DNA from: Candidatus Saccharimonadota bacterium
GTDB lineage: Bacteria; Patescibacteriota; Gracilibacteria; BD1-5; UBA2023
Assembly (NCBI GenBank): GCA_046350815.1
Contig: JAXLZO010000001.1
Coordinates: 870,001 to 902,000 of the forward strand
Length of the DNA stretch: 32,000 nt
Reading direction: 5' to 3'
The notes beneath the pieces were generated by a model. The model was not told where the DNA came from. It ran no database searches and saw only the letters and a list, made by a program, of their open reading frames with translations. Positions within the stretch are counted from its first letter, which is position 1. The number at the start of each line of letters is the position of its first letter. This document shows positions 1 through 32,000 of this stretch, one piece after another. A program made the position numbers and the translations under genes.

Positions 1-1325
1 CAATTATACAATCTTCATCACCCATTGTTGCTCTCAAAAGTGCAACGGGATCAGCAACTATTATTGATGCAAAAGGTGGAGTTCGTGATATAAATCAATC
101 TGCAACACCTTTTCTTTCACAAGATGGTATTCTCAAGGTTTCCCAATGACTTGTGACGCTCAGTGGTACTGGTGTAAAAATTATTCTTGATCGATCATCT
201 GAAATTGACTACCAAAGAAATGATGACACAAAAATAAATCAGTTCGATCTCAAGAGTGGAAATGCATGGGTTGAGCTATCTACCATACGATCCGAAGTTT
301 TTGCACTCAAGAATTTTCAGATTATGAGTAGTGCTGACGATAGTGTGCTTATGCTCACTCAAAATGGTATATCGAGTACTGTTGCTGTACTGCAGTGAAA
401 AGTTTCTCTTTCTACAAAAGTTGCATCACTGACAATTTCAGCTGGAGATATGGCAACACTCTTCGCACAGGATAGTGAAAAGCCTGATTTGAGTGATCGG
501 ATACAACCTATTTCTGATGCGCTCAAATCGAGTAGCTTAGCTCTTTCTCAAGGGATAGATGACTTTATTCAAGCTATTGCCATGAGGTCATGAGTTTCAT
601 CAGGTACAACTCTTGCTTCTGACAATACTATTGTTTCTCTCGATAATAATTGAGCATCAATTCCATCTTCATCAGGTGCAGTAATTTTTTGAAAATATCT
701 TGAAATTACTTCTCCAAAAGATGGATCAACAGTGAACAAAAATACAATAGTTGTGACATGAAAAATATATTCAGATAGCATTACGAAAGTACTTATTAAT
801 GAAAAACAAGCTATTATTGGCAAGGAAGCAACCTTTTCCCTTGCAGATGTACCACTTGGATCACTTCAAAACACGATTCTCTATAAAGCTTTGAATGCTC
901 AAGGAAAAATTCTCGATAGTGGTTATATTACAGTAAAAAATCCAACTGGAATAGCACCGGTAACAACAACCACACAATCGAATAACTTTCTCCTTGCAAA
1001 TGAGAAGCTCTACTACATAACAGAGCCAAAAGCGAATCCATATCAAACAACAGAAAAACAGGTTACCATACGAGGTGTAGTACCAAAATGAAAGGTAAAA
1101 TCTATACAGGTGAATGGTTATACGCTCAAGCAATTTCTGCCATATTCAACGACTTGGAAATATACAGCATCGAAAGATGGTGGAAATATGGGAAGTGACC
1201 TCAACCTCTATCATATCGTCTACTATGGTATGAACGGTGAGAATCTTGGGTCTACTCTCTATTCTATAGTTCTTGCGGACAATGAAACCTCTCAAACACA
1301 AGTCGCCACTGGATCATCACGTTAA
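1..1325 (+). CDS. C-terminal part of a large secreted/surface protein (5' end outside window), beta-rich repeated modules
   Basis: Single open frame (codon phase from nt 3) ending at TAA 1323-1325 if TGA is sense. It has 7 in-frame TGA and no TAA/TAG. Track ORFs 153-398, 891-1091 and 1110-1325 are pieces of this frame. No family recognised. Confidence 0.6.
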
Positions 1326-1992
1326 TTCATTTTATTTTCGCTCATCCCAGTGACTTACACTTATCGAGGTAATGGTGGTTATTGTGGTGGTAACAGCTGG
1401 TATTGTATGAGCGTTTGGTGTTCTCTCAAGTGGACAAAAACTCGCTGCAACTACAACTGATCGAGTACAGGCAATCAATTTTGCTCGAGAGGGGGTTGAG
1501 GCAGTTAAGAATATTCGTGACACCAATTATGCTCAATACCCAGCAAATCCAAGTGATTGTTGGATCGTGAAAGACTATGATTGTGGGTGAGTAAAATATG
1601 AAACCGGATCGTATGTGCTTGCTCGCAAAGATTTTTTGATCTGATGAACAAAGATTTGTGATCACTGTTGGTATCTTTCTGGAACAACCACTTCTCCAAA
1701 TCTTGCAACGAAACCAGATAGTTCAGCTTGGAATACCTACGGGTCGACATATGCACTCGAGTTAGATGGAAGTGGGTATACCATAACTTGATCAACATCC
1801 TCATGAAAACCTATATGTCGAAATAGTACCAATACGGGATGTTTAACACAATTTACCAGAGAAATTGCTCTCAAACGAGTCGAGAATGATACTATTGAAT
1901 TTTCATCTTATGTTCGTTGGCGTGATGCAAATGGAACTATTATGACGGTGGAGCTTCCAATGACCCTCAAAAATTGGCGTACGAAATTCTAA
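1282..1992 (+). CDS. prepilin-type N-terminal cleavage/methylation domain protein (minor pilin/pseudopilin)
   Basis: ATG 1282. Leader MKPLKHKSPLDHHVNSFYFRSSQ-G|LTLIEVMVVIVVVTAGIV matches the class III signal G|(F/L)TLIE plus hydrophobic helix. The cleavage Gly is TGA 1351-1353. The frame stays open (6 TGA) to TAA 1990-1992. The start overlaps the upstream CDS by 44 nt and is uncertain. Confidence 0.75.
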
Positions 1993-2008
1993 ATATTTTT
2001 CTTATTTT

Positions 2009-2686
2009 ATGCAAGTACGAGACCTTACCATTCAATATGGAAATAGAATCATTCTTGAACATATTTCTCTCGATATTCCCAAGGGAGATTTTGTTTTTTT
2101 GATTGGAGCATCGGGTTCATGAAAAACAAGTTTTGTAAATACCCTTATCGGATCGATTATTCCAAAGGGTGGTGAAATTATTTCGGATAATAAAGGAAAA
2201 ATTAATCTTCTCTCCAAGAAATCGCTTCAGGATTATCGAAGAACTATTGGCGTTATTTTTCAAGACTACAAACTACTTCCTCGTAAGACGGTTGAAGAAA
2301 ATGTATCCTTTGCACTTGAAGTGAGTGGCTACACAAACCGTGAAATCCAAGAACGTCTATCAGTGGTGCTCACAAAGGTGGGTCTTATCCATAAGCGAAA
2401 AGCTTTTGTAGAAGAGCTTTCTGGCGGAGAACAGCAGCGTGTAGCTATTGCACGAGCACTCATCCATGATCCACAGATGATTATTGCTGATGAACCAACA
2501 GGAAATCTTGATCCTGAAAATGCTCTCGATGTTATGTCTCTTCTTGAGGAACTTCATCATCAAGGAAAAACATTGATTATTGCAACACACGATGATAGAA
2601 TCGTTGATCGCATGAGCAAACGAGTGATTGCTTTTGGAAATGGATGAATTCTTTTTGATCGAATTGGATGATATGCAACAAAATAG
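2009..2686 (+). CDS. ftsE: cell-division ABC transporter ATP-binding protein FtsE
   Basis: 225 aa. Walker A is GASGS-G-KTS with the Gly encoded by TGA 2120-2122; also has the LSGGEQQRVAIARA signature, Walker B IIADEPTGNLD and an H-loop ATHD. Runs through TGA 2645 and 2669 to TAG 2684-2686. Confidence 0.9.
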
Positions 2687-4205
2687 AAATGAGGCACATA
2701 ATTTTTTTCGCAAGAGTCTCTGGCTCTATTTTTTTACGTTCCTTGCAGCTCCTCTAGGGTATTTCATCAAAATTATTATTACGAATGGTCTCTCAGTTGC
2801 TGACGTTGGCCTTATATATTGAGTACTATCTCTCATTCTCTTGTTATCAACATACAATGATCTTGGCTTGACGGAAGCCCTCAATTATTATCTCCCTAGA
2901 TATAGACTTGAAGGTGAAGCTGGGATAAAACGTACCAAGACACTGCTTCTTGTTACTTTTATTGCGCAACTCACATCAGCAACTCTTATCACGCTCTGAC
3001 TCTATTTTTCACGAGATTTTCTCTCTTTGCATCTCTTTCATACGTCGGATGCAGCAAACGTTATTATCGGATTTATCCCATACTTTTTTTTGGTGAATAT
3101 CTTTCAGATGACAACAACAATGTTTATGTCGTATGAGGAGCCAAAATATCCAAAACTTGCTGAGTTTCTTCGTCAGTTCACGAGCCTCATGATACTAGTA
3201 TGGCTTTTTTTTGGTGGTCATGCCCATATAGCGAGTGTGCTTTGGTCTTTTAATATAGGACTTCTAATAGGTACTTGTATATTATTTATACTTGCATTTC
3301 GATCTTATACCTCGACTCTTCTCTCTGTTACAGGTATATCTCGGGATATGTCTGAGTATCGTGAAATATCGAGATATGCTCTTTGGGTGCTCTTCACGGC
3401 AAATGTCGGAGTAGTACTTTCACAGATTGATATGCAGATCATCACTGCATATCTTGGCACTGAATCAGCAGGTTATTACAGTATGTATTTATCCCTGATA
3501 TCTATCCCTTTTCTCATTACGGGACCTATCTTTGGTCTCTATCTTCCTATGCTTGCGCGCTACTTTAAAGCATGAAATAATATTGGTGTGCAAAATTTGT
3601 ATACGTTTTTTCTCACCTATCTTTCGGTCTTTGCTCTTTGGGCGAGTGTATATTTATTCGTGTTCTCGAAAGATCTTGCTGTTGCTTTTTTCGGAGAGAA
3701 GTTTGCTTTTTCGGGTGATATACTCCGTATCAGTGTGCCATTTCTTGTTGTGAATCTTCTTCTTCAACTTGATTTCAATAGTCTTGCGAGTATCGGACAA
3801 ATCAAAGTACGAGCAAAGGCTCTTGTGATTTGACTCATTTGTAATATACCACTCACGCTCACTATGATTCCGATGTTTGGGGTTCAGGGCGCTGCCTTAG
3901 CTGTTGGTCTTTCTTGGATAGCGATAGCTTTCGTTGCACATCGTGCTATTCCTTTTGAGTCACGATCTCCTGATTGGAAAGTCATTATGAAAACATCTAT
4001 TGGGATCAGCAGTCTTCTTCTGGTTCTGCTTCCCATCCTCTGGTATCAAAGTATATGAGATATAAGCACATGAAATATTCGATGAGATGCAATACTTTCT
4101 CTTGGATTTGGAGCGCTCTTGTTTATACTCATGTTCGTTTTGTTTCATCATCGGGAATTTCGTTCCATTGCTTCGTTGATTCGTCAAGGAAAGCAACAAG
4201 AATAA
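2673..4205 (+). CDS. Wzx/MOP-superfamily polysaccharide (lipid-linked oligosaccharide) flippase
   Basis: One frame joins track ORFs 2628-2822, 3027-3575, 3588-3833 and 3864-4058 through TGA codons to TAA 4203-4205. About 12-14 hydrophobic helices. The N-terminal pattern KSLWLYFFTFLAAPLGYFIKIIITNGLSVADVGLIYG..LNYYLPRY is typical of polysaccharide biosynthesis/flippase proteins. Start could be 2628, 2640 or 2673 (2673 overlaps ftsE by 14 nt). Confidence 0.7.
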
Positions 4206-4233
4206 AACCTATTTTTCCACTGATTTTCTTTCT

Positions 4234-7200
4234 ATGATTCTCACTCCACTTCGTTCCATTTTTCTCGCTCTTTTCTGATGCGTATTTGGATTTTGGGTTT
4301 ATTCGTCAATTGCTGTTTATTTTGCTGCAAAAGTCTATCCATCACATTCACCCGAGTCTATCCAGGGTTTTGGTTGGGTACTTGCACTGGTAGCTCTCTG
4401 ATTTGTTCTATATTCAGCGTGGAGCCAAAGTAGAACGATACGTTATACTCATTCGATTCTGAGCGTTTTTGGAGTTTTTCTCCTCATTCATCTTCTGATT
4501 GCATTTGCTTACACTTCCACACAGTCAGCAAATCTTGCGAATATTTTTTGAGCTTGATCTGGCGTATTTGGTATTGCTGTTGGTATTTTTGCAAAAAGTG
4601 TAGGCTTTATGATGCTTCCTCTCTGTTTTTTGTGAATATTCTATACAGTTGGAGCAAACGCAAATTCGATCGTATGACTTAAGGTCGGATCACAAGTTAG
4701 TCTCTCCGTCTTTCGCCTGCTTTCTGTGATGCTGTGAGCGGCACTATACATTATTTTACTCAATATTCTTGGAGCGTTTGGTATTTTTCAAGTGTCCGTT
4801 GTTTTGATAGCTACGCTCGTATTTGCCCTCATTGGTGCTACTCAGTATGGTAATCTTCTCAGAATCATAGTTGAAAAAGAGGCAATAGAATCAAAAAGTA
4901 GCATTCTCTCTTCTATTGTTGCTCAGCTCTTTGTGCTTGCATTGATGATTTTCTTCTCATCAAATATTCTCTCCATCCTTCGTCCCATGCCGATAGGTTG
5001 GGATGATCTTGGTGTTTATATGAACTTTCCTCGTCTGATCGCTCTCTCTGGTGAGAGCGGATGAATGGGGCTTATTGCTTGGCAACATTTTACATCGATT
5101 GGGTTTCTTCTGGGAAGTCCGACACAGGCATTTTTCCTCTCGGAGCTTGGTGGTATTCTCCTTGTGATTGCTTGTATTCTCGGAGTACGATCAATTGCAG
5201 ATGCACATATATCAAAACATTCATTTTGGCCTTTTGTAGTCGCAACATCTATGGTGAGCCTACCGATGATTGTCTTTCATCTTGCGAAGGATATGAAAGT
5301 AGACCCTGCACTTTTTGGTATATCTGTTGGTGCTTTCGTGGCTCTTATGAGCGCTCTGCGAATTGATCGATCAAAACAAGGGGTTGTTGATACACAAGAT
5401 CATCCATTTTTAGCTCAAATAGCTTGCTACATTCCGTCGCTGAACCCTCAGTCATTTGTATTGATCATCATAGCTGGTATTCTCACATGAGTTGCTTTTG
5501 CTATTAAGATGACAACGTTGATGCTCTTGATTGCAGCGTTTGCGATGATCTTTTTTCGCTATGCGAAATATCTTGGACTCGCAGTATATACATCACTTTT
5601 TCTTTGAATCTTTACCATTGGAAAACTCTGGTCAATCATGAATGTTGATTTTCTTTCCAATCTTCAAAATCCTCGAATGATTGTTGGAGGCGCGTTTCTG
5701 GCTATTGCGACCGCATTGATCATTGGGACTCTGTATTCAAAACAGTATTTTCTTCGAATTAAAAATGCTTTCCTTGTTTCCATAGTATTCGGTATTTCTT
5801 TTGTTCTCGCTCTCTCTCCATGGCTTATCAAGAATATATTTGAAATATATTCTCATCCAAATGGTCTAGCTCCTCAGTTCACGGAAATTCTTTCGGGTCG
5901 ATGAAATTATTTTGCTCCTGAGTGGAAAAAAGTATATTCCGAGAACGAGCTTGCCAATAAAGAAGCAGAGCAAAAAACAAATCTTACGAGTCAGTCGGGT
6001 CAAACAACCAATGAAGATTTTGGCCGATATTTCGGATATGAGTCATGACTCAATAATGCGCTCAAGCTTCCACTCAACCTCACAACACAGATCAATCAAT
6101 CAGGTGAATTCACCAATATTGGATTCTTCTTTCTTGCGCTCGTACCACTGATGTGAATAGCGCTCGTGCGATCACGTGCTCATGCACTCCTTTTGTTGTG
6201 ACTTATTCTCTTCTTTGCACTCTACTATTTTCAAAGAGGTATCACTGCAGAACTTTCAGGATTTTTTGCAACAATCAACTATCCTTATGCGTATATCTAT
6301 ATCATATCGATCGTAGCACTCGTGCTTCTTGTTTCTCTCTTTGGTCTCAAGATCTCTGAGAATGATAACGAGAGTAGTCGTGCTGAAATTCGTGATATTC
6401 GTCTTGTGCTCGTAGCTCTCGCATATTATGGATTTATATTTTGGATATCTTCCTATGGTATCGTATGGTACGGGATATTGATTTATTTTCTCTTCTTTCT
6501 TGTTATTATTTTTGGTGCACGAATGATTGATCGCGAGATCGATGATCTTATTGGTGAGCCAACTTCATTAGCGGCTGGTATTTCAGTGATAATTATTGGT
6601 TGTTTTGTATTTTTTTCTGCTGTGCCTCATGCATGGACGAATGTTCTGAGTGCAGGCTTTCTCGAATACAAGACAGGTCTTATGACGAGCGAATCGGTGG
6701 TATACAAGACTCACGATGATCCAATACTTGCGACGCTCAATATCAATGATCAGGCAAAAGCAGTAGCAGAGCTCATTCGTGGGATTGATAATGAAAAAAT
6801 TCGTACGATATTCGAAGGGCAAAAAATTACCACTATGGAATCATATCTTCAAATGATTGATGGTATTGAGTCGCAACTTCGTGATGCAAAAGCTCTGGAT
6901 GTTACACTTCAAAATATGTTCTCCCAAATGAGAGAGCAGGCGTATATCTTTATCATGAATCCAAGTGATGAATTTCTCAATAATCGAAAAATATACCGTA
7001 TCGGTACATTTCTTACCTACTTCATACGCAACAATATTACTCGCTATCTTGATGATTCACTCGTCATGGAATACGATCGTATGATTTCTTCACCGAATGA
7101 TGATACGGCAGCAGAGAGGCTCGATAAACTCTGAATTGGCTATCTTCTCATTGATCTGAATGCAGCCACGATAGATCGTGATCCGCGACATGATTTAACC

Positions 7201-7590
7201 ACTCGATTTGAGTCGCTTATAGCAAATACTCGCAGTGATCATTTGAAACTCATTCATACTGATTCTATGTGTTTGAGACTTGCATTGAGCAATAAAAAAG
7301 ATCTCTCGAGAGATCAATTTCTCTCTCTTGCTCATGTGAATTCCGAGAGTTATGTTCGTGATTCGTCTTGATCGATTGCTACAGTCTCTCGTGCTACAAA
7401 AATGGCTACATGTCGCCAACAAATATACACTCTTCTTAAGAGTGATAAGGAAATTCCATCATTCCTTGATCCATACAGAACCTACGCAAGACAGAATAAA
7501 TTCGACGATGAAAAACTCGCTGGTTATGTATCCCATATTGTTTGAGATCGATCTTCTGTTGCTCTCTTTGAGGTCGTGAAAACAAAATAA
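4234..7590 (+). CDS. 1118-aa polytopic membrane protein with a C-terminal soluble domain; possible GT-C-type glycosyltransferase (function not established)
   Basis: ATG 4234; one frame joins track ORFs 4792-5064, 5065-5490, 5638-5904 and 6322-7134 and continues through TGA to TAA 7588-7590. Many predicted TM helices. A loop motif RPMPIGWDDLGVYMNFPR resembles the acidic first-loop motif of GT-C enzymes. Lies next to the flippase. Confidence 0.6.
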
Positions 7591-7602
7591 TATCTGATTT
7601 TT

Positions 7603-7863
7603 ATGAATCGCAGAGAATTTGCTGATATCGCCGATGAGTACATCCGTCGGCTCAATGAAATCGCAGAACAACAAGGTTATTCTATTATCACAGCATTCTA
7701 CATTGAATGAAGTGATAAAGAACCTTCGGAATACAGTATTGATTTTAGGCATATGAGCATGCATGGGAATCTCTATGCACTCGGACGCTGGAATCAAGAT
7801 ATCATGGGTGTGTATGATGAACAAGATGATGAGATGGGTGAATCGGAAATATTTGAGAAATAA
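7603..7863 (+). CDS. hypothetical small acidic protein (86 aa)
   Basis: ATG 7603 to TAA 7861-7863 with one in-frame TGA; followed immediately by a terminator hairpin. Confidence 0.5.
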
Positions 7864-7887
7864 AAAACTTCCTCGGAAGTTTTTTTA
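7863..7887 (+). terminator. Rho-independent terminator
   Basis: aaaaacttcc-tc-ggaagttttttt: GC-poor stem followed by a T-run, directly after the stop codon. Confidence 0.6.
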
Positions 7888-7976
7888 TTGTCTTATTTTA
7901 TGGTTTAAGGAAAATTGGAAGGCTCTGATTTTCATTAGAATAATGATATATTCATCCATGGTATATCATAGGATTT

Positions 7977-8316
7977 GTCATCCTGAACTTGATTCAGGAT
8001 CTACCATTCTTCAGGCTTAAAAGTTAGATGAAGAAATACAAGAAAAAGTAGATTCCCGATCAGGTCGGGAATGACAGAAGTAAGAATACAAAACTCCCTC
8101 TAACCCCTTTAACGAGGGGGATAGACCGAAACAAAAGAAGTTTTATCCCCCTGATAAGGGGGAGTAAAGGGGGTTGGTATTTTTCTTTCCCTCTTGAGAG
8201 GGTGCTCGTAGGTGATGTGCGACCAAAGGGATTCCAGCGATTGCAACGAGTTGTGGATGTCTTGTATTTATATACACAAGAAAAAAGAAGATCCTGAATC
8301 AAGTTCAGGATGACGA
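7977..8316. repeat. MITE-like composite repeat: 26-bp perfect terminal inverted repeats enclosing further hairpin repeats
   Basis: gtcatcctgaacttgattcaggatct at 7978-8003 is the exact reverse complement of agatcctgaatcaagttcaggatgac at about 8289-8314. Inside are gtagattcccgatcaggtcgggaatgaca (8048-8076, identical copy at 16039-16067) and several G/C-tract hairpins (ccctc..gaggg, ccccc..ggggg). Confidence 0.7.
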
Positions 8317-8415
8317 TTATTTTTATGTATTTTAGTGGTTATTTTGATGCATGAAGGATTGTTGTCAAATTACTAAGAAATCCCTTCTATTTCAAGCTCT
8401 GTTACAAATTTTGGT

Positions 8416-9609
8416 CTACCACTTCCACTCAGTAATAAATTGTTCTTGGATGATCTGTGGAGCCTCGATCGATAATGGTTTTTTCTCTCAATTCTCATCG
8501 CGCTCTCGATAGTGTATGACAATGAGAGTAATATCATCGAACTGTTTGTATCCATACCCCATAAACCGTGAAAGTGCTATCGTAACAGCATTGAAGACAC
8601 TTTGAGCACTTTTATTTTCTACCTTTTCGATCGTCTGACAGAGTCTCTCGACGCCGAAGAGTGGGGAAGCAGTGGTGGGGCCACTGTGAGCCTCTGTGAT
8701 ACCATCGCTGTACATAATAGCAATATCACCAGGATCGAATTGTATCTGTATATCCTTGAGGCTCTTCGAGATATCCTTCATCATACCGAGCGCCATACCA
8801 CCTGATCGGATACGATAGATTTTTCTTTCTCATGCTTTGTAGATGAGGAGATATTCATGTCATGCTCCAGTCATATGGAGACTGCGATCATTTTCATCCC
8901 ACCTGAGCAGGAGGAGGGTCATGAGCATATTCGATTTTACACGAGGCTTGAGGACTTCATTCGTCGCTGCAAGTATCTCACTTCCGCTCTTGATCACACG
9001 GCTAAATCCTGATATGAGTGCATTGGTCATCATCATGATGAACCCACTTGCTACGCCATGCCCCGTTGCATCACCGAGGTAGATATAATATGACCCATTG
9101 CGCTCGATGATATCATACGAATCACCACCTACCTCGGTCGCTGATCGGCTATTCGCAACAATATCGAGTGATGGTATGCTCACATTATGAGGACGTGATA
9201 GTACGTGTTGCTGAATCTCGGCAGCGACTTCTACTTCGGATCGGAGAATTCGTCCCGCTGCAAATTCCCCTTTGTACCGCTCCAGTATCTCCAAGGCTCG
9301 TGTGAAGAATGCTGTTACAAAAGCTACCTCAGGACTAAATCGTGTAATCGCCACCTCGCCAGTATTTCATTTGCCAGCGAGAAACCGTGCAATCGCATCA
9401 CGCAGATCGTAGATCGGACCCAAAACAAAGATGATATAGATATAGAGAAGTCCAGCAATCGTCGAGAGTACCATAGCGACTCATCGAGGATCATAGATAT
9501 TCTTAAAGAGCTCTCTCGGAACCTCTATAAATCCCCCAAGTACCAGTCCAACCGAGATGGAGAAGATAAATGATAAGAAGAAAAGAAGCGTTGGAATATA
9601 GCGATTCAT
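8416..9609 (-). CDS. membrane-anchored HAMP-domain PP2C/SpoIIE-family serine phosphatase
   Basis: ATG at 9609. N-terminal TM segments (LLFFLSFIFSISVGLVLGGF, VAMVLSTIAGLLYIYIIFVL) and a HAMP-like linker, then PP2C motifs (EVGGDSYD, YLGDATGHG, MYSDGITEA, DDITLIV). Joins track ORFs 8860-9354 and 8488-8796 via TGA. Stops at TAG 8416-8418. Confidence 0.85.
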
Positions 9610-9764
9610 ATAGATATTTTCTTAATTCTACACTATTTTTTGAGAAAAGGCCAAACAATCGTATATATATCAATACACAGGCTATTGCTGTCAATACAAA
9701 TTCACGTGACAACAAAAACACTTCACATATGATGCCTCATGTTATCTATTTACTTATAACACCT

Positions 9765-10307
9765 ATGGTACGAAATGTAAAAGGTTTTACGATGGTAGAA
9801 CTTATGATCGTTATAGCGATTATTGGGGTACTCGCAGTTGCACTTATCCCATCTCTTCTTGGATCTCAAGCAAAAGCTCGTGATACAGCAAGACAGAATA
9901 ACTTGAATTCGATTGCAAGTGCGATTGATGGGTATCAGTTAGATAATTCTGCATTTCCTGATTTAGTCTCAGGTCAGGCTAATTGTGTATCCGATTCAAA
10001 TGGAAAAGTTTCAAACTTTAGCACAGCGATTAATGCGACTATAGCAGCCAATATAAAATGATGATCTTTCCCAACTGATCCTAATAAAACAGTAAATGGT
10101 TTATGTACTAGTGGCACTGGTGCATATGGTTATAAAGTGTTATCAAAAGGTGGTACTAATAGTGGTAGTTATGTATTGTTAGCCATATCTGAAACCAAAA
10201 GATGAAATTTACAGACTAGTGGAGCATGGTCTACTTTTTCATCAGCTGAGTCTCTTAGCGGGTCTATTGTTCAAGCTAGTGGAACTGGCTTTGCAGTTAT
10301 TTACTAA
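9765..10307 (+). CDS. type IV pilin (PilA-like major pilin)
   Basis: MVRNVKG|FTMVELMIVIAIIGVLAVALIPSL is a canonical prepilin leader plus N-methylation site and hydrophobic helix. Reads through TGA-TGA at 10059-10064 and one more TGA to TAA 10305-10307. An upstream ATG at 9729 is an alternative start. Confidence 0.9.
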
Positions 10308-10323
10308 AAAGTATATAACCTAT

Positions 10324-10354
10324 AAATCCCTCTCAAATTTGAGAGGGATTTTTT
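10324..10354 (+). terminator. Rho-independent terminator of the pilin gene
   Basis: aaatccctctca-aatt-tgagagggattt followed by a T-run. Confidence 0.75.
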
Positions 10355-10358
10355 CTAT

Positions 10359-10458
10359 TCAAACAACAACGATTTTCTCCATTTCATCGTCAGTCCAAAT
10401 GCACATACAAGAAGTACTCCAAAGAGTGCAAAGAATCCAACATGCCCAAGGAGAGTAA
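10359..10458 (-). pseudogene. remnant copy of the 3' end of the MFS transporter gene (homologous to 13127-13227)
   Basis: By-eye alignment of tcaaacaacaacgattttctcc...aaggagagtaag with the true 3' end at 13127-13227 gives about 13 mismatches in about 100 nt. There is no upstream coding continuation. Confidence 0.75.
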
Positions 10459-10687
10459 GGAGGATTCGACCGATTAGGGGAGTAAATAATTTCCCTCTTA
10501 AGGGGTGGTAAAGAGTGATGGGGTGGTGGTTTTTGTCAAGGAAGTTTTATAAATGAATAATTGAAGCCTGTTAAATCAAGTTCGGTATAAAACACTAAAA
10601 GGTTATCTGTCATTCCCGCGGAGGCGGGAATCTCCTTTCTTTAGCAATCCAGCAAAGTACGCTATACAAGGATCATCAGAGTCTACC

Positions 10688-10779
10688 GACAAGGCTCACC
10701 AGTCCAGCGAGTTCCCCTTGTTGGGACGAGTCGGACAAGGCTCACCAGTCCAGCGAGTTCCCCTTGTTGGGACGAGTCG
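10688..10779. repeat. perfect 46-bp tandem direct repeat (2 copies)
   Basis: gacaaggctcaccagtccagcgagttccccttgttgggacgagtcg occurs at 10688-10733 and again at 10734-10779. The core cagtccagcgag..gagtcgg recurs at 16233-16268. Confidence 0.9.
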
Positions 10780-10892
10780 GAGATAGAGGAGTATTTGAGT
10801 TGTGATTTTCTTTGACGTAACATTTGATATGACAAAATGAGTTGATTTTTGTTTCTTTCGCTATAGTCTCTCCCTATAAATTCTAAAGTTTT

Positions 10893-11147
10893 ATGGAACA
10901 AACAAAAAATATCACACTTACTGGAAAAATGGAGTTTACTATCAAAATTGAAGCAGAGGGTGATGGATTTTTTGGGTATGTTGTAGAAAATAATATATCC
11001 TCTTTTGGTGATACACAAGAGGAAACGCTTGCTATGACACAGGAGGCACTCAAACTCTGGATTGAATCACAGATGCGATTTCGACTGGAGAAACTCTCTC
11101 ATATTATGAACAAACAATCAGAAGGTATCTATAAGGTAGCTATCTAA
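10893..11147 (+). CDS. hicB: HicB-family antitoxin
   Basis: 84 aa. FTIKIEAEGDGFFGYVVENNISSFGDTQEETLAMTQEALKLWIES matches the HicB/UPF0150 N-terminal fold pattern (..DGGY.a.vPdlPGc.sqGdT.eEa..n..eAi.l.le). Directly followed by hicA. Confidence 0.75.
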   Translation: MEQTKNITLTGKMEFTIKIEAEGDGFFGYVVENNISSFGDTQEETLAMTQEALKLWIESQMRFRLEKLSHIMNKQSEGIYKVAI

Positions 11148-11149
11148 TC

Positions 11150-11377
11150 ATGGCACCAGTCTATAAATACACAGATGTTGAAAAAGTCCTCAAAAGGCTA
11201 TGATTTACATTTGATCGTCAAACTGGATCACATCGAGTTTGGGAGAAAGATGGAGTAAAGTAGCGAATTACTGTTATCGTCCCAGCACATAAACCTCTGA
11301 AAATTGGCACGTTCAGAAATATACTCAAGCAAGCTAGTATTTCTCTCGATGAGTTTCTAAATCTCTTGAAAAAGTAA
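11150..11377 (+). pseudogene. hicA: HicA-family mRNA interferase toxin interrupted by an in-frame TAG
   Basis: MAPVYKYTDVEKVLKRL-G-FTFDRQTGSHRVWEKDGVK-*-RITVIVPAHKPLKIGTFRNILKQASISLDEFLNLLKK has the HicA motifs GSH..w and vtVP.H...l..GTl..ILKQAgi. TAG at 11261-11263 splits the domain. TGA at 11201-11203 falls on a Gly position. Confidence 0.75.
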
Positions 11378-11489
11378 TAAAAGGTTGTCTGTCATTCCCG
11401 CTGAGGCGGGTGACCACAGGAAATGCAGCGAATCGCACTGATGTGATGAGTCGTGAATCTATTCTTTCTATAGTCACTTATAAAAATTT

Positions 11490-11533
11490 TTGACTTTTCT
11501 CTCTAAAAAGTATATACTTTGTATATACTTTTT
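11490..11533 (+). promoter_or_regulatory. sigma70-type promoter overlapped by a perfect 13-bp inverted-repeat operator upstream of mazE
   Basis: TTGACT (11490-11495), 17-nt spacer, TATACT (11513-11518). Palindrome aaaaagtatatac-ttt-gtatatacttttt spans 11505-11533. Confidence 0.65.
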
Positions 11534-11544
11534 ATTTCAATGAC

Positions 11545-11793
11545 ATGACTACTATTGTTTCAAAATGGGGTAATAGTCTCGCCATACGCATCCCATCTGA
11601 TATTATCCAAAAGAGTAATCTTTGCATCGGTGATAAGCTCGATATGACTGTCTCACAGCATGGAAAAATTATTCTTGCTGCTCAACCAAAAGATATAAAT
11701 TTTTGAGAGCTGTATGAACAAATCACACCACAAAATCGATATAATGAAGAATTGATTCACAGTGAAGTTGGTAATGAAAAAGTTGTATGGTAG
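11545..11793 (+). CDS. mazE: MazE/PemI-type antitoxin (SpoVT/AbrB domain)
   Basis: MTTIVSKWGNSLAIRIPSDIIQKSNLCIGDKLDMTV matches the AbrB-like swapped-hairpin motif (v.kwGNS.avRiP). 82 aa, one TGA, TAG stop at 11791-11793. Overlaps the mazF start. Confidence 0.85.
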
Positions 11794-12140
11794 TGTCGCA
11801 ATATATACCGGATAGGGGTGATATTATTTGGATCGATTTTGATCCCCAAGCAGGACGAGAACAATCATGAAGACGACCAGCATTGGTCTTGTCACACAAA
11901 AAATATAATGAACGAGCAGAGCTCGTTATTCTCTGTCCTATCACCTCAAAAGCCAAATCATACCCTTTTGTTGTTCATCTCCCTGAAGATCTTCTCTCTA
12001 AGCCGAGTTACGTGCTCTCAGATCAGGTAAAAAGTGTAGATTGGATAAGACGAAATGCGACATTTTTAGCAAAAGCCCCAGCATCATCTCTGGAGGTGGT
12101 CACTCTCTTTGCTGTAGGTATTATCAAGGGGATGTGTTAA
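11787..12140 (+). CDS. mazF: MazF/PemK-family endoribonuclease toxin
   Basis: MVVSQYIPDRGDIIWIDFDPQAGREQS-G-RRPALVLSHKKYN...CPITSKAKSYPFVV..SDQVKSVDW aligns by eye with E. coli MazF (PDMGDLIWVDFDPTKGSEQAGHRPAVVLS). TGA 11868-11870 sits on the conserved Gly. Confidence 0.9.
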
Positions 12141-12202
12141 GCATTTAGGTGTTTTGAATGATGTTTATATTCAAATAATCCATACATAAGCAATTATAAT
12201 CT

Positions 12203-12424
12203 ATGAAATCTCAGCAATGCATATCTATAAGTGATCCTAATAAGATGAAAGAAGAAAATCTTCAGATTTCAACTCAGACATACAATCATTGCCTAGAGGC
12301 ACGAAAAGATCTTGATAAAGGAATAAATATTCTGAGTTTTGATGAGATAAAGGCAAAGTATGACAGAGTAGAATATACGTTTACATCATTTAGCGACCTT
12401 AAAGATTATATCATCAAGCGTTAA
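12203..12424 (+). CDS. hypothetical 73-aa protein, possibly an orphan antitoxin-like protein
   Basis: Intact ORF with no TGA. The segment EARKDLDKGINILSFDEIKAKY resembles C-terminal segments of RHH-type antitoxins; this similarity is weak. Confidence 0.4.
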   Translation: MKSQQCISISDPNKMKEENLQISTQTYNHCLEARKDLDKGINILSFDEIKAKYDRVEYTFTSFSDLKDYIIKR

Positions 12425-12460
12425 TAGACGATTTGATGATACTTTTATCTTCAAATCTTT

Positions 12461-12500
12461 TGTATAATTACTATTTTTATATATCATAAGTATGATATAT
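12461..12500 (+). promoter_or_regulatory. extended -10 element and 10-bp perfect inverted-repeat operator upstream of the RHH antitoxin
   Basis: TGTATAAT at 12461-12468; atatatcata-ag-tatgatatat at 12479-12500. Confidence 0.5.
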
Positions 12501-12517
12501 ATTTATAATTCATATGT

Positions 12518-12748
12518 ATGAATCGTACTATCACTACAACACTTTCAGCACCGAAACTTTCTTTTCTTGAATCATATGCAAAGAAAATCGGTAAACCAAA
12601 AAATTACGTACTAGAACAAGGTCTCGAATTGTTAGAACAACATACTCTTGAGGAGGCAATTCGCGCTTGATTTGAGGAACGAGTCTCAGAATACAGAGAT
12701 CTCAATGAAGATTTTGCAAGAGCTCAAATCACATCAATGAGCAAGTAG
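12518..12748 (+). CDS. ribbon-helix-helix (CopG-like) antitoxin
   Basis: 76 aa. MNRTITTTLSAPKLSFLESYAKKIGKPKNYVLEQGLELLEQ fits a beta-strand/helix/helix RHH pattern. One TGA. TAG stop lies 1 nt before the ATG of the toxin. Confidence 0.65.
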
Positions 12749-12749
12749 T

Positions 12750-13088
12750 ATGAAACGATTTGATATTGTACTTGCAAATTTGGATCCGAGAAAATGACAT
12801 GTGCAAAGTGGTAATCGTCCTTGTCTCATCGTATCCTCAGATATTTTCAATAAGTATGCTCCAACGCTCGTAGTTATTCCATTTACGTCAACGATCCGAA
12901 AAGTATTTCCAAGTGAATGCATCATTGAACCATCCTATACAAATGGTCTCGTACAACAAAGCAGGCTCTTGGGAAGTCAAATTATTACTCTTGATAAGAA
13001 TTTTTTCTGAGAAAAACTTTGAGTACTTGATAGTTGTTATCACATTGAAATTGAGAATATCTTAAAATTGGTTCTTGACTTGAAATAA
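12750..13088 (+). CDS. second MazF/PemK-family toxin
   Basis: MKRFDIVLANLDPRK-G-HVQSGNRPCLIVSSDIFNKYAPTLVVIPFTS matches the PemK motif (dP..G.Eq.G.RP.lVis.d). 3 in-frame TGA, the first on the conserved Gly. TAA at 13086-13088. Confidence 0.85.
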
Positions 13089-13089
13089 A

Positions 13090-13125
13090 GTAATAAATCC
13101 TCCCAAATTCGGGAGGATTTATTAC
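13090..13125. terminator. bidirectional terminator hairpin between convergent mazF-like and MFS genes
   Basis: 15-bp perfect stem gtaataaatcctccc-aaattc-gggaggatttattac. It is homologous to the pilin terminator at 10324-10354. Confidence 0.7.
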
Positions 13126-14822
13126 TCAAACAACAACGATTTTCTCCACTTCATCGTCAGTCCAAAGGCACAGACAAGTAATACTCCAAAGAGAGCGAAG
13201 AATCCGACGTGACCGAGGAGTGTGAGTAATACTCATCCGAGTATAAGCCCGAAAACATTTGCAAGGTTTTGTACTATTTTCATAGGAGCGCTTGAGGCAT
13301 TTGCATCAATTTCTGTGAGATTGAGTTTTGATGCATAGGTTGTATTGTATGAAGTGAGAAATCCTTCTTGTGAGAGTGACATAGCTGCAGCATATCCGAG
13401 ACTATTGACCATACCAAATGCTATCAGCATACCGATTGCTTGCCATGGAAGTGCAGTGGTGACATTCATTGCTACATCAGTGACGCTTTGTTCTGCTACA
13501 TTGAGCGTATTCGCATCTGGCATCATGAAGACAAACCCGAACATAGAACCGATAGCCAGTACAAGCCCAAGCGAGATAACGAAAAATACACCGAATTTTC
13601 ACGCGAGCTTAATAAACATGCCTTGTGCAAGGTATGCAGGAATCGCGATACATGCGAGAAGTATGTAGTGGAAATTTGGTGCGAATTTTGCGAGATAATC
13701 GAGGAGAAATGATGAGGCGAAGGTATCCCAAGCTCCGAAGAGCATAATGATGATAAATGACCAGATGAGAAAATAATTTCTTGGAAGATCAATAATAGTG
13801 AGTTTGACTCGTTCAAGCTCTTTTTTTGTATCTTCATAGAGACTCTTGATAGAGAGGGGATTGTGTGCTACTTGTGGTCATACTGGGCGAAAGAAGAGGG
13901 TTTTTGCACTCGATGCAACCTTGTTGAAATCAGCCATGGATACAACACCCGTTACGTGTTTCACGGCATTTTTTGCATCAAATGATTGTACGGTTACGGA
14001 GAGTGATTTGATGGTTTCTGCATTGAGTGTCACATCGCTACGATCAAAATATTTTCCAAGAAACAGAAGATAGAGTACTATAAAGATATTCACAATCATG
14101 ACGGCAATAAACGGCTCAAATCAGAGCACAAAACCTGAGAGGAGGAGACCAAAGAGGGATCATGCACCAAAATATATATTCATCTTTGAGAGTACTGATG
14201 CATATTTATTCGGATCGACACTATTCATGATATATGCATAACTCGTCACATCATTGACTTCTTTCGTAAATCCATAAAAAAGCGATGCAATAATGAGGAG
14301 TATAATATTGCCAACGTCATTGAGAAAAAAATCAAGAATACTACTAAAAATCTGAGTCCCAACAGGTAAATTCTCAAGAATTACCGATCCAACAATTGGC
14401 ACATCTCGTGCTACAATCGTAGTCGCAAATATGAGTTTGAGAAAAATGAGTCATGCAAGAAGCTGAGATATGCCACCGAAGAGAAACAATTTTCGTGCAC
14501 TAAAATGTCTCTGGAGAATACCCATTGGTATATCCAAGACGAGAGAGATAGCATTTCCAATGGCAAGAAAAGCTCCGACCAGGAGTGGCTCCTTGAGAGT
14601 GATAGTGAAGAAATATACCACCGTAAAGTGAAAGAGCATCCATACAAATCCCATGAATACATTCGTATTGAGCATATTTTTGATACGGATTTCGTCATCG
14701 GGCTGTGTAGCACGAACAATTGAGAACCCTTGTTCTCGATTCTGTTCGACTATTTCTTCCGGTTGTGTCGGATTTATGACTACGTTCGGATTGTTTTCTT
14801 GAGTTGGCTGAGTGGTTTCCAT
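13122..14822 (-). CDS. MFS-type transporter (566 aa)
   Basis: ATG at 14822 (a TTG at 14837 is also in frame). One frame links track ORFs 14451-14837, 14160-14402, 13878-14099 and 13233-13544 through 6 TGA codons; verified codon by codon for 13545-13880. Multiple TM helices and an MFS motif-A-like loop DIPMGILQRHFSARKL. TAA at 13122-13124. Confidence 0.7.
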
Positions 14823-14883
14823 AGAAGAAAAATACAATTTCCTCTATGCTAGCATATTCCTATAGAGAACACAAAAAACATTG

Positions 14884-14912
14884 AAAAAATATCCTTGACG
14901 GATATTTTTTTT
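14884..14912 (-). terminator. Rho-independent terminator downstream of the methyltransferase gene
   Basis: aaaaaatatcc-ttgac-ggatatttttt, flanked by A/T runs on both strands. Confidence 0.6.
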
Positions 14913-14918
14913 ATTGAT

Positions 14919-15383
14919 TTATACTCGAATATGGCGCAGATGAAAGAGAGCAATAGATCCTGCAATTGATACATTGAGTGAGTTTTTCGCTCCATGCATT
15001 GGTAAATAGATGAGTCCGCTACTTTTTGTTCGGGCATACTCACTTACTCACTCAACCTCATTTCCGACGATCAAATAGAGAGTTTTTGTACTATCTTTTG
15101 GCTGATAATCATAGATATCTTGACCACCATATCATTCCTCAAGTGCCAGAATCTCACAATCTTCTCATTGTTTATTCTCAAAGAAATCCTCAATATGGAG
15201 AAAATATTCCCATGGTACACATGCTTCAGCTCAGAGAGCTGTCTTGGTGATCTCGCGACGTGGGGGAATAGCTGTATATCCGATCAGGATAATCTGAGGA
15301 GATCCAGCACCATCGCTTGATCTCCAGAGGGCGCCGATATTGTGAAGTGAACGGATATTTTCGAGAACCAGAATAATTTGCAT
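14919..15383 (-). CDS. SpoU/TrmH-family RNA 2'-O-methyltransferase
   Basis: MQIILVLENIRSLHNIGALWRSSDGAG...LIVGNEVEGVS...IYLPMHGAKNSLNVSIAGSIALFHL carries the three SPOUT motifs. 4 in-frame TGA. TAA at 14919-14921. An alternative GTG start at 15419 would add 12 aa. Confidence 0.85.
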
Positions 15384-15441
15384 ATTTGACGATGAGTCCT
15401 TATTTCCTATACTAGGCACGCATTGTATCTAATTTTTTTCT

Positions 15442-16029
15442 ATGGCAAATATTGACCACAAGCCGAGCAAGTATATGCTCAACCTTCTCCACGTTCTTCC
15501 AGCATTTGCAGATGAAGACAAACTTCGAATCAACTCCATTATTGAGCTCAATTCGATGACGATTAATAAATATGAGATTATCACAGAATCAGGGCAACTC
15601 AAGCTTGATCGTGTTGGATATTCATCACTCTCATATCCATTCGCCTATGGTGCTATTCCTTGTACTTGGGATGAAGATGGTGATCCACTCGATGTTGAGG
15701 TGGTAGGTGTCACTGAGCCGCTTGTTCCCGGATCTATTGCTGAGATTCGTATCATTGGGATTATGAAATTCGATGATGGTGGGGAAGTGGATGATAAGGT
15801 GATCGGAGTGCTTGCGGATGACAAGAGGATGGATCATATCACAAGTTATGAGCAACTTGGGGCTCATTGGCTCAAGGAGACTCAATACTACTGGGAACAC
15901 TATAAAGATCTCAAGAAGCCAGGAACCTGTAAGGTAAATGGATTCTTCGGACCAGATGAGGCAGTCAAGACTATCAAGGAATGTGAAGAGCGATACGTGA
16001 AAGAATATCTTCCAAAGTTTGGTGAGTAA
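15442..16029 (+). CDS. ppa: family I inorganic pyrophosphatase
   Basis: 195 aa uninterrupted ORF. YPFAYGAIPCTWDEDGDPLDVEVV and DDKVIGV match the PPase active-site signature (D-[SGDN]-D-[PE]-[LIVMF]-D). No TGA codons. Confidence 0.9.
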   Translation: MANIDHKPSKYMLNLLHVLPAFADEDKLRINSIIELNSMTINKYEIITESGQLKLDRVGYSSLSYPFAYGAIPCTWDEDGDPLDVEVVGVTEPLVPGSIAEIRIIGIMKFDDGGEVDDKVIGVLADDKRMDHITSYEQLGAHWLKETQYYWEHYKDLKKPGTCKVNGFFGPDEAVKTIKECEERYVKEYLPKFGE

Positions 16030-16035
16030 TATAAC

Positions 16036-16112
16036 AAAGTAGATTCCCGATCAGGTCGGGAATGACAAATATTTATAAAGATATGTCATCCTCGCGTAGG
16101 CGGGGATCTACT
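16036..16112. repeat. two copies of the dispersed TGTCAT..hairpin..ATCTAC palindromic element
   Basis: aaagtagattcccgatcaggtcgggaatgaca at 16036-16067 is identical to 8045-8076. atgtcatcctcgcgtaggcggggatctac lies at 16083-16111. G/C-tract hairpins and the cagtccagcgag motif follow, up to about 16270. Confidence 0.8.
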
Positions 16113-16329
16113 TTTTTCTGTATTTGCTCGAGTTTTAAAGACAAAAATACACGTCCACCCCGGCTTTGCCACCCCTCAAGAGGGGCAGAGAGAAGCCTTC
16201 TTCCGAACTCCCCCGTTGAGTGACAATCTTCGGCAGTCCAGCGAGCGACATAGTCGTCGTGAGTCGGGGAAGATGGGTTTATGAGTAGGAGGAATTTACA
16301 CGAAGGACTATTTAATCGTACTAATTATT

Positions 16330-16893
16330 ATGGCACTCGAAATTGAAGCAAAATTTATTCATATCAATCCTGATGATATTCGGTCTCGGGCGAGAGAGCT
16401 TGGATTTCAGATGATTCATCCTGAATTTCTCATGAAGCGAGCAACTTTTATGTTCTCAGATATCAATATCAGTCTCCGTGTGCGACAAGAATATGAAAGG
16501 GTAACTATGACCTATAAAGATGTTCATGATCACTCTATCGCAACTGGAACAACGGAACATGAGGTGGTAGTGAGTGATTTTGACACAACACTTGATATCC
16601 TTAAGCTCACAGCGAAGCATGATTATATTAATTATCAAGAATCAAAACGCGAACTCTGGAGAAAAGGGGATATTGAAATCGTTCTCGATACATGGCCAGG
16701 TACATCAACCTATATTGAGATCGAAGCACCAACAGAAGATATGTTGAAAATGGTCGTCTGAGATATATGACTGGATTATTCTCAAGCGATATTCGGACGT
16801 GTTGGACGAGTCTATGAAGCTCTTGGAATCATGACAACTCCAGAACTAAATGAGATTAGGGAGCTAACTTTTGAGAAGTATCCGAATTTGTAA
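16330..16893 (+). CDS. CYTH-domain protein (triphosphate tunnel metalloenzyme / class IV adenylate cyclase-like)
   Basis: The N-terminal MALEIEAKF carries the ExExK signature; later acidic/basic beta-strand pattern (LRVRQE.., IVLDTWPG.., YIEIEA). Reads through 2 TGA to TAA 16891-16893. Confidence 0.75.
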
Positions 16894-16924
16894 AAAACTC
16901 ACTGATTTATCAGTGAGTTTTTGT
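16892..16924. terminator. bidirectional Rho-independent terminator
   Basis: aaaaaactcactga-ttta-tcagtgagttttt lies between convergent genes. Confidence 0.7.
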
Positions 16925-16928
16925 TCCC

Positions 16929-17330
16929 TTAGAGTGGGGGCGTAACCTCCTTTTTATCTTTTTCATTAGTATTGATATCACTGTTGGGTGTTGTTGAAGA
17001 TTTGCAAAGATCAATTACTACTGAAACTGCAATAAACGTACAGCAAATAGCAATGACGATTGATCCCGTAAAACTCCAAACTTCTTCCCAATATTCTGGT
17101 TTACGTGAAACGAATAACAATCCCGTCAGGGTAAACCAACACAAAAACTGTATTATTTTATACAGGTTTACAATATGGTTTATCTGAACTTGTAACAAAT
17201 ATTGTATTTTTTCAGTTGACTCAAGTTTTATTTGATTGAGTTGATTTAATACAAAACATGTAACAGCAGAACTAAAGCAAACTGTAAACATTGAAATTAA
17301 TGCTAGAAGAACAGCTACATTATCATTCAT
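16929..17330 (-). CDS. hypothetical membrane protein (133 aa from ATG 17330)
   Basis: Intact ORF with 3-4 hydrophobic helices and a TAA stop at 16929-16931. The track start at 17363 is a TTG. No TGA codons. Confidence 0.5.
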   Translation of the reverse strand: MNDNVAVLLALISMFTVCFSSAVTCFVLNQLNQIKLESTEKIQYLLQVQINHIVNLYKIIQFLCWFTLTGLLFVSRKPEYWEEVWSFTGSIVIAICCTFIAVSVVIDLCKSSTTPNSDINTNEKDKKEVTPPL

Positions 17331-17413
17331 GGTATATACCACCTTTTGTTTGGTTGAAAACAACTTGATGAGTATAAAAATTAATTTGAGTTGTCAAATT
17401 AATTTTTAGGTAT

Positions 17414-18568
<1,155 letters not shown>

Positions 18569-18576
18569 AGATATTT

Positions 18577-18981
18577 TTACAATTGATCCATAGCAACATT
18601 GGAGAGTCGATCAGCCTCGCTATTGAGCTCACGACAAATATGGGTGAAATCAATCTGTCCACCCCATTCACGAATACTTTTTTGTATCTCTTCGGCTATC
18701 TTCTTGAGTTCAAGGTTTTTAATCTTGTATTCTCCATTGAGCTGACGAATCATGAGCTCACTGTCAGCAAATGCATGAATTCGAGTTGCTCATAGCTCTA
18801 TAGAGCGTTTTACTCAGAGAAACATGGCAGTGTATTCTGCTTGATTATTGGTAGCTATTCCGAGTGCTTTGTATCTTGCTTCAATTTTCTGATCATGAAC
18901 ATCGGTAATATAGACTCCACAGCCAGATTTTCCAGGGTTTCATCGCGAGCCACCATCTGTATAGAGCTTCACTATTTTCAT
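18577..18981 (-). CDS. rnhA: ribonuclease HI
   Basis: 134 aa. [54 protein letters not shown] contains the D-E-D-D catalytic pattern. 3 TGA on Gly positions. ATG at 18981 overlaps the pheS end by 10 nt. Confidence 0.9.
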
Positions 18982-20000
18982 GCGAATTGTCTGAGTGCTC
19001 GAATATCTGTGTGCATAAATATACGCATATCATCAATACCATATCGGATCATGGCGAGACGATTGAGTCCAAATCCAAATGCAAAACCTGAGTATTTTTC
19101 TGTATCAACACCACCATCTTTAAGTACATTTGGATGCATGAGTCCTGCACCCATAAATTCGATCCATCCGGATTTCTTACATACTTTGCATCCTGATCAT
19201 TCACAGAACGGGCATGAAAAATCTATCTCTACACCCGGCTCAACAAATGGAAAAAATCCAGGTCGCATACGAATAGATACTTCTTTTCCGAAGAGATCTT
19301 TGAGCATGGTTTCGATGGTATACTTGAGGTTGGCGAGAGATATTTTTTCTCCTACAACCATTCCCTCTACTTGGTAGAATGTATTGTCATGGGTTGCATC
19401 AATATCCTCATTGCGAAAAACACGATCAGGAACAATAACTTGAAATGGTGGTTTACGGGCTTTGAGAATGTTGTTTTGTTGGCTTGATGTTTGGGTAGAG
19501 AGTACATACTTTCCTCACTCGATCCAATACGTATCCTGCATATCGCGAGCCGGATGACTTGCGGGAACGTTCACTGAATCAAAATTCTCATATTCAGTAA
19601 CAATTTCTTTCGCTTGCCATATCTCAAATCCCATACGGGTAAATGTATCCATAACGTCGTTTATCACGAGCGTGAGTGGATGAAGTGCTCATCGTTGAAT
19701 ATCTTTTTTTTCCGTAAGATCTTCCCATTCTTTGTGAAGTTGTTCTTGCACTTTCTGATCTTCTATTTCTGCTTCTTTCTGAGTATACAATTCTTCAAGC
19801 TCGAGTCGGAGTGTATTTGCATCTTTTCCGAGTGTTGCTCGCTCTTTCGGTGTTGCGTCTTTGAGTGATTTGAGAATCGAGCTAAGTTCTCCGGTTTTTC
19901 CAAGGAGAGTATTTTTCCACTCGAGAAGATGATTGAGATCTTTGACTTGCTCAAGCTGAGAAAGAGCTGATGTTCGAATATTGAGAATAGAAGGATTCAT
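18972..20000 (-). CDS. pheS: phenylalanine--tRNA ligase alpha subunit
   Basis: 342 aa. N-terminal coiled coil (track ORF 19689-20000), then [30 protein letters not shown]...FHQ-like..EG, class II motif 3 [13 protein letters not shown]. In-frame TGAs. TAG at 18972-18974. Confidence 0.9.
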
Positions 20001-20002
20001 AG

Positions 20003-21136
20003 CTATATTTTAAGTGGCATGATGATATGTCGGAATGCTTGTGATTCTGGATTTGCCGCTGGAACACCATGAACAAGGATAGGGGAGAGCGGTGTCTCGA
20101 AATCAAGCGATACAAAATCTTCACGAATAACACCGAGAACTTCGAGAAGAAACACTACATTGAGTCCTACACGTTCTTCATTTCATTCAAGTGAGGCTTT
20201 TACTATGGTTCGACCGTTTCCTATTTGTGTTTCACCAGTGCTAATTTCGATCCCAGTCTCATGACTGAATGAAATACGTATGTTATCTTTATTCTCTCGA
20301 GCAATCAGTTGTATACGACGAAGTCCAGATATAAGCTCATTTCTGGATGCAACGACTTTAGTGGAGAATGATTTTGGGAAGAAATTCGTATAATCAGGAA
20401 ACTTGCCTTGTATGAGGCGCGAGGTGACCACCGTGTTTCCGATAGTAGCGCTCATAGATCCGTCACCAATAGCAAGAATCGTTTCTCCTTTATCATCTTT
20501 GAGTGATTTGAGCACTTCGTGAGCGCTACGATCTGGAATGATAGTATGCTTGCCACTTACATCGCCATCAATATCCATAGGAATTCTATATTCTGTGAGG
20601 CGATATGAGTCTGTTGAGGCAAAGGCAATAGAGGATTCATCGAATTTTACATAGACACCAGCAAGTGAGGGGCGTACATTTTCCTTGGCTGTTGAAAAAA
20701 GAGTTTTTTCGAGAGCATTCTTGAGTGCTGAATTTGCGATTGATACATGCATATTTCGCACAATATTTGTATCAGGCAAAGGGAATTTTCCCGCATCCAT
20801 TCCTTTAATTTTGGTTTCACTTGAAGCACTCTCAAGTGCTATCATTCATGTAGTGGAGTTGAGACTTACTTCGACTCTATCGTCACCCAGAAGTGATACA
20901 TAAGAGCTGAGTATTTTTGAACCGATGGTAAAATTTCCAGTTTCAAGAATTTCAACATTCTCCGAAATAGTTGTATCAATTGTAATGTCAAGGTTGGTTC
21001 CAACGAGTCGGACACTTTCGGGGCGGGCTTCGATATAGACATTCTCAAGTATAGGGGTCACTGGATTGACTCCCGTAACACGCGATACAGTATCGAGTGC
21101 TTCTTTGAGGCGAGCGGTAGAAAGTATAAATCTCAT
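20003..21136 (-). CDS. dnaN: DNA polymerase III beta sliding clamp
   Basis: 377 aa from ATG 21136. Joins track ORFs 20846-21199 and 20183-20845 and a C-terminal piece via 2 TGA. Three-domain clamp pattern (MRFILSTARLKEAL.., NPVTPILENVYIEA, ..GVYVKFD.., ..FSTKV.., ..MPLKI). TAG at 20003-20005, 2 nt before the pheS start. Confidence 0.9.
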
Positions 21137-21184
21137 ATTTTTATGATAGAAGCTATTCAAAAAGTGAAAAAAATCAAACCAAAT

Positions 21185-21212
21185 TTGCCTCTCATACACT
21201 TCTGGGTATAGT
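21185..21212 (+). promoter_or_regulatory. candidate sigma70 promoter for the Nudix gene
   Basis: TTGCCT (21185-21190), 16-nt spacer, TATAGT (21207-21212), about 24 nt upstream of ATG 21236. Confidence 0.45.
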
Positions 21213-21235
21213 AAAGGAAATTAATTCCTGCCTAT

Positions 21236-21688
21236 ATGACTCGCATCAAAGAGACGAGCTGTGGCGGAATCGTCTATCGAAAAACAAGCCAGGGTCAGAT
21301 ACAAGTACTCCTCCTTGAGTGGAGAAACAAACGTGGATTCTCAAAGTATGTCCTGCCAAAAGGACATATGGAAGAGACTGAAACCGCGCAAGAAACAGCA
21401 TTGCGTGAAATTTGTGAAGAAACAGGTCTTCCTGCATCAGAGCTTGAAATGGTGAAATTTGTCACCAAGATGACGCTTTCGTTTATCGCAAACAATATCG
21501 AGTGAGCTCCTATCATCGATAAAGATGTCTATATTTTTCTCGTAAAACATAAAGGAAACTCAGAGCCAAAACCACAGCTTTCCGAAAGATTTTTTGGGTA
21601 TCGCTGGTTTCCAGTAGCGGAGATTCCCGGGCTTGATGTTAAGCCCGATATCTATGAAATCATGCGTCAGAATGAAATTTATCTCTAA
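21236..21688 (+). CDS. Nudix hydrolase
   Basis: The Nudix box GHMEETETAQETALREICEETGL fits GX5EX7REUXEEXGU. Reads through one TGA (21503-21505) to TAA 21686-21688. Confidence 0.85.
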
Positions 21689-21699
21689 TTTTTCTTCCT

Positions 21700-22365
21700 A
21701 TGGAATGTTCATACCAGTCAGACATACTTACAATTGTGAGTGATAAAAAAACTATCACATATAATTTTAATTCATGACTCTCCATTGAAAATATGGAGGT
21801 GATTCTTCCGTGAGAATATGAAAAGTCATGATTTTTGTTGGTCTCCCGCAAAGTTATGGTGCCATTTGATCCGATTGCGGTAGCTCATCGAGAGATGACG
21901 AAGATGCAAAAGGAGCAAGATAAAATCCTTCAAGGTCTACAAGATACTGAAAAAAATAAAGAAGATCAAGATGATTATCCTTCAGAAGAAACACAAGATG
22001 AAGTTATTACGACTGCTTCAGATATGGACGATATTGCAAAGCATATGATTCATTCTATCAATATAGAATGATATAATATCCTCTTGGCAGGAGCTCCTAT
22101 TCCGGAGAGGCTCCTCAAAGATGAACATTTTGCTTCTTTCATCAAGAAAATTGACGCAGTCATTGCAACTCCATCGGAGGATCATGCAAAGCTCATTGCT
22201 CTCATTGATCCGCGTCTTACAATACTTCTTGGACAGGAAGGTATAACCAGTTTTGCAAAGATTGGCAAGACGGTAGAGGCTATACCAAAATGGAAATCAA
22301 AAGAATCTGATTTCTCCAGTGATGAAGGAGTCTGTATTGTACTTTCAGATGGGTCTTGAGAGTAA
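21700..22365 (+). CDS. hypothetical protein (about 221 aa)
   Basis: With TGA as sense, one frame joins an upstream segment with track ORFs 21835-22071 and 22084-22359, ending TGA-GAG-TAA at 22357-22365. Start is uncertain (ATG 21700, 21793 or 21856). Acidic central region. No family recognised. Confidence 0.45.
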
Positions 22366-22381
22366 AAGTCCAAGAATTTTG

Positions 22382-22409
22382 TTGACACAAACACGACAAT
22401 CTATACAAT
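22382..22409 (+). promoter_or_regulatory. near-consensus sigma70 promoter of the tRNA-Gly(UCA)/tRNA-Gly(GCC) pair
   Basis: TTGACA (22382-22387), 16-nt spacer, TACAAT (22404-22409), about 29 nt upstream of the first tRNA. Confidence 0.65.
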
Positions 22410-22437
22410 CCCCCGTGCTTAGATGACAGACGCAAAT

Positions 22438-22516
22438 GCGGGGGTAACATAAAAGAGTGAGTGTACTAAGGCTTCAACCCTTGGGTGTGCCAGTTCGAAC
22501 CTGGTCCCCCGCTCCA
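22438..22516 (+). tRNA. tRNA-Gly with anticodon UCA (decodes UGA); CCA encoded
   Basis: Hand-folded cloverleaf. Acceptor gcggggg/cccccgc, discriminator T, CCA. D-stem acat/gtgt. Anticodon stem (c)taagg/ccttg(g), loop cttcaac with anticodon tca at 22474-22476. T-arm gccag-ttcgaac-ctggt. G1:C72, C2:G71, G3:C70 and U73 are the bacterial GlyRS identity set and are shared with the neighbouring tRNA-Gly(GCC). Confidence 0.85.
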
Positions 22517-22557
22517 TTTGCTTCTCTAGGTATGATTTTTATGGCATTACAACTGTT

Positions 22558-22634
22558 GCGGGTATAGCTCAATTGGCTAGAGCGTCGCCTTGCCATGGCG
22601 AAGGTTGTGAGTTCGAACCTCATTACCCGCTCCA
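22558..22634 (+). tRNA. tRNA-Gly (anticodon GCC); CCA encoded
   Basis: gcgggta-ta-gctc-aattggcta-gagc-g-tcgcc-ttGCCat-ggcga-aggtt-gtgag-ttcgaac-ctcat-tacccgc-t-cca forms a canonical cloverleaf. Confidence 0.9.
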
Positions 22635-22648
22635 TTTTTTTTCTCTCA

Positions 22649-22987
22649 ATGGCTAATTCTCACGGTCTCTCTTCGCGTCTCGTCAAAAAACAAGCTGCTG
22701 CTCGTAAGCTTTCAAAATGAAAAAAGAAAGCAGCACAAGTCTATATTGGCAACGAAAATGCTCAAAGAAGATCACTTCAGAGTTACAAAAAGAGAACGAG
22801 GTATATGCAGAATAAAGAAGCGTTTCCAAGTAAGAAACTTCCCACTAAAAATATTGATTCTCTTATCGAACTAGGAATCATTGATGAGCGAGGATTTTTC
22901 AAAAAAGGAAAGAAAAAGAACTTTATTACAGGCGGAATGACAGATCGAAATGGTCTTGATTTCTATGGGCTCCCTCGAGCAAAATAG
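22649..22987 (+). CDS. hypothetical highly basic protein (112 aa)
   Basis: ATG 22649; joins with track ORF 22805-22987 through TGA 22718-22720. Lys/Arg-rich. TAG at 22985-22987. Sits between tRNA genes. Confidence 0.45.
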
Positions 22988-22996
22988 TTACTCTAT

Positions 22997-23074
22997 GCAG
23001 TCGTAGCTCAGTTGGATTAGAGCGCCTCCCTGCGAAGGAGGAGGTCATAGGTTCGAGCCCTATCGATTGCACCA
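22997..23074 (+). tRNA. tRNA-Arg (anticodon GCG); CCA encoded
   Basis: gcagtcg-ta-gctc-agttggatta-gagc-g-cctcc-ctGCGaa-ggagg-aggtc-atagg-ttcgagc-cctat-cgattgc-a-cca. Anticodon at 23032-23034, discriminator A73. Confidence 0.85.
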
Positions 23075-24501
23075 TTACATACCTTAAGAGCCTTACTCAA
23101 CTCGAAAACCTCGTTTTTCCTGATGCATAAGGCTTTTTTATTGTCCAAAATGAGTTCGACAGCAAGAATTTTGATTATATCCCTTTTTTTCTCAAAAGAA
23201 GCATTTTTATAATGTTGGACTATATTTATAAGAGGTTCGACAATTTCACTTGCTTCTGTGAGTAAGTCAATATTCACGTCTTGAATGAGCTTCAATGCCT
23301 CATCAATCTCTAAGAGTTCAGCGTGGTTTTCCTCGTTGGACTTTTTGAATTGTTCTGCGGATATTTCTCCATTTGCACGCATATCAAGATAGCCATCCAT
23401 CTTCTTATTGATTGCCTTTTTCTTATTCATGAGGGTCATTCTTTTTCTCTCATTATCTTTGATAATATTCTTCGTTTCTTGGATAGATCCATCGATAATA
23501 ATTTGAGCTATTTCTCTGCTAATCTCAAACTCATCAATACATTGATCGAAATATTCAATGATTTTCTTCTCACTTATTCGCACAGCACCAGCTCATCGCC
23601 CATGGTAATATACTACCTTACTCATTCTTCCAGTTGATTCCGATGCCGAAAGAATATTCCCGTGCATATCTTTAACGAGTCATTTAAATGGGAATTGTTC
23701 TCGTGGTGTTACTGCCTTGAAAACAGTATTTGCCCTATCCCAGAGATTTTTATCAACAATTGCAAAAGCTTTGTTCATAATTACTTCTCATCAGAAATGC
23801 ATGAGTCCATAATATGTCTTTGTGCGAAGTATTTGCTCCACGGATTTTCTCGTAAAATTGTTACTTTTCCATCCATGATCACTCTTGAGAATGTCTTTTG
23901 CTCTCACATGTTCAGCGATCGCATGAGTAGTCCATCACTTATTCACTCGTAGATCAAATATTTCTTGAATCTGTTCTGCTTCGACTGGATCTACTACCCA
24001 AGTATTATTTTCATCTTTTTTGTACCCACGAGGTCATCTGGTAACAAACTGTCCCTTCCTAAATTTTGTAAGCATGCCACGCTTAATATCCTCCGCCAAC
24101 TTCATAACGTAGTGATTCGCAAAAGAGAGGATCACAGCCATCATCATCGTGCTCTCTTGCTTTCCAAAGACTCCATCAGATACGGTATGCACCTTTTGGA
24201 TTTGTCCTCTCTGAACAATCGTCTGGAGCTTTGCCCCGTCGATCGGATTTCGAGAGAGACGATCTAATTTCCAAGCGACAATACCATCAGCCTCTCACTT
24301 TTTACAGCGATCAATCATCGCTTGAAACTTTGGGCGTGTTTCCTCAATCTTTGCAGAGAGGACTTCTTCAAATATCTCAATGACCTCAAATCATTCTCTC
24401 GTACAAAGAGACTCACACTCAAGTCTCTGAGACTCCAGAGAGAGTTGCTGCTTGTCCTCACGATCAGTGGACTTGCGTAGGTAGATAAAAACTCGAAACA
24501 T
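23017..24501 (-). CDS. large serine recombinase (integrase)
   Basis: 494 aa from ATG 24501. N-terminal resolvase catalytic domain MFRVFIYLRKSTDREDKQQLSLESQ...GIVAWKLDRLSRN, then a recombinase domain and C-terminal coiled coil (track ORF 23017-23583). About 8 in-frame TGA. The last 58 nt overlap tRNA-Arg antisense. Confidence 0.9.
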
Positions 24502-24580
24502 ACAAAACAATTTATATACTAAAAAGATAGCTCTCTTGTCCTAATAAGCAACAAGAAAAGGGGAGTCAACCCCCTCATTC

Positions 24581-24958
24581 TTATATCCTATCGAGATCAC
24601 GAAAGTCATCGATTCACCGAGTATCTCATAGAGCATCTCATGATTTCTTTTGGAGAACTGAGAAGTTTGTGGTGTGAATCTCGGCTACTTTCTTCCTGAC
24701 ATCATTCTCCTGAAACTCTGAGTACTGAAGACGACCGGTTATATAGAGAGTGTCTCACTTTGAGACCATATCGCTCATCTTCATAGCAAGAGTACCCCAG
24801 GCGACACATGAATGATACTCTGGGATAGTTTGTCCGCTTCGATCGCTGCGATTCGTAGCAATCTGAAAGTTCAGAAACGTATCACCATTTTTAAGCTCTT
24901 TCCGTGTAGGGTGTGAGCAAATATTTCCGAGAATGTTGATTTGATTGATTGAGTGCAT
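24581..24958 (-). CDS. ssb: single-stranded DNA-binding protein
   Basis: MHSINQINILGNICSHPTRKELKNGDTFLNFQIATNR....HSCVAWGTLAMKMSDMVSK-G-DTLYITGRLQYSEFQ is the OB-fold SSB pattern, with an acidic C-terminal tail ..GIDDFRDLDRY. ATG at 24958, TAA at 24581-24583. Confidence 0.85.
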
Positions 24959-24987
24959 AGGTTTGACTCTTAAGAGACTGTATAAAG

Positions 24988-25353
24988 TTATATTTTTTCC
25001 ATTTCGTTTACTATCCTGATAGCATCTTCGTATCAGTGTGCAAAAAAAGCACCGACATTGTTGATGCTTGAGAGTGCTTGTATCCACTCTTCTTGAGTTG
25101 GATCAATGTGTGAGTCGTTGAGTCATCCTTTCGGTCATCTCTCTTTTTTCATCTCGAGAAAGAGAAGAGATCATCTCTTGAGAATAATCATGAAGTCAGG
25201 AACTCATGGGGAGACTCCCATGCGTTTTTTCTTCGCTCCGACGATCATGGCGACCTTTGGAGGGAGTCATGACTCATTGGCTATATGTGTGAATATATAC
25301 CTATGCAAGACGAGCCATCGTGCGAAGGCTTCTGAGTGTTGTGTTTCGGTCAT
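24988..25353 (-). CDS. VRR-NUC domain nuclease
   Basis: 121 aa. ...KRMGVSP-G-VPDFMIILKR-G-SLLFLEMKKER-G-..QEEWIQAL.. matches the PD-(D/E)xK VRR-NUC motif (G.PD...lE.K...Q..w). 6 in-frame TGA. Verified codon by codon. TAA at 24988-24990. Confidence 0.8.
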
Positions 25354-25371
25354 TGGTGGAATTTTAACAAA

Positions 25372-25398
25372 AGAAAAACCATGATCCTCCAATCATGG
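25372..25398 (-). terminator. candidate terminator
   Basis: The minus strand reads ccatgat-tggagg-atcatgg followed by tttttc. Confidence 0.45.
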
Positions 25399-25648
25399 TA
25401 TATAGTTTTTAAGAAGAGATGTATTTTACATCTCTTGCTCTTGCCATCCTTTTCTCTGGCTTGCTTTCTGTTCAATAAAGCTATAAGTGAGACCAGATGT
25501 GTCTAAGTATATATAGTCCTCATCTTCTGATAAGATCCAAAGATCATATACATTGTAGCCCTGACGATTTTTAAAGAGTTGGTACTCCTCCATCAGTGCT
25601 TCAAATATTTGCTCCGCTGAGACACGCTCTCCCAATATATTGATATAA

Positions 25649-25655
25649 TTACTAA
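25649..25655. repeat. target-site duplication TTACTAA (left)
   Basis: An identical 7-mer lies directly outside each IS terminus. Confidence 0.75.
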
Positions 25656-26408
25656 GGGTCTAAACCAGTTACGGGTTATATTGACGAAGTAACTTTAGCA
25701 CTTCCTTATAAATATCTTTTCATTGAATACGACAATTATATCTGAATTCAGATTCTTTCAAAAAATAGTAGAAGTAGACTTTCTTGATTCCATTGAATTG
25801 AGAGAGTCTTCTTTTGGTATAACTCCAAAATGACTCTATTCAATTAATGTGTTGAGTTCATCTTGCAAATTCATTTGCTCCGTGATGAACACGGTAGTGT
25901 TTCTCATATCCAATATCTACAAGCCCATCATAAGCTCACCATCCATCACTGTTAATCTCAGACTCTTCTATACGAAGTTTTCATCGAATGATTGGCACGA
26001 GAGTCCTTGCTTTTACATCAGGAACTATCTCAGTATATACTTTTCAGTTTCTTTTGAGTAAACCAAAGACTATTGTCTTCATACCAGCTCACCTTCCTCT
26101 CTTTCATCGGACTCTTGTTGGTCAGAAGTAACTCTCATCTATCTCAACATTTCCAGTCCATATTTCATTCTTTTCTCTCTCACAGAGAAAGGCTATCGCC
26201 TTTCTGATATATCTATACCAATCCTGTGTTGTTTTTGGATTGAGACCTGTTAATACCGCTGTTTTATCTGAAGTAAAATCCAGAGAAAAATATTTCACAA
26301 TTTCTCTTATTTTTGCATCTCAAATTCGTGATTTTTTCCTATAGGTAGTTTTACTGATCATAGAGCCAAGTTTATGGGATAATTTATCCTGTCAACTGGT
26401 TTAGACCC
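25656..26408 (-). mobile_element. IS1595-family (IS1016-like) insertion sequence, 753 bp
   Basis: Terminal inverted repeats gggtctaaaccagtt (25656-25670) and aactggtttagaccc (26394-26408), a single DDE transposase ORF, and a 7-bp TSD. Size, GGG termini and TSD length fit the IS1016 group as described in ISfinder. Confidence 0.8.
25669..26361 (-). CDS. IS1595-family DDE transposase (230 aa)
   Basis: ...NVEIDESYF-G-PTRVR-G-KRGR-G-AGMKTIVFGLLKRN-G-KVYTEIV..INSDGW-G-AYDGL...HINGIESFWSYTKRRL..FYYFLKESEFRYN matches the DDE_Tnp_IS1595 pattern. 11 in-frame TGA. The stop TAA 25669-25671 lies inside the left IR. Confidence 0.85.
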
Positions 26409-26415
26409 TTACTAA
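26409..26415. repeat. target-site duplication TTACTAA (right)
   Basis: See the left copy at 25649-25655. Confidence 0.75.
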
Positions 26416-26650
26416 AACCAGCATTAAATTCTTCTTTGCTCATTACTTCAAAGATATATTTGGTAATTTCATCACAATCACATTGCATCTCTTTAGGTAC
26501 AAAATACAGTTTAACTAATTCTTGAGAATAATGCACCATAACAGGGTATGTGTCCATGATTTCCTCCTTCTTTGTGTATCAATCTGAACATGTGTATTTT
26601 ACATAAAATATGCATCATTTCAATACTTCAAAATATCATTAGATGCTGAA

Positions 26651-26797
26651 TTATTTCAGTAAATGCTTCACTCGCTCTGCTGTAGGCTTTGCGAGGTGTT
26701 GTCTGAGGAGTTCTCTCCTCTGTTTTTCTCGTCTCTCTTCGATGAATTTGAGATGAGCGATATGTTCTGGAGTGTGATGAGGTTTATCGTTTCGCAT
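26651..26797 (-). CDS. hypothetical small charged protein (48 aa)
   Basis: MRNDKPHHTPEHIAHLKFIEERREKQRRELLRQHLAKPTAERVKHLLK has a helical, charged composition. No SD. A competing plus-strand ORF looks non-protein-like. Confidence 0.3.
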   Translation of the reverse strand: MRNDKPHHTPEHIAHLKFIEERREKQRRELLRQHLAKPTAERVKHLLK

Positions 26798-26860
26798 AGA
26801 GAAAATATAAAAAAGAAAAATCCCCGATTCGTGAAAGAATGGGGAAGAAGAGAAAATGTA

Positions 26861-27250
26861 CTATCAGTGAGATATTTTGTCCATATAGGACTGCGCACAA
26901 GCTAGTTGTGGACTGAGATTCGCGCTTGTAATATCCTCAAACTGATCATACTTTGTGCGTATACGCAACAAGAATATCGAAACATTACCGACAGTTCCAG
27001 TAGCAAATACGGATATTACCGGATAGTCGCAATTGAGACTATCGAATATTCTCATACCAAGTTCACTTAAAAGCTTATTGTCTTGATTCATGTAACATAT
27101 ATGATAAGAATTTCTGGATGTAAAATATTCATTAAGAATTTTTTTCACATCATGAGATGAACCTATCATGTCTTCATAAATTTTCTGCAAAGCTTTGTGC
27201 GCTTTCGGAAGTATGTCATGTGTATACAATTCTTCTGCATTCATGTTCAT
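26861..27250 (-). CDS. hypothetical protein (about 127-129 aa)
   Basis: Intact ORF. AAGGAGGA precedes tandem ATGs (27250 and 27244). Ends ...ISH-TGA-TAG at 26861-26866. No family recognised. Confidence 0.55.
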
Positions 27251-27299
27251 TCCTCCTTATAGTTAGAACATGTTTTTCATGCTATGCGTTAATTATCAT

Positions 27300-27335
27300 T
27301 TGTCAATATAACCCGTAAATGTTTTAGATCCTAGT
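27300..27335. repeat. solo, degenerate copy of the IS left end (inverted orientation)
   Basis: tgtcaatataacccgtaaatgttttagatcctagt compared with the reverse complement of 25651-25686, cgtcaatataacccgtaactggtttagacccttagt. Confidence 0.7.
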
Positions 27336-27451
27336 CTAATACATTCTAGCATACGGTGCACAATAAAGTAAATGCTTGATCTGAAACTCTGTGAGTGATG
27401 GATCGTTAGTCACAATTTCACGAAACTTCTCTGCATACAAATGGATCCATG

Positions 27452-27604
27452 TTATTGGGTCCATTTCTGTATCTTCCAAGATGAATTTCACTTGGAGCTT
27501 CGCAATTTGCGTAAGTGTTCGAGAGCGTGGTTGGAGATATTCAGTTGGTGGAGGAAGACCGATGTTTCATACATCGTTACATCAATCATCTTCTTCATCA
27601 TCAT
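27452..27604 (-). CDS. hypothetical small protein (about 50 aa)
   Basis: AAGGAGGAG lies directly upstream of ATGATGATG (27596-27604). One internal TGA. TAA at 27452-27454. Confidence 0.35.
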
Positions 27605-27939
27605 CTCCTCCTTGGTCGAGTTCGAGGGACATGCAGATTGTGAATTAAGAGTTAGCTACTTGATGACCCAAACATCTTCCATCAGATCATATGTTGTCAC
27701 AACTTCCATTTGGGATAGCTGTATATCACTTTGTTTCCAAATTTGTGCATTCAATAAGAAAGTCTTCATATGAGCATCAAAACATTTCCCAGCATTGAAG
27801 TTTCATTTTCATTTTATTTTTCATGCTTTTAAAATGTTCTCTCATACCATCAATGGAAGCAACAATATGCACTGTTTGTCTCATAAAAAAAGAATAATAA
27901 AAACCGAGCAATCGACTCGGTAGCAGTGTTTGAACACAG

Positions 27940-27963
27940 AAAAACTCCTTTTTTAGGAGTTTT
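27940..27963 (-). terminator. Rho-independent terminator of the CDF gene
   Basis: The minus strand reads aaaactcct-aaaaa-aggagttttt, 18 nt after the stop at 27982. Confidence 0.65.
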
Positions 27964-27981
27964 ATGTATTTAATATTTGAT

Positions 27982-28911
27982 CTAACAAATATGATTCCCA
28001 CACTCACCATATTCCGTCTCAAGCGTAGTATGATGAATATTTTCATCTTCAAGAATATGTCGTATTTGAGTTTTTATGGTTTGTTCATCCTCTCATTTTC
28101 CTAGGGTGATATGTGCAGTAAAAGCATTTTTTGTTGTTGAGAGAGACCATATATGAATATGATGGATATCTTGTACTCCTTCAATCTTAAGAAGCTTGAT
28201 TCTTATATCTTCTGTATCTATCCCATGAGGTACTCCATCAAAATTCATACGAATACTTTGTTTGAGAAGATTCATTACACTTACAAGCATCACTATGGAT
28301 ACAACGATTGATATGATTGGATCGATGACGGTGTATCCTGTGAAATAGATGAGAGCGCCAGCAAAAACAACGCCCAAAGAAACAAGAGCATCCATGAGAA
28401 GGTGCATGTATGCAGACTTGATATTTATATCTTCTTTTCCAGCCTTCATGAGAATTAGACCAGAGAAGCCATTCACCAATATTCCTATGCCTGCAACTAT
28501 CATCATGGTAGTACCAACAGTCTCTACTGGTTGCATCATTCTTCCTATTGCTTCAAATACAAGATAAATTGCCGTGATAATTATGAGAATGGAGTTTATA
28601 AGAGCTGAGAAAATACTCGCTCTTTTATATCCATAGGTAAATCGCTCTGTACTTTTTCTTTGTGAGAGCCACAGTGCGAATCATGAAAGTAAGAGGTTAA
28701 GAATATCCATCACATTGTGACTCGCATCCGATAGCAGTGCAAGTGAGTGAATTTTCACACCAAAGAATGCTTCGACGATTACAAAAGCTATATTGAGAGT
28801 TATTGCGAGTAAGAAGGCAGAAGAAAGATTAGATACTCCGTGAGAATGATCATGATTTTCATGAATATCTCAATATTCGTGATGATGGCTTGTATGATGT
28901 TGATGAGTCAT
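27982..28911 (-). CDS. cation diffusion facilitator (CzcD/ZitB-like divalent metal exporter)
   Basis: 309 aa. His-rich N-terminus MTHQHHTSHHHEY-G-DIHENHDHSH, TM2 motif LLSDASHN, TM5 HLLMDAL, and a C-terminal cytoplasmic domain ..IHHIHIWSLS..AHITL... Reads through TGA 28093 to TAG 27982-27984. Confidence 0.85.
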
Positions 28912-28969
28912 GCGTGCTATAGGGAAAATAGTCGTGAATTATATGAGAAATAGCTTGAAGAGCAATGAG

Positions 28970-30010
28970 CTATTTTTCTATTAAAAACAACCTTACTTCC
29001 TCCTCTCTCCTCTTCAGTAATCCCTTCAGCTGTCTCCCTCCAGCCCCATTCTTCCAATACTCAATCTTCGGTTGTCACTTCTTCACCTTTGCCGTGACTC
29101 GAAGGTAGCATCGCTCACAGTTGTACCGGAGTGATGTAAGAGCTGCAATCTTGTTGTCGGAACTTTTCGGATAGTTCTTACGGATTCTTGCGATGAGCTT
29201 GTCTACAATTTCTTGTAGTCTTCGCTCAGCTTCCTGTTTGGTTATTTTCTCGCCTGCATACGATCGAGTTCCGTATCCAATGGAGTATCCGAGGTGATCC
29301 CAGTAGGCTGTGAGCCTGAGTCCTTCGTATTTTCGGATCATTTCGAGCGCGAGTACTCTCGCAGATGATTCGTTCCCATGTATATTCTCTCAAGCATCCT
29401 TCCGTGGGCTTGAAGGAGCTTTTCATGTTTGTTTAGCCACTTGTAGTTTTCGATCTGATCAAGTGATATTTCACGAATCTTTTCCCACACTCGATTGAGT
29501 TGTAGGAGAATATATATGGTTACTACCAGATTGCACAGAAGGCTTATTGAGAATGTCATCATGAGCATATGCTGTCGTGATTAGTGATGGTCTGGGGGGT
29601 GCGGTGGAAACTGCCCCACCGCTAGCATTCTTTTGTGTGTTTGTACATTCGAATGAGACCAAGCGAATGCATCCATCGAGATCCTGAAGTCTTGAGTCTG
29701 CATTCTGAAGTTTGTCTTCATTCGCTTTCTTGTTCTTGAGGTATTCCTGGTAGAGAGCATCTTGTTTCTTTTGAGCTTCGTCCATTTCTTTCAGGATGGA
29801 TGCTTTGTTGTCCTCGAGGTACTTTTGTTCGACTTCGTAGTCGTGTATGAGTTTTTGTTGCATTGCTTTATACGTCTTTGCTTCATCAACCTTTTCAGAG
29901 AGATGAGAGACATAGAATCAGAGAGCAATCACCAAGATTGCGAAGAGGATCGCATCAAGATTGTTTCTTACTATACCCGAGAGCGTAGATGTGATTTTTG
30001 GAAAATTCAT
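28970..30010 (-). CDS. membrane-anchored GH24 (phage-type) lysozyme: N-terminal TM anchor, coiled coil, Ser/Thr/Pro-rich linker, lysozyme domain
   Basis: With TGA as sense, one frame runs from ATG 30010 (MNFPKITSTLSGIVRNNLDAILFAILVIAL-G-FYVSHL) through track ORFs 29471-29863 and 29075-29341 to TAG 28970-28972. The GH24 motifs ..ARVLALEMIRKYEGLRLTAYWDHLGYSIGYG.. and the post-TGA tail ..EYWKNGAGGRQLKGLLKRREEE lie on both sides of TGA codons. Start is uncertain (30010, 29863, or an internal GTG). Confidence 0.7.
29338..29568 (-). CDS. embedded out-of-frame ORF encoding a single-TM protein (holin-like candidate)
   Basis: MLMMTFSISLLCNLVVTIYILLQLNRVWEKIREI... has one N-terminal TM helix plus a charged tail. 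It lies wholly inside the linker-coding part of the lysozyme ORF. Its TGA (29338-29340) overlaps ATG 29341 as ATGA. Under table 25 it would run on to TAA 29242-29244. Confidence 0.3.
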   Translation of the reverse strand: MLMMTFSISLLCNLVVTIYILLQLNRVWEKIREISLDQIENYKWLNKHEKLLQAHGRMLERIYMGTNHLREYSRSK

Positions 30011-30027
30011 AGAGGAATTTTTGGAAT

Positions 30028-30053
30028 AAAAAAAGCCCTACGTGGTGTAGGGC
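30028..30053 (-). terminator. Rho-independent terminator
   Basis: The minus strand reads gcccta-caccacg-tagggc followed by ttttttt. Confidence 0.7.
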
Positions 30054-30076
30054 AAAGGGTGCTAGCAAGACGAGTT

Positions 30077-30445
30077 TTAGTGAATAGTCACGCCGGAACC
30101 AAGGGGGAATTCAATGGACTCCTCCGAAAAGTTCGGTTGCAATCCAGTTTTCACACAGATTGCTGTCATCACCGTTTCTTCATTTGGACGAAAAATCGGA
30201 ATGAGTGCGACGATACCGTCCAGATCTTGCGTACACAACGATGCAGCTGCCGCGAATACCGCAGCAATGCGATAGTGCGTCTTTGAACGCTTTGCATCCA
30301 GAGATGCTTGAAGCAGGTAGTCCCGTGCACGATCATTGAGATTCCAGGAACGAGCCATGGAATTCACAATCGAACGAACGAGATCTTCACTGCGTTCTTC
30401 CTGGGTTATGCACTCAAGAAGTTGCTCCAGTATGGATTGAGACAT
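30077..30445 (-). CDS. hypothetical protein (122 aa), compositional outlier
   Basis: Intact ORF with ATG 30445 preceded by AGAGGAG and a TAA stop. No TGA. Visibly more GC-rich than its surroundings (about 48% in a hand-counted 100-nt sample). Confidence 0.6.
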   Translation of the reverse strand: MSQSILEQLLECITQEERSEDLVRSIVNSMARSWNLNDRARDYLLQASLDAKRSKTHYRIAAVFAAAASLCTQDLDGIVALIPIFRPNEETVMTAICVKTGLQPNFSEESIEFPLGSGVTIH

Positions 30446-30521
30446 GATTTACTCCTCTTTATTCGTGTCTGTTTCTATATTTTATGTATATTTATATACT
30501 AGTCAATATAATTATATGCTA

Positions 30522-30692
30522 CTATCATGTTTTCTCCTTTCTCTTCTGCCAATCCTTGAATCCGTTTTTGAGACTCTCTGGAGAGTGATATGGGACTCTC
30601 ATATTTTGACGAATTCCTTCGGGAGTGTGGATTACCTGCCCAATATCGATGAGATATTGCATGTAGCTATCCTTGGTTGGATCTGCAATCAT
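30522..30692 (-). CDS. hypothetical small protein (56 aa)
   Basis: ATG 30692; MIADPTKDSYMQYLIDIGQVIHTPEGIRQNMRVPYHSPESLKNGFKDWQKRKEKT; ends TGA-TAG at 30522-30527. Confidence 0.4.
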
Positions 30693-30730
30693 AGAGCTAG
30701 ATTGTTATCACCTTGAAGGCGAGAAATAAA

Positions 30731-30760
30731 AGAAAAATGCCCATCATAAGTAGGCATTTG
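30731..30760 (-). terminator. candidate terminator after the DnaC-like gene
   Basis: The minus strand reads aaatgcc-tacttatgatg-ggcattt followed by ttcttttatttc. Confidence 0.5.
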
Positions 30761-30793
30761 TCGAGTTCGTGAGCGTGGGATGTTGGGATTCGT

Positions 30794-31315
30794 TTACGCA
30801 TGTTTTTGTGTGCTGTAAGTTACGATCTCGGTGCTCGAACGTCGTCGATCTTCTCATCGCATCACAATGACGGTAGCATTATGGAGCACACGAGATACGA
30901 TGCGTTCATTGAGTTTTTCTTTGAGTTCTTTTTCGGTGAGATTGGTGGTGAATATGGTCGGGAGTTTCTTGATCGATCGCTCATCGAGAATATAGGTAAG
31001 ATCTCGGATATATGCATCAGTGACATCGGAAACTCAGATGTCATCGTAGAGAACGAGTGATGAGCGAATGAGCATCTCGAGTGGATACATCTGGATAGAA
31101 CATTGCCATTCATCGGGTTTTCGATGATTCATGAGTCCTGAGGCAATGTATTTTTTGAATTTTGCATCACTGATTTCATACTTGATACTCTCACTGTTGT
31201 ATTTCTCCATGAGCTTCTTGGCAATGTATGTCTTGCCAACCCCTACCGGTCAACAGATCACAAGATTCTTCGAGAAGTCGAAACTCTCAAAAAAATCAGA
31301 AGTAATTTCAGTCAT
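30794..31315 (-). CDS. DnaC/IstB-like AAA+ helicase-loader ATPase
   Basis: 173 aa. Walker A is LVIC-G-PVGVGKTY with the first Gly encoded by TGA 31250-31252. Walker B is LVLYDDI-G-. Sensor region TIFTTN. Frame and ends verified (ATG 31315, TAA 30794-30796). Confidence 0.85.
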
Positions 31316-31323
31316 AGGAAAAA

Positions 31324-31962
31324 TTAGAAGTTGAAATTGTCTCGATCTCTCTCGTGAGATGGTTTTTCTTTTTTTGCGGAACTTTTCTCAAGCCAGTTTT
31401 TTGTAGTAAGAAAAAGAGATTTGTATTTTGTATTTCCCTTATAGTTTTCTATCTGGTCCAAAATCTCATCGATCTGAACTTTTGAAAATCATAGGGTGAT
31501 GAGTTTTTGAAATTCATCCTGCGAAATTGAAAGATGTGCGAATTGCCTATATGTATTAATACTAATATTTATATTAGTATTATTCTTTCTTTCTTTAGTG
31601 GTGGTTATCCGTTGGTTATTTGCTGGTTGCTCGTTTGTTGCTTGGTTGGTTATTTCACCTTGATACAAATCATATTTTTCTATTGTCAGCTTGGTGTAGT
31701 AGCTGGTTGTTTCGCTGGTTATTTCGTTGGTTGATTTTAACCGAGTGAGACACGTGCGAATTTGTTGGTCTGAGAGGCCTGTTTCCTTTGATAATTTGTC
31801 TCGAGAGGTGATAAATTCTCAGCGTTTTATCATTTTTCCTTTCCATTTTTTATCCGCATAATTTGCCTTGAGGAGGATATGGAGAAAGAGTCGCATAGTG
31901 TTAATATCGTCATACCACTCCCACTCAAGCATTTTTCGATGGAGTTTGATATAACCTTCCAT
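31324..31962 (-). CDS. phage replication initiator / DnaD-like replisome organiser
   Basis: 212 aa. MEGYIKLHRKMLEWEWYDDINTMRLFLHILLKANYADKKWKGKMIKR-G-EFITSRDKLSKETGLSDQQIRTCLTRLKSTNEIT is a winged-helix N-domain typical of phage replication proteins. The C-terminal ..SQDEFQKLITL-G-FSKVQIDEILDQIENYKGNTKYKSLFLTTKNWLEK is a DnaD-like motif. TAA at 31324-31326. Confidence 0.8.
31558..31581. repeat. perfect AT-rich palindrome inside the initiator gene
   Basis: aatactaatat-tt-atattagtatt. Confidence 0.85.
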
Positions 31963-32000
31963 ATGCTAAGTATTAGAAATTGGGCGTATCTCGTAACTGG

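What the first reader, a model, noticed from the sequence alone, without database searches (positions are those of the whole stretch)
1..32000. Whole window is written in a UGA=Gly genetic code (table 25); the standard-code ORF track is an artefact of this
Almost every recognisable gene is broken in the standard-code track into same-frame pieces separated only by TGA, never TAA/TAG. Where I can place the protein on a known family by eye, the TGA falls on an invariant or near-invariant Gly. Examples: FtsE Walker A GASGS-G-KT (2120-2122); DnaC-like Walker A C-G-PVGVGKT (31250-31252); MazF EQS-G-RRPALVLS (11868-11870); the second MazF DPRK-G-HVQSGNRP; Tgt LM-G-VGTP and VE-G-I; RNase H DGGSR-G-NPG; VRR-NUC SP-G-VPD; the IS transposase ESYF-G and RGR-G. 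Genes end at TAA or TAG. This pattern is the known property of Gracilibacteria/Absconditabacteria (CPR), and it changes every annotation in the window. UGA use is uneven: none among the 15 Gly codons of ppa, but about 10 in tgt and 11 in the transposase.
Basis: partly seen in the sequence, partly recalled or inferred. Interest (0 to 1): 0.85.

Follow-up and report, generated by a model that had tools for sequence, protein, structure and literature searches.

The report
UGA read as glycine (code 25)

Summary
I called 31 ORFs that end only at TAA or TAG. They hold 135 in-frame TGA codons, and 29 of the 31 have at least one. Read through, they give full-length Pfam matches (Tgt, PheS, DnaN, FtsE and others).

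- **Column votes.** Of 41 TGA positions alignable to standard-code homologues, Gly is the commonest residue at 27 and Trp at none. Three Tgt positions are Gly in 79 of 79 genomes.
- **DNA of relatives.** In two related metagenome contigs, TGA swaps with GGN codons 21 times and with TGG never.
- **The decoder.** A tRNA with anticodon UCA lies at 22438-22516. It has the glycine identity set G1:C72, C2:G71, G3:C70 and U73, lies 41 bases upstream of tRNA-Gly(GCC), and is 100% conserved in a relative.

Best protein hits are Candidatus Gracilibacteria. CGA and CGG still behave as Arg, so this is plain table 25. The uneven UGA use reflects a prophage-like element at 23-32 kb (33% of Gly codons) against the core genes (20%). 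The zero in ppa is within chance. Loss of RF2 could not be tested. The code is already known, so interest is low.

The parts
1..32000 (.). Whole window: genes on both strands use TGA as a sense codon. There are 135 in-frame TGA codons in 31 ORFs, and all ORFs end at TAA or TAG.
22438..22516 (+). tRNA with anticodon UCA, the UGA decoder (ARAGORN labels it 'SeC' only because of the anticodon). 79 nt with a 7-bp acceptor stem, G1:C72, C2:G71, G3:C70, U73 and an encoded CCA. The D loop is 10 nt and has no GG.
   Evidence: Rfam tRNA, 44.6 bits; 100% identical in relative L081. Identity rule from PMC8629427.
22558..22634 (+). tRNA-Gly(GCC), 41 bases downstream of tRNA(UCA). It has the same G1:C72, C2:G71, G3:C70 and U73.
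22997..23074 (+). tRNA-Arg(GCG), at the border of the prophage-like element. The 3' end of the integrase ORF overlaps it on the opposite strand.
17414..18568 (-). tgt, with 8 in-frame TGA. Three of them (18290-18292, 17882-17884, 17789-17791) sit on columns that are Gly in 79 of 79 standard-code genomes.
2009..2686 (+). ftsE, with 3 TGA. The one at 2120-2122 is the Walker A glycine, and it is GGC in relative L086.
18972..20000 (-). pheS, with 4 TGA. Codons 104 and 268 fall on Gly columns. Codon 341 lies where homologues end.
18577..18981 (-). rnhA, with 3 TGA. Codon 14 is in DGGSR-x-NPG, which is Gly in 4 of 5 solved homologues.
20003..21136 (-). dnaN, with 2 TGA. All three beta-clamp domains are matched.
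14919..15383 (-). SpoU-family methyltransferase, with 4 TGA. Codons 51 and 112 fall on Gly columns.
15442..16029 (+). ppa (inorganic pyrophosphatase): 0 TGA and 15 GGN.
11545..12140 (+). mazE-mazF pair. The MazF TGA at 11868-11870 is Gly in 5 of 5 solved MazF sequences.
12705..13088 (+). Second MazF, with 4 TGA. The one at 12795-12797 is Gly in 5 of 5 solved homologues.
8416..9609 (-). SpoIIE/PP2C phosphatase, with 5 TGA. Codon 250 is Gly in relatives and GGA in L086. Its three CGG codons lie on K/R or polar columns.
4234..7590 (+). 1,118-aa membrane protein with 17 TGA and no Pfam match. It is the longest ORF freed by reading TGA.
23017..24501 (-). Large serine recombinase (phage integrase, phrog_95), with 8 TGA.
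24581..24958 (-). SSB, with 4 TGA. The one at 24755-24757 is Gly in all five solved SSB sequences shown.
24988..25353 (-). VRR-NUC nuclease, with 6 TGA.
25653..26411 (-). IS1595-family insertion sequence with 18-nt perfect inverted repeats at 25653-25670 and 26394-26411. The transposase (25669-26361) has 10 TGA, 5 of them on columns that are Gly in 4 of 4 standard-code homologues.
28970..30010 (-). Phage-type endolysin, with 6 TGA.
30794..31315 (-). DnaC/IstB-like helicase loader, with 3 TGA. Walker A (31250-31252) and Walker B DDIG (31034-31036) both align to Gly in DnaI.
31324..31962 (-). DnaD-like helicase loader or replication initiator, with 2 TGA.

Best explanation
The window comes from a bacterium of the Gracilibacteria type that uses NCBI translation table 25, in which UGA is a fifth glycine codon and only UAA and UAG terminate. 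A dedicated tRNA with anticodon UCA is encoded at 22438-22516, next to tRNA-Gly(GCC). It pairs with UGA and carries the acceptor-stem and discriminator elements that bacterial glycyl-tRNA synthetase recognises, so it is charged with glycine. UGA supplies about 23% of glycine codons here. The integrated prophage-like element and its insertion sequence use the same code.

Shown here: UGA is sense in essentially every gene; it stands at glycine positions; it exchanges with GGN codons in relatives; and the tRNA gene exists, has the identity elements and is conserved.

Inferred: the tRNA is actually charged by GlyRS, and release factor 2 is absent.
For: 1. **UGA is sense.** There are 135 in-frame TGA codons in 31 ORFs, 29 of which have at least one. 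Freeing TGA quadruples ORF content, while freeing TAA or TAG does not. Pfam matches run across the TGAs end to end.
2. **UGA means Gly.**
   - In Tgt against 79 standard-code genomes, three TGA columns are Gly 79/79. Pooled TGA columns are 60% Gly, against 68% at the window's GGN columns and 8% overall. Trp is 2 of 632 cells.
   - Solved structures and plasmid homologues put TGA on the FtsE and DnaI Walker A Gly, the DnaI Walker B DDIG Gly, the MazF Gly (twice), RNase H G-NPG, two SpoU Gly columns, PheS 104 and 268, the SSB KG turn, recombinase 69 and five IS1595 columns.
   - In total, Gly is the commonest residue at 27 of 41 columns and Trp at none.
3. **DNA of relatives.**
   - Contigs L081 (87% identity) and L086 (79-88% identity across its four aligned segments) show 21 TGA<->GGN exchanges, including the FtsE Walker A TGA<->GGC.
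   - They show no TGA<->TGG exchange. TGG stays TGG in 37 of 38 cases.
4. **Composition.** Gly is 7.0% of residues with TGA counted and 5.4% without. Trp would be 2.5% instead of 0.9% if TGA were Trp.
5. **The tRNA.** tRNA(UCA) has G1:C72, C2:G71, G3:C70 and U73. This is the rule used in PMC8629427 to call tRNA-UCA a glycine acceptor. It is 100% identical in L081, whose flanking DNA has diverged 13%.
6. **Taxon.** Named best hits of Tgt and the PP2C phosphatase are all Candidatus Gracilibacteria.
Against: - Nothing contradicts it, but some links are untested. RF2 absence cannot be seen in 32 kb. There is no protein-level evidence such as mass spectrometry. Charging of the tRNA is inferred from identity elements only.
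- The tRNA has A36, where the glycine anticodon element is C36. Its D arm is atypical: a 10-nt loop without GG, and an Rfam score of 44.6 bits against 68 for its neighbours.
- 14 of the 41 aligned TGA columns are not Gly-dominated (A, Y, R, T, K, E and so on). These are variable columns. In one of them, IS1595 codon 142, standard-code homologues have Arg or Gln.
- 10 of 31 TGA exchanges with relatives are to Ser, Ala, Gln or Leu codons. Ordinary replacements at variable sites would give this.
Confidence: 0.97

Rival explanations
1. UGA is read as tryptophan (table 4), as in Mycoplasmatales, Entomoplasmatales and some insect endosymbionts.
For: Table 4 restores the same long ORFs. Public pipelines translated the closest relatives this way: P0001 and P0121 carry W at these positions.
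Against: - Trp is the commonest residue at 0 of 41 aligned TGA columns, and makes up 2 of 632 cells in Tgt. The window's own TGG columns are 51% Trp in the same alignment, and 116-117 of 120 in the PP2C alignment.
- There is no TGA<->TGG exchange in relatives, against 21 TGA<->GGN.
- The tRNA(UCA) has U73 and G1:C72, not the G73 used as the tryptophan identity mark (PMC8629427).
- Trp content would be an abnormal 2.5%.
Confidence: 0.01
2. UGA is mainly glycine but still ambiguous. A retained RF2, or weak decoding, would make some UGA codons terminate, especially those near natural C-termini.
For: - RF2 status is unknown.
- The PheS TGA at codon 341 lies where homologues end, and two hypothetical genes have TGA at the last or second-last codon.
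- PMC8629427 reports two species classified as Gracilibacteria that keep RF2 and lack the tRNA.
Against: - 131 of 135 TGA codons lie more than five codons before the stop, including at catalytic and P-loop glycines of essential genes. Frequent termination would be lethal.
- Enrichment in gene tails is not significant (4 against 2.5 expected, P = 0.23).
- The tRNA(UCA) is present and under strong conservation.
Confidence: 0.02
3. Standard code, with broken genes (pseudogenes or sequencing errors) or selenocysteine or programmed read-through at UGA.
For: ARAGORN labels the tRNA 'SeC'. Table 11 shows fragmented genes.
Against: - All 135 interruptions are TGA and none is TAA, TAG or a frameshift. 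44 of them are conserved as TGA in independent relatives.
- The tRNA is 79 nt with a 7-bp acceptor stem, a 5-nt variable loop and U73. It is therefore not a tRNA-Sec, which has an 8-bp acceptor stem, a long variable arm and G73.
- Aligned columns are Gly, not Cys or Sec.
- 1.6% of all codons is far beyond any known Sec usage.
Confidence: 0.005

Closest known systems
NCBI translation table 25 (Candidate Division SR1/Absconditabacteria and Gracilibacteria: UGA = Gly); Campbell et al. 2013 and Rinke et al. 2013 as cited in PMC8629427; Hanke et al. 2014 (PMC4032931)
   Same: - UGA is sense at glycine positions, and genes end at UAA or UAG.
- A tRNA(UCA) has G1:C72, C2:G71, G3:C70 and U73.
- The G+C content is low to moderate (39%).
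- Best hits are Gracilibacteria.
- The prophage is also dense in in-frame TGA, as reported for all Gracilibacteria prophages in PMC10746230.
   Different: - Nothing differs in kind.
- The organism is distant from named genomes. Tgt is at most 62% identical to named Gracilibacteria, and the best species representative found by the pattern scan is 59%.
- Unlike the Absconditabacteria described in PMC8629427, CGA is the commonest Arg codon and sits on invariant Arg columns. CGG columns are K/R or polar, so there is no CGA or CGG change to Trp.
Translation table 4 (UGA = Trp; Mycoplasmatales, Entomoplasmatales and some endosymbionts)
   Same: The same stop codon is captured by a tRNA with anticodon UCA, and the same effect on ORF length is seen.
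   Different: The amino acid is Gly, not Trp, by column votes, codon exchanges and tRNA identity elements.
Selenocysteine decoding of UGA
   Same: A UCA-anticodon tRNA reads UGA.
   Different: The tRNA lacks Sec-tRNA architecture. UGA occurs in nearly every gene at Gly columns, not at rare Cys-like or redox sites.

Membership tests
Genetic code 25 (UGA = Gly) | In-frame UGA inside conserved protein-coding genes, with full-length homology only when UGA is read through | tested here: met
   135 TGA in 31 ORFs; end-to-end Pfam matches across them
Genetic code 25 (UGA = Gly) | UGA positions align to glycine columns of homologues from standard-code organisms | tested here: met
   Gly commonest at 27 of 41 columns; three Tgt columns are Gly 79/79; Trp commonest at 0 of 41
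Genetic code 25 (UGA = Gly) | tRNA with anticodon UCA carrying glycine identity elements (G1:C72, C2:G71, G3:C70, U73; rule in PMC8629427) | tested here: met
   22438-22516: all four elements present, CCA encoded, 100% conserved in L081
Genetic code 25 (UGA = Gly) | Termination only at UAA and UAG | tested here: met
   31 of 31 ORFs end at TAA (22) or TAG (9), and their ends match homologue ends
Genetic code 25 (UGA = Gly) | Release factor 2 (prfB) absent from the genome | not testable with these tools
   Only 32 kb is available, and there is no prfB or prfA in the window.
Genetic code 25 (UGA = Gly) | Organism belongs to Gracilibacteria or Absconditabacteria | tested here: met
   All named best hits of Tgt and the PP2C phosphatase are Candidatus Gracilibacteria. 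There is no rRNA or ribosomal-protein phylogeny, so placement rests on best hits only.
Genetic code 25 (UGA = Gly) | Glycine actually inserted at UGA (peptide evidence) and tRNA(UCA) charged by GlyRS | not testable with these tools
   Needs proteomics and an aminoacylation assay.
Genetic code 4 (UGA = Trp) | UGA positions align to tryptophan columns | tested here: not met
   0 of 41 columns; 2 of 632 cells in Tgt
Genetic code 4 (UGA = Trp) | tRNA(UCA) with tryptophan identity (G73 discriminator) | tested here: not met
   The discriminator is U, and the first pair is G1:C72.
Absconditabacteria-type extended code (CGA and CGG = Trp, PMC8629427) | CGA and CGG are rare and align to Trp columns | tested here: not met
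   CGA is the commonest Arg codon (120) and sits on invariant Arg columns of Tgt. CGG occurs 18 times, two of them inside the since-trimmed N-terminal extension of ssb, so about 16. Of the five CGG codons that could be aligned, none falls on a Trp column: Tgt 376 is K/S/E; PP2C 348 is K 56 / R 46, 111 is N and 75 is mixed; SSB codon 19 faces M/L/I.

The most novel reading that the evidence does not exclude
Mobile DNA confined to code-25 hosts may be systematically richer in UGA-Gly than the host core genome. Here the shares are 33% against 20% of Gly codons, with 50% in the IS1595 transposase. If general, this would suggest either relaxed selection that lets GGA drift to UGA, or a lock-in that stops these elements from functioning in standard-code bacteria. 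Also not excluded: the atypical D arm of the tRNA-Gly(UCA) may be an adaptation that limits misreading of UGG.
Probability: 0.25. Interest if true: 0.35.

Novelty: already known. Interest (0 to 1): 0.2.

Why it matters
The value is practical. Any annotation of this window with table 11 is wrong for 29 of 31 genes, because the proteins are truncated. Table 4 inserts Trp at catalytic glycines. That error is already present in public protein sets for the closest relatives, which carry W in columns that are Gly in all 79 standard-code genomes compared. The window also holds the decoder tRNA itself, and a prophage and an IS element written in the same code. These are useful material for studying how mobile elements track a host's altered code. 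It does not open a new question, because UGA = Gly in Gracilibacteria and Absconditabacteria has been established since 2013.

Tried and rejected
- **Representative-protein search.** I used the genome-contig scan instead, which returned 79 standard-code Tgt loci.
- **Other window proteins against those loci.** tblastn of all other window proteins against the same loci gave too few hits to be useful.
- **Ancient stop codons in gene tails.** Enrichment of TGA in the last five codons is not significant (4 against 2.5 expected, P = 0.23).
- **A second reassignment (CGA or CGG to Trp).** Rejected: CGA lies on invariant Arg columns, and CGG lies on K/R or polar columns. One CGG in the prophage SSB faces a hydrophobic column, which I treated as noise.
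- **An att repeat of the tRNA-Arg 3' end.** I looked for one to delimit the element and found none inside the window.
- **Avoidance of UGA in ppa.** The zero is not significant after allowing for 31 genes, and core genes are homogeneous (P = 0.32).
- **tRNA and RF2 details in Hanke et al. 2014.** A term search found none.
- **Free-energy folding of the tRNA alone.** It did not recover the cloverleaf (z = -1.1). The cloverleaf was read by hand and is supported by ARAGORN and Rfam.
Full report

Yes. The window is 39% G+C.
- Under table 11 the longest stop-to-stop ORF is 310 aa, and ORFs of at least 100 aa sum to 6,463 aa.
- Treating only TGA as sense gives 1,174 aa and 28,591 aa.
- Freeing TAG or TAA instead gives only 11,310 and 10,289 aa.

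I called 31 ORFs that end at TAA (22) or TAG (9). With the three tRNA genes they cover 81% of the window. They contain 135 in-frame TGA codons in 8,546 codons, and 29 of the 31 have at least one.

Read through TGA, they match Pfam families from end to end:
- TGT 2-355 of 357, across 8 TGA
- PheS core 8-246 of 246
- all three DnaN domains
- ABC_tran 1-136 of 137
- SpoU, SpoIIE, two PemK/MazF, MazE, NUDIX, MFS, Polysacc_synt
- resolvase plus recombinase, SSB, VRR-NUC, DDE_Tnp_IS1595, cation efflux, phage lysozyme and IstB

**2. Which amino acid?**

Three independent lines give glycine.

*(a) Columns in standard-code homologues.* A scan of species-representative genomes returned Tgt genes from 79 ordinary bacteria, among them Clostridia, Bacteroidota, Bacilli and Proteobacteria.
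- At the eight TGA positions of the window's Tgt, three are Gly in 79 of 79.
- Two more are Gly in 45 of 79, and one has Gly as the commonest residue (22 of 79).
- The remaining two are Ala- or Tyr-dominated variable columns.
- Pooled, 60% of cells are Gly, against 68% at the window's own GGN positions and 8% overall. Trp is 2 of 632 cells, while the window's TGG positions are 51% Trp.

Alignments to solved structures and to plasmid-borne homologues add these Gly positions:
- the FtsE Walker A Gly
- PheS 104 and 268
- RNase H 14 and 64
- SpoU 51 and 112
- the MazF Gly in both toxins
- the DnaI Walker A and Walker B Gly
- recombinase 69
- the SSB KG turn
- seven IS1595 columns, five of them Gly in 4 of 4 homologues

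In all, Gly is the commonest residue at 27 of 41 alignable TGA positions and Trp at none.

*(b) Codon exchanges in relatives.*
- Contig L081 (ENA, 87% identical over 17415-23076) shows 23 conserved TGA.
- Contig L086 (Logan, four segments of 79-88% identity over 17-9778) shows 21 conserved TGA.
- Together they show 21 TGA<->GGN exchanges. These include the FtsE Walker A (TGA here, GGC there) and Tgt 369 (TGA here, GGA there).
- Ten further exchanges are with Ser, Ala, Gln or Leu codons.
- None is with TGG. TGG stays TGG in 37 of 38 cases.

*(c) Composition.* Gly is 7.0% of residues with TGA counted and 5.4% without. Trp would rise from 0.9% to 2.5% if TGA were Trp.

**3. Mechanism.**

- ARAGORN and Rfam find a tRNA with anticodon TCA at 22438-22516, 41 bases upstream of tRNA-Gly(GCC).
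- Read by hand, it has a 7-bp acceptor stem (GCGGGGG/CCCCCGC), discriminator U and an encoded CCA.
- It has a 5-bp anticodon stem with loop CUUCAAC, a 5-nt variable loop and a normal T arm.
- It therefore has G1:C72, C2:G71, G3:C70 and U73, exactly like the neighbouring tRNA-Gly(GCC). This is the rule Shulgina and Eddy used to call tRNA-UCA a glycine acceptor (PMC8629427).
- It is not a tRNA-Sec (no 8-bp acceptor stem or long variable arm) and not Trp-like (no G73).
- Both tRNAs are 100% identical in L081, although the surrounding DNA differs by 13%.

Shown: the gene, its elements and its conservation. Inferred: charging by GlyRS and the absence of RF2.

Its D arm is unusual, with a 10-nt loop lacking GG and an Rfam score of 44.6 bits against 68 for its neighbours.

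**4. What organism, and is the code exactly table 25?**

All named best hits of Tgt and the PP2C phosphatase are Candidatus Gracilibacteria, at no more than 62% identity. The closest relatives are unnamed metagenome contigs.

PMC8629427 reports CGA and CGG reassigned to Trp in Absconditabacteria, and possibly CGG in some Gracilibacteria, so I checked both codons.
- CGA is the commonest Arg codon (120) and sits on invariant Arg columns of Tgt.
- CGG is rare. I counted 18 before the ssb start was corrected; about 16 remain.
- Five CGG codons could be aligned and none falls on a Trp column. PP2C 348 is K 56 / R 46, PP2C 111 is N, PP2C 75 is mixed and Tgt 376 is K/S/E. SSB codon 19 faces a hydrophobic M/L/I column.

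This is plain table 25.

**5. Uneven use of UGA.**

TGA is 22.6% of Gly codons overall. Heterogeneity among genes is modest (permutation P = 0.024). It disappears within the core genes (P = 0.32).

The difference lies between the core (1-22987: 92 of 467, 19.7%) and the region 23017-32000 (43 of 131, 32.8%; Fisher P = 0.002).

That region is a prophage-like integrated element. It carries:
- a large serine recombinase (phrog_95 integrase)
- SSB and a VRR-NUC nuclease
- an endolysin
- DnaC-like and DnaD-like helicase loaders
- an intact IS1595 element with 18-nt perfect inverted repeats
- a cation-efflux gene

It starts at tRNA-Arg(GCG). This agrees with the report that all Gracilibacteria prophages are dense in in-frame TGA (PMC10746230). 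The zero in ppa (0 of 15) has P = 0.037 before correcting for 31 genes, and I do not count it as evidence of avoidance.

**6. Comparison and verdict.**

The system matches NCBI table 25 on every defining feature that could be tested: sense UGA, Gly columns, a tRNA(UCA) with Gly identity, TAA and TAG stops, and Gracilibacteria affinity. It fails the tests for table 4 and for selenocysteine. RF2 loss and protein-level proof remain untested.

The reassignment has been known since 2013 (Campbell et al. and Rinke et al., as cited in PMC8629427; Hanke et al. 2014, PMC4032931). The finding is therefore correct and important for annotation, but not novel.

One practical by-product: public protein sets hold the closest relatives translated with table 4. 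They carry Trp in glycine columns that are invariant across the 79 standard-code genomes (P0001, P0121).

Noticed in passing
window 22438-22516: The tRNA-Gly(UCA) has an atypical D arm: a 10-nt D loop (AAAAGAGUGA) without the usual GG, and two nucleotides between the D and anticodon stems. Its Rfam tRNA score is 44.6 bits, against about 68 for the two neighbouring tRNAs. Its anticodon has A36 where the glycine identity element is C36.
   Followed up: partly
window 23017-32000: A prophage-like integrated element begins at tRNA-Arg(GCG). It carries a serine integrase, SSB, VRR-NUC, an endolysin, and DnaC-like and DnaD-like loaders, plus a cation-efflux gene (27982-28911). The integrase ORF runs 58 nt into the tRNA-Arg gene on the opposite strand. 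The relative's contig L081 stops 30 bases past the same tRNA. No att repeat was found inside the window, so the far end probably lies beyond 32000.
   Followed up: partly
window 25653-26411: A small, apparently intact IS1595-family element (about 760 bp) has 18-nt perfect terminal inverted repeats. Half of the transposase's Gly codons are TGA (10 of 20), so the IS is unlikely to make a functional transposase in a standard-code host.
   Followed up: partly
window 1-22987 versus 23017-32000: TGA supplies 19.7% of Gly codons in core genes but 32.8% in the integrated element (Fisher P = 0.002).
   Followed up: yes
window 18978-18980 (pheS codon 341); also the last or second-last codon of the ORFs at 21700-22365 and 26861-27250: TGA lies exactly where PheS homologues end and is followed by one more codon and TAG. 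This may be a former stop codon that is now read through. Across all genes the enrichment in tails is not significant (P = 0.23).
   Followed up: partly
proteins P0001 and P0121; loci L081 and L086: Public predicted-protein sets (ENA, Logan) hold the closest relatives translated with table 4. They carry Trp in glycine columns that are invariant across the 79 standard-code genomes; for example, 9 to 20 of the 120 Tgt homologues have W in those columns.
   Followed up: yes
window 7591-8415, 10308-11544, 16894-17413, 27251-27981: These stretches of 0.5-1.2 kb have no convincing ORF under either code and no Rfam match at gathering threshold. Their content is unknown.
   Followed up: no
window 4234-7590: A 1,118-aa multi-pass membrane protein with 17 TGA has no Pfam match. 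It is conserved at about 79% DNA identity in L086.
   Followed up: no
window 11545-12140 and 12705-13088: There are two MazF-family toxins. One is paired with MazE (the genes overlap by 7 nt). The other has no recognisable antitoxin gene next to it.
   Followed up: no
window 24900-24902 (SSB codon 19, CGG): One of the rare CGG codons faces a hydrophobic column (M/L/I) in solved SSB proteins. The four other CGG sites that could be aligned are K/R, polar or mixed, so I treated this one as noise.
   Followed up: partly

Follow-up and report, generated by a model that had tools for sequence, protein, structure and literature searches.

A toxin–antitoxin islet between two copies of an MFS gene end, best explained as one allele of a conserved cassette hotspot in code-25 bacteria

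How a block of toxin–antitoxin (TA) genes came to lie between two copies of the terminator and 3′-end of the same host gene, and whether the outer copy is a decayed relic, is the question raised by a 2.6 kb islet in the 32,000-nt stretch of DNA analyzed here (the window), whose genome uses code 25 (TGA = Gly). By comparing the locus with its counterparts in related genomes, we found that the interval is best explained as one allele of a hotspot for TA cassettes, conserved in a genus of code-25 (Gracilibacteria-type) bacteria, where it occupies the 3′-end of an MFS transporter gene. The features on which this reading is based are collected in Table 1.

Table 1. Features of the islet and its flanking genes, with positions counted from the first nucleotide of the window.
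Feature	Position	Strand	Evidence or remark
Type IV pilin-like gene, left neighbor, convergent with MFS	9765..10307	+	Pfam N_methyl 5e-08, T2SSG 9e-04
Perfect 14+14 hairpin	10324..10351	.	Inverted repeat I8, 100% complementary; terminator-like match
Displaced MFS 3′-end copy	10355..10477	-	Stop TAG 10355-10357 and 40 in-frame codons
ext motif (TCCCTCTTAAGGGGTGG..GGGGTGG)	10478..10530	+	Follows every displaced copy in all relatives
Strain-specific filler, about 255-265 nt	10531..10785	.	Absent in L033, shorter in L020
HicB-like antitoxin gene, 84 aa	10893..11147	+	Weak Pfam HicB_lk_antitox match, E 0.006, below cut-off
hicA toxin pseudogene	11150..11377	+	Pfam HicA_toxin 4e-19 after TAG repair
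Second hairpin repeat element	11371..11416	+	Direct repeat with 10589-10628; family D3 88%; BLAST 94% over 33 nt
mazE antitoxin gene, 82 aa, one TGA = Gly	11545..11793	+	Pfam MazE_antitoxin 3.7e-11
mazF toxin gene, 117 aa	11787..12140	+	Pfam PemK_toxin 4e-26
59-aa ORF, no family match	12245..12424	+	59-aa product called in all relatives
76-aa putative antitoxin, directly upstream of second mazF	12518..12748	+	Position and conservation in all relatives
Second MazF/PemK toxin gene (mazF2), 112 aa, three TGA = Gly	12750..13088	+	Pfam PemK_toxin 8e-25
Hairpin terminator of mazF2 and MFS	13089..13126	.	Inverted repeat I3, 95% complementary
Functional repeat copy	13122..13271	-	Stop TAA 13122-13124 and last 49 MFS codons
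MFS transporter gene, target, 566 aa	13122..14822	-	PF07690 in homologues; 100% match to database protein

A repeated terminator and MFS gene end

By aligning the window against itself with BLASTN, the strongest internal repeat in the 32 kb was found between 10322-10453 and 13093-13220, with 84.8% identity over 132 nt (E = 5.8e-31). This agrees with the first-pass annotation, made from the sequence of the window, which had proposed a repeat of 10322-10458 and 13093-13227 and estimated by eye about 13 mismatches in about 100 nt, close to the 23 differences counted in 123 coding nt. Both copies consist of a terminator hairpin followed by the stop and final codons of the MFS gene, which lies on the minus strand. 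The homology in the MFS frame extends to about 10477 and 13244 (41 codons), slightly past the limits first given, and in relatives the full repeat unit terminates at a codon boundary, between KIV and QN; the longest identical run shared by the window's two copies is 23 nt (TCAAACAACAACGATTTTCTCCA). At the left edge of the left copy, the perfect hairpin is preceded by an A-run and followed by a T-run, and by its sequence is likely the bidirectional terminator of the pilin gene, while the hairpin at 13089-13126 forms the left edge of the right copy. The right copy, which adjoins the cargo, completes the MFS coding sequence; the left copy, whose product ends in IGRILLTLLGHVGFFALFGVLLVCAFGLTMKWRKSLLFE before the stop, is a C-terminal fragment with no in-frame start codon (ATG, GTG or TTG) upstream of it in the window's genome.

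The C-terminal part of the pilin (from about 9826) is hypervariable between strains, and no DNA match was found between the window and sister strain L020 at 9826-10322, although the flanks are 97% identical. The ext motif belongs to a dispersed intergenic repeat family, with another member at 16167-16185 of the window (minus strand) and others at unrelated intergenic sites in relatives. The filler contains a hairpin element (10608-10632) and a perfect 46-nt ×2 tandem repeat (10688-10779), inside which metagenome contigs end, at 10752. The hairpin element at 11371-11416 sits at the boundary of the mazEF module, and in contig L009 one such element joins mazEF to different upstream DNA. The palindromic and tandem repeats reported at first pass are both real.

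Cargo genes and their variation among related genomes

With TGA read as Gly, the gene content claimed in the first-pass annotation was recovered by Pfam for the repaired HicA, MazE and the two MazF proteins, while the HicB match was weak and the 76-aa partner of the second MazF, labeled ribbon-helix-helix (RHH) at first pass, matches no Pfam or NCBIfam family. The 59-aa ORF likewise has no family match; in the window it can be read as 73 aa from 12203, and homology to relatives begins at 12242-12245. From its position and its conservation in all relatives, the 76-aa protein is a putative antitoxin. The second mazF is intact and, in an alignment of orthologues, nearly invariant across all relatives. 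The first mazF matches the solved MazF structure 7d28_A (5e-28), with the TGA codon aligned with Gly, and follows mazE, with which it overlaps, the order of antitoxin and toxin being that of a type II MazEF module. The HicB-like gene lies directly upstream of hicA in the window and in relatives, and the frame of the window's hicA is interrupted at 11261-11263 by TAG, in place of the AAG (Lys) of relatives, so that a HicAB pair of two intact partners is lacking here, the HicA ORF being cut and the HicB match weak. The TAG was seen in six independent contigs of the window's strain; hicA is intact in L019, L022, L033, L034 and L035, and a 75-aa HicA was called in L020.

Independent metagenome contigs, assembled from several samples, show the junction between the islet and the MFS gene again with 95.7-100% identity, and every relative that spans the site (about 78-97% DNA identity) carries TA genes and at least two gene-end copies. 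TA genes at this site without duplicated flanks, which had been named at first pass as evidence that would tell against an insertion, did not occur among the relatives. The event is neither recent nor private to the window's genome, its architecture being common to lineages at about 78-97% DNA identity, and the hotspot was present in every locus examined within the genus. All relatives are metagenome assemblies, in which wrong joins can arise at repeats of ~150-190 bp, although this architecture is found again in assemblies from NCBI, JGI and ENA.

The flanks are syntenic among alleles and the cargo varies (RelBE-like, Zeta, HicBA, MazEF). Of the alleles, those of the window, L020 and L009 contain the mazEF module, whereas L019, L021, L022 and L033-L035 lack it. 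The block of the 59-aa ORF, 76-aa gene and mazF2 that adjoins MFS is universal, and the variable cassettes lie on the pilin side. The window has two gene-end copies. Three are found in L033, in the order pilin, copy with ext, RelB-like and ParE/RelE-like genes, copy with ext, hicBA with the universal block, and the copy that ends MFS; in L022, L034 and L035, the terminator and a 14-nt stump of the middle copy follow a Zeta-toxin cassette. The three copies of L033 and these stumps indicate three cargo blocks (RelBE-like, Zeta, and the one ending in mazF2), each with its own terminator and MFS end. Judging from the related genomes, the hotspot appears to be long-standing and its cassettes shuffled.

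Neither an empty site, for which the first-pass annotation had proposed to search in relatives, nor an excision product turned up in about 20 contigs and 8 alleles, and there was no sign of a free or circular form or of a cassette elsewhere in a genome; distant genera have neither the islet nor the pilin neighbor. The islet of the window and of about eight alleles encodes no integrase, excisionase or transposase, the ORFs being TA-type or tiny unknowns, and no cognate integrase-bearing element was seen at the same site in this small sample of alleles. Anatomy, copy numbers, coding integrity, mosaicism and variable cargo were thus observed directly, while we infer the insertion, with its mechanism, direction and enzyme, only from the scar that it would have left.

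Coding state of the displaced copies and origin of the hotspot

The first-pass annotation had proposed that the older copy then decayed, and this part of it is not supported. In the left copy, both the reading frame and the stop are preserved, and the final 36 residues are those of the true MFS C-terminus. The window's left and right copies differ at 23/123 nt. Counted by codon positions 1, 2 and 3, the differences are 4/0/16, with 15 synonymous against 2 non-synonymous codons and no second-position change in the 38 codons compared. All seven displaced copies from seven alleles retain frame and stop, and their variable sites (12/2/29 by codon position, p = 2e-6) share the third-position bias of the functional copies (8/1/29). 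The changes private to displaced copies are few and unbiased (7 synonymous, 8 non-synonymous), and in sister strains L020 and L032 the haplotype of the window's left copy forms the working MFS end.

Such coding integrity might reflect direct selection on the displaced copies themselves, either expressed as a small membrane peptide (the last MFS transmembrane helix with its KWRKSLLFE tail) or kept as a landing pad required for cassette capture. The retained frames and stops and the third-position bias would suit this idea, as would an 88-aa ORF that ends in the L021 copy and is called in the JGI annotation, and a TTG after AGGAGG in L021 and L022 that would give a 47-aa product. We nevertheless consider it improbable, given that the private substitutions are not biased to synonymous changes, that the parts upstream of the displaced copies differ between lineages, that the window's copy has no upstream start and that of L020 only GTGs with no visible ribosome-binding motif, and that most of the middle copy has been lost in L022, L034 and L035. 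Still less probable is that the left copy remains from a second MFS paralogue in tandem, most of which was deleted and gave way to TA genes, as its same orientation, coding-like state and mostly synonymous differences from the right copy might suggest. Such a remnant does not account for a break at one codon in all lineages with only 49 codons retained, for up to three stubs, each preceded by a terminator and then followed by ext, or for the fact that sister strains have the left haplotype as their functional, orthologous end; moreover, the MFS homologues of more distant relatives are single-copy (SpoU upstream, PriA/NrdR downstream).

The gene-end copies, which are mosaics of one another, fall into clusters that follow the species group and not the position of the copy. 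In the functional end of L020, nt 1-57 are identical to the window's right copy and nt 58-113 match its left copy except at two sites; this switch in the middle of the repeat (about nt 52-58) is fitted by general homologous recombination at least as well as by a site-specific crossover. At a larger scale, the window and L020 show a patchwork of 100% blocks and 85-90% blocks, which points to frequent short-tract homologous recombination in the population.

These observations bear on the main alternative, which we regard as possible, at odds well short of even, namely that the MFS end was duplicated once in the distant past (whatever the mechanism, be it one old island insertion, an illegitimate event or another) and that the interval then grew and shrank in place under concerted evolution, the repeats playing no role in cassette mobility. 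TA modules and REP-like hairpins would have been inserted and deleted singly between two fixed repeats, the third copy of L033 would have arisen by unequal crossing-over, and gene conversion, with the functional end or imported alleles as donors, would keep the spare copies functional-looking. A single origin predicts the same breakpoint and ext in all undamaged displaced copies, and these were found; clustering by species group, pervasive short-tract recombination and the absence of a recombinase are also consistent with it, as is the coincidence of rearrangement junctions with hairpin repeats (11371-11416 before mazEF, the junction in L009, and the unequal fillers after ext). Piecemeal insertion, however, does not predict that the RelBE-like, Zeta and mazF2 blocks each carry their own terminator and MFS end. 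Among the three copies of L033, pairwise differences number 13-18 in 123 nt and fall mostly on third codon positions, so that these copies are not the product of a recent unequal crossover. The differences between the window's two copies, devoid of second-position changes in the codons compared, are hard to obtain from within-genome conversion with subsequent neutral drift of the spare copy.

We favor, with a probability of roughly 0.55, repeated Campbell-type insertion of cassettes, each bringing a replacement gene end, and frequent homologous recombination thereafter. The repeat unit comprises a likely bidirectional terminator with the last 49 MFS codons and stop, one unit per cargo block on its MFS-proximal side. 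An element of the order ext, cargo, terminator and gene end may have recombined with the chromosomal gene end, displacing the old MFS end and providing its replacement, at least twice in the clade; the unit closest to the MFS body completes the working gene, and the earlier units, each followed by ext, would have been pushed toward the pilin. Undamaged displaced copies all break at one codon (KIV|QN as against ID[T/A]|QN or INT|QN), and a circular or incoming element with a copy-ext junction would yield such a shared breakpoint wherever the crossover fell. At present, general homologous recombination with DNA of other strains is probably what adds, removes and exchanges cassettes, for which the repeated gene ends and the flanking genes may serve as homology arms; the same process would keep overwriting displaced copies with functional alleles, which would explain their undecayed look.

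The first-pass reading of an inserted islet is partly supported, apart from decay, by the TA block bracketed by a duplicated terminator and gene end, by the working MFS end that adjoins the cargo, and by the three-copy and stump-bearing relatives, which fit insertion at the gene end with a replacement end carried along. Against repeated insertion, no allele has a recombinase in the islet and no empty site or free form was found, and the universal MFS-proximal block is the reverse of simple accretion with the newest cassette next to the target gene, unless later insertions used a displaced copy. Moreover, ext, being dispersed, need not be the arm of an element, and gene conversion alone could explain the undecayed displaced copies.

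Comparison with known systems

In the type II HicAB and MazEF/PemIK systems, the cargo has counterparts by Pfam (HicA, MazE and two PemK/MazF), with each toxin preceded by a small antitoxin-sized gene; it differs from them in that hicA is a nonsense pseudogene and that no known family is matched by the 59-aa ORF or by the protein paired with the second MazF. In its organization, the islet may be compared with integron arrays, such as Vibrio superintegrons, in which small, promoter-poor, interchangeable cassettes, many of them TA modules, are separated by a repeated unit. The islet is likewise a chromosomal array of small, promoter-poor, swappable cassettes, many of them TA, with a repeated unit between, although by inspection this unit is a host gene end with a terminator and not an attC hairpin, the repeats between cassettes consisting of such gene ends and terminators and of REP-like hairpins. 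Neither an IntI integrase nor attI was seen, and no tyrosine recombinase was found among the ORFs of the 32 kb inspected under code 25; recombinases checked by Pfam were only a serine recombinase (23017-24510) and an IS1595 transposase (25669-26361). The large serine recombinase lies at a tRNA gene, about 10 kb from the islet.

A nearer parallel appears to be offered by integrase-less CIMEs, described as islets that keep attL and attR and as tandem arrays with internal att copies left by successive insertions (PMC5704250), with tandem accretion at a target gene 3′-end described for streptococcal ICE/IME sites (Pavlovic 2004, via PMC5704250). Like these, the islet has flanking repeats without recombination or transfer genes, and arrays with internal att copies resemble the three copies of L033 and the stumps of L022, L034 and L035. 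The streptococcal examples have short identical att cores and cognate integrase-bearing ICEs or IMEs at the same site, whereas the repeat here is about 150-190 nt, 80-90% identical, with no integrase-bearing occupant in any allele.

Element e14 of E. coli sits between icd and the C-terminal fragment icdC, and its excision alters icd mainly at synonymous sites (PMC13626634). As with e14 and phage 21 in icd, the islet lies within the 3′-end of a protein gene and supplies a replacement end that leaves the gene intact, the old end survives at the far side as a C-terminal fragment, and both ends encode nearly the same protein; recombination between the icd and icdC ends gives a functional hybrid (PMC13626634). 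Of the icd-type features, the direct repeat of a gene 3′-end, completion by the insert-proximal copy and mainly synonymous differences were found here, and an integrase or excisionase was not. Whereas the 15-kb prophage e14 encodes a site-specific recombinase of its own and is excised upon SOS induction, the islet consists of TA genes over 2.6 kb and lacks a recombinase, as many as three gene-end copies occur among its alleles, and no excision was observed. By analogy, e14 in icd-icdC and integrase-less CIME accretion appear to be its closest counterparts, and the locus is best seen as a neat instance of an insertion scar of a familiar kind rather than as a new system.

The duplicated end of the transporter gene

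The first-pass annotation had claimed that the toxin-antitoxin (TA) genes between the pilin and MFS transporter genes are bracketed by direct repeats duplicating a terminator and the MFS 3′ end. Alignment bore out this claim, as the two segments matched with 84.8% identity (E 6e-31) and formed the best internal repeat of the window. In both copies a terminator-like hairpin comes first, and the MFS reading frame then supplies its stop and final codons. In minus-strand translation the left, displaced copy reads ...IGRILLTLLGHVGFFALFGVLLVCAFGLTMKWRKSLLFE*, and its last 36 residues are those of the real MFS C-terminus, despite differences at 23 of the 123 nt. Over the 38 codons compared, differences between the displaced and the functional copy at codon positions 1/2/3 were 4/0/16, compared with a synonymous share of approximately 26% expected for random point changes here. 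The two copies have therefore diverged as working gene ends, and the left copy is no decayed remnant. The earlier view that the older copy had decayed was thus contradicted by the codon-position counts, both in the window and in the displaced copies across alleles, where the variable sites were distributed 12/2/29 (p 2e-6), with 8/1/29 in the functional copies. Direct selection of the displaced copies as a peptide is unlikely, because the window copy, rejected as a stand-alone small ORF, has no in-frame start codon, and because the few private changes in displaced copies are unbiased (7 synonymous and 8 non-synonymous). A codon-level check is needed before such "gene fragments" are called decaying pseudogenes.

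Positions of the islet genes, repeat copies and neighbouring elements in the window
Feature	Position	Strand	Pfam match or remark
Pilin gene	9765-10307	+	
Left repeat copy	10322-10453		
hicB	10893-11147		weak match
hicA	11150-11377		HicA; TAG at 11261-11263 cuts frame
mazE	11545-11793		MazE
mazF	11787-12140		PemK/MazF
Small ORF	12245-12424		no family
76-aa gene (first annotated as RHH)	12518-12748		no family
Second mazF (mazF2)	12750-13088		PemK/MazF
Right repeat copy	13093-13220		
MFS gene	13122-14822	-	
tRNA, anticodon UCA	22438-22516		ARAGORN "tRNA-SeC"; directly upstream of tRNA-Gly(GCC)
tRNA-Gly(GCC)	22558-22634		
Serine recombinase	23017-24510	-	Resolvase and Recombinase domains; 3′ end overlaps tRNA-Arg(GCG)
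IS1595-family transposase	25669-26361		
IstB/DnaC-like ATPase	30794-31315		
Hairpin repeats	7977-8314, 8045-8076, 16036-16110, 10608-10632, 11392-11416		TGTCAT-(stem-loop)-GGAAT/GGATC
32-nt direct repeat	8045-8076, 16036-16067		perfect
26-nt inverted pair	7977-8002, 8289-8314		perfect
12-mer CAGTCCAGCGAG	10700-10711, 10746-10757, 16234-16245		part of 46-nt tandem repeat

An NCBIfam search returned nothing for HicB, the small ORF, the 76-aa protein or the RelBE-like pair of the relatives, and Rfam at permissive thresholds gave sub-threshold matches only, all on terminators. The nonsense codon of hicA (AAG to TAG) was found in six contigs from different metagenome samples, with hicB intact, and hicA is intact in the relatives. 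Here hicA is a genuine nonsense pseudogene, with its toxin inactivated and the change fixed in the window's strain. The mazF2 gene is nearly invariant among relatives; a scaffold gap (run of N) inside mazF2 of GCA_964536125.1 could be mistaken for a disruption of the toxin gene.

ORFs predicted with table 11 were fragmented in the window, and long genes were restored under code 25 (TGA = Gly). The tRNA with anticodon UCA is best read as the code-25 tRNA-Gly(UCA), because many TGA codons are in frame and a TGA codon of mazF aligns opposite a Gly of the solved MazF 7d28_A. In annotating this genome, TGA is to be read as Gly. The MFS homologues are named Candidatus Gracilibacteria in the database.

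Cargo and gene-end copies in related loci

Syntenic loci were gathered by exact-protein look-ups and one metagenome scan and represent at least four lineages: L020 (NCBI GCA_964536125.1), whose flanks match those of the window at 97% identity; L021, L034 and L035 from JGI; and L019, L022-L031 and L033 from ENA, with flanks approximately 78-88% identical. TA genes lie between the pilin and MFS genes in all of them, and the pilin-side and MFS-side copies are both present in all relatives spanning the site. An empty site was searched for with HicB, the 73-aa ORF, the 103-aa MFS fragment and the MFS cluster members P0002, P0043 and P0047-P0050; none was found in these contig look-ups and the one metagenome scan, and each locus spanning the site carried the islet and at least two copies. 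One locus (L016) that looked empty from gene spacing was rejected, being 100% identical to the window. The genome-contig collection, scanned with the MFS protein, yielded no relative, and the genus seems to be absent from it; a viral-contig scan with the repeat core returned nothing. In more distant genera (approximately 40% protein identity), PriA/NrdR genes come after SpoU-MFS, and there are no TA genes.

The cargo differed among loci: hicBA, mazEF, an orf and 76aa-mazF2 (76aa being a putative antitoxin gene) in the window and L020; a Zeta toxin with a 46-aa gene, hicBA, a 59-aa small ORF (orf59) and 76aa-mazF2 in L022, L034 and L035; RelB-like and ParE/RelE-like genes, orf59 and 76aa-mazF2 in L021; and, in L009, mazEF connected through one hairpin element to a truncated RelBE-like module. 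The orf59-76aa-mazF2 block adjoining the MFS gene is universal among the relatives.

Three full copies were found in L033, in the order pilin, copy with a short following motif (ext), RelBE-like genes, copy with ext, hicBA-orf59-76aa-mazF2, and copy-MFS; its middle copy is the positional counterpart of the window's left copy. The middle copy in L022, L034 and L035 consists of the terminator and a 14-nt stump, just after the Zeta cassette. All undamaged displaced copies comprise 49 codons and the stop, share one breakpoint codon (KIV|QN for the gene vs ID[T/A]|QN or INT|QN for the copies) and are followed by the ext motif CCCCTCTTGAGGGGTGG, itself a dispersed repeat (e.g. 16167-16185 on the other strand). 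In the window, ext runs into the hicB upstream region and is broken by a filler of approximately 265 nt, composed of a hairpin element and a perfect 46-nt tandem repeat.

Small hairpin repeats are widespread in the intergenic regions. Independent metagenome contigs stop exactly at them (L001 ends at 10752 and 16067), and they are therefore multi-copy in the genome; the rearrangement junctions of the islet coincide with them. Downstream of the pyrophosphatase gene lies another repeat cluster, which contains a 12-mer also present in the 46-nt tandem repeat; the intergenic clusters at 10.5-10.8 kb and 16.0-16.3 kb draw on a common set of repeat modules and form a BIME-like mosaic.

Mosaic alleles of the gene end

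In a neighbour-joining tree the copies clustered by species group, not by position. The functional end of L020 equals the window's right copy at nt 1-57 and then its left copy at nt 58-113, except at two sites, and a left-type segment also occurs in L032 from approximately nt 62; the window's spare copy thus has a haplotype that serves as the functional end in sister strains. Between the window and L020, blocks of 100% identity, a few hundred bases long, alternate with blocks of 85-90% over 8.4-16 kb (e.g. 8600-9000, 10900-11200, 11900-12000, 13200 and 14400-14500), and the most divergent stretch is 9826-10831, covering the pilin C-terminus and the left copy. The intact spare ends and mosaic alleles are direct evidence that strains of this uncultured lineage often undergo homologous recombination with one another, and the identity blocks indicate that the exchanged tracts are short. 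The number and type of gene-end copies provide a simple marker for cassette history in metagenomes.

The C-terminal two-thirds of the pilin gene (9826-10322) have no DNA similarity to L020 despite the 97% identical flanks, and two tandem pilin genes occur in L021. Pilins may therefore undergo diversifying exchange or replacement of alleles, in linkage with the left repeat copy.

Origin of the islet and known systems

The anatomy of the locus is what repeated Campbell-type recombination would leave: an element of the order ext-cargo-terminator-gene end would have recombined with the chromosomal gene end, at least twice. This reading is favoured because each of three different cargo blocks closes with a terminator and MFS end of its own, the junction between copy and ext does not vary and the copies are mosaic. 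The main rival, in which the gene end was duplicated once, long ago, and the cargo then changed piece by piece under concerted evolution of the copies, accounts for the shared breakpoint and the clustering by species, but leaves the own gene end on each cargo block unexplained. The first-pass interpretation was partly right. The evidence supports an insertion into the gene end that regenerated this end, but it supports neither decay of the older copy nor an event that is recent and confined to this genome. No allele examined encodes a recombinase, from which we infer that general homologous recombination may now mediate cassette exchange; the same process would refresh the displaced copies.

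The serine recombinase was rejected as mediator, with no evidence of its action on the islet and its own tRNA-Arg site approximately 10 kb away. It is followed by the transposase and the ATPase, homology to L022 ends at 23076, the tRNA end, and the region from 22997 to approximately 32000 probably represents an integrative element or prophage of its own, located at tRNA-Arg.

A bolder reading, unlikely at a probability of roughly 15%, is that the gene end is a working part of recombinase-free cassette capture: small TA cassettes bearing a portable homology handle of approximately 180 bp (terminator, MFS end and ext) would leave the chromosome as circles, pass from strain to strain, perhaps through pilus-dependent DNA uptake, and accumulate at a single safe chromosomal site, with displaced copies kept as landing pads. 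If true, the locus would amount to an integron-like array that relies on general recombination, in a CPR bacterium of reduced genome. An integron proper was set aside, since no IntI turned up and the repeated units are ends of a host gene.

The known case nearest to this locus is that of e14 (and phage 21) in icd, with its icdC fragment (PMC13626634). Membership of the islet in the e14/icd class or in that of CIME / tandem accretion is incomplete: the alleles examined showed neither an integrase of the element itself nor a cognate occupant bearing one, and no empty site was seen among about 20 contigs and 8 alleles. It offers a clear, checkable case of accessory-gene turnover in an uncultured small-genome code-25 bacterium, in which one fixed site adjoining a hypervariable pilin gene gathers and swaps TA cassettes and the transporter gene stays intact. 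Traits in common with those systems are the repeat, a replacement gene end, divergence at synonymous sites and copies in tandem.

Follow-up and report, generated by a model that had tools for sequence, protein, structure and literature searches.

The stretch at positions 22438-22516 of the window, by which we mean the whole 32,000-nt piece of DNA analysed here, can with high confidence be read as the gene for a tRNA-Gly(UCA) through which a Gracilibacteria genome puts genetic code 25 into practice, with charging by GlyRS expected, a promoter of its own and, probably, the first place in a transcription unit (Table 1). The original prediction had proposed a dedicated UGA-decoding tRNA carrying the GlyRS acceptor set as the device behind the recoding, and this core reading was right; the genome reads UGA as glycine. 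The gene is the published tRNA-Gly(UCA) of code 25 and in this sense already known, since it shows every relevant property that can be assessed in silico and its sequence is identical to copies in public assemblies.

Table 1. Features of the tRNA-Gly(UCA) locus, with positions counted from the first letter of the window
Feature	Position	Strand	Remarks
Putative sigma-70-type promoter, TTGACA-16 nt-TACAAT	22382..22409	+	11/12 match; 28 nt from the end of the -10 element to the tRNA 5' end
tRNA-Gly(UCA)	22438..22516	+	79 nt = 76 nt + encoded CCA; ARAGORN and Rfam
Inter-tRNA spacer, 41 nt	22517..22557	+	between tRNA(UCA) and tRNA-Gly(GCC)
tRNA-Gly(GCC), canonical	22558..22634	+	ARAGORN; Rfam 67.8 bits
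ORF112, orphan basic protein, 112 aa	22649..22987	+	ATG 14 nt after the CCA of tRNA-Gly(GCC)
tRNA-Arg(GCG)	22997..23074	+	ARAGORN; Rfam 67.9 bits; 9 nt after the ORF112 stop

Identity Elements and Fold of the tRNA

A tRNA with anticodon UCA had been predicted for this position, to be checked with ARAGORN and a covariance model, and both programs bear it out. ARAGORN places the anticodon tca at gene positions 37-39, and an Rfam search of the whole window matched the gene over its full length to RF00005 (model positions 1-71) with 44.6 bits against a gathering score of 29 (E = 1.6e-06). The seven-nucleotide anticodon loop, CUUCAAC, can be read directly from the sequence. The Rfam score is lower than that of the two neighbouring tRNAs, which the model also matches over their full length and which reach about 68 bits. 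The "SeC" label that ARAGORN attaches to the gene is due solely to the anticodon. A permissive Rfam search of 22300-23150 revealed no further RNA family.

The acceptor stem reads 5'-GCGGGGG/CCCCCGC-3' and provides G1:C72, C2:G71, and G3:C70 together with the discriminator U73, and the tRNA-Gly(GCC) downstream carries the same elements as well as an encoded CCA; both parts of this observation had been predicted and are seen in the sequence. The three pairs and U73 are the criteria by which a tRNA(UCA) has been judged a glycine acceptor (Shulgina and Eddy, PMC8629427 Methods). With the identity set of bacterial GlyRS in its acceptor stem and discriminator, the tRNA would be expected to be charged with glycine, despite the replacement of C36, an anticodon identity element of GlyRS, by A36, which we count against the glycine reading. 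The UCA anticodon would then pair with UGA, an ordinary sense codon in this genome.

The predicted non-canonical feature of the fold, described as either an enlarged anticodon stem or an additional nucleotide, is real. The acceptor, T, and D stems measure 7, 5, and 4 bp, the variable loop has 4 nt, and the most stable cloverleaf includes a 6-bp anticodon stem running from C29:G47 to G34:C42 (raw numbering) at -26.1 kcal/mol, compared with -22.9 kcal/mol for a 5-bp stem and -21.3 kcal/mol for the bulged reading given by Infernal. Counting the outer C:G as a Watson-Crick pair 26:44 instead leaves a single additional nucleotide (A28, raw numbering) after the D stem and gives a variable loop of 5 nt, so the 6-bp stem and the additional nucleotide between D arm and anticodon arm are equivalent descriptions. 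The D-loop, AAAAGAGUGA, contains no GG doublet, and this holds throughout the family. The unconstrained minimum free energy structure (-26.2 kcal/mol) is not a cloverleaf, with the cloverleaf lying within 0.1 kcal/mol of it, and the single-sequence folding energy is no better than that of shuffles (z = -1.32). As folding of the single sequence neither yields the cloverleaf as the optimum nor reaches significance, the covariance model and the covariation among relatives were used as the test.

A Conserved Family of tRNA(UCA) Genes

One genome per bacterial and archaeal species was surveyed with a pattern scan that fixes only the first five acceptor pairs and U73, the YUUCAR loop core and GTTCRA, and at least 119 stretches matched. 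Of these, at least about 105 are the same 79-nt tRNA(UCA), nearly all of them in MAGs titled Gracilibacteria, Patescibacteria group, or "Peribacteria," with the complete genome HOT-871 and also GN02-872 among the matches. The other hits fall by chance within ordinary tRNA-Gly genes from other phyla. None of the matches listed is titled Absconditabacteria, and viral contigs scanned with the same pattern gave 0 matches.

The 106 listed copies reduce to 32 distinct sequences of identical length which differ from the window copy at 0-13 positions; those of a related contig, L001 (ERZ15185866), and of locus L063 are identical to it. Among the matches listed, the loop CUUCAAC is invariant in 32/32 variants, and the cloverleaf with the 6-bp anticodon stem leaves 99.3% of cells paired over the 32 distinct sequences, whereas slid controls reach at most 58%. 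Compensatory (double) changes occur at 7/22 pairs in the same set. They include exchanges of A:U to G:C and of A:U to U:A in the D stem, changes in three T-stem pairs and, in the anticodon stem, A31:U45 to G:C in seven sequences and the outermost C29:G47 to U:A in one (L092). Invariance at positions 1-5 and 68-73 is partly a matter of ascertainment because the scan pattern fixes them, but positions 6 and 7, which it leaves free, are G6 and G7 in all copies listed. Judged from these alignments, neither the 6-bp anticodon stem nor the lack of a GG doublet in the D-loop is a defect of the window copy; both are fixed traits of the family. A pseudogene reading of the gene was also considered and is excluded, since the family is nearly invariant, shows compensatory changes, and has a conserved promoter.

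Promoter and Transcription Unit

A near-consensus TTGACA-16-TACAAT promoter had been claimed upstream of the tRNA and is present, and most orthologous loci carry one too. The match alone is not rare (two 11/12 matches in the window vs. 1.5 expected from shuffles), so the credibility of the promoter derives from its position and from its conservation in orthologous loci. Among the 105 orthologous loci listed, 69% have a TTGnnn-15..19-TAnnnT motif matching at 10/12 or better no more than 90 nt ahead of tRNA(UCA), as opposed to 1-2% in reverse-complement, random-window, and shuffled controls, and the usual form is TTGACT or TTGACA, a 16-nt spacer and TACAAT, TATACT, or TAAAAT. L001 carries the identical element, and over the 336 nt that reach from the promoter past tRNA-Gly(GCC) the two contigs share 98% identity, compared with 85% in the flanks. 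The candidate promoter dedicated to tRNA(UCA) is therefore well supported.

The sigma-70-type promoter would drive a compact unit, likely an operon of tRNA(UCA), tRNA-Gly(GCC), ORF112, and tRNA-Arg(GCG), whose transcript would be matured by RNase P and 3' nucleases. We infer this unit, and with it the probable co-transcription of tRNA(UCA) with tRNA-Gly(GCC), from the short gaps between its genes (41, 14, and 9 nt) and from the lack of internal promoters and terminators; the 41-nt spacer itself contains no terminator, and no promoter-like site of 9/12 or better starts inside it. The original prediction had the unit extend over 22382-22634. The promoter and the nearby tRNA-Gly(GCC) stand, whereas the end at 22634 does not, as ORF112 begins 14 nt further on and tRNA-Arg 9 nt past the ORF112 stop. 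Among the matches listed, the spacer between tRNA(UCA) and tRNA-Gly(GCC) measures 5-64 nt in other species, down to 5-25 nt in the shortest cases, and a tRNA-Arg(GCG) lies downstream of tRNA(UCA) in about 30 of 105 loci. The 3' end of tRNA-Arg(GCG) in the window is the boundary of an integrated mobile element, and synteny with L001 stops at 23076. A second copy of this 3' end, as expected of an att site, is absent within the window, and the far end of the element therefore lies beyond position 32000 or is degenerate.

Origin of the tRNA

The adjacency of the two glycine tRNAs had also been taken as the product of a duplication and an anticodon shift. A local tandem duplication followed by such a shift fits with the position of tRNA(UCA) and tRNA-Gly(GCC) side by side on one strand and with their common acceptor identity set, and tRNA-Gly(GCC) is nominally the nearest isotype in global identity to the sampled Gracilibacteria tRNAs, first by the small margin of 0.65 vs. 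0.63 for Met. How little such a shift requires is illustrated by the Gemmatimonadales MAG L050, in which a single C36-to-A change in a canonical tRNA-Gly yields a UCA anticodon. However, within genomes the identity of tRNA(UCA) to tRNA-Gly(GCC) is 58-66%, against 51-63% for other isotypes of the lineage (Met, Phe, Pro, and others), and the two tRNAs differ in D arm, anticodon arm, and length alike. The tandem arrangement is found in only about one-fifth of the listed loci (about 20 of 105), and L063 has an identical tRNA(UCA) with no tRNA-Gly(GCC) downstream. With an average identity of 93% to the window copy, the tRNA(UCA) genes of other species indicate that the family predates the species sampled. 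Overall, a recent event is not supported at the 65% identity of the window pair and we regard the local duplication as quite unlikely, while an ancient one is conceivable. The similarity between the two tRNAs lies in the acceptor stem.

UGA Is Read as Glycine

Translated with table 11, the window breaks up into short, fragmented ORFs only, whereas with TAA and TAG as sole stops it yields full-length genes that include ftsE, tgt, pheS, rnhA, dnaN, ppa, a PP2C phosphatase, and a CDF transporter. All of the 15 genes checked end in TAA or TAG. Together they hold 71 in-frame UGA codons among 5318 (13 per 1000), and UGA makes up about 18% of their glycine-plus-UGA codons. Four proteins, with UGA set to X, were aligned to solved structures, giving 16 aligned sites at which the partner residue is Gly nine times, Ala four times, and Tyr, Arg, and Val once each. 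Nine glycines in 16 sites against a background of about 7.5% correspond to a binomial probability of about 5e-7 by hand calculation. The UGA-glycine sites include the Walker-A glycine of FtsE (GxxGxGK), the TDSGGFQ, GGLxVGE, and LMGVG motifs of Tgt, the GNPG of RNase H and the glycine just ahead of the conserved LHP motif in PheS.

A second test, which is independent of distant homology, is provided by the codons of L001, which covers ten of these genes at 85-94% DNA identity. Opposite the TGA codons of the window it has TGA 24 times, GGA 14 times and GGG, GCA, TCA, and ATG once each; with 15 exchanges between TGA and GGR vs. three others, UGA behaves as a synonym of GGA. The alignment of the ten genes contains no exchange of TGA with TGG, with TGT or TGC, or with a stop codon. 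The gene for RF2 (prfB) does not occur in the window, which covers 32 kb and says nothing on the rest of the genome.

These data also bear on other amino acids that a tRNA(UCA) could carry. A tRNA-Trp(UCA) of the kind found in Mycoplasma and further bacteria with code 4 would likewise combine a UCA anticodon with UGA as a sense codon, there for tryptophan, and database entries of the lineage (e.g., P0001 and P0075) are indeed translated with W at UGA. These W residues are code-4 mistranslations, given that the same columns carry a conserved G in other members. Bacterial tRNA-Trp has G73 whereas this tRNA has U73 and an acceptor that begins with G1:C72, C2:G71, and G3:C70; with tryptophan at 0/16 aligned sites and no exchange with TGG against the 15 with GGR, this identity is highly improbable. 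Charging by CysRS, whether complete or partial and ambiguous so that UGA would mean cysteine or a mixture, draws on the fact that U73, C35, and A36 are also among the identity elements of tRNA-Cys(GCA). We consider it just as implausible in view of cysteine at 0/16 sites, the lack of exchanges with TGT or TGC, the occurrence of UGA at invariant structural glycines such as that of the Walker-A GK[ST], and a U rather than a G at position 34. Selenocysteine has the slightest chance of all, since the ARAGORN label and the 6-bp anticodon stem, a feature of tRNA-Sec too, are set against a 76-nt tRNA with a 7+5 acceptor/T helix, a 4-bp D stem, and no long arm (bacterial tRNA-Sec having an 8+5, i.e., 13-bp, helix, a 6-bp D stem, and a long extra arm), against the retention of the generic tRNA model over the tRNA-Sec model within the Rfam clan, and against a UGA frequency that, at this level and in all kinds of genes, is far too high.

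The Neighbouring ORF112

The glycine tRNAs are accompanied by a small, conserved gene. The ORF112 protein contains 19 K and 9 R (pI 10.6), and its gene has one in-frame UGA and no Shine-Dalgarno sequence before the ATG. Using tblastn with code 25, ORF112 was detected at 60-81% identity in 68 loci that had been fetched only for their tRNA(UCA), among the matches listed, and in 54 listed loci its start lies at most 300 nt past tRNA(UCA), in the same orientation. The listed loci without ORF112 comprise 30 with at least 600 nt of downstream sequence and eight with less. In 20 listed loci the ATG lies 10-34 nt past a tRNA 3' end, mostly that of tRNA(UCA), behind an A/T-rich leader with no Shine-Dalgarno sequence. 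In a divergent clade the gene is instead found 11 nt after gatB in four of five places examined, and linkage of ORF112 to the tRNA is thus common rather than universal.

The protein has 407 database homologues of about 110-112 aa each, all annotated as "hypothetical," the closest named one being from "Candidatus Altimarinota" HHAS10. An exhaustive HMMER search across 1.84 billion cluster representatives brought up only 16 proteins, all of them members of the ORF112 family or fragments thereof. There is no match in Pfam, the top match in NCBIfam is meaningless (E = 0.24) and a profile search of the PDB stayed empty up to E = 10. An AlphaFold model of the family (with P0001 as first row; pLDDT 85, pTM 0.49) has long helices and an extended tail, and Foldseek found nothing better than E = 4 for it in the PDB. 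From composition, conservation, and translation-related neighbours, our guess is a ribosome- or RNA-associated role.

Relation to Known Systems

The tRNA-Gly(UCA) of code 25 has been described from Absconditabacteria (SR1) and Gracilibacteria (GN02/BD1-5) by Campbell et al. (2013, PNAS) and Rinke et al. (2013, Nature), as relayed by later papers (PMC4695839, PMC3812714, PMC8629427). According to these secondary accounts, SR1 has an additional Gly-tRNA(UCA) in which the D arm and the anticodon arm depart from canonical tRNA-Gly while the major GlyRS identity elements are kept (PMC4695839, PMC3812714), RF2 is lost (PMC4695839) and glycine charging by GlyRS is reported (Campbell et al., 2013, as cited in PMC4695839 and PMC3812714). 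Near-identical tRNA(UCA) genes occur across SR1 genomes (PMC3812714), and proteomic evidence supports UGA as glycine in BD1-5 (PMC4032931). In a comparison that draws on these secondary descriptions of the SR1 tRNA and not on its sequence, the window gene agrees in anticodon, acceptor set, U73, divergent arms, and in-frame UGA at glycine positions and differs in nothing essential, and its orthologues lie in the named Gracilibacteria genomes HOT-871 and GN02-872. The code-25 literature cited here, with Campbell et al. represented by secondary descriptions, was not found to state the strict 79-nt length, the 6-bp stem with its compensatory change, the dedicated promoter, or the linkage to ORF112.

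Other tRNAs that read UGA resemble this one in part. The tRNA-Trp(UCA) of Mycoplasma/Spiroplasma and insect endosymbionts (code 4) is likewise a dedicated UCA tRNA that makes UGA a sense codon, a reassignment that the literature links to loss of RF2 (PMC4695839), but it carries Trp and G73 where the window tRNA carries Gly and U73. Wobble of U34 onto UGG, raised as an unsolved risk in PMC8629427, is harmless for the code-4 tRNA-Trp, whereas it would be missense for tRNA-Gly(UCA). Bacterial tRNA-Sec(UCA) has the UCA anticodon, the 6-bp anticodon stem, and the ARAGORN label in common with the window tRNA, which lacks its 8+5 helix, 6-bp D stem, and long variable arm; additionally, UGA is used genome-wide in this organism and only at rare, SECIS-dependent sites in Sec systems. 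A change in stem length again accompanies UGA reassignment in the tRNA-Trp(CCA) with a 4-bp anticodon stem (Blastocrithidia-like; bacterial cases in PMC13092985), a paper in which the class (JAEDAM01) is treated in the context of anticodon-stem length. The direction is the opposite one, however, with the stem lengthened to 6 bp in the window tRNA and shortened to 4 bp in tRNA-Trp(CCA), and the window anticodon is the cognate one for UGA. That the longer stem influences wobble is speculative.

Meaning for the Lineage

Since the literature already covers the device along with its identity elements and its distribution among lineages, the locus holds no new biology beyond annotation. The practical consequence is that the contig should be translated with UGA as glycine, since table 11 fragments its genes and table 4 puts Trp in place of Gly. 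Possible seeds for follow-up are the invariant 6-bp stem, the dedicated promoter in about 70% of the listed loci and the linkage of ORF112 to tRNA(UCA), which is the sole new lead here.

A bolder reading, which takes the 6-bp stem and GG-less D-loop together as a fidelity device against misreading of UGG and at the same time ties ORF112 to the recoding, strikes us as rather unlikely. The longer stem or the altered D-loop could make the anticodon arm more rigid or change the elbow in such a way that U34 reads UGA and not UGG. If this were true, the device would spare the lineage Gly-for-Trp missense and would mirror the gain of UGA reading by a tRNA-Trp with a 4-bp stem, and ORF112 could be a lineage-specific ribosome- or tRNA-associated factor linked to the recoding.

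ORF112, an Orphan Protein Encoded Near tRNA-Gly(UCA)

The 112-codon ORF lying between tRNA-Gly(GCC) and tRNA-Arg(GCG), here termed ORF112, encodes an orphan protein for which no significant match was found among Pfam, NCBIfam, or PDB sequences, nor any match to PDB folds. Only 16 representatives of this family were recovered from the 1.84 billion proteins searched; homologues are present in about 68 of the loci fetched through their tRNA-Gly(UCA), among the matches listed, and identity between Gracilibacteria species is 60–81%. Among these same listed matches, ORF112 starts no more than 300 nt downstream of tRNA-Gly(UCA) in 54 loci, and in 20 loci a gap of 10–34 nt separates the 3′ end of a tRNA from the ORF112 ATG, with no Shine-Dalgarno sequence preceding the start codon in those 20. 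In a divergent clade (L126–L130), marked by a GTAGCTTAAATGAG D arm in tRNA-Gly(UCA), the ORF112 homologue (P0121) does not adjoin the tRNA; five places were examined, and in four of them its start lies 11 nt beyond gatB (e.g., L126 1562–3342). With gatB, a translation-related gene is once more found as the neighbor. Public translations of several homologues (P0001, P0075, P0092, P0096, P0108, and P0121) carry tryptophan at columns where other members have a conserved glycine; the genomes behind these entries were translated by table 4 instead of table 25.

Features of the window and of related loci
Feature	Locus	Position	Strand	Remarks
Inverted repeat	Window	16033–16117	+	17-nt arms separated by 51 nt, then T-run
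Sigma-70-type promoter-like match	Window	17391–17420	+	TTGTCA-18-TATAAT
Shadow ORF	Window	18909–20393	+	Antisense to pheS/rnhA
Shadow ORF	Window	20003–21211	+	Antisense to dnaN
ORF112	Window	22649–22987	+	112 aa, very basic; MANSHGLSSRLVKKQAAARKL...GLPRAK
Mobile-element region	Window	23017–31500	-/+	Beyond tRNA-Arg(GCG)
Large serine recombinase	Window	23017–24540	-	Resolvase and Recombinase domains
Lysozyme	Window	28970–30037		Phage-type
ORF112 homologue	L012	2086–2418		
ORF112 homologue	L063	2498–2830		
tRNA-Gly, anticodon UCA	L050	269–341	-	Otherwise canonical, 73 nt; Gemmatimonadales MAG JBOHSB010000462.1

Glycine tRNAs With a UCA Anticodon Under Other Labels

Among the matches listed, the code-25 tRNA-Gly(UCA) is carried by many MAGs whose records are titled “uncultured Candidatus Peribacteria bacterium” (L014, L026, L027, L030, L049, L051–L053, and others). 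Either this label is an artefact of taxonomy mapping or the recoding of UGA reaches into what NCBI calls Peribacteria. Outside the lineage, the tRNA-Gly of L050 is located in a Thr-Tyr-Gly-Thr cluster and has the anticodon loop CUUCAAA (UCA), whereas proteobacterial MAGs with the same cluster have CUUCCAA (UCC), a single difference, C36-to-A. This tRNA may be an artefact of assembly or a variant artefact; the alternative is a UGA suppressor that inserts glycine and takes the place of Gly(UCC).

Reading Frames and Other Elements of the Window

When UGA is not counted as a stop, the six frames of the whole window hold 159 ORFs that measure 100 aa or more from stop to stop, because TAA and TAG are so sparse. 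This set includes shadow ORFs of 400–500 aa antisense to real genes, which are a trap for gene callers. The inverted repeat lies immediately 3′ of the pyrophosphatase gene, within the several hundred intergenic nucleotides that precede the CYTH gene. It had no match in Rfam and probably represents a terminator or structured element. Besides the tRNA-Gly(UCA) promoter, the window has a single sigma-70-type match of at least 11/12, and this spans the 3′ end of tgt, a minus-strand gene.

A Mobile Element at tRNA-Arg(GCG)

The 3′ end of tRNA-Arg(GCG) is an integration hot spot, since synteny with the related contig L001 ends exactly there (boundary 23074–23076) and the spot is occupied by a serine recombinase in the window and by a tyrosine integrase in L001. 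The final ~18 codons of the recombinase run antisense across the tRNA-Arg gene, and beyond it lie an SSB, an IS1595-type transposase, the lysozyme, and an IstB/DnaC-like ATPase. A search of the 32-kb window for a second att copy found none. In-frame UGA serves as a sense codon eight times in the recombinase and six times in the lysozyme, and both genes terminate with TAA or TAG. The mobile element is therefore adapted to code 25.

Follow-up and report, generated by a model that had tools for sequence, protein, structure and literature searches.

The window, the whole 32,000-nucleotide stretch analysed here, carries an intact tRNA-Arg(GCG) gene with an encoded CCA at positions 22997–23074 on the plus strand, which was identified by ARAGORN and which we read as a host tRNA on the B′ side of an integration junction. 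To its left, also on the plus strand, lies a host flank (22438–22987) made up of tRNA-Gly(UCA), tRNA-Gly(GCC) and a gene for a 112-aa basic protein (22649–22987), as defined by ARAGORN and synteny; the basic protein retains 70–96% identity across Gracilibacteria/Altimarinota. From 23017 to 32000, hereafter the block, all ORFs lie on the minus strand. The terminal gene of the element, int (23017–24501, minus strand), encodes a large serine recombinase (LSR) of 494 aa, as judged from its table-25 ORF, Pfam, AF2 and Foldseek. Its frame starts with an ATG at 24501 and ends under table 25 with a TAA at 23017–23019, which falls inside the tRNA gene. The overlap between int and tRNA-Arg is 58 nt long (23017–23074) and corresponds to int codons 476–494 (NGAIDRARTYDLLLRREAL), the final 19, which are antisense to tRNA-Arg positions about 21–78. 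Both the antisense overlap and the uniform minus-strand orientation up to the window end had been described in the original prediction, and the ARAGORN and table-25 ORF calls bear them out.

The same prediction had the element reading UGA as Gly, and this holds. In-frame TGA codons are present in all the genes it had named, with 8 in int, 4 in SSB, 6 in VRR-NUC, 6 in lysozyme, 3 in the DnaC-like gene and 2 in the DnaD-like gene. The tRNA(UCA) at 22438–22516 has the Gly identity set G1-C2-G3/U73, as found in the neighbouring tRNA-Gly(GCC). When int was aligned with standard-code homologues, its TGA codons stood opposite Gly at 4 of 8 positions and opposite Trp at 0.

The int product is a large serine recombinase

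Pfam assigns residues 4–151 of the integrase to Resolvase (PF00239, 8.6e-24) and residues 172–260 to Recombinase (PF07508, 1.7e-10). In the homologue alignment Y7, R9, S11, R81, R84 and N85 are invariant, and the catalytic Ser and Arg are kept. The AF2 model, with a mean pLDDT of 85 and around 90 in the recombinase domain, consists of an N-terminal domain, a recombinase domain, a beta ribbon (276–310, 450–460) and a long, antiparallel coiled coil (329–425). Using Foldseek, the model aligned to full-length LSR–DNA complexes (9dxd, 9dxh, 9iu2, 9rah and 4kis; E 4e-18 to 7e-9), including SPbeta-type, Bxb1, PhiC31 and LI integrase complexes, and the catalytic domain also matched that of TP901-1, among others. 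Domain order, fold and catalytic Ser/Arg are the same as in the phage LSRs A118/LI, Bxb1, PhiC31, SPbeta SprA and TP901-1, and these features mark the protein as a bona fide LSR. The zinc ribbon PF13408 gave no Pfam match in the integrase, and the four zinc-binding Cys are absent in the integrase clade.

Residues 476–494 form the sole long segment of the AF2 model with a pLDDT below 50. The C-terminal tails of the homologues are non-homologous to one another, and the alignment diverges where the tRNA-antisense tail starts. The best reading of this 19-residue tail is that it is a non-conserved by-product of the junction. It is preceded by the last roughly 11 conserved int codons (…EVFELSKALKVC; 23075–23110, minus strand), which carry the C-terminal motif of the clade and which we take as the putative P arm. 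In all clade members this conserved motif stops 9–11 codons short of the tRNA end.

The block carries phage-type replication and lysis genes

A terminator-like hairpin between SSB and int (24556–24576, minus strand), called by consensus scan only, suggests that int may be transcribed on its own. Beyond it, and likewise on the minus strand, the block encodes a 125-aa SSB (24581–24958; Pfam SSB 1.7e-20, phrog_44 1.6e-22), a VRR-NUC or Holliday-junction-resolvase-like nuclease (24988–25392; Pfam VRR_NUC at the cut-off, phrog_824 3.7e-20, phrog_5702 2.5e-8), a membrane-anchored lysozyme or endolysin-like protein (28970–30010; Pfam Phage_lysozyme 5.7e-14, phrog_7 4e-21, with a homologue on contig L103), a DnaC/IstB-like helicase loader (30794–31315; Pfam IstB_IS21 2e-11, phrog_50 1.9e-25) and a DnaD-like replication initiation or helicase-loading protein (31324–31962; phrog_2514 1.8e-25). 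These PHROG matches represent replication and lysis genes. Interspersed among them on the same strand are an IS1595-family insertion sequence (IS; 25634–26430) with a transposase at 25669–26361 (Pfam DDE_Tnp_IS1595 5e-27) and 37-nt inverted repeats, of which a third, solo copy is found at 27299–27332; two ORFs of 129 aa and 98 aa of unknown function, without a Pfam or PHROG match (26861–27632); and a CDF cation-efflux transporter (27982–28911; Pfam Cation_efflux 1.7e-41, ZT_dimer), which is either cargo or a piece of another element. In total, three ORFs of the block had no match in our searches. The original prediction had called all of these genes phage-like, which stands for SSB, VRR-NUC, lysozyme and the DnaC-like and DnaD-like genes (Pfam, PHROGs) and fails for the IS, the transporter and the three matchless ORFs. 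The IS and the transporter show that the block is at least partly eroded or mosaic.

The window extension L004, found via a TGA-free 122-aa ORF, adds 2.37 kb. Samples SRR26348419–23 and ERZ3756520 contain the element. On a related, phage-like contig (L103), the same module is joined to holin, CHAP lysin and siphovirus tail (Sipho_tail) genes. L103 bears homologues of three genes of the block or L004, namely the lysozyme-like gene, the SSB and a 93-aa L004 ORF. In addition, L004 has a 170-aa SSB-like gene whose family occurs on phage-type contigs, and the L103 member of this family lies beside the holin, CHAP lysin and Sipho_tail genes. The element is most likely derived from a temperate phage, and we infer that it may be a complete prophage.

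The original prediction had proposed to look beyond 32000 for a repeat boundary and structural genes, and neither turned up in the window and the 2.37 kb of L004. Structural and packaging genes were not found in 23017–32000 or L004 and are present only on the related L103, and the 11.3 kb of window block plus L004 contained no repeat or P′-type arm for the second att boundary (attL). The far end was not found with the tRNA 3′ 35-mer at up to 3 mismatches or by a 28-nt similarity scan, and the search by direct and inverted repeats returned no boundary. A TGGTGC/T-loop-box scan gave only insignificant candidates, at 26538 and 25495.

A rather unlikely alternative is that several elements and their remnants, stacked or in a mosaic, make up the DNA on the right-hand side of the tRNA; int, SSB and the nuclease would then form the module nearest the tRNA within an element that is small or eroded. 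This reading would be compatible with the junction model given below. Relatives do show arrays at comparable sites: two distinct LSRs are spaced 9.7 kb apart in L082, int 3′ fragments persist upstream in L069 and L025, and the LSR of L101 is followed by another mobilisable element. Small Rep-plus-LSR elements of 6.6–9.7 kb exist as well. Within the window block and its extension, the IS, the solo inverted repeat, the transporter, the second SSB-like gene in L004 and the two weak core-like matches point in the same direction. However, those core-like matches lack statistical significance, the block has a single gene orientation and an even GC content throughout, and neither int fragments nor a second LSR were found in the 11 kb by blastn and tblastn. 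The presence of three block or L004 homologues, plus a member of the 170-aa SSB-like family, on the single contig L103 also argues against a mosaic.

The tRNA-Arg site is variable among relatives

In L022, L109 and L110, a tRNA-Arg 100% identical to that of the window is followed by an unrelated tyrosine-recombinase element, and in L112 the tRNA-Arg is followed by a terminator and metal-homeostasis genes of the host. The left-hand host synteny is kept in L109, L110 and L112, and the right-hand block has no homologue there. A 50-mer of the tRNA-Arg had no match in genome contigs or viral contigs, and its metagenome match was L022 only. On the strength of these sequence comparisons, the tRNA-Arg is shown to be host DNA that the element did not supply, at a site that varies among relatives. 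The original prediction had the element integrated at tRNA-Arg and proposed a comparison with the same locus in related genomes. The outcome favours it, as the absence of the block from these relatives supports the integration of a mobile element at tRNA-Arg.

LSR genes run into tRNA genes across the family

The LSR ORF enters the 3′ end of a convergent tRNA in 54 of 95 homologue loci (1.55 Mb), when counting LSR ORFs of at least 1.2 kb that overlap a convergent tRNA by 10–334 nt (median 57). From the background tRNA density, about 0.5 such loci are expected by chance, which rules out an accident; the overlap is a family trait. The 54 loci cover 13 tRNA isotypes, with 31 in the standard code and 23 recoded, and many of the 85 integrase homologues terminate in antisense-tRNA peptides. 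Two further loci, L008 and L013, have an LSR abutting a tmRNA (Rfam).

L008 and L013, in which ARAGORN found no tRNA, had been considered as free attP forms; this was rejected when Rfam found the tmRNA genes. For tRNA-less loci, ARAGORN at relaxed settings gave noisy calls, which were left out of the results.

Junction geometry suggests a probable crossover near the tRNA 3′ terminus

Elements that target tRNA genes usually do so with cores of 25–76 bp (PMC8092301). By the same logic as in tyrosine integrases, attP would contain a genuine duplicate of the 3′ half of the tRNA, strand exchange would occur far inside the tRNA, at the anticodon or T-loop, and the element would supply the int-adjacent 3′ portion of the tRNA; this corresponds to the first alternative of the original prediction. 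The 58 nt of perfect tRNA antisense within the int ORF would fit this account, and so would the P′ arms, which open with 6–17 nt identical to a tRNA 3′ end. Comparisons between closely related integrases make it improbable. The integrases of L008 and L009 share 98.5% identity, yet the former adjoins a tmRNA and the latter a tRNA-Lys, and L011 and L013 (84% identity) show the same contrast in the adjoining RNA gene; in both pairs the DNA is identical through TGGTGG and diverges as soon as the antisense CCA is passed. In L069 and L025, the same P arm continues once into a tRNA (P-O-B′) and once into a non-tRNA P′ arm (P-O-P′). Here, identity stops 6 nt into the tRNA, with P′ differing from +7 on, and the P′ arm cannot fold as a tRNA 3′ half. 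The enzyme is, moreover, a serine recombinase, a family with short cores, and the 11 kb contained neither a repeat of the tRNA 3′ part nor a displaced tRNA fragment as in tyrosine-integrase islands.

The position of the T-loop box is informative for the reading we prefer, in which the exchange would occur at the very end of the tRNA gene. In B′ arms, 35 of the 38 junction tRNAs that encode CCA have the box at +20, counted from the antisense CCA. Junctions without a tRNA have a tRNA-end look-alike with a T-loop-like box 5–6 bp further out, which is at +25/+26 in 9 of 11 P′ arms. The offset between B′ and P′ appears consistent with the known attP/attB geometry of LSRs, as the ZD motif of LI integrase is shifted 5 bp inward in attB relative to attP (PMC3783163). 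Phage LSRs have a short common core and an outer-motif offset of about 5 bp between attP and attB, and the window clade may resemble them in both respects. Using the same ZD-motif ruler (PMC3783163) and the box position, we predict that the B′ half-site of the window comprises the tRNA T-arm and 3′ acceptor strand (23045–23074, plus strand), with the T-loop box (GAAC in antisense) at +20.

Some observations weigh against this reading. The P′ T-loop-like box also encodes a conserved 'IRTF' peptide, and its conservation could be protein-driven. A dyad scan, meant to locate the central dinucleotide, found only weak dyad symmetry in P-O-P′ sites. Some P-O-P′ junctions sit on contigs of 140–225 kb and may be internal junctions of element arrays, not free attP. 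For the element itself, neither a free circular attP nor a strictly isogenic empty attB was recovered, and an IMG/VR scan for free attP with the P arm and core of L009 returned only the two proviruses already known.

The crossover region of the window is predicted at GCACCA/TTAC (23069–23078), which straddles the 3′ terminus of the tRNA. Both L022 and L109 have CCA+TT in common with the window, and in L112, which appears to be empty, the match extends to CCA+TTAC. Taken together with the L069/L025 comparison and the L008/L009 and L011/L013 pairs, this would bound the crossover to about −4 to +6 around the antisense CCA, an interval within which we infer its exact position.

It is very improbable that the tRNA is phage cargo or that its overlap with int is incidental to UGA not being a stop, with no att junction here: phages often carry tRNAs and ORFs run further once UGA is reassigned, but this tRNA lies within a host tRNA/gene cluster conserved in L109, L110 and L112, where the downstream DNA differs from that of the window, 31 standard-code loci show the same overlap, and the 54 overlaps far exceed the chance expectation.

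Proposed mechanism and relation to known systems

We consider it likely that the window holds a P-O-B′ (attR-type) junction of a mobile, most likely temperate-phage-derived element, placed at the 3′ tip of tRNA-Arg(GCG) in a Gracilibacteria (code 25) genome by its own LSR. The attP would be located in the int 3′ end, with int closing the element and its last 11 or so conserved codons serving as the P arm. The B′ half-site would consist of the tRNA gene's acceptor end and T-arm, and the T-loop box would take the role of the zinc-ribbon-domain (ZD) motif recognised by the enzyme. Strand exchange would take place around NCCA, no more than about 10 bp from the 3′ terminus of the tRNA, so that the entire tRNA body would remain host DNA and functional, with at most the last few tRNA bases (about NCCA) derived from the element. 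In the unrecombined site, the int frame would run on into the P′ arm, with its tRNA-end look-alike and outlying box; after integration, it would read the tRNA antisense to the first stop and gain 19 junk residues. The predicted attP would join the reverse complement of 23075–23110 through (GTAA)TGGTGC to a P′ arm with T(T/C)(A/G)GAAC about 26 nt in, and the far junction would run from host flank into TGGTGC… and this P′ arm.

The original prediction had offered two alternatives for this junction. The first, an attachment site within the int 3′ end together with an element that supplies the tRNA 3′ portion, would be correct as to the attachment site and mistaken as to the tRNA, to which the element would contribute at most about NCCA. 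The second, an ORF extended by the junction, is only half right: the tail does appear to be made by the junction, and at junctions that lack a tRNA another tail stands in its place.

More tentatively, a large serine-integrase clade, widespread in CPR/Patescibacteria including UGA-recoded lineages, may have evolved to use an attB half-site that any tRNA-like gene offers, its conserved acceptor end plus T-arm, with the T-loop box as the ZD motif, giving relaxed tRNA/tmRNA targeting without damage to the tRNA. Newcomers could go on inserting beside the tRNA and so stack into arrays, and, with attP inside the int gene, the integrase would have a C-terminus that depends on the state of integration.

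In the standard picture, tRNA genes are the targets of tyrosine integrases, and those of serine integrases are ORFs, with tiny cores. Known phage LSRs integrate into protein-coding genes or intergenic DNA, whereas the window clade is found at tRNA/tmRNA 3′ ends. The clade further differs from them in having attP within the int 3′ end, in a target choice that looks relaxed across tRNA-like ends and in its missing zinc-ribbon Cys. Thus, tRNA genes appear to be targets of LSR enzymes, which had been believed to stay clear of them. The word tRNA is absent from the largest survey of LSR att sites, by Durrant et al., and our literature search yielded the general rule and the precedents of rumA and Mx8 but no account of an LSR that targets tRNA ends. 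Integration alters the length and C-terminus of the integrase in Myxococcus phage Mx8 (intP/attP) and in streptococcal ICEs in rumA (PMC4701971). Mx8 has its att inside the integrase gene, as here, but its integrase is a tyrosine integrase; the streptococcal ICEs combine a serine integrase with an att in the integrase gene, as here, but their target is rumA, not a tRNA. Neither has been described as a broad tRNA-directed clade. Tyrosine integrases of tRNA/tmRNA islands and phages (P4, L5, Islander-type) also target the 3′ end, keep int beside the tRNA and leave the tRNA functional, and tyrosine-integrase elements use the same tRNA-Arg in L022, L109 and L110. However, they belong to an unrelated enzyme family and carry a 25–76 bp copy of the tRNA 3′ end, whereas in the window clade the identity is about 6–13 bp and the tRNA body is host DNA.

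A broad serine-integrase clade docking on tRNA/tmRNA 3′ ends would blur the target rule that divides tyrosine from serine integrases. It would show how an enzyme with a 2-bp crossover can make use of a tRNA gene and leave it intact, with the cut at its extreme end and the T-arm read as a half-site. It also accounts for the 'recombinase family proteins' with tRNA-antisense C-termini, an oddity often met in annotations, and suggests, as far as sequence can tell, integrases with a near-universal natural landing site for genome engineering. Finally, it provides concrete, testable att sites for mobile elements that have barely been characterised, those of Gracilibacteria and other CPR bacteria.

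Antisense overlap and genetic code

Three tRNAs were found in the window by ARAGORN: one with anticodon UCA (22438-22516, labelled 'SeC' by the program), a tRNA-Gly(GCC) at 22558-22634 and, on the plus strand, a tRNA-Arg(GCG) with encoded CCA at 22997-23074. Read with table 25, the gene of the large serine recombinase (LSR) is a minus-strand ORF of 494 residues, running from an ATG at 24501 to a TAA at 23017-23019, with Pfam Resolvase (8.6e-24) and Recombinase (1.7e-10) domains. Its final 19 residues, 476-494 (NGAIDRARTYDLLLRREAL), are the reverse complement of tRNA-Arg, giving the 58-nt antisense overlap exactly as in the original prediction. The predicted reading of UGA as glycine is likewise supported. 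In-frame TGA is present in every gene, tRNA(UCA) and the neighbouring tRNA-Gly have a common Gly identity set (G1-C2-G3/U73), and four of the eight integrase TGA codons lie opposite strongly conserved Gly in standard-code homologues, with none opposite Trp; at true TGG codons the homologues have Trp or an aromatic residue. The tRNA-Arg for CGN codons has anticodon GCG, not the usual bacterial ACG (inosine) type, as is also seen in the related loci L069, L072, L093 and L112.

Overlap across LSR homologues

Integrase homologues were detectable in 85 cases. In the alignment, the conserved body stops at …K.L.I…LF..K.L and the tails differ beyond, many C-termini being antisense-tRNA-type peptides (e.g. 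…RDSNP, …GIRTHA, …GRDRTHANPGPRPGALPLSYG). We examined 95 loci, 15 from IMG/VR and 80 from GTDB species representatives. At 54 of them an LSR ORF 1.2 kb or more in length extends into a tRNA gene from its 3' end, the two genes being convergent, against about 0.5 expected by chance from background tRNA density. The overlaps are 10-334 nt long (median 57) and involve 13 isotypes (Glu 13, Arg 8, Gln 6, Gly 6, Lys 5, Ser 4, Asn 3, Pro 3, Trp 2, and Ile, Asp, His and Val 1 each); 31 of the loci lie in standard-code genomes and 23 in UGA-recoded ones. Beyond these 54, the LSR adjoins a tmRNA gene in L008 and L013, and several further loci end at a contig edge inside the tRNA (L010, L057). Among the hosts are Gracilibacteria, Peribacteria, Saccharibacteria, Paceibacterota and Nomurabacteria, along with a few non-CPR MAGs.

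Some of these loci have peculiarities of their own. The tmRNA genes (L008 11414-11877, L013 11426-11891), on recoded Patescibacteria-type contigs, score 67-75 bits with Rfam RF00023 and are missed by ARAGORN. In L012 (11380-11470), the LSR 3' end gives way to TGGTACTCC|GACGATGGGAGC, the last 9 nt of a tRNA-Glu joined to its first 12 nt with about 55 internal nt missing, possibly through a deletion or an error of assembly. Five UGA-recoded loci with LSR, relaxase and coupling protein (L028, L040, L078, L035, L070) lie on contigs binned as Sulfurimonas/Campylobacterales, as Neptuniibacter, or on a cov2757 high-coverage scaffold of a Motiliproteus isolate assembly; their coding density is higher with table 25 (0.80-0.87) than with table 11 (0.58-0.77). 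Mis-binned DNA of an epibiont is one possible explanation for them, recoded mobile elements another.

Position of the crossover

Three comparisons bound the crossover. The integrases of L008 and L009 are 98.5% identical, yet one adjoins tmRNA and the other tRNA-Lys(UUU); those of L013 and L011, 84% identical, present the same contrast. In both pairs the DNA is identical through …AAATGGTGG (antisense of CCACCA) and unrelated beyond, so the RNA gene is of host origin and one enzyme takes different tRNA-like ends. Secondly, L069 and L025 contain the P arm, the element side of the junction, twice: the copy at the tRNA runs into the tRNA, and a second copy, 8.4 kb (L069) or 6.6 kb (L025) upstream, runs into a non-tRNA arm. 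The two versions part after TGGTAC or TGGTAG, 6 nt into the tRNA. Thirdly, the window has CCA+TT in common with the related contigs L022 and L109; with L112, which is apparently empty, the match reaches CCA+TTAC, and the sequences differ from there on. The crossover would accordingly fall between roughly -4 and +6, counted from the antisense CCA's first base, i.e. window positions ~23069-23078. Such bounds are as expected of a serine integrase with its short core, and not of a tyrosine integrase at a tRNA, which carries a 25-76 bp tRNA copy (PMC8092301).

Junctions lacking a tRNA reveal the other element arm, P'. There are 11 of these, namely L006 (whose integrase, at 56% identity, is the closest relative of that in the window), L028, L035, L040, L070, L075, L078, L101 and the far sites of L025, L069 and L082. 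Here the integrase frame goes on for 11-36 codons (…FGTPE.F.IRTF…), and the DNA has a tRNA-3'-end-like start (TGGTACTCC…) and a T-loop-like box, T(T/C)(A/G)GAAC, at +25/+26 in 9 of the 11; the real T-loop box is at +20 in 35 of 38 junction tRNAs. In LI integrase, the zinc-ribbon-domain (ZD) motif occupies attP half-site positions 16-24 and is 5 bp nearer the centre in attB (PMC3783163). The 5-6 bp offset is what the LI model predicts should the T-loop box act as the ZD motif, giving this assignment good circumstantial support, with two reservations: a conserved peptide is also encoded by the box, and the sites show weak dyad symmetry.

Predicted structure of the integrase

An AlphaFold2 model built on a 44-sequence alignment has a mean pLDDT of 85 and predicts an architecture of LSR type, with a catalytic domain, helix E, recombinase domain, beta ribbon, a coiled coil of ~100 residues and a C-terminal ribbon part. 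The sole long low-confidence stretch, 476-494, is exactly the tRNA-encoded tail. Foldseek matches the model best to full-length complexes of LSRs with DNA (E 4e-18 to 7e-9), and by catalytic domain, recombinase domain and overall fold the protein belongs to the large serine recombinases. In the sequence the zinc-binding cysteines are absent, and PF13408 was not detected by Pfam; the alignment has this loss in common across the recoded clade. In recoded LSR clade A2, all four zinc-ligand cysteines are lost, yet ribbon and coiled coil are predicted with high confidence.

Host, gene content and mobility of the element

Beside the tRNA, a 112-aa basic protein is 70-96% identical to proteins named Gracilibacteria/Altimarinota by their sources, which identifies the host, as judged from sequence, as a Gracilibacteria/Altimarinota bacterium. 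This lysine-rich protein (22649-22987, between tRNA-Gly and tRNA-Arg) is without a Pfam domain, is kept at 70-96% identity over hundreds of Gracilibacteria contigs, and is probably a core, nucleic-acid-binding or ribosome-associated protein.

From 23017 to 32000 all genes are on the minus strand. The integrase is followed by SSB (24581-24958), a VRR-NUC/resolvase-like nuclease (24988-25392), an IS1595-family insertion sequence with 37-nt inverted repeats (25634-26430) and, by gene order, two ORFs without assigned function, a CDF cation-efflux gene (27982-28911), a membrane-anchored endolysin-like protein, one unknown ORF, a DnaC-like loader and, last, a DnaD-like protein. The gene identifications of the original prediction thus stand, but its description of the block as entirely phage-like does not, given the insertion sequence and the CDF transporter. 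The transposase (25669-26361), with 10 in-frame UGA, sits within the element; a solo third repeat copy (27299-27332), 870 bp beyond, resembles a MITE or remnant end. The CDF gene lies mid-block among phage-like genes. The P-type ATPase and CsoR-like repressor after tRNA-Arg in L112 are not homologous to it.

The Logan contig L004, identical to the window except for 1 base in 4147, adds 2.37 kb containing a 170-aa SSB-like gene and small ORFs, with no structural genes in this extension. The 170-aa family is common on contigs with phage genes, several of 37-61 kb; in the related contig L103 its gene directly follows Sipho_tail, holin and CHAP-lysin genes, and both the lysozyme-like and the SSB gene of the window have homologues on L103 too. 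By analogy with these contigs, a prophage would be the likeliest nature of the element.

The relatives L109 and L110 have the same host order as the window (SpoU, PPase, TGT, RNase H, PheS, DnaN, NUDIX, 217-aa ORF, tRNAs, 112-aa ORF) at 85-94% DNA identity, with a 100% identical tRNA-Arg. In both, and in L022, a tyrosine recombinase and a Rep-like gene lie 3' of tRNA-Arg. In L112, a more distant relative, TTAC comes next after tRNA-Arg, then a terminator hairpin and genes for metal homeostasis, without an integrase. Homologues of the window proteins right of the tRNA are absent from these contigs. These comparisons bear out mobility at tRNA-Arg: host order is kept in L109 and L110 while the right-hand block has no homologue there, indicating that the block is mobile and the site a hotspot for two recombinase families. 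The tyrosine recombinases (297-311 aa) and Rep-like proteins (~350-390 aa) follow an identical tRNA-Arg(GCG) in L022 (1-3586), L109 (8805-12249) and L110 (4116-7560), which stem from other metagenomes. Since the Rep-like family (…HFGLDHLEIFG…DFDNSNYGE…) also adjoins LSRs in the small elements on L025, L069, L082 and L101, a single cargo backbone apparently pairs with recombinases of one family or the other.

Arrays and relation to known systems

Several loci contain arrays. In L082 a further LSR of 539 aa, unrelated to the first, has its 3' end against the P' arm of the element nearest the tRNA; int 3'-end fragments of 111 nt (L069) and 197 nt (L025) remain at that same position in two other loci; in L101 the LSR is followed by another mobilisable element. 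LSRs occur together with relaxase and coupling-protein genes in L028, L035 and L078. On the simplest reading of the arrays, newcomer elements would insert beside the tRNA and displace older ones. This would need recombination between attP and the junction of the P arm with the tRNA-end half-site (P-O-B'), which canonical LSRs, to our knowledge, do not carry out.

Only in its choice of target does the LSR behave like the tyrosine integrases that use tRNA genes. Precedents for an attP inside the integrase gene, as in this clade, are phage Mx8 (tyrosine integrase) and the streptococcal rumA ICEs (serine integrase), where integration alters the C-terminus (PMC4701971). In the literature searched, no serine integrase is described as targeting the end of a tRNA or tmRNA gene, a silence that is no proof of novelty, and the largest LSR att-site survey nowhere mentions tRNA. 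Overall, the original observation is confirmed and its interpretation partly supported: the window contains the junction on the integrase side of a phage-like element inserted at tRNA-Arg, and the wholly phage-like content does not hold. More widely, we infer that the overlap marks a wide LSR clade whose attP lies in the 3' end of its own int and whose attB lies at the tRNA terminus.

Follow-up and report, generated by a model that had tools for sequence, protein, structure and literature searches.

Layout of the locus and its prophage setting

A lysozyme gene is situated on the minus strand of the window, the whole stretch of 32,000 nucleotides that was analysed, at 28970..30010. With TGA read as sense it forms a single open reading frame (ORF) of 346 codons (30010..28970), in which six in-frame TGA triplets occur, at codons 31, 180, 184, 196, 207 and 312. 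The encoded protein is 100% identical to P0001, annotated at NCBI as 'MAG: lysozyme [Candidatus Gracilibacteria bacterium]' in a 1.28-Mb MAG, and matches the PHROG endolysin family phrog_7 at 4e-21. A second ORF, in the +1 frame relative to the lysozyme codons, has both its start and its stop inside this gene (29242..29568, minus strand) and comprises 108 codons plus TAA when UGA is read as glycine; it is supported by conservation, dN/dS and the phase of substitutions.

The whole window is UGA-recoded, its longest ORF being 220 aa under code 11 as against 1167 aa with TGA read through. A tRNA with the anticodon UCA, labelled SeC by ARAGORN, is located at 22438..22516 on the plus strand and adjoins tRNA-Gly(GCC). 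It shares G1-C2-G3 and U73 with this neighbour, whose acceptor stem its own (GCGGGGG...CCCCCGC with U73) matches, and to judge from these features it is the decoder that makes UGA a glycine codon. In the 24 alignment columns that contain TGA, the partner codons stand for Gly in 31 cases and for Trp in none; one such column holds the Gly of the catalytic EGLRL motif. Gracilibacteria prophages are described as using code 25 only (PMC10746230).

The first-pass annotation had described the 346-codon frame as a transmembrane (TM) anchor, a coiled coil, a linker and a GH24 domain, and all of these were located where it had placed them. The N-terminal signal-anchor segment (about aa 16-35; 29906..29965, minus strand) has a Kyte-Doolittle value of 1.67 in a 19-residue window, carries K5 and R15 on its N-terminal side, and is kept in all homologues in the alignment. 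It is followed by a long helical, coiled-coil-like stalk (aa 36-123; 29642..29905, minus strand), recognised from the AF2 helix and from alignment conservation, with two invariant cysteines, C114 and C122, at its end. AF2 on the full-length lysozyme places a helix over residues 5-123 in a low-confidence model (pLDDT 45.7, nine sequences) that was used for the secondary-structure outline only. The anchor module gives weak, sub-threshold matches to Rz-like spanin PHROGs (E 0.004 to 6e-4). The linker (aa 148-216; 29363..29569, minus strand), delimited by dN/dS and AF2, is hypervariable, indel-rich and rich in S, T, N and P, has no predicted secondary structure (pLDDT 25-37), and constitutes the dual-coding stretch.

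The GH24 lysozyme domain spans aa 217-338 (28997..29362, minus strand) according to PF00959 and the invariant columns. The search with Phage_lysozyme PF00959 gave a match above the curated cut-off for aa 227-338 (53 bits vs 22.3, E 5.7e-14, profile positions 2-125), and cultured-phage endolysins align to aa 200-342 with ~33% identity. The catalytic pattern of GH24 enzymes consists of a Glu, an Asp nine residues on, and then a Thr or Ser (E11, D20 and T26 in T4 lysozyme). E229, D238 and S243 are invariant across nine lysozyme homologues, and we take them to be the counterparts of these T4 residues from reading the motif EGLRLTAYWDHLGYSIGYG, not from a structural alignment. The claim that the lysozyme domain spans UGA codons holds for TGA codon 312, which falls inside the GH24 domain; the four TGAs upstream of the domain that had also been assigned to it belong to the linker. 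Taken at the level of sequence, the features support a membrane-anchored GH24 lysozyme read with UGA=Gly as the gene product.

The neighbours in the window include a large serine recombinase abutting tRNA-Arg, an SSB, and DnaC-like and DnaD-like helicase loaders; by gene content, the lysozyme gene sits in a prophage replication module. All retrievable homologues are on phage-like contigs, where they adjoin ERF, Gp157, methylase, M78, YopX, terminase and tail-tube genes. No TM protein is encoded among the flanking genes in any locus examined, and no other endolysin candidate was seen at the homologous loci, mostly short contigs. A terminator-like hairpin followed by a T-run (30035..30053, minus strand; a consensus match only) lies just upstream of the lysozyme start codon, and a promoter scan gave matches no more than expected by chance. 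An IS1595 transposase and a CDF transporter adjoin the lysozyme gene, and the prophage of the window may be decaying.

The embedded ORF and its junction with the lysozyme domain

The embedded ORF begins at ATG 29568, which is created by the invariant Tyr-Ala codons TAT GCT of the lysozyme frame. Its code-11 version extends over 29568..29338 and 76 codons, and the earlier observation of a second frame open across the linker at 29338-29568 with a hydrophobic N-terminus is thereby confirmed. The ORF opens with a hydrophobic 19-mer of mean Kyte-Doolittle hydropathy 2.12. The predicted protein consists of 25 uncharged hydrophobic residues at the N-terminus, a charged helix, and an acidic tail encoded across the beginning of the lysozyme domain; AF2, given the single sequence of the 76-aa code-11 part, returns one helix over residues 2-75 (pLDDT 92.9).

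Four codons upstream of the embedded ATG, a TAA (29581..29583, minus strand) interrupts the +1 frame at one and the same site in every homologue. The frame-0 codons xTA ATC give rise to it, and it closes an upstream stretch (29955..29581) across which every homologue likewise has an open +1 frame. The dN/dS of this upstream stretch, 1.3-2.1 among closely related pairs, marks it as clearly non-coding. We also note that SD-like motifs are rare, with 4 of 20 genes of the genome carrying one.

Where the code-11 version ends, the Met224 codon of the lysozyme (29341..29339) and the TGA at embedded codon 77 (29340..29338) form an 'ATGA' at 29338..29341 on the minus strand. The overlap of this TGA with ATG 29341 stands as first described; its interpretation as a functional stop/start junction does not, since the TGA is dictated by the lysozyme residues Glu-[Met/Leu]-Ile (GAx [A/T]TG ATC) and is read as Gly. 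The junction TGA is found in all homologues, as either ATGA or TTGA. The embedded ORFs of the homologues hold one to four further in-frame TGAs, one of which, in the homologue L014, sits within the hydrophobic segment, and embedded-frame TGAs match GGA or GGG of relatives in four alignment columns. The extra TGAs at GGA/GGG sites indicate that code 25 applies to the embedded gene too and that its reading continues past the junction. The embedded ORF would therefore pass UGA 29340..29338 as Gly and end at TAA 29244..29242, yielding a product of 108 aa. Codon comparison across the aligned genes shows UGA to be a sense codon in both frames.

Conservation of, and selection on, the two frames

An equivalent ORF of 103-123 codons with the same ATG is present in ten of ten full GH24 genes, down to 46% protein identity. 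A further relative, L011, in which the anchor module, linker and embedded ORF are fused to a different, non-GH24 C-terminal domain, holds an embedded ORF of 78 codons that is 36/62 identical to that of L005; the related genes with an embedded ORF thus number 11. The distant relative L054 has the same protein architecture and lacks an embedded ORF, as its linker has nine +1 stops; the frame is therefore not open automatically. In L053, the +1 frame encodes a hydrophobic segment (a 19-residue uncharged run) plus a helix and has no canonical start, with neither ATG, GTG nor TTG before the run. Searches for DNA of further relatives in GTDB genomes (by protein patterns and a degenerate DNA pattern) and in IMG/VR found none, and JGI metagenomes contributed only three close loci.

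Rates of substitution distinguish the linker from its flanks. Within the linker, dN/dS is 0.09-0.49 in the +1 frame and 0.63-1.58 in the lysozyme frame; in the flanks the order is reversed, with 0.01-0.21 for frame 0 and 1.2-2.9 for frame +1 when the two most diverged pairs are excluded. Added up over the pairs, the BLOSUM scores of the linker reach 1993 in frame +1, as compared with 1578 in frame 0 and 1084 in frame +2. Two independent ungapped pairs differ in the linker at frame-0 codon positions 1/2/3 by 9/1/0 and 14/1/3, as against 21/12/79 and 27/12/70 outside it, a shift to +1 third positions for which the Fisher test gives p = 3.4e-6 and 3.2e-5. The frame-0 synonymous changes in the linker amount to 0 and 3, whereas the rate in the flanks would predict ~12. 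The change in substitution phase is abrupt at the borders of the overlap, and constraint on the +1 frame weakens at the start of the lysozyme domain. The +1 protein is better conserved than its frame-0 counterpart both in diverged pairs and where the catalytic domain has been exchanged.

The near-frozen synonymous sites rule out selection on frame 0 alone. Origin by a sequencing frameshift was likewise rejected, given that eleven independent assemblies agree and +1 stops flank the ORF. The frame-specific dN/dS check, for which the earlier expectation was that support for a single frame would tell against dual coding, places the amino-acid constraint in the +1 frame, and frame 0 is nonetheless kept open. 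The probability that frame 0 would stay open by chance in the linker is 0.004-0.22 per sequence and ~4e-9 over five lineages. The comparative data accordingly show that both frames are maintained, with the +1 frame under purifying selection, and the lysozyme frame in the overlap is, as judged from the alignment, constrained only to avoid TAA/TAG and to stay hydrophilic. Codon usage, proposed earlier as a check of frame bias, agrees with two coding frames: the log-odds in the linker are ~0 for frames 0 and +1, and -0.53 to -0.74 for frame +2.

Composition was considered as well. Of the eight genes simulated, seven have a +1 N-terminus with a hydropathy of 1.9-3.1 and one, L005, has a value of 0.79; resampling of the frame-0 protein gives means of -0.9 to +0.8 (SD 0.6). 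The hydrophobic +1 N-terminus is not accounted for by frame-0 composition. The first-pass annotation had argued that two long frames over the same DNA are improbable by chance, an argument that is weak when made from one sequence. In 14 confident genes of the window, there are 0.23 alternative-frame ORFs of at least 76 codons per kb on the same strand, and 0.9 per kb when only TAA and TAG count as stops; when the lysozyme codons are resampled synonymously with the protein fixed, 37% of the samples leave the +1 frame open. It is the comparative evidence alone that makes the ORF significant. Of the two origins entertained at first, a separate gene embedded out of frame is the one backed by conservation, dN/dS and substitution phase, and we regard the embedded +1-frame gene as very probably real on these comparative grounds.

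Interpretation and comparison with known systems

We propose a true dual-coding locus in a code-25 Gracilibacteria prophage whose embedded gene encodes a lysis partner, and assign this reading as a whole a probability of roughly 0.6. The long frame would give a type-II membrane-anchored muramidase with an anchor, a ~90-residue stalk, a ~70-residue disordered linker and the GH24 domain. Translation of the second gene would begin at an internal ATG of the lysozyme mRNA (ATG 29568, in the linker DNA), pass UGA as Gly and stop at TAA 29244..29242. Its product may insert in the membrane and work with the tethered, Sec-exported lysozyme, either by triggering lysis in the manner of a holin or pinholin or by regulating the release or activation of the lysozyme. 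A partnership in lysis is suggested because no locus encodes another membrane protein in the vicinity of the lysozyme, and because the embedded ORF travels with the anchor-linker module despite the catalytic-domain swap. The two-stop code eases dual coding here, as four of the six lysozyme-frame UGAs lie in the overlap.

The embedded protein matches no holin, spanin or other family significantly in Pfam or PHROGs, where all hits were to coiled coils and below threshold; the holin-family searches proposed for this frame were thus negative. A profile of the embedded proteins matched no called protein in a collection of 5.8 billion. The putative function is accordingly argued from architecture and context. 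Eight of ten embedded ATG-ORFs encode 18-25 uncharged hydrophobic residues followed by a region with 25-34% charged residues. The embedded proteins of L005 and L011 have an amphipathic rather than hydrophobic N-terminus (Kyte-Doolittle 0.6-0.8); a membrane-spanning role would hence not be universal, these two of the 11 being without a clear TM segment. Past the hydrophobic run, the next 15 residues carry a net charge of between -2 and +3, which leaves the topology ambiguous. Of the holin-like single-TM product envisaged at first, the hydrophobic run is found in most members and a holin family match is absent; a holin role is plausible from the predicted architecture. That the embedded protein is a lysis partner of the holin or regulator type is rated slightly below even odds from these features. 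A more specific proposal, in which it founds a new single-pass lysis-protein family (holin or trigger) in code-25 CPR phages, born by overprinting of the linker and eased by the loss of UGA as a stop, with L054 and L053 marking stages before or after the birth, is tentative and in our opinion doubtful.

It is also conceivable, if unlikely, that the embedded protein is real and forms no hole, being instead a regulator or partner (an antiholin-like inhibitor, or an assembly or immunity factor) that pairs with the stalk helix. The lysozyme and the embedded protein would both consist of a hydrophobic N-terminus and a long helix, the embedded proteins of L006 and L009 match the TolA_bind_tri coiled coil at a sub-threshold 5e-5, L005 and L011 keep the conserved helical core without a true TM segment, and a Sec-exported anchored lysozyme needs no holin for export. 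Against it stand the 18-25 consecutive uncharged hydrophobic residues of most embedded proteins, as expected of a membrane span, and the lack of any similarity found to known antiholins.

The lysozyme itself may not be a lysis endolysin, since its gene is located among replication genes and not at the end of a late operon. Accordingly, one could picture a surface-tethered muramidase of an epibiotic or predatory cell, or one for superinfection control, with the embedded gene as an accessory. Besides the position next to the SSB, DnaC-like and DnaD-like genes of the early module, the predicted long stalk and flexible linker would place the catalytic domain far from the membrane, and the terminator-like hairpin before the gene suggests separate transcription. 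This alternative is judged distinctly improbable, however: the GH24 domain is closest to phage endolysins (phrog_7), the homologues that could be retrieved are all in phage-like contigs, and these contigs, mostly short, revealed no other endolysin candidate.

Three further alternatives concern the ORF itself. The first takes it as an untranslated chance open frame, conserved through nucleotide constraints or shared ancestry. The frequency of such ORFs with TAA and TAG as the only stops, the upstream +1 stretch that is open in all homologues yet non-coding, and the lack of a similar protein in any database searched lend it some credit; it is nevertheless very improbable in view of the shift of substitutions to +1 third positions in two independent pairs, the near-frozen frame-0 synonymous sites, a +1 protein that outconserves the frame-0 protein, the interchange of TGA with GGA, and an N-terminus more hydrophobic than frame-0 composition yields.

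The second, raised in the first-pass annotation, regards the locus as the relic of a standard-code cassette (holin-TGA/ATG-lysin) that became fused once UGA was read as Gly. The ATGA or TTGA of all homologues would fit such an origin, as would the start of the Pfam lysozyme domain three residues past Met224. However, the TGA is dictated by the lysozyme sequence; Met224 is not conserved, being Leu in two homologues; and A217, R218, A221, L222 and E223, all upstream of it, are invariant, so that the lysozyme domain does not begin at Met 29341. Further points against the cassette are the one to four additional TGAs at Gly-equivalent sites, a 'holin' frame that differs from that of the anchor module and hence allows no simple two-gene fusion, the lysozyme frame kept open across a hypervariable, indel-rich linker, and the fusion of anchor, linker and embedded ORF to a different C-terminal domain in L011. 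No standard-code relative with a separate TM gene whose TGA overlaps the ATG of a GH24 gene was found in the viral, genome and metagenome collections searched, and we consider the cassette origin highly improbable. The third, a frameshifted isoform that starts at the internal ATG and shifts by -1 back into a short TM-helix-GH24 protein, would resemble known signal-anchored endolysins and fit the fading +1 constraint at the start of the lysozyme domain, but is scarcely credible, as no slippery heptamer was seen on reading the junction by eye, the +1 ORF has its own conserved stop, and that of L011 ends with no GH24 domain downstream.

Taken as a dual-coding locus with an embedded lysis partner, the region would be of interest in several respects. 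Bacteria and dsDNA phages have few same-strand overlaps with both frames demonstrably maintained, and such genes are discarded by annotation pipelines; with its unusually clean comparative signal, this locus is well suited for testing methods of overprinted-gene detection. Once UGA no longer acts as a stop, one third of the stops that ordinarily limit long overlaps are gone, and a relaxation of dual-coding constraints by stop-codon reassignment is a testable general suggestion. In practical terms, standard-code expression or recoding of the lysozyme would unknowingly destroy or alter the second gene. To our knowledge, the lysis systems and cell envelopes of Gracilibacteria and Absconditabacteria are essentially uncharacterised, and the embedded protein would be the first concrete lysis-partner candidate in their phages.

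Four known systems resemble the locus in part. The gene hol187 described by Loessner et al. in 1999 reportedly lies wholly inside ply187 of Staphylococcus aureus phage 187 in a different frame, and is said to stand in place of a separate adjacent holin gene. The likeness, drawn by description and not by sequence, is that of a small membrane-protein gene inside an endolysin gene in another frame. In contrast to Ply187, presumably a cytoplasmic CHAP/glucosaminidase enzyme of a standard-code Firmicutes phage, the product of the host gene is here a membrane-anchored GH24 enzyme of a code-25 CPR prophage. Compared with hol187, the embedded ORF is situated in a disordered linker, is twice as long, specifies one hydrophobic segment plus a long helix, and is supported by comparative selection data.

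In the Rz/Rz1 system of lambda, the longer gene encodes a type-II membrane protein whose ectodomain is a coiled coil, and a +1-frame gene lies embedded within that gene (PMC6139136, Kongari et al. 2018). The present locus shares the +1 gene embedded in a type-II membrane-protein gene, and its anchor module has the weak Rz-like PHROG matches, which probably reflect a composition of TM segment plus coiled coil. Unlike Rz, the anchor module is fused to a lysozyme. An o-spanin (Rz1-like) identity of the embedded proteins was rejected, as they have no lipobox or conserved Cys, and most are without a Cys in the N-terminal segment. The lysin gene of the c2-type Lactococcus phage phi-vML3 is reported (PMC3111421) to encode a lysozyme-like lysin and a smaller holin-like protein, two lysis products whose coding sequences overlap. 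Lysins of c2-type lactococcal phages rank among the nearest matches of the GH24 domain in cultured phages (~32-34% identity); only the catalytic domain is related, and these lysins have no membrane anchor, stalk or long linker.

Finally, SAR endolysins act with pinholins in P1 (Lyz/LydD) and phage 21 (R/S), and lydD of P1 overlaps the 3' end of lyz (PMC9025707). The resemblance consists in a Sec-exported, tethered muramidase paired with a small membrane protein whose gene overlaps that of the enzyme. The SAR domain directly precedes the catalytic domain, whereas ~190 residues of stalk and linker separate the two in the present lysozyme; with its anchor at aa 16-35 so distant from the GH24 domain, assignment as a SAR endolysin was rejected. 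The partner gene, moreover, is here fully embedded, and its product has one predicted TM segment and not the two of the SAR/pinholin systems.

The anchored lysozyme and the reading of UGA

The lysozyme gene is a single 346-codon ORF on the minus strand (30010..28970) with TGA as sense, and its product is 100% identical to the NCBI entry "MAG: lysozyme [Candidatus Gracilibacteria bacterium]", encoded on a 1.28-Mb contig. PF00959 matches aa 227-338 (53 bits), the endolysin family phrog_7 matches at 4e-21, and matches to cultured-phage endolysins are limited to aa 200-342 at ~33% identity. Eight full-length homologues (78-46% identity) share its architecture, which runs from a TM segment through a long helix, the invariant C114 and C122, a conserved block ("NASGG..S..P...LI.TAYA.D") and a linker (29363..29569, aa 148-216) to the GH24 domain. 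Across the eight, the linker is hypervariable in both sequence and length. The first-pass annotation had described a membrane-anchored GH24 lysozyme with UGA read as Gly, with which the N-terminal TM segment, the PF00959 match and the Gly residues at TGA columns agree. A lysin starting at ATG 29341 (Met224) does not stand, because A217, R218, A221, L222 and E223 upstream are invariant and Met224 is replaced by Leu in two homologues.

The window is wholly UGA-recoded. Its longest ORF reaches 1167 aa with TGA read through versus 220 aa under the standard code (code 11), and the lysozyme ORF contains six in-frame TGAs, at codons 31, 180, 184, 196, 207 and 312. A tRNA with anticodon UCA, labelled SeC by ARAGORN (22438-22516, plus strand), is situated ~40 nt upstream of tRNA-Gly(GCC) (22558-22634, plus strand); the two have in common the acceptor features G1-C2-G3 and U73, GCGGG...CCCGC acceptor stems and an encoded CCA. 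The former is the decoder of UGA as Gly in code 25. In the 24 TGA-containing columns between the lysozyme gene and its homologues, one of which holds the Gly of the catalytic EGLRL motif, Gly is the commonest partner (31 codons) and Trp never occurs. The ORF lengths, the tRNA features and these partners thus identify code 25 rather than code 4 (UGA as Trp); Gracilibacteria prophages use code 25 exclusively (PMC10746230). Most of the database proteins P0002-P0009 and P0014-P0042 were translated in code 4 by their gene callers, which creates artefacts, for example a catalytic motif that reads "EWLRL", and P0004 carries a spurious N-terminal extension of 56 aa.

The out-of-frame gene in the linker

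As the first-pass annotation noted, a second frame is open at 29338-29568. The ORF (minus strand, 76 codons in code 11) starts with a hydrophobic 19-mer (Kyte-Doolittle 2.12). In code 25 the ORF spans 108 aa (29568..29242) and ends at TAA 29244..29242. The argument that two long open frames are unlikely by chance is insufficient alone: 14 confident window genes contain 0.23 alternative-frame ORFs of 76 codons or more per kb in code 11 and 0.9 per kb in code 25, and the +1 frame stayed open in 8-37% of trials in which codons were resampled with the lysozyme protein fixed. The single-sequence evidence for the embedded ORF is therefore weak. A 124-codon +1 ORF (code 25) in the N-terminal half (29581-29955, minus strand), open in all homologues, served as internal negative control; with a codon-usage score of ~-0.35 and a dN/dS of 1.3-2.1 in closely related pairs, it is not coding.

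Each of the ten full-length GH24 homologues whose DNA was recovered has a +1 ORF of 103-123 codons (code 25). It begins in each at the same ATG, which the invariant codons TAT GCT (Tyr-Ala) create, with a +1-frame TAA (from xTA ATC) four codons before; a further locus, L011, has a 78-codon +1 ORF at the same site. Summed BLOSUM scores over the linker (28 pairs) are 1993 for frame +1, 1578 for the lysozyme frame (frame 0) and 1084 for the third frame (+2), and loci L005 and L006 are identical at 30/61 linker positions in frame +1 and 16/61 in frame 0. Nei-Gojobori dN/dS in the flanking regions is 0.01-0.21 for frame 0 and 1.2-2.9 for frame +1 in all pairs except the two most diverged; in the linker it is 0.63-1.58 and 0.09-0.49, respectively, which places the amino-acid constraint on frame +1 and not on frame 0. 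Substitution phase was compared in two close pairs that are independent and align without gaps. For L003/L014, differences at codon positions 1/2/3 of frame 0 number 9/1/0 in the linker and 21/12/79 in the rest of the gene (Fisher p 3.4e-6); for L007/L008 they number 14/1/3 and 27/12/70 (p 3.2e-5). Synonymous sites of frame 0 are near-frozen in the linker, where the rate at +1 third positions equals the neutral rate of the flanking regions. Codon-usage scores in the linker set both coding frames (~0) apart from frame +2 (-0.53 to -0.74) and do not separate 0 from +1, which scores ~-0.3 outside it. Hydropathy of the embedded N-terminus is 1.9-3.1 in seven of the eight simulated genes and 0.79 in L005; that expected from frame-0 composition has a simulated mean of -0.9 to +0.8 (SD 0.6).

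The shared start, the BLOSUM scores, dN/dS and substitution phase bear out the proposed embedded gene, whose existence is well supported by these sequence comparisons. A chance ORF, favoured by the frequency of 0.9 per kb, is very improbable given the low +1 dN/dS and the phase shift in both pairs, and a segment belonging to a frameshift isoform is likewise very improbable. With the embedded protein fixed, the chance of a lysozyme frame free of TAA/TAG is 0.004-0.22 per sequence and ~4e-9 over five lineages; none of the sequences closes that frame, although their indels are numerous, and frame +2 has 3-7 stops. The comparisons show a dual-coding locus, in which the embedded frame is under purifying selection, the lysozyme linker is open and sequence-unconstrained, and UGA is sense in both frames. 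Of the six UGA codons in the lysozyme frame, four lie in the overlap, an arrangement that would be impossible under the standard code.

The ATGA junction had been taken for a functional stop/start overlap. Its TGA (29340..29338), which occurs in all homologues, is a by-product of encoding Glu-[Met/Leu]-Ile (GAx [A/T]TG ATC) in the lysozyme. Between one and four additional TGAs stand in frame in the embedded ORFs of the homologues, and L014 has one within its hydrophobic segment. TGA swaps with GGA or GGG in four columns of the embedded-frame alignment; the codon of the window is GGA at "LQAH-G-RM" and "YM-G-TNHL". Given this interchange, code 25 is the code of the embedded gene, which reads through the junction, and an ORF ending at the junction was rejected in favour of the 108-aa product. 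The C-terminal 31 residues of this product are encoded by DNA that also encodes the beginning of the GH24 domain; constraint there falls mainly on the lysozyme frame. The other origin proposed, a relic standard-code holin/lysin cassette fused at the ATGA junction, is scarcely tenable, since the lysin does not start at Met224, lysozyme residues set the junction TGA and the embedded ORFs carry extra TGAs as sense.

Phage context and distribution

A phage-like element, integrated and with every gene on the minus strand, makes up the right third of the window. In rising coordinate, it encodes a large serine recombinase (23017-24501), SSB, an IS1595-family transposase (25669-26361), a CDF cation-efflux transporter (27982-28911), the lysozyme, a 122-aa protein with no function assigned, a DnaC-like loader (31315..30794) and a DnaD-like loader (31962..31324). 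The recombinase gene abuts tRNA-Arg (22997-23074, plus strand), which overlaps its end; the attachment site and the left border of the element are probably located here, and the final recombinase residues may be antisense read-through of the tRNA. The transposase and transporter separate SSB from the lysozyme, genes that are adjacent in L006 and L011, which suggests insertions or cargo; the prophage is perhaps decaying. A GC-rich hairpin followed by T7 (30035-30053, minus strand) lies between the 122-aa gene and the lysozyme start, and the lysozyme and the replication genes may be on separate transcripts. The contigs with homologous lysozyme genes are clearly phage, with neighbours ERF, Gp157 and methylase in L005, M78, YopX, terminase and tail tube in L006, and ERF and SSB beside the lysozyme-related gene of L011. 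The genes flanking the lysozyme encode no TM protein at any locus examined.

The L011 gene (L011 5001-6035; protein P0011) carries the same anchor/stalk/linker module on a different C-terminal domain, ~140 aa and Cys-rich, in place of GH24. This domain has no match to PF00959 or in Pfam and PHROG searches and may be a novel cell-wall hydrolase domain. The +1 ORF of L011 is identical to the L005 embedded ORF at 36/62 positions. A 169-aa gene with a hydrophobic N-terminus (Kyte-Doolittle 2.3), called at L011 5900-6409 (minus strand), runs antisense over the 3' end of the gene for P0011 and may be spurious.

The embedded proteins fall into four types (window/L001/L013; L003/L014; L007/L008; L005/L011/L006/L009) that do not track flank phylogeny. 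L001 and L007 have an N-terminal dN of 0.003, yet only about half of their embedded residues are identical, and L005 combines window-type flanks with an L006-type embedded protein. This disagreement suggests recombination inside the linker. Among distant loci with the same protein architecture, the +1 frame of L053 encodes 19 hydrophobic residues and a charged helix with no ATG, GTG or TTG before the hydrophobic segment, L012 has a 62-codon +1 ORF without TM, and L054 has nine +1 stops in the linker; the embedded ORF is thus neither universal nor automatic.

Putative role and known systems

In most copies the embedded protein opens with 18-25 uncharged hydrophobic residues, followed by 25-34% charged sequence; in L005 and L011 the N-terminal segment is amphipathic, not hydrophobic. 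AF2 predicts one helix (residues 2-75, pLDDT 92.9) for the single 76-aa window sequence, and a low-confidence model predicts the linker to be unstructured in the lysozyme frame. The search for holin families gave no relatives of the embedded protein in Pfam or PHROG, nor did database searches. Translation of the embedded ORF would start at the internal ATG on the lysozyme mRNA, and the product would insert in the membrane and act together with the muramidase, itself presumably Sec-exported and tethered, either as a trigger resembling a holin or pinholin or by regulating muramidase release or activation. A helix-pairing regulator or immunity factor is a less likely, still conceivable role, and a non-lysis role, with the surface-tethered muramidase as a prophage moron, is doubtful.

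For a membrane-inserted partner of the muramidase, the nearest precedents, by analogy, are hol187/ply187, Rz/Rz1, the phi-vML3 lysin and P1 lyz/lydD. In phage 187, to which the first-pass annotation had pointed, hol187 is reportedly embedded out of frame in ply187. Rz1 sits in the +1 frame of Rz (PMC6139136), lydD overlaps lyz in P1 (PMC9025707), and overlapping lysis products are reported for the c2-type phi-vML3 lysin (PMC3111421). The embedded product described here is unrelated in sequence to described holins or spanins. In contrast to all four precedents, the host is a code-25 CPR bacterium, the gene carrying the ORF encodes a stalked, anchored GH24 enzyme, and the embedded ORF occupies its disordered linker.
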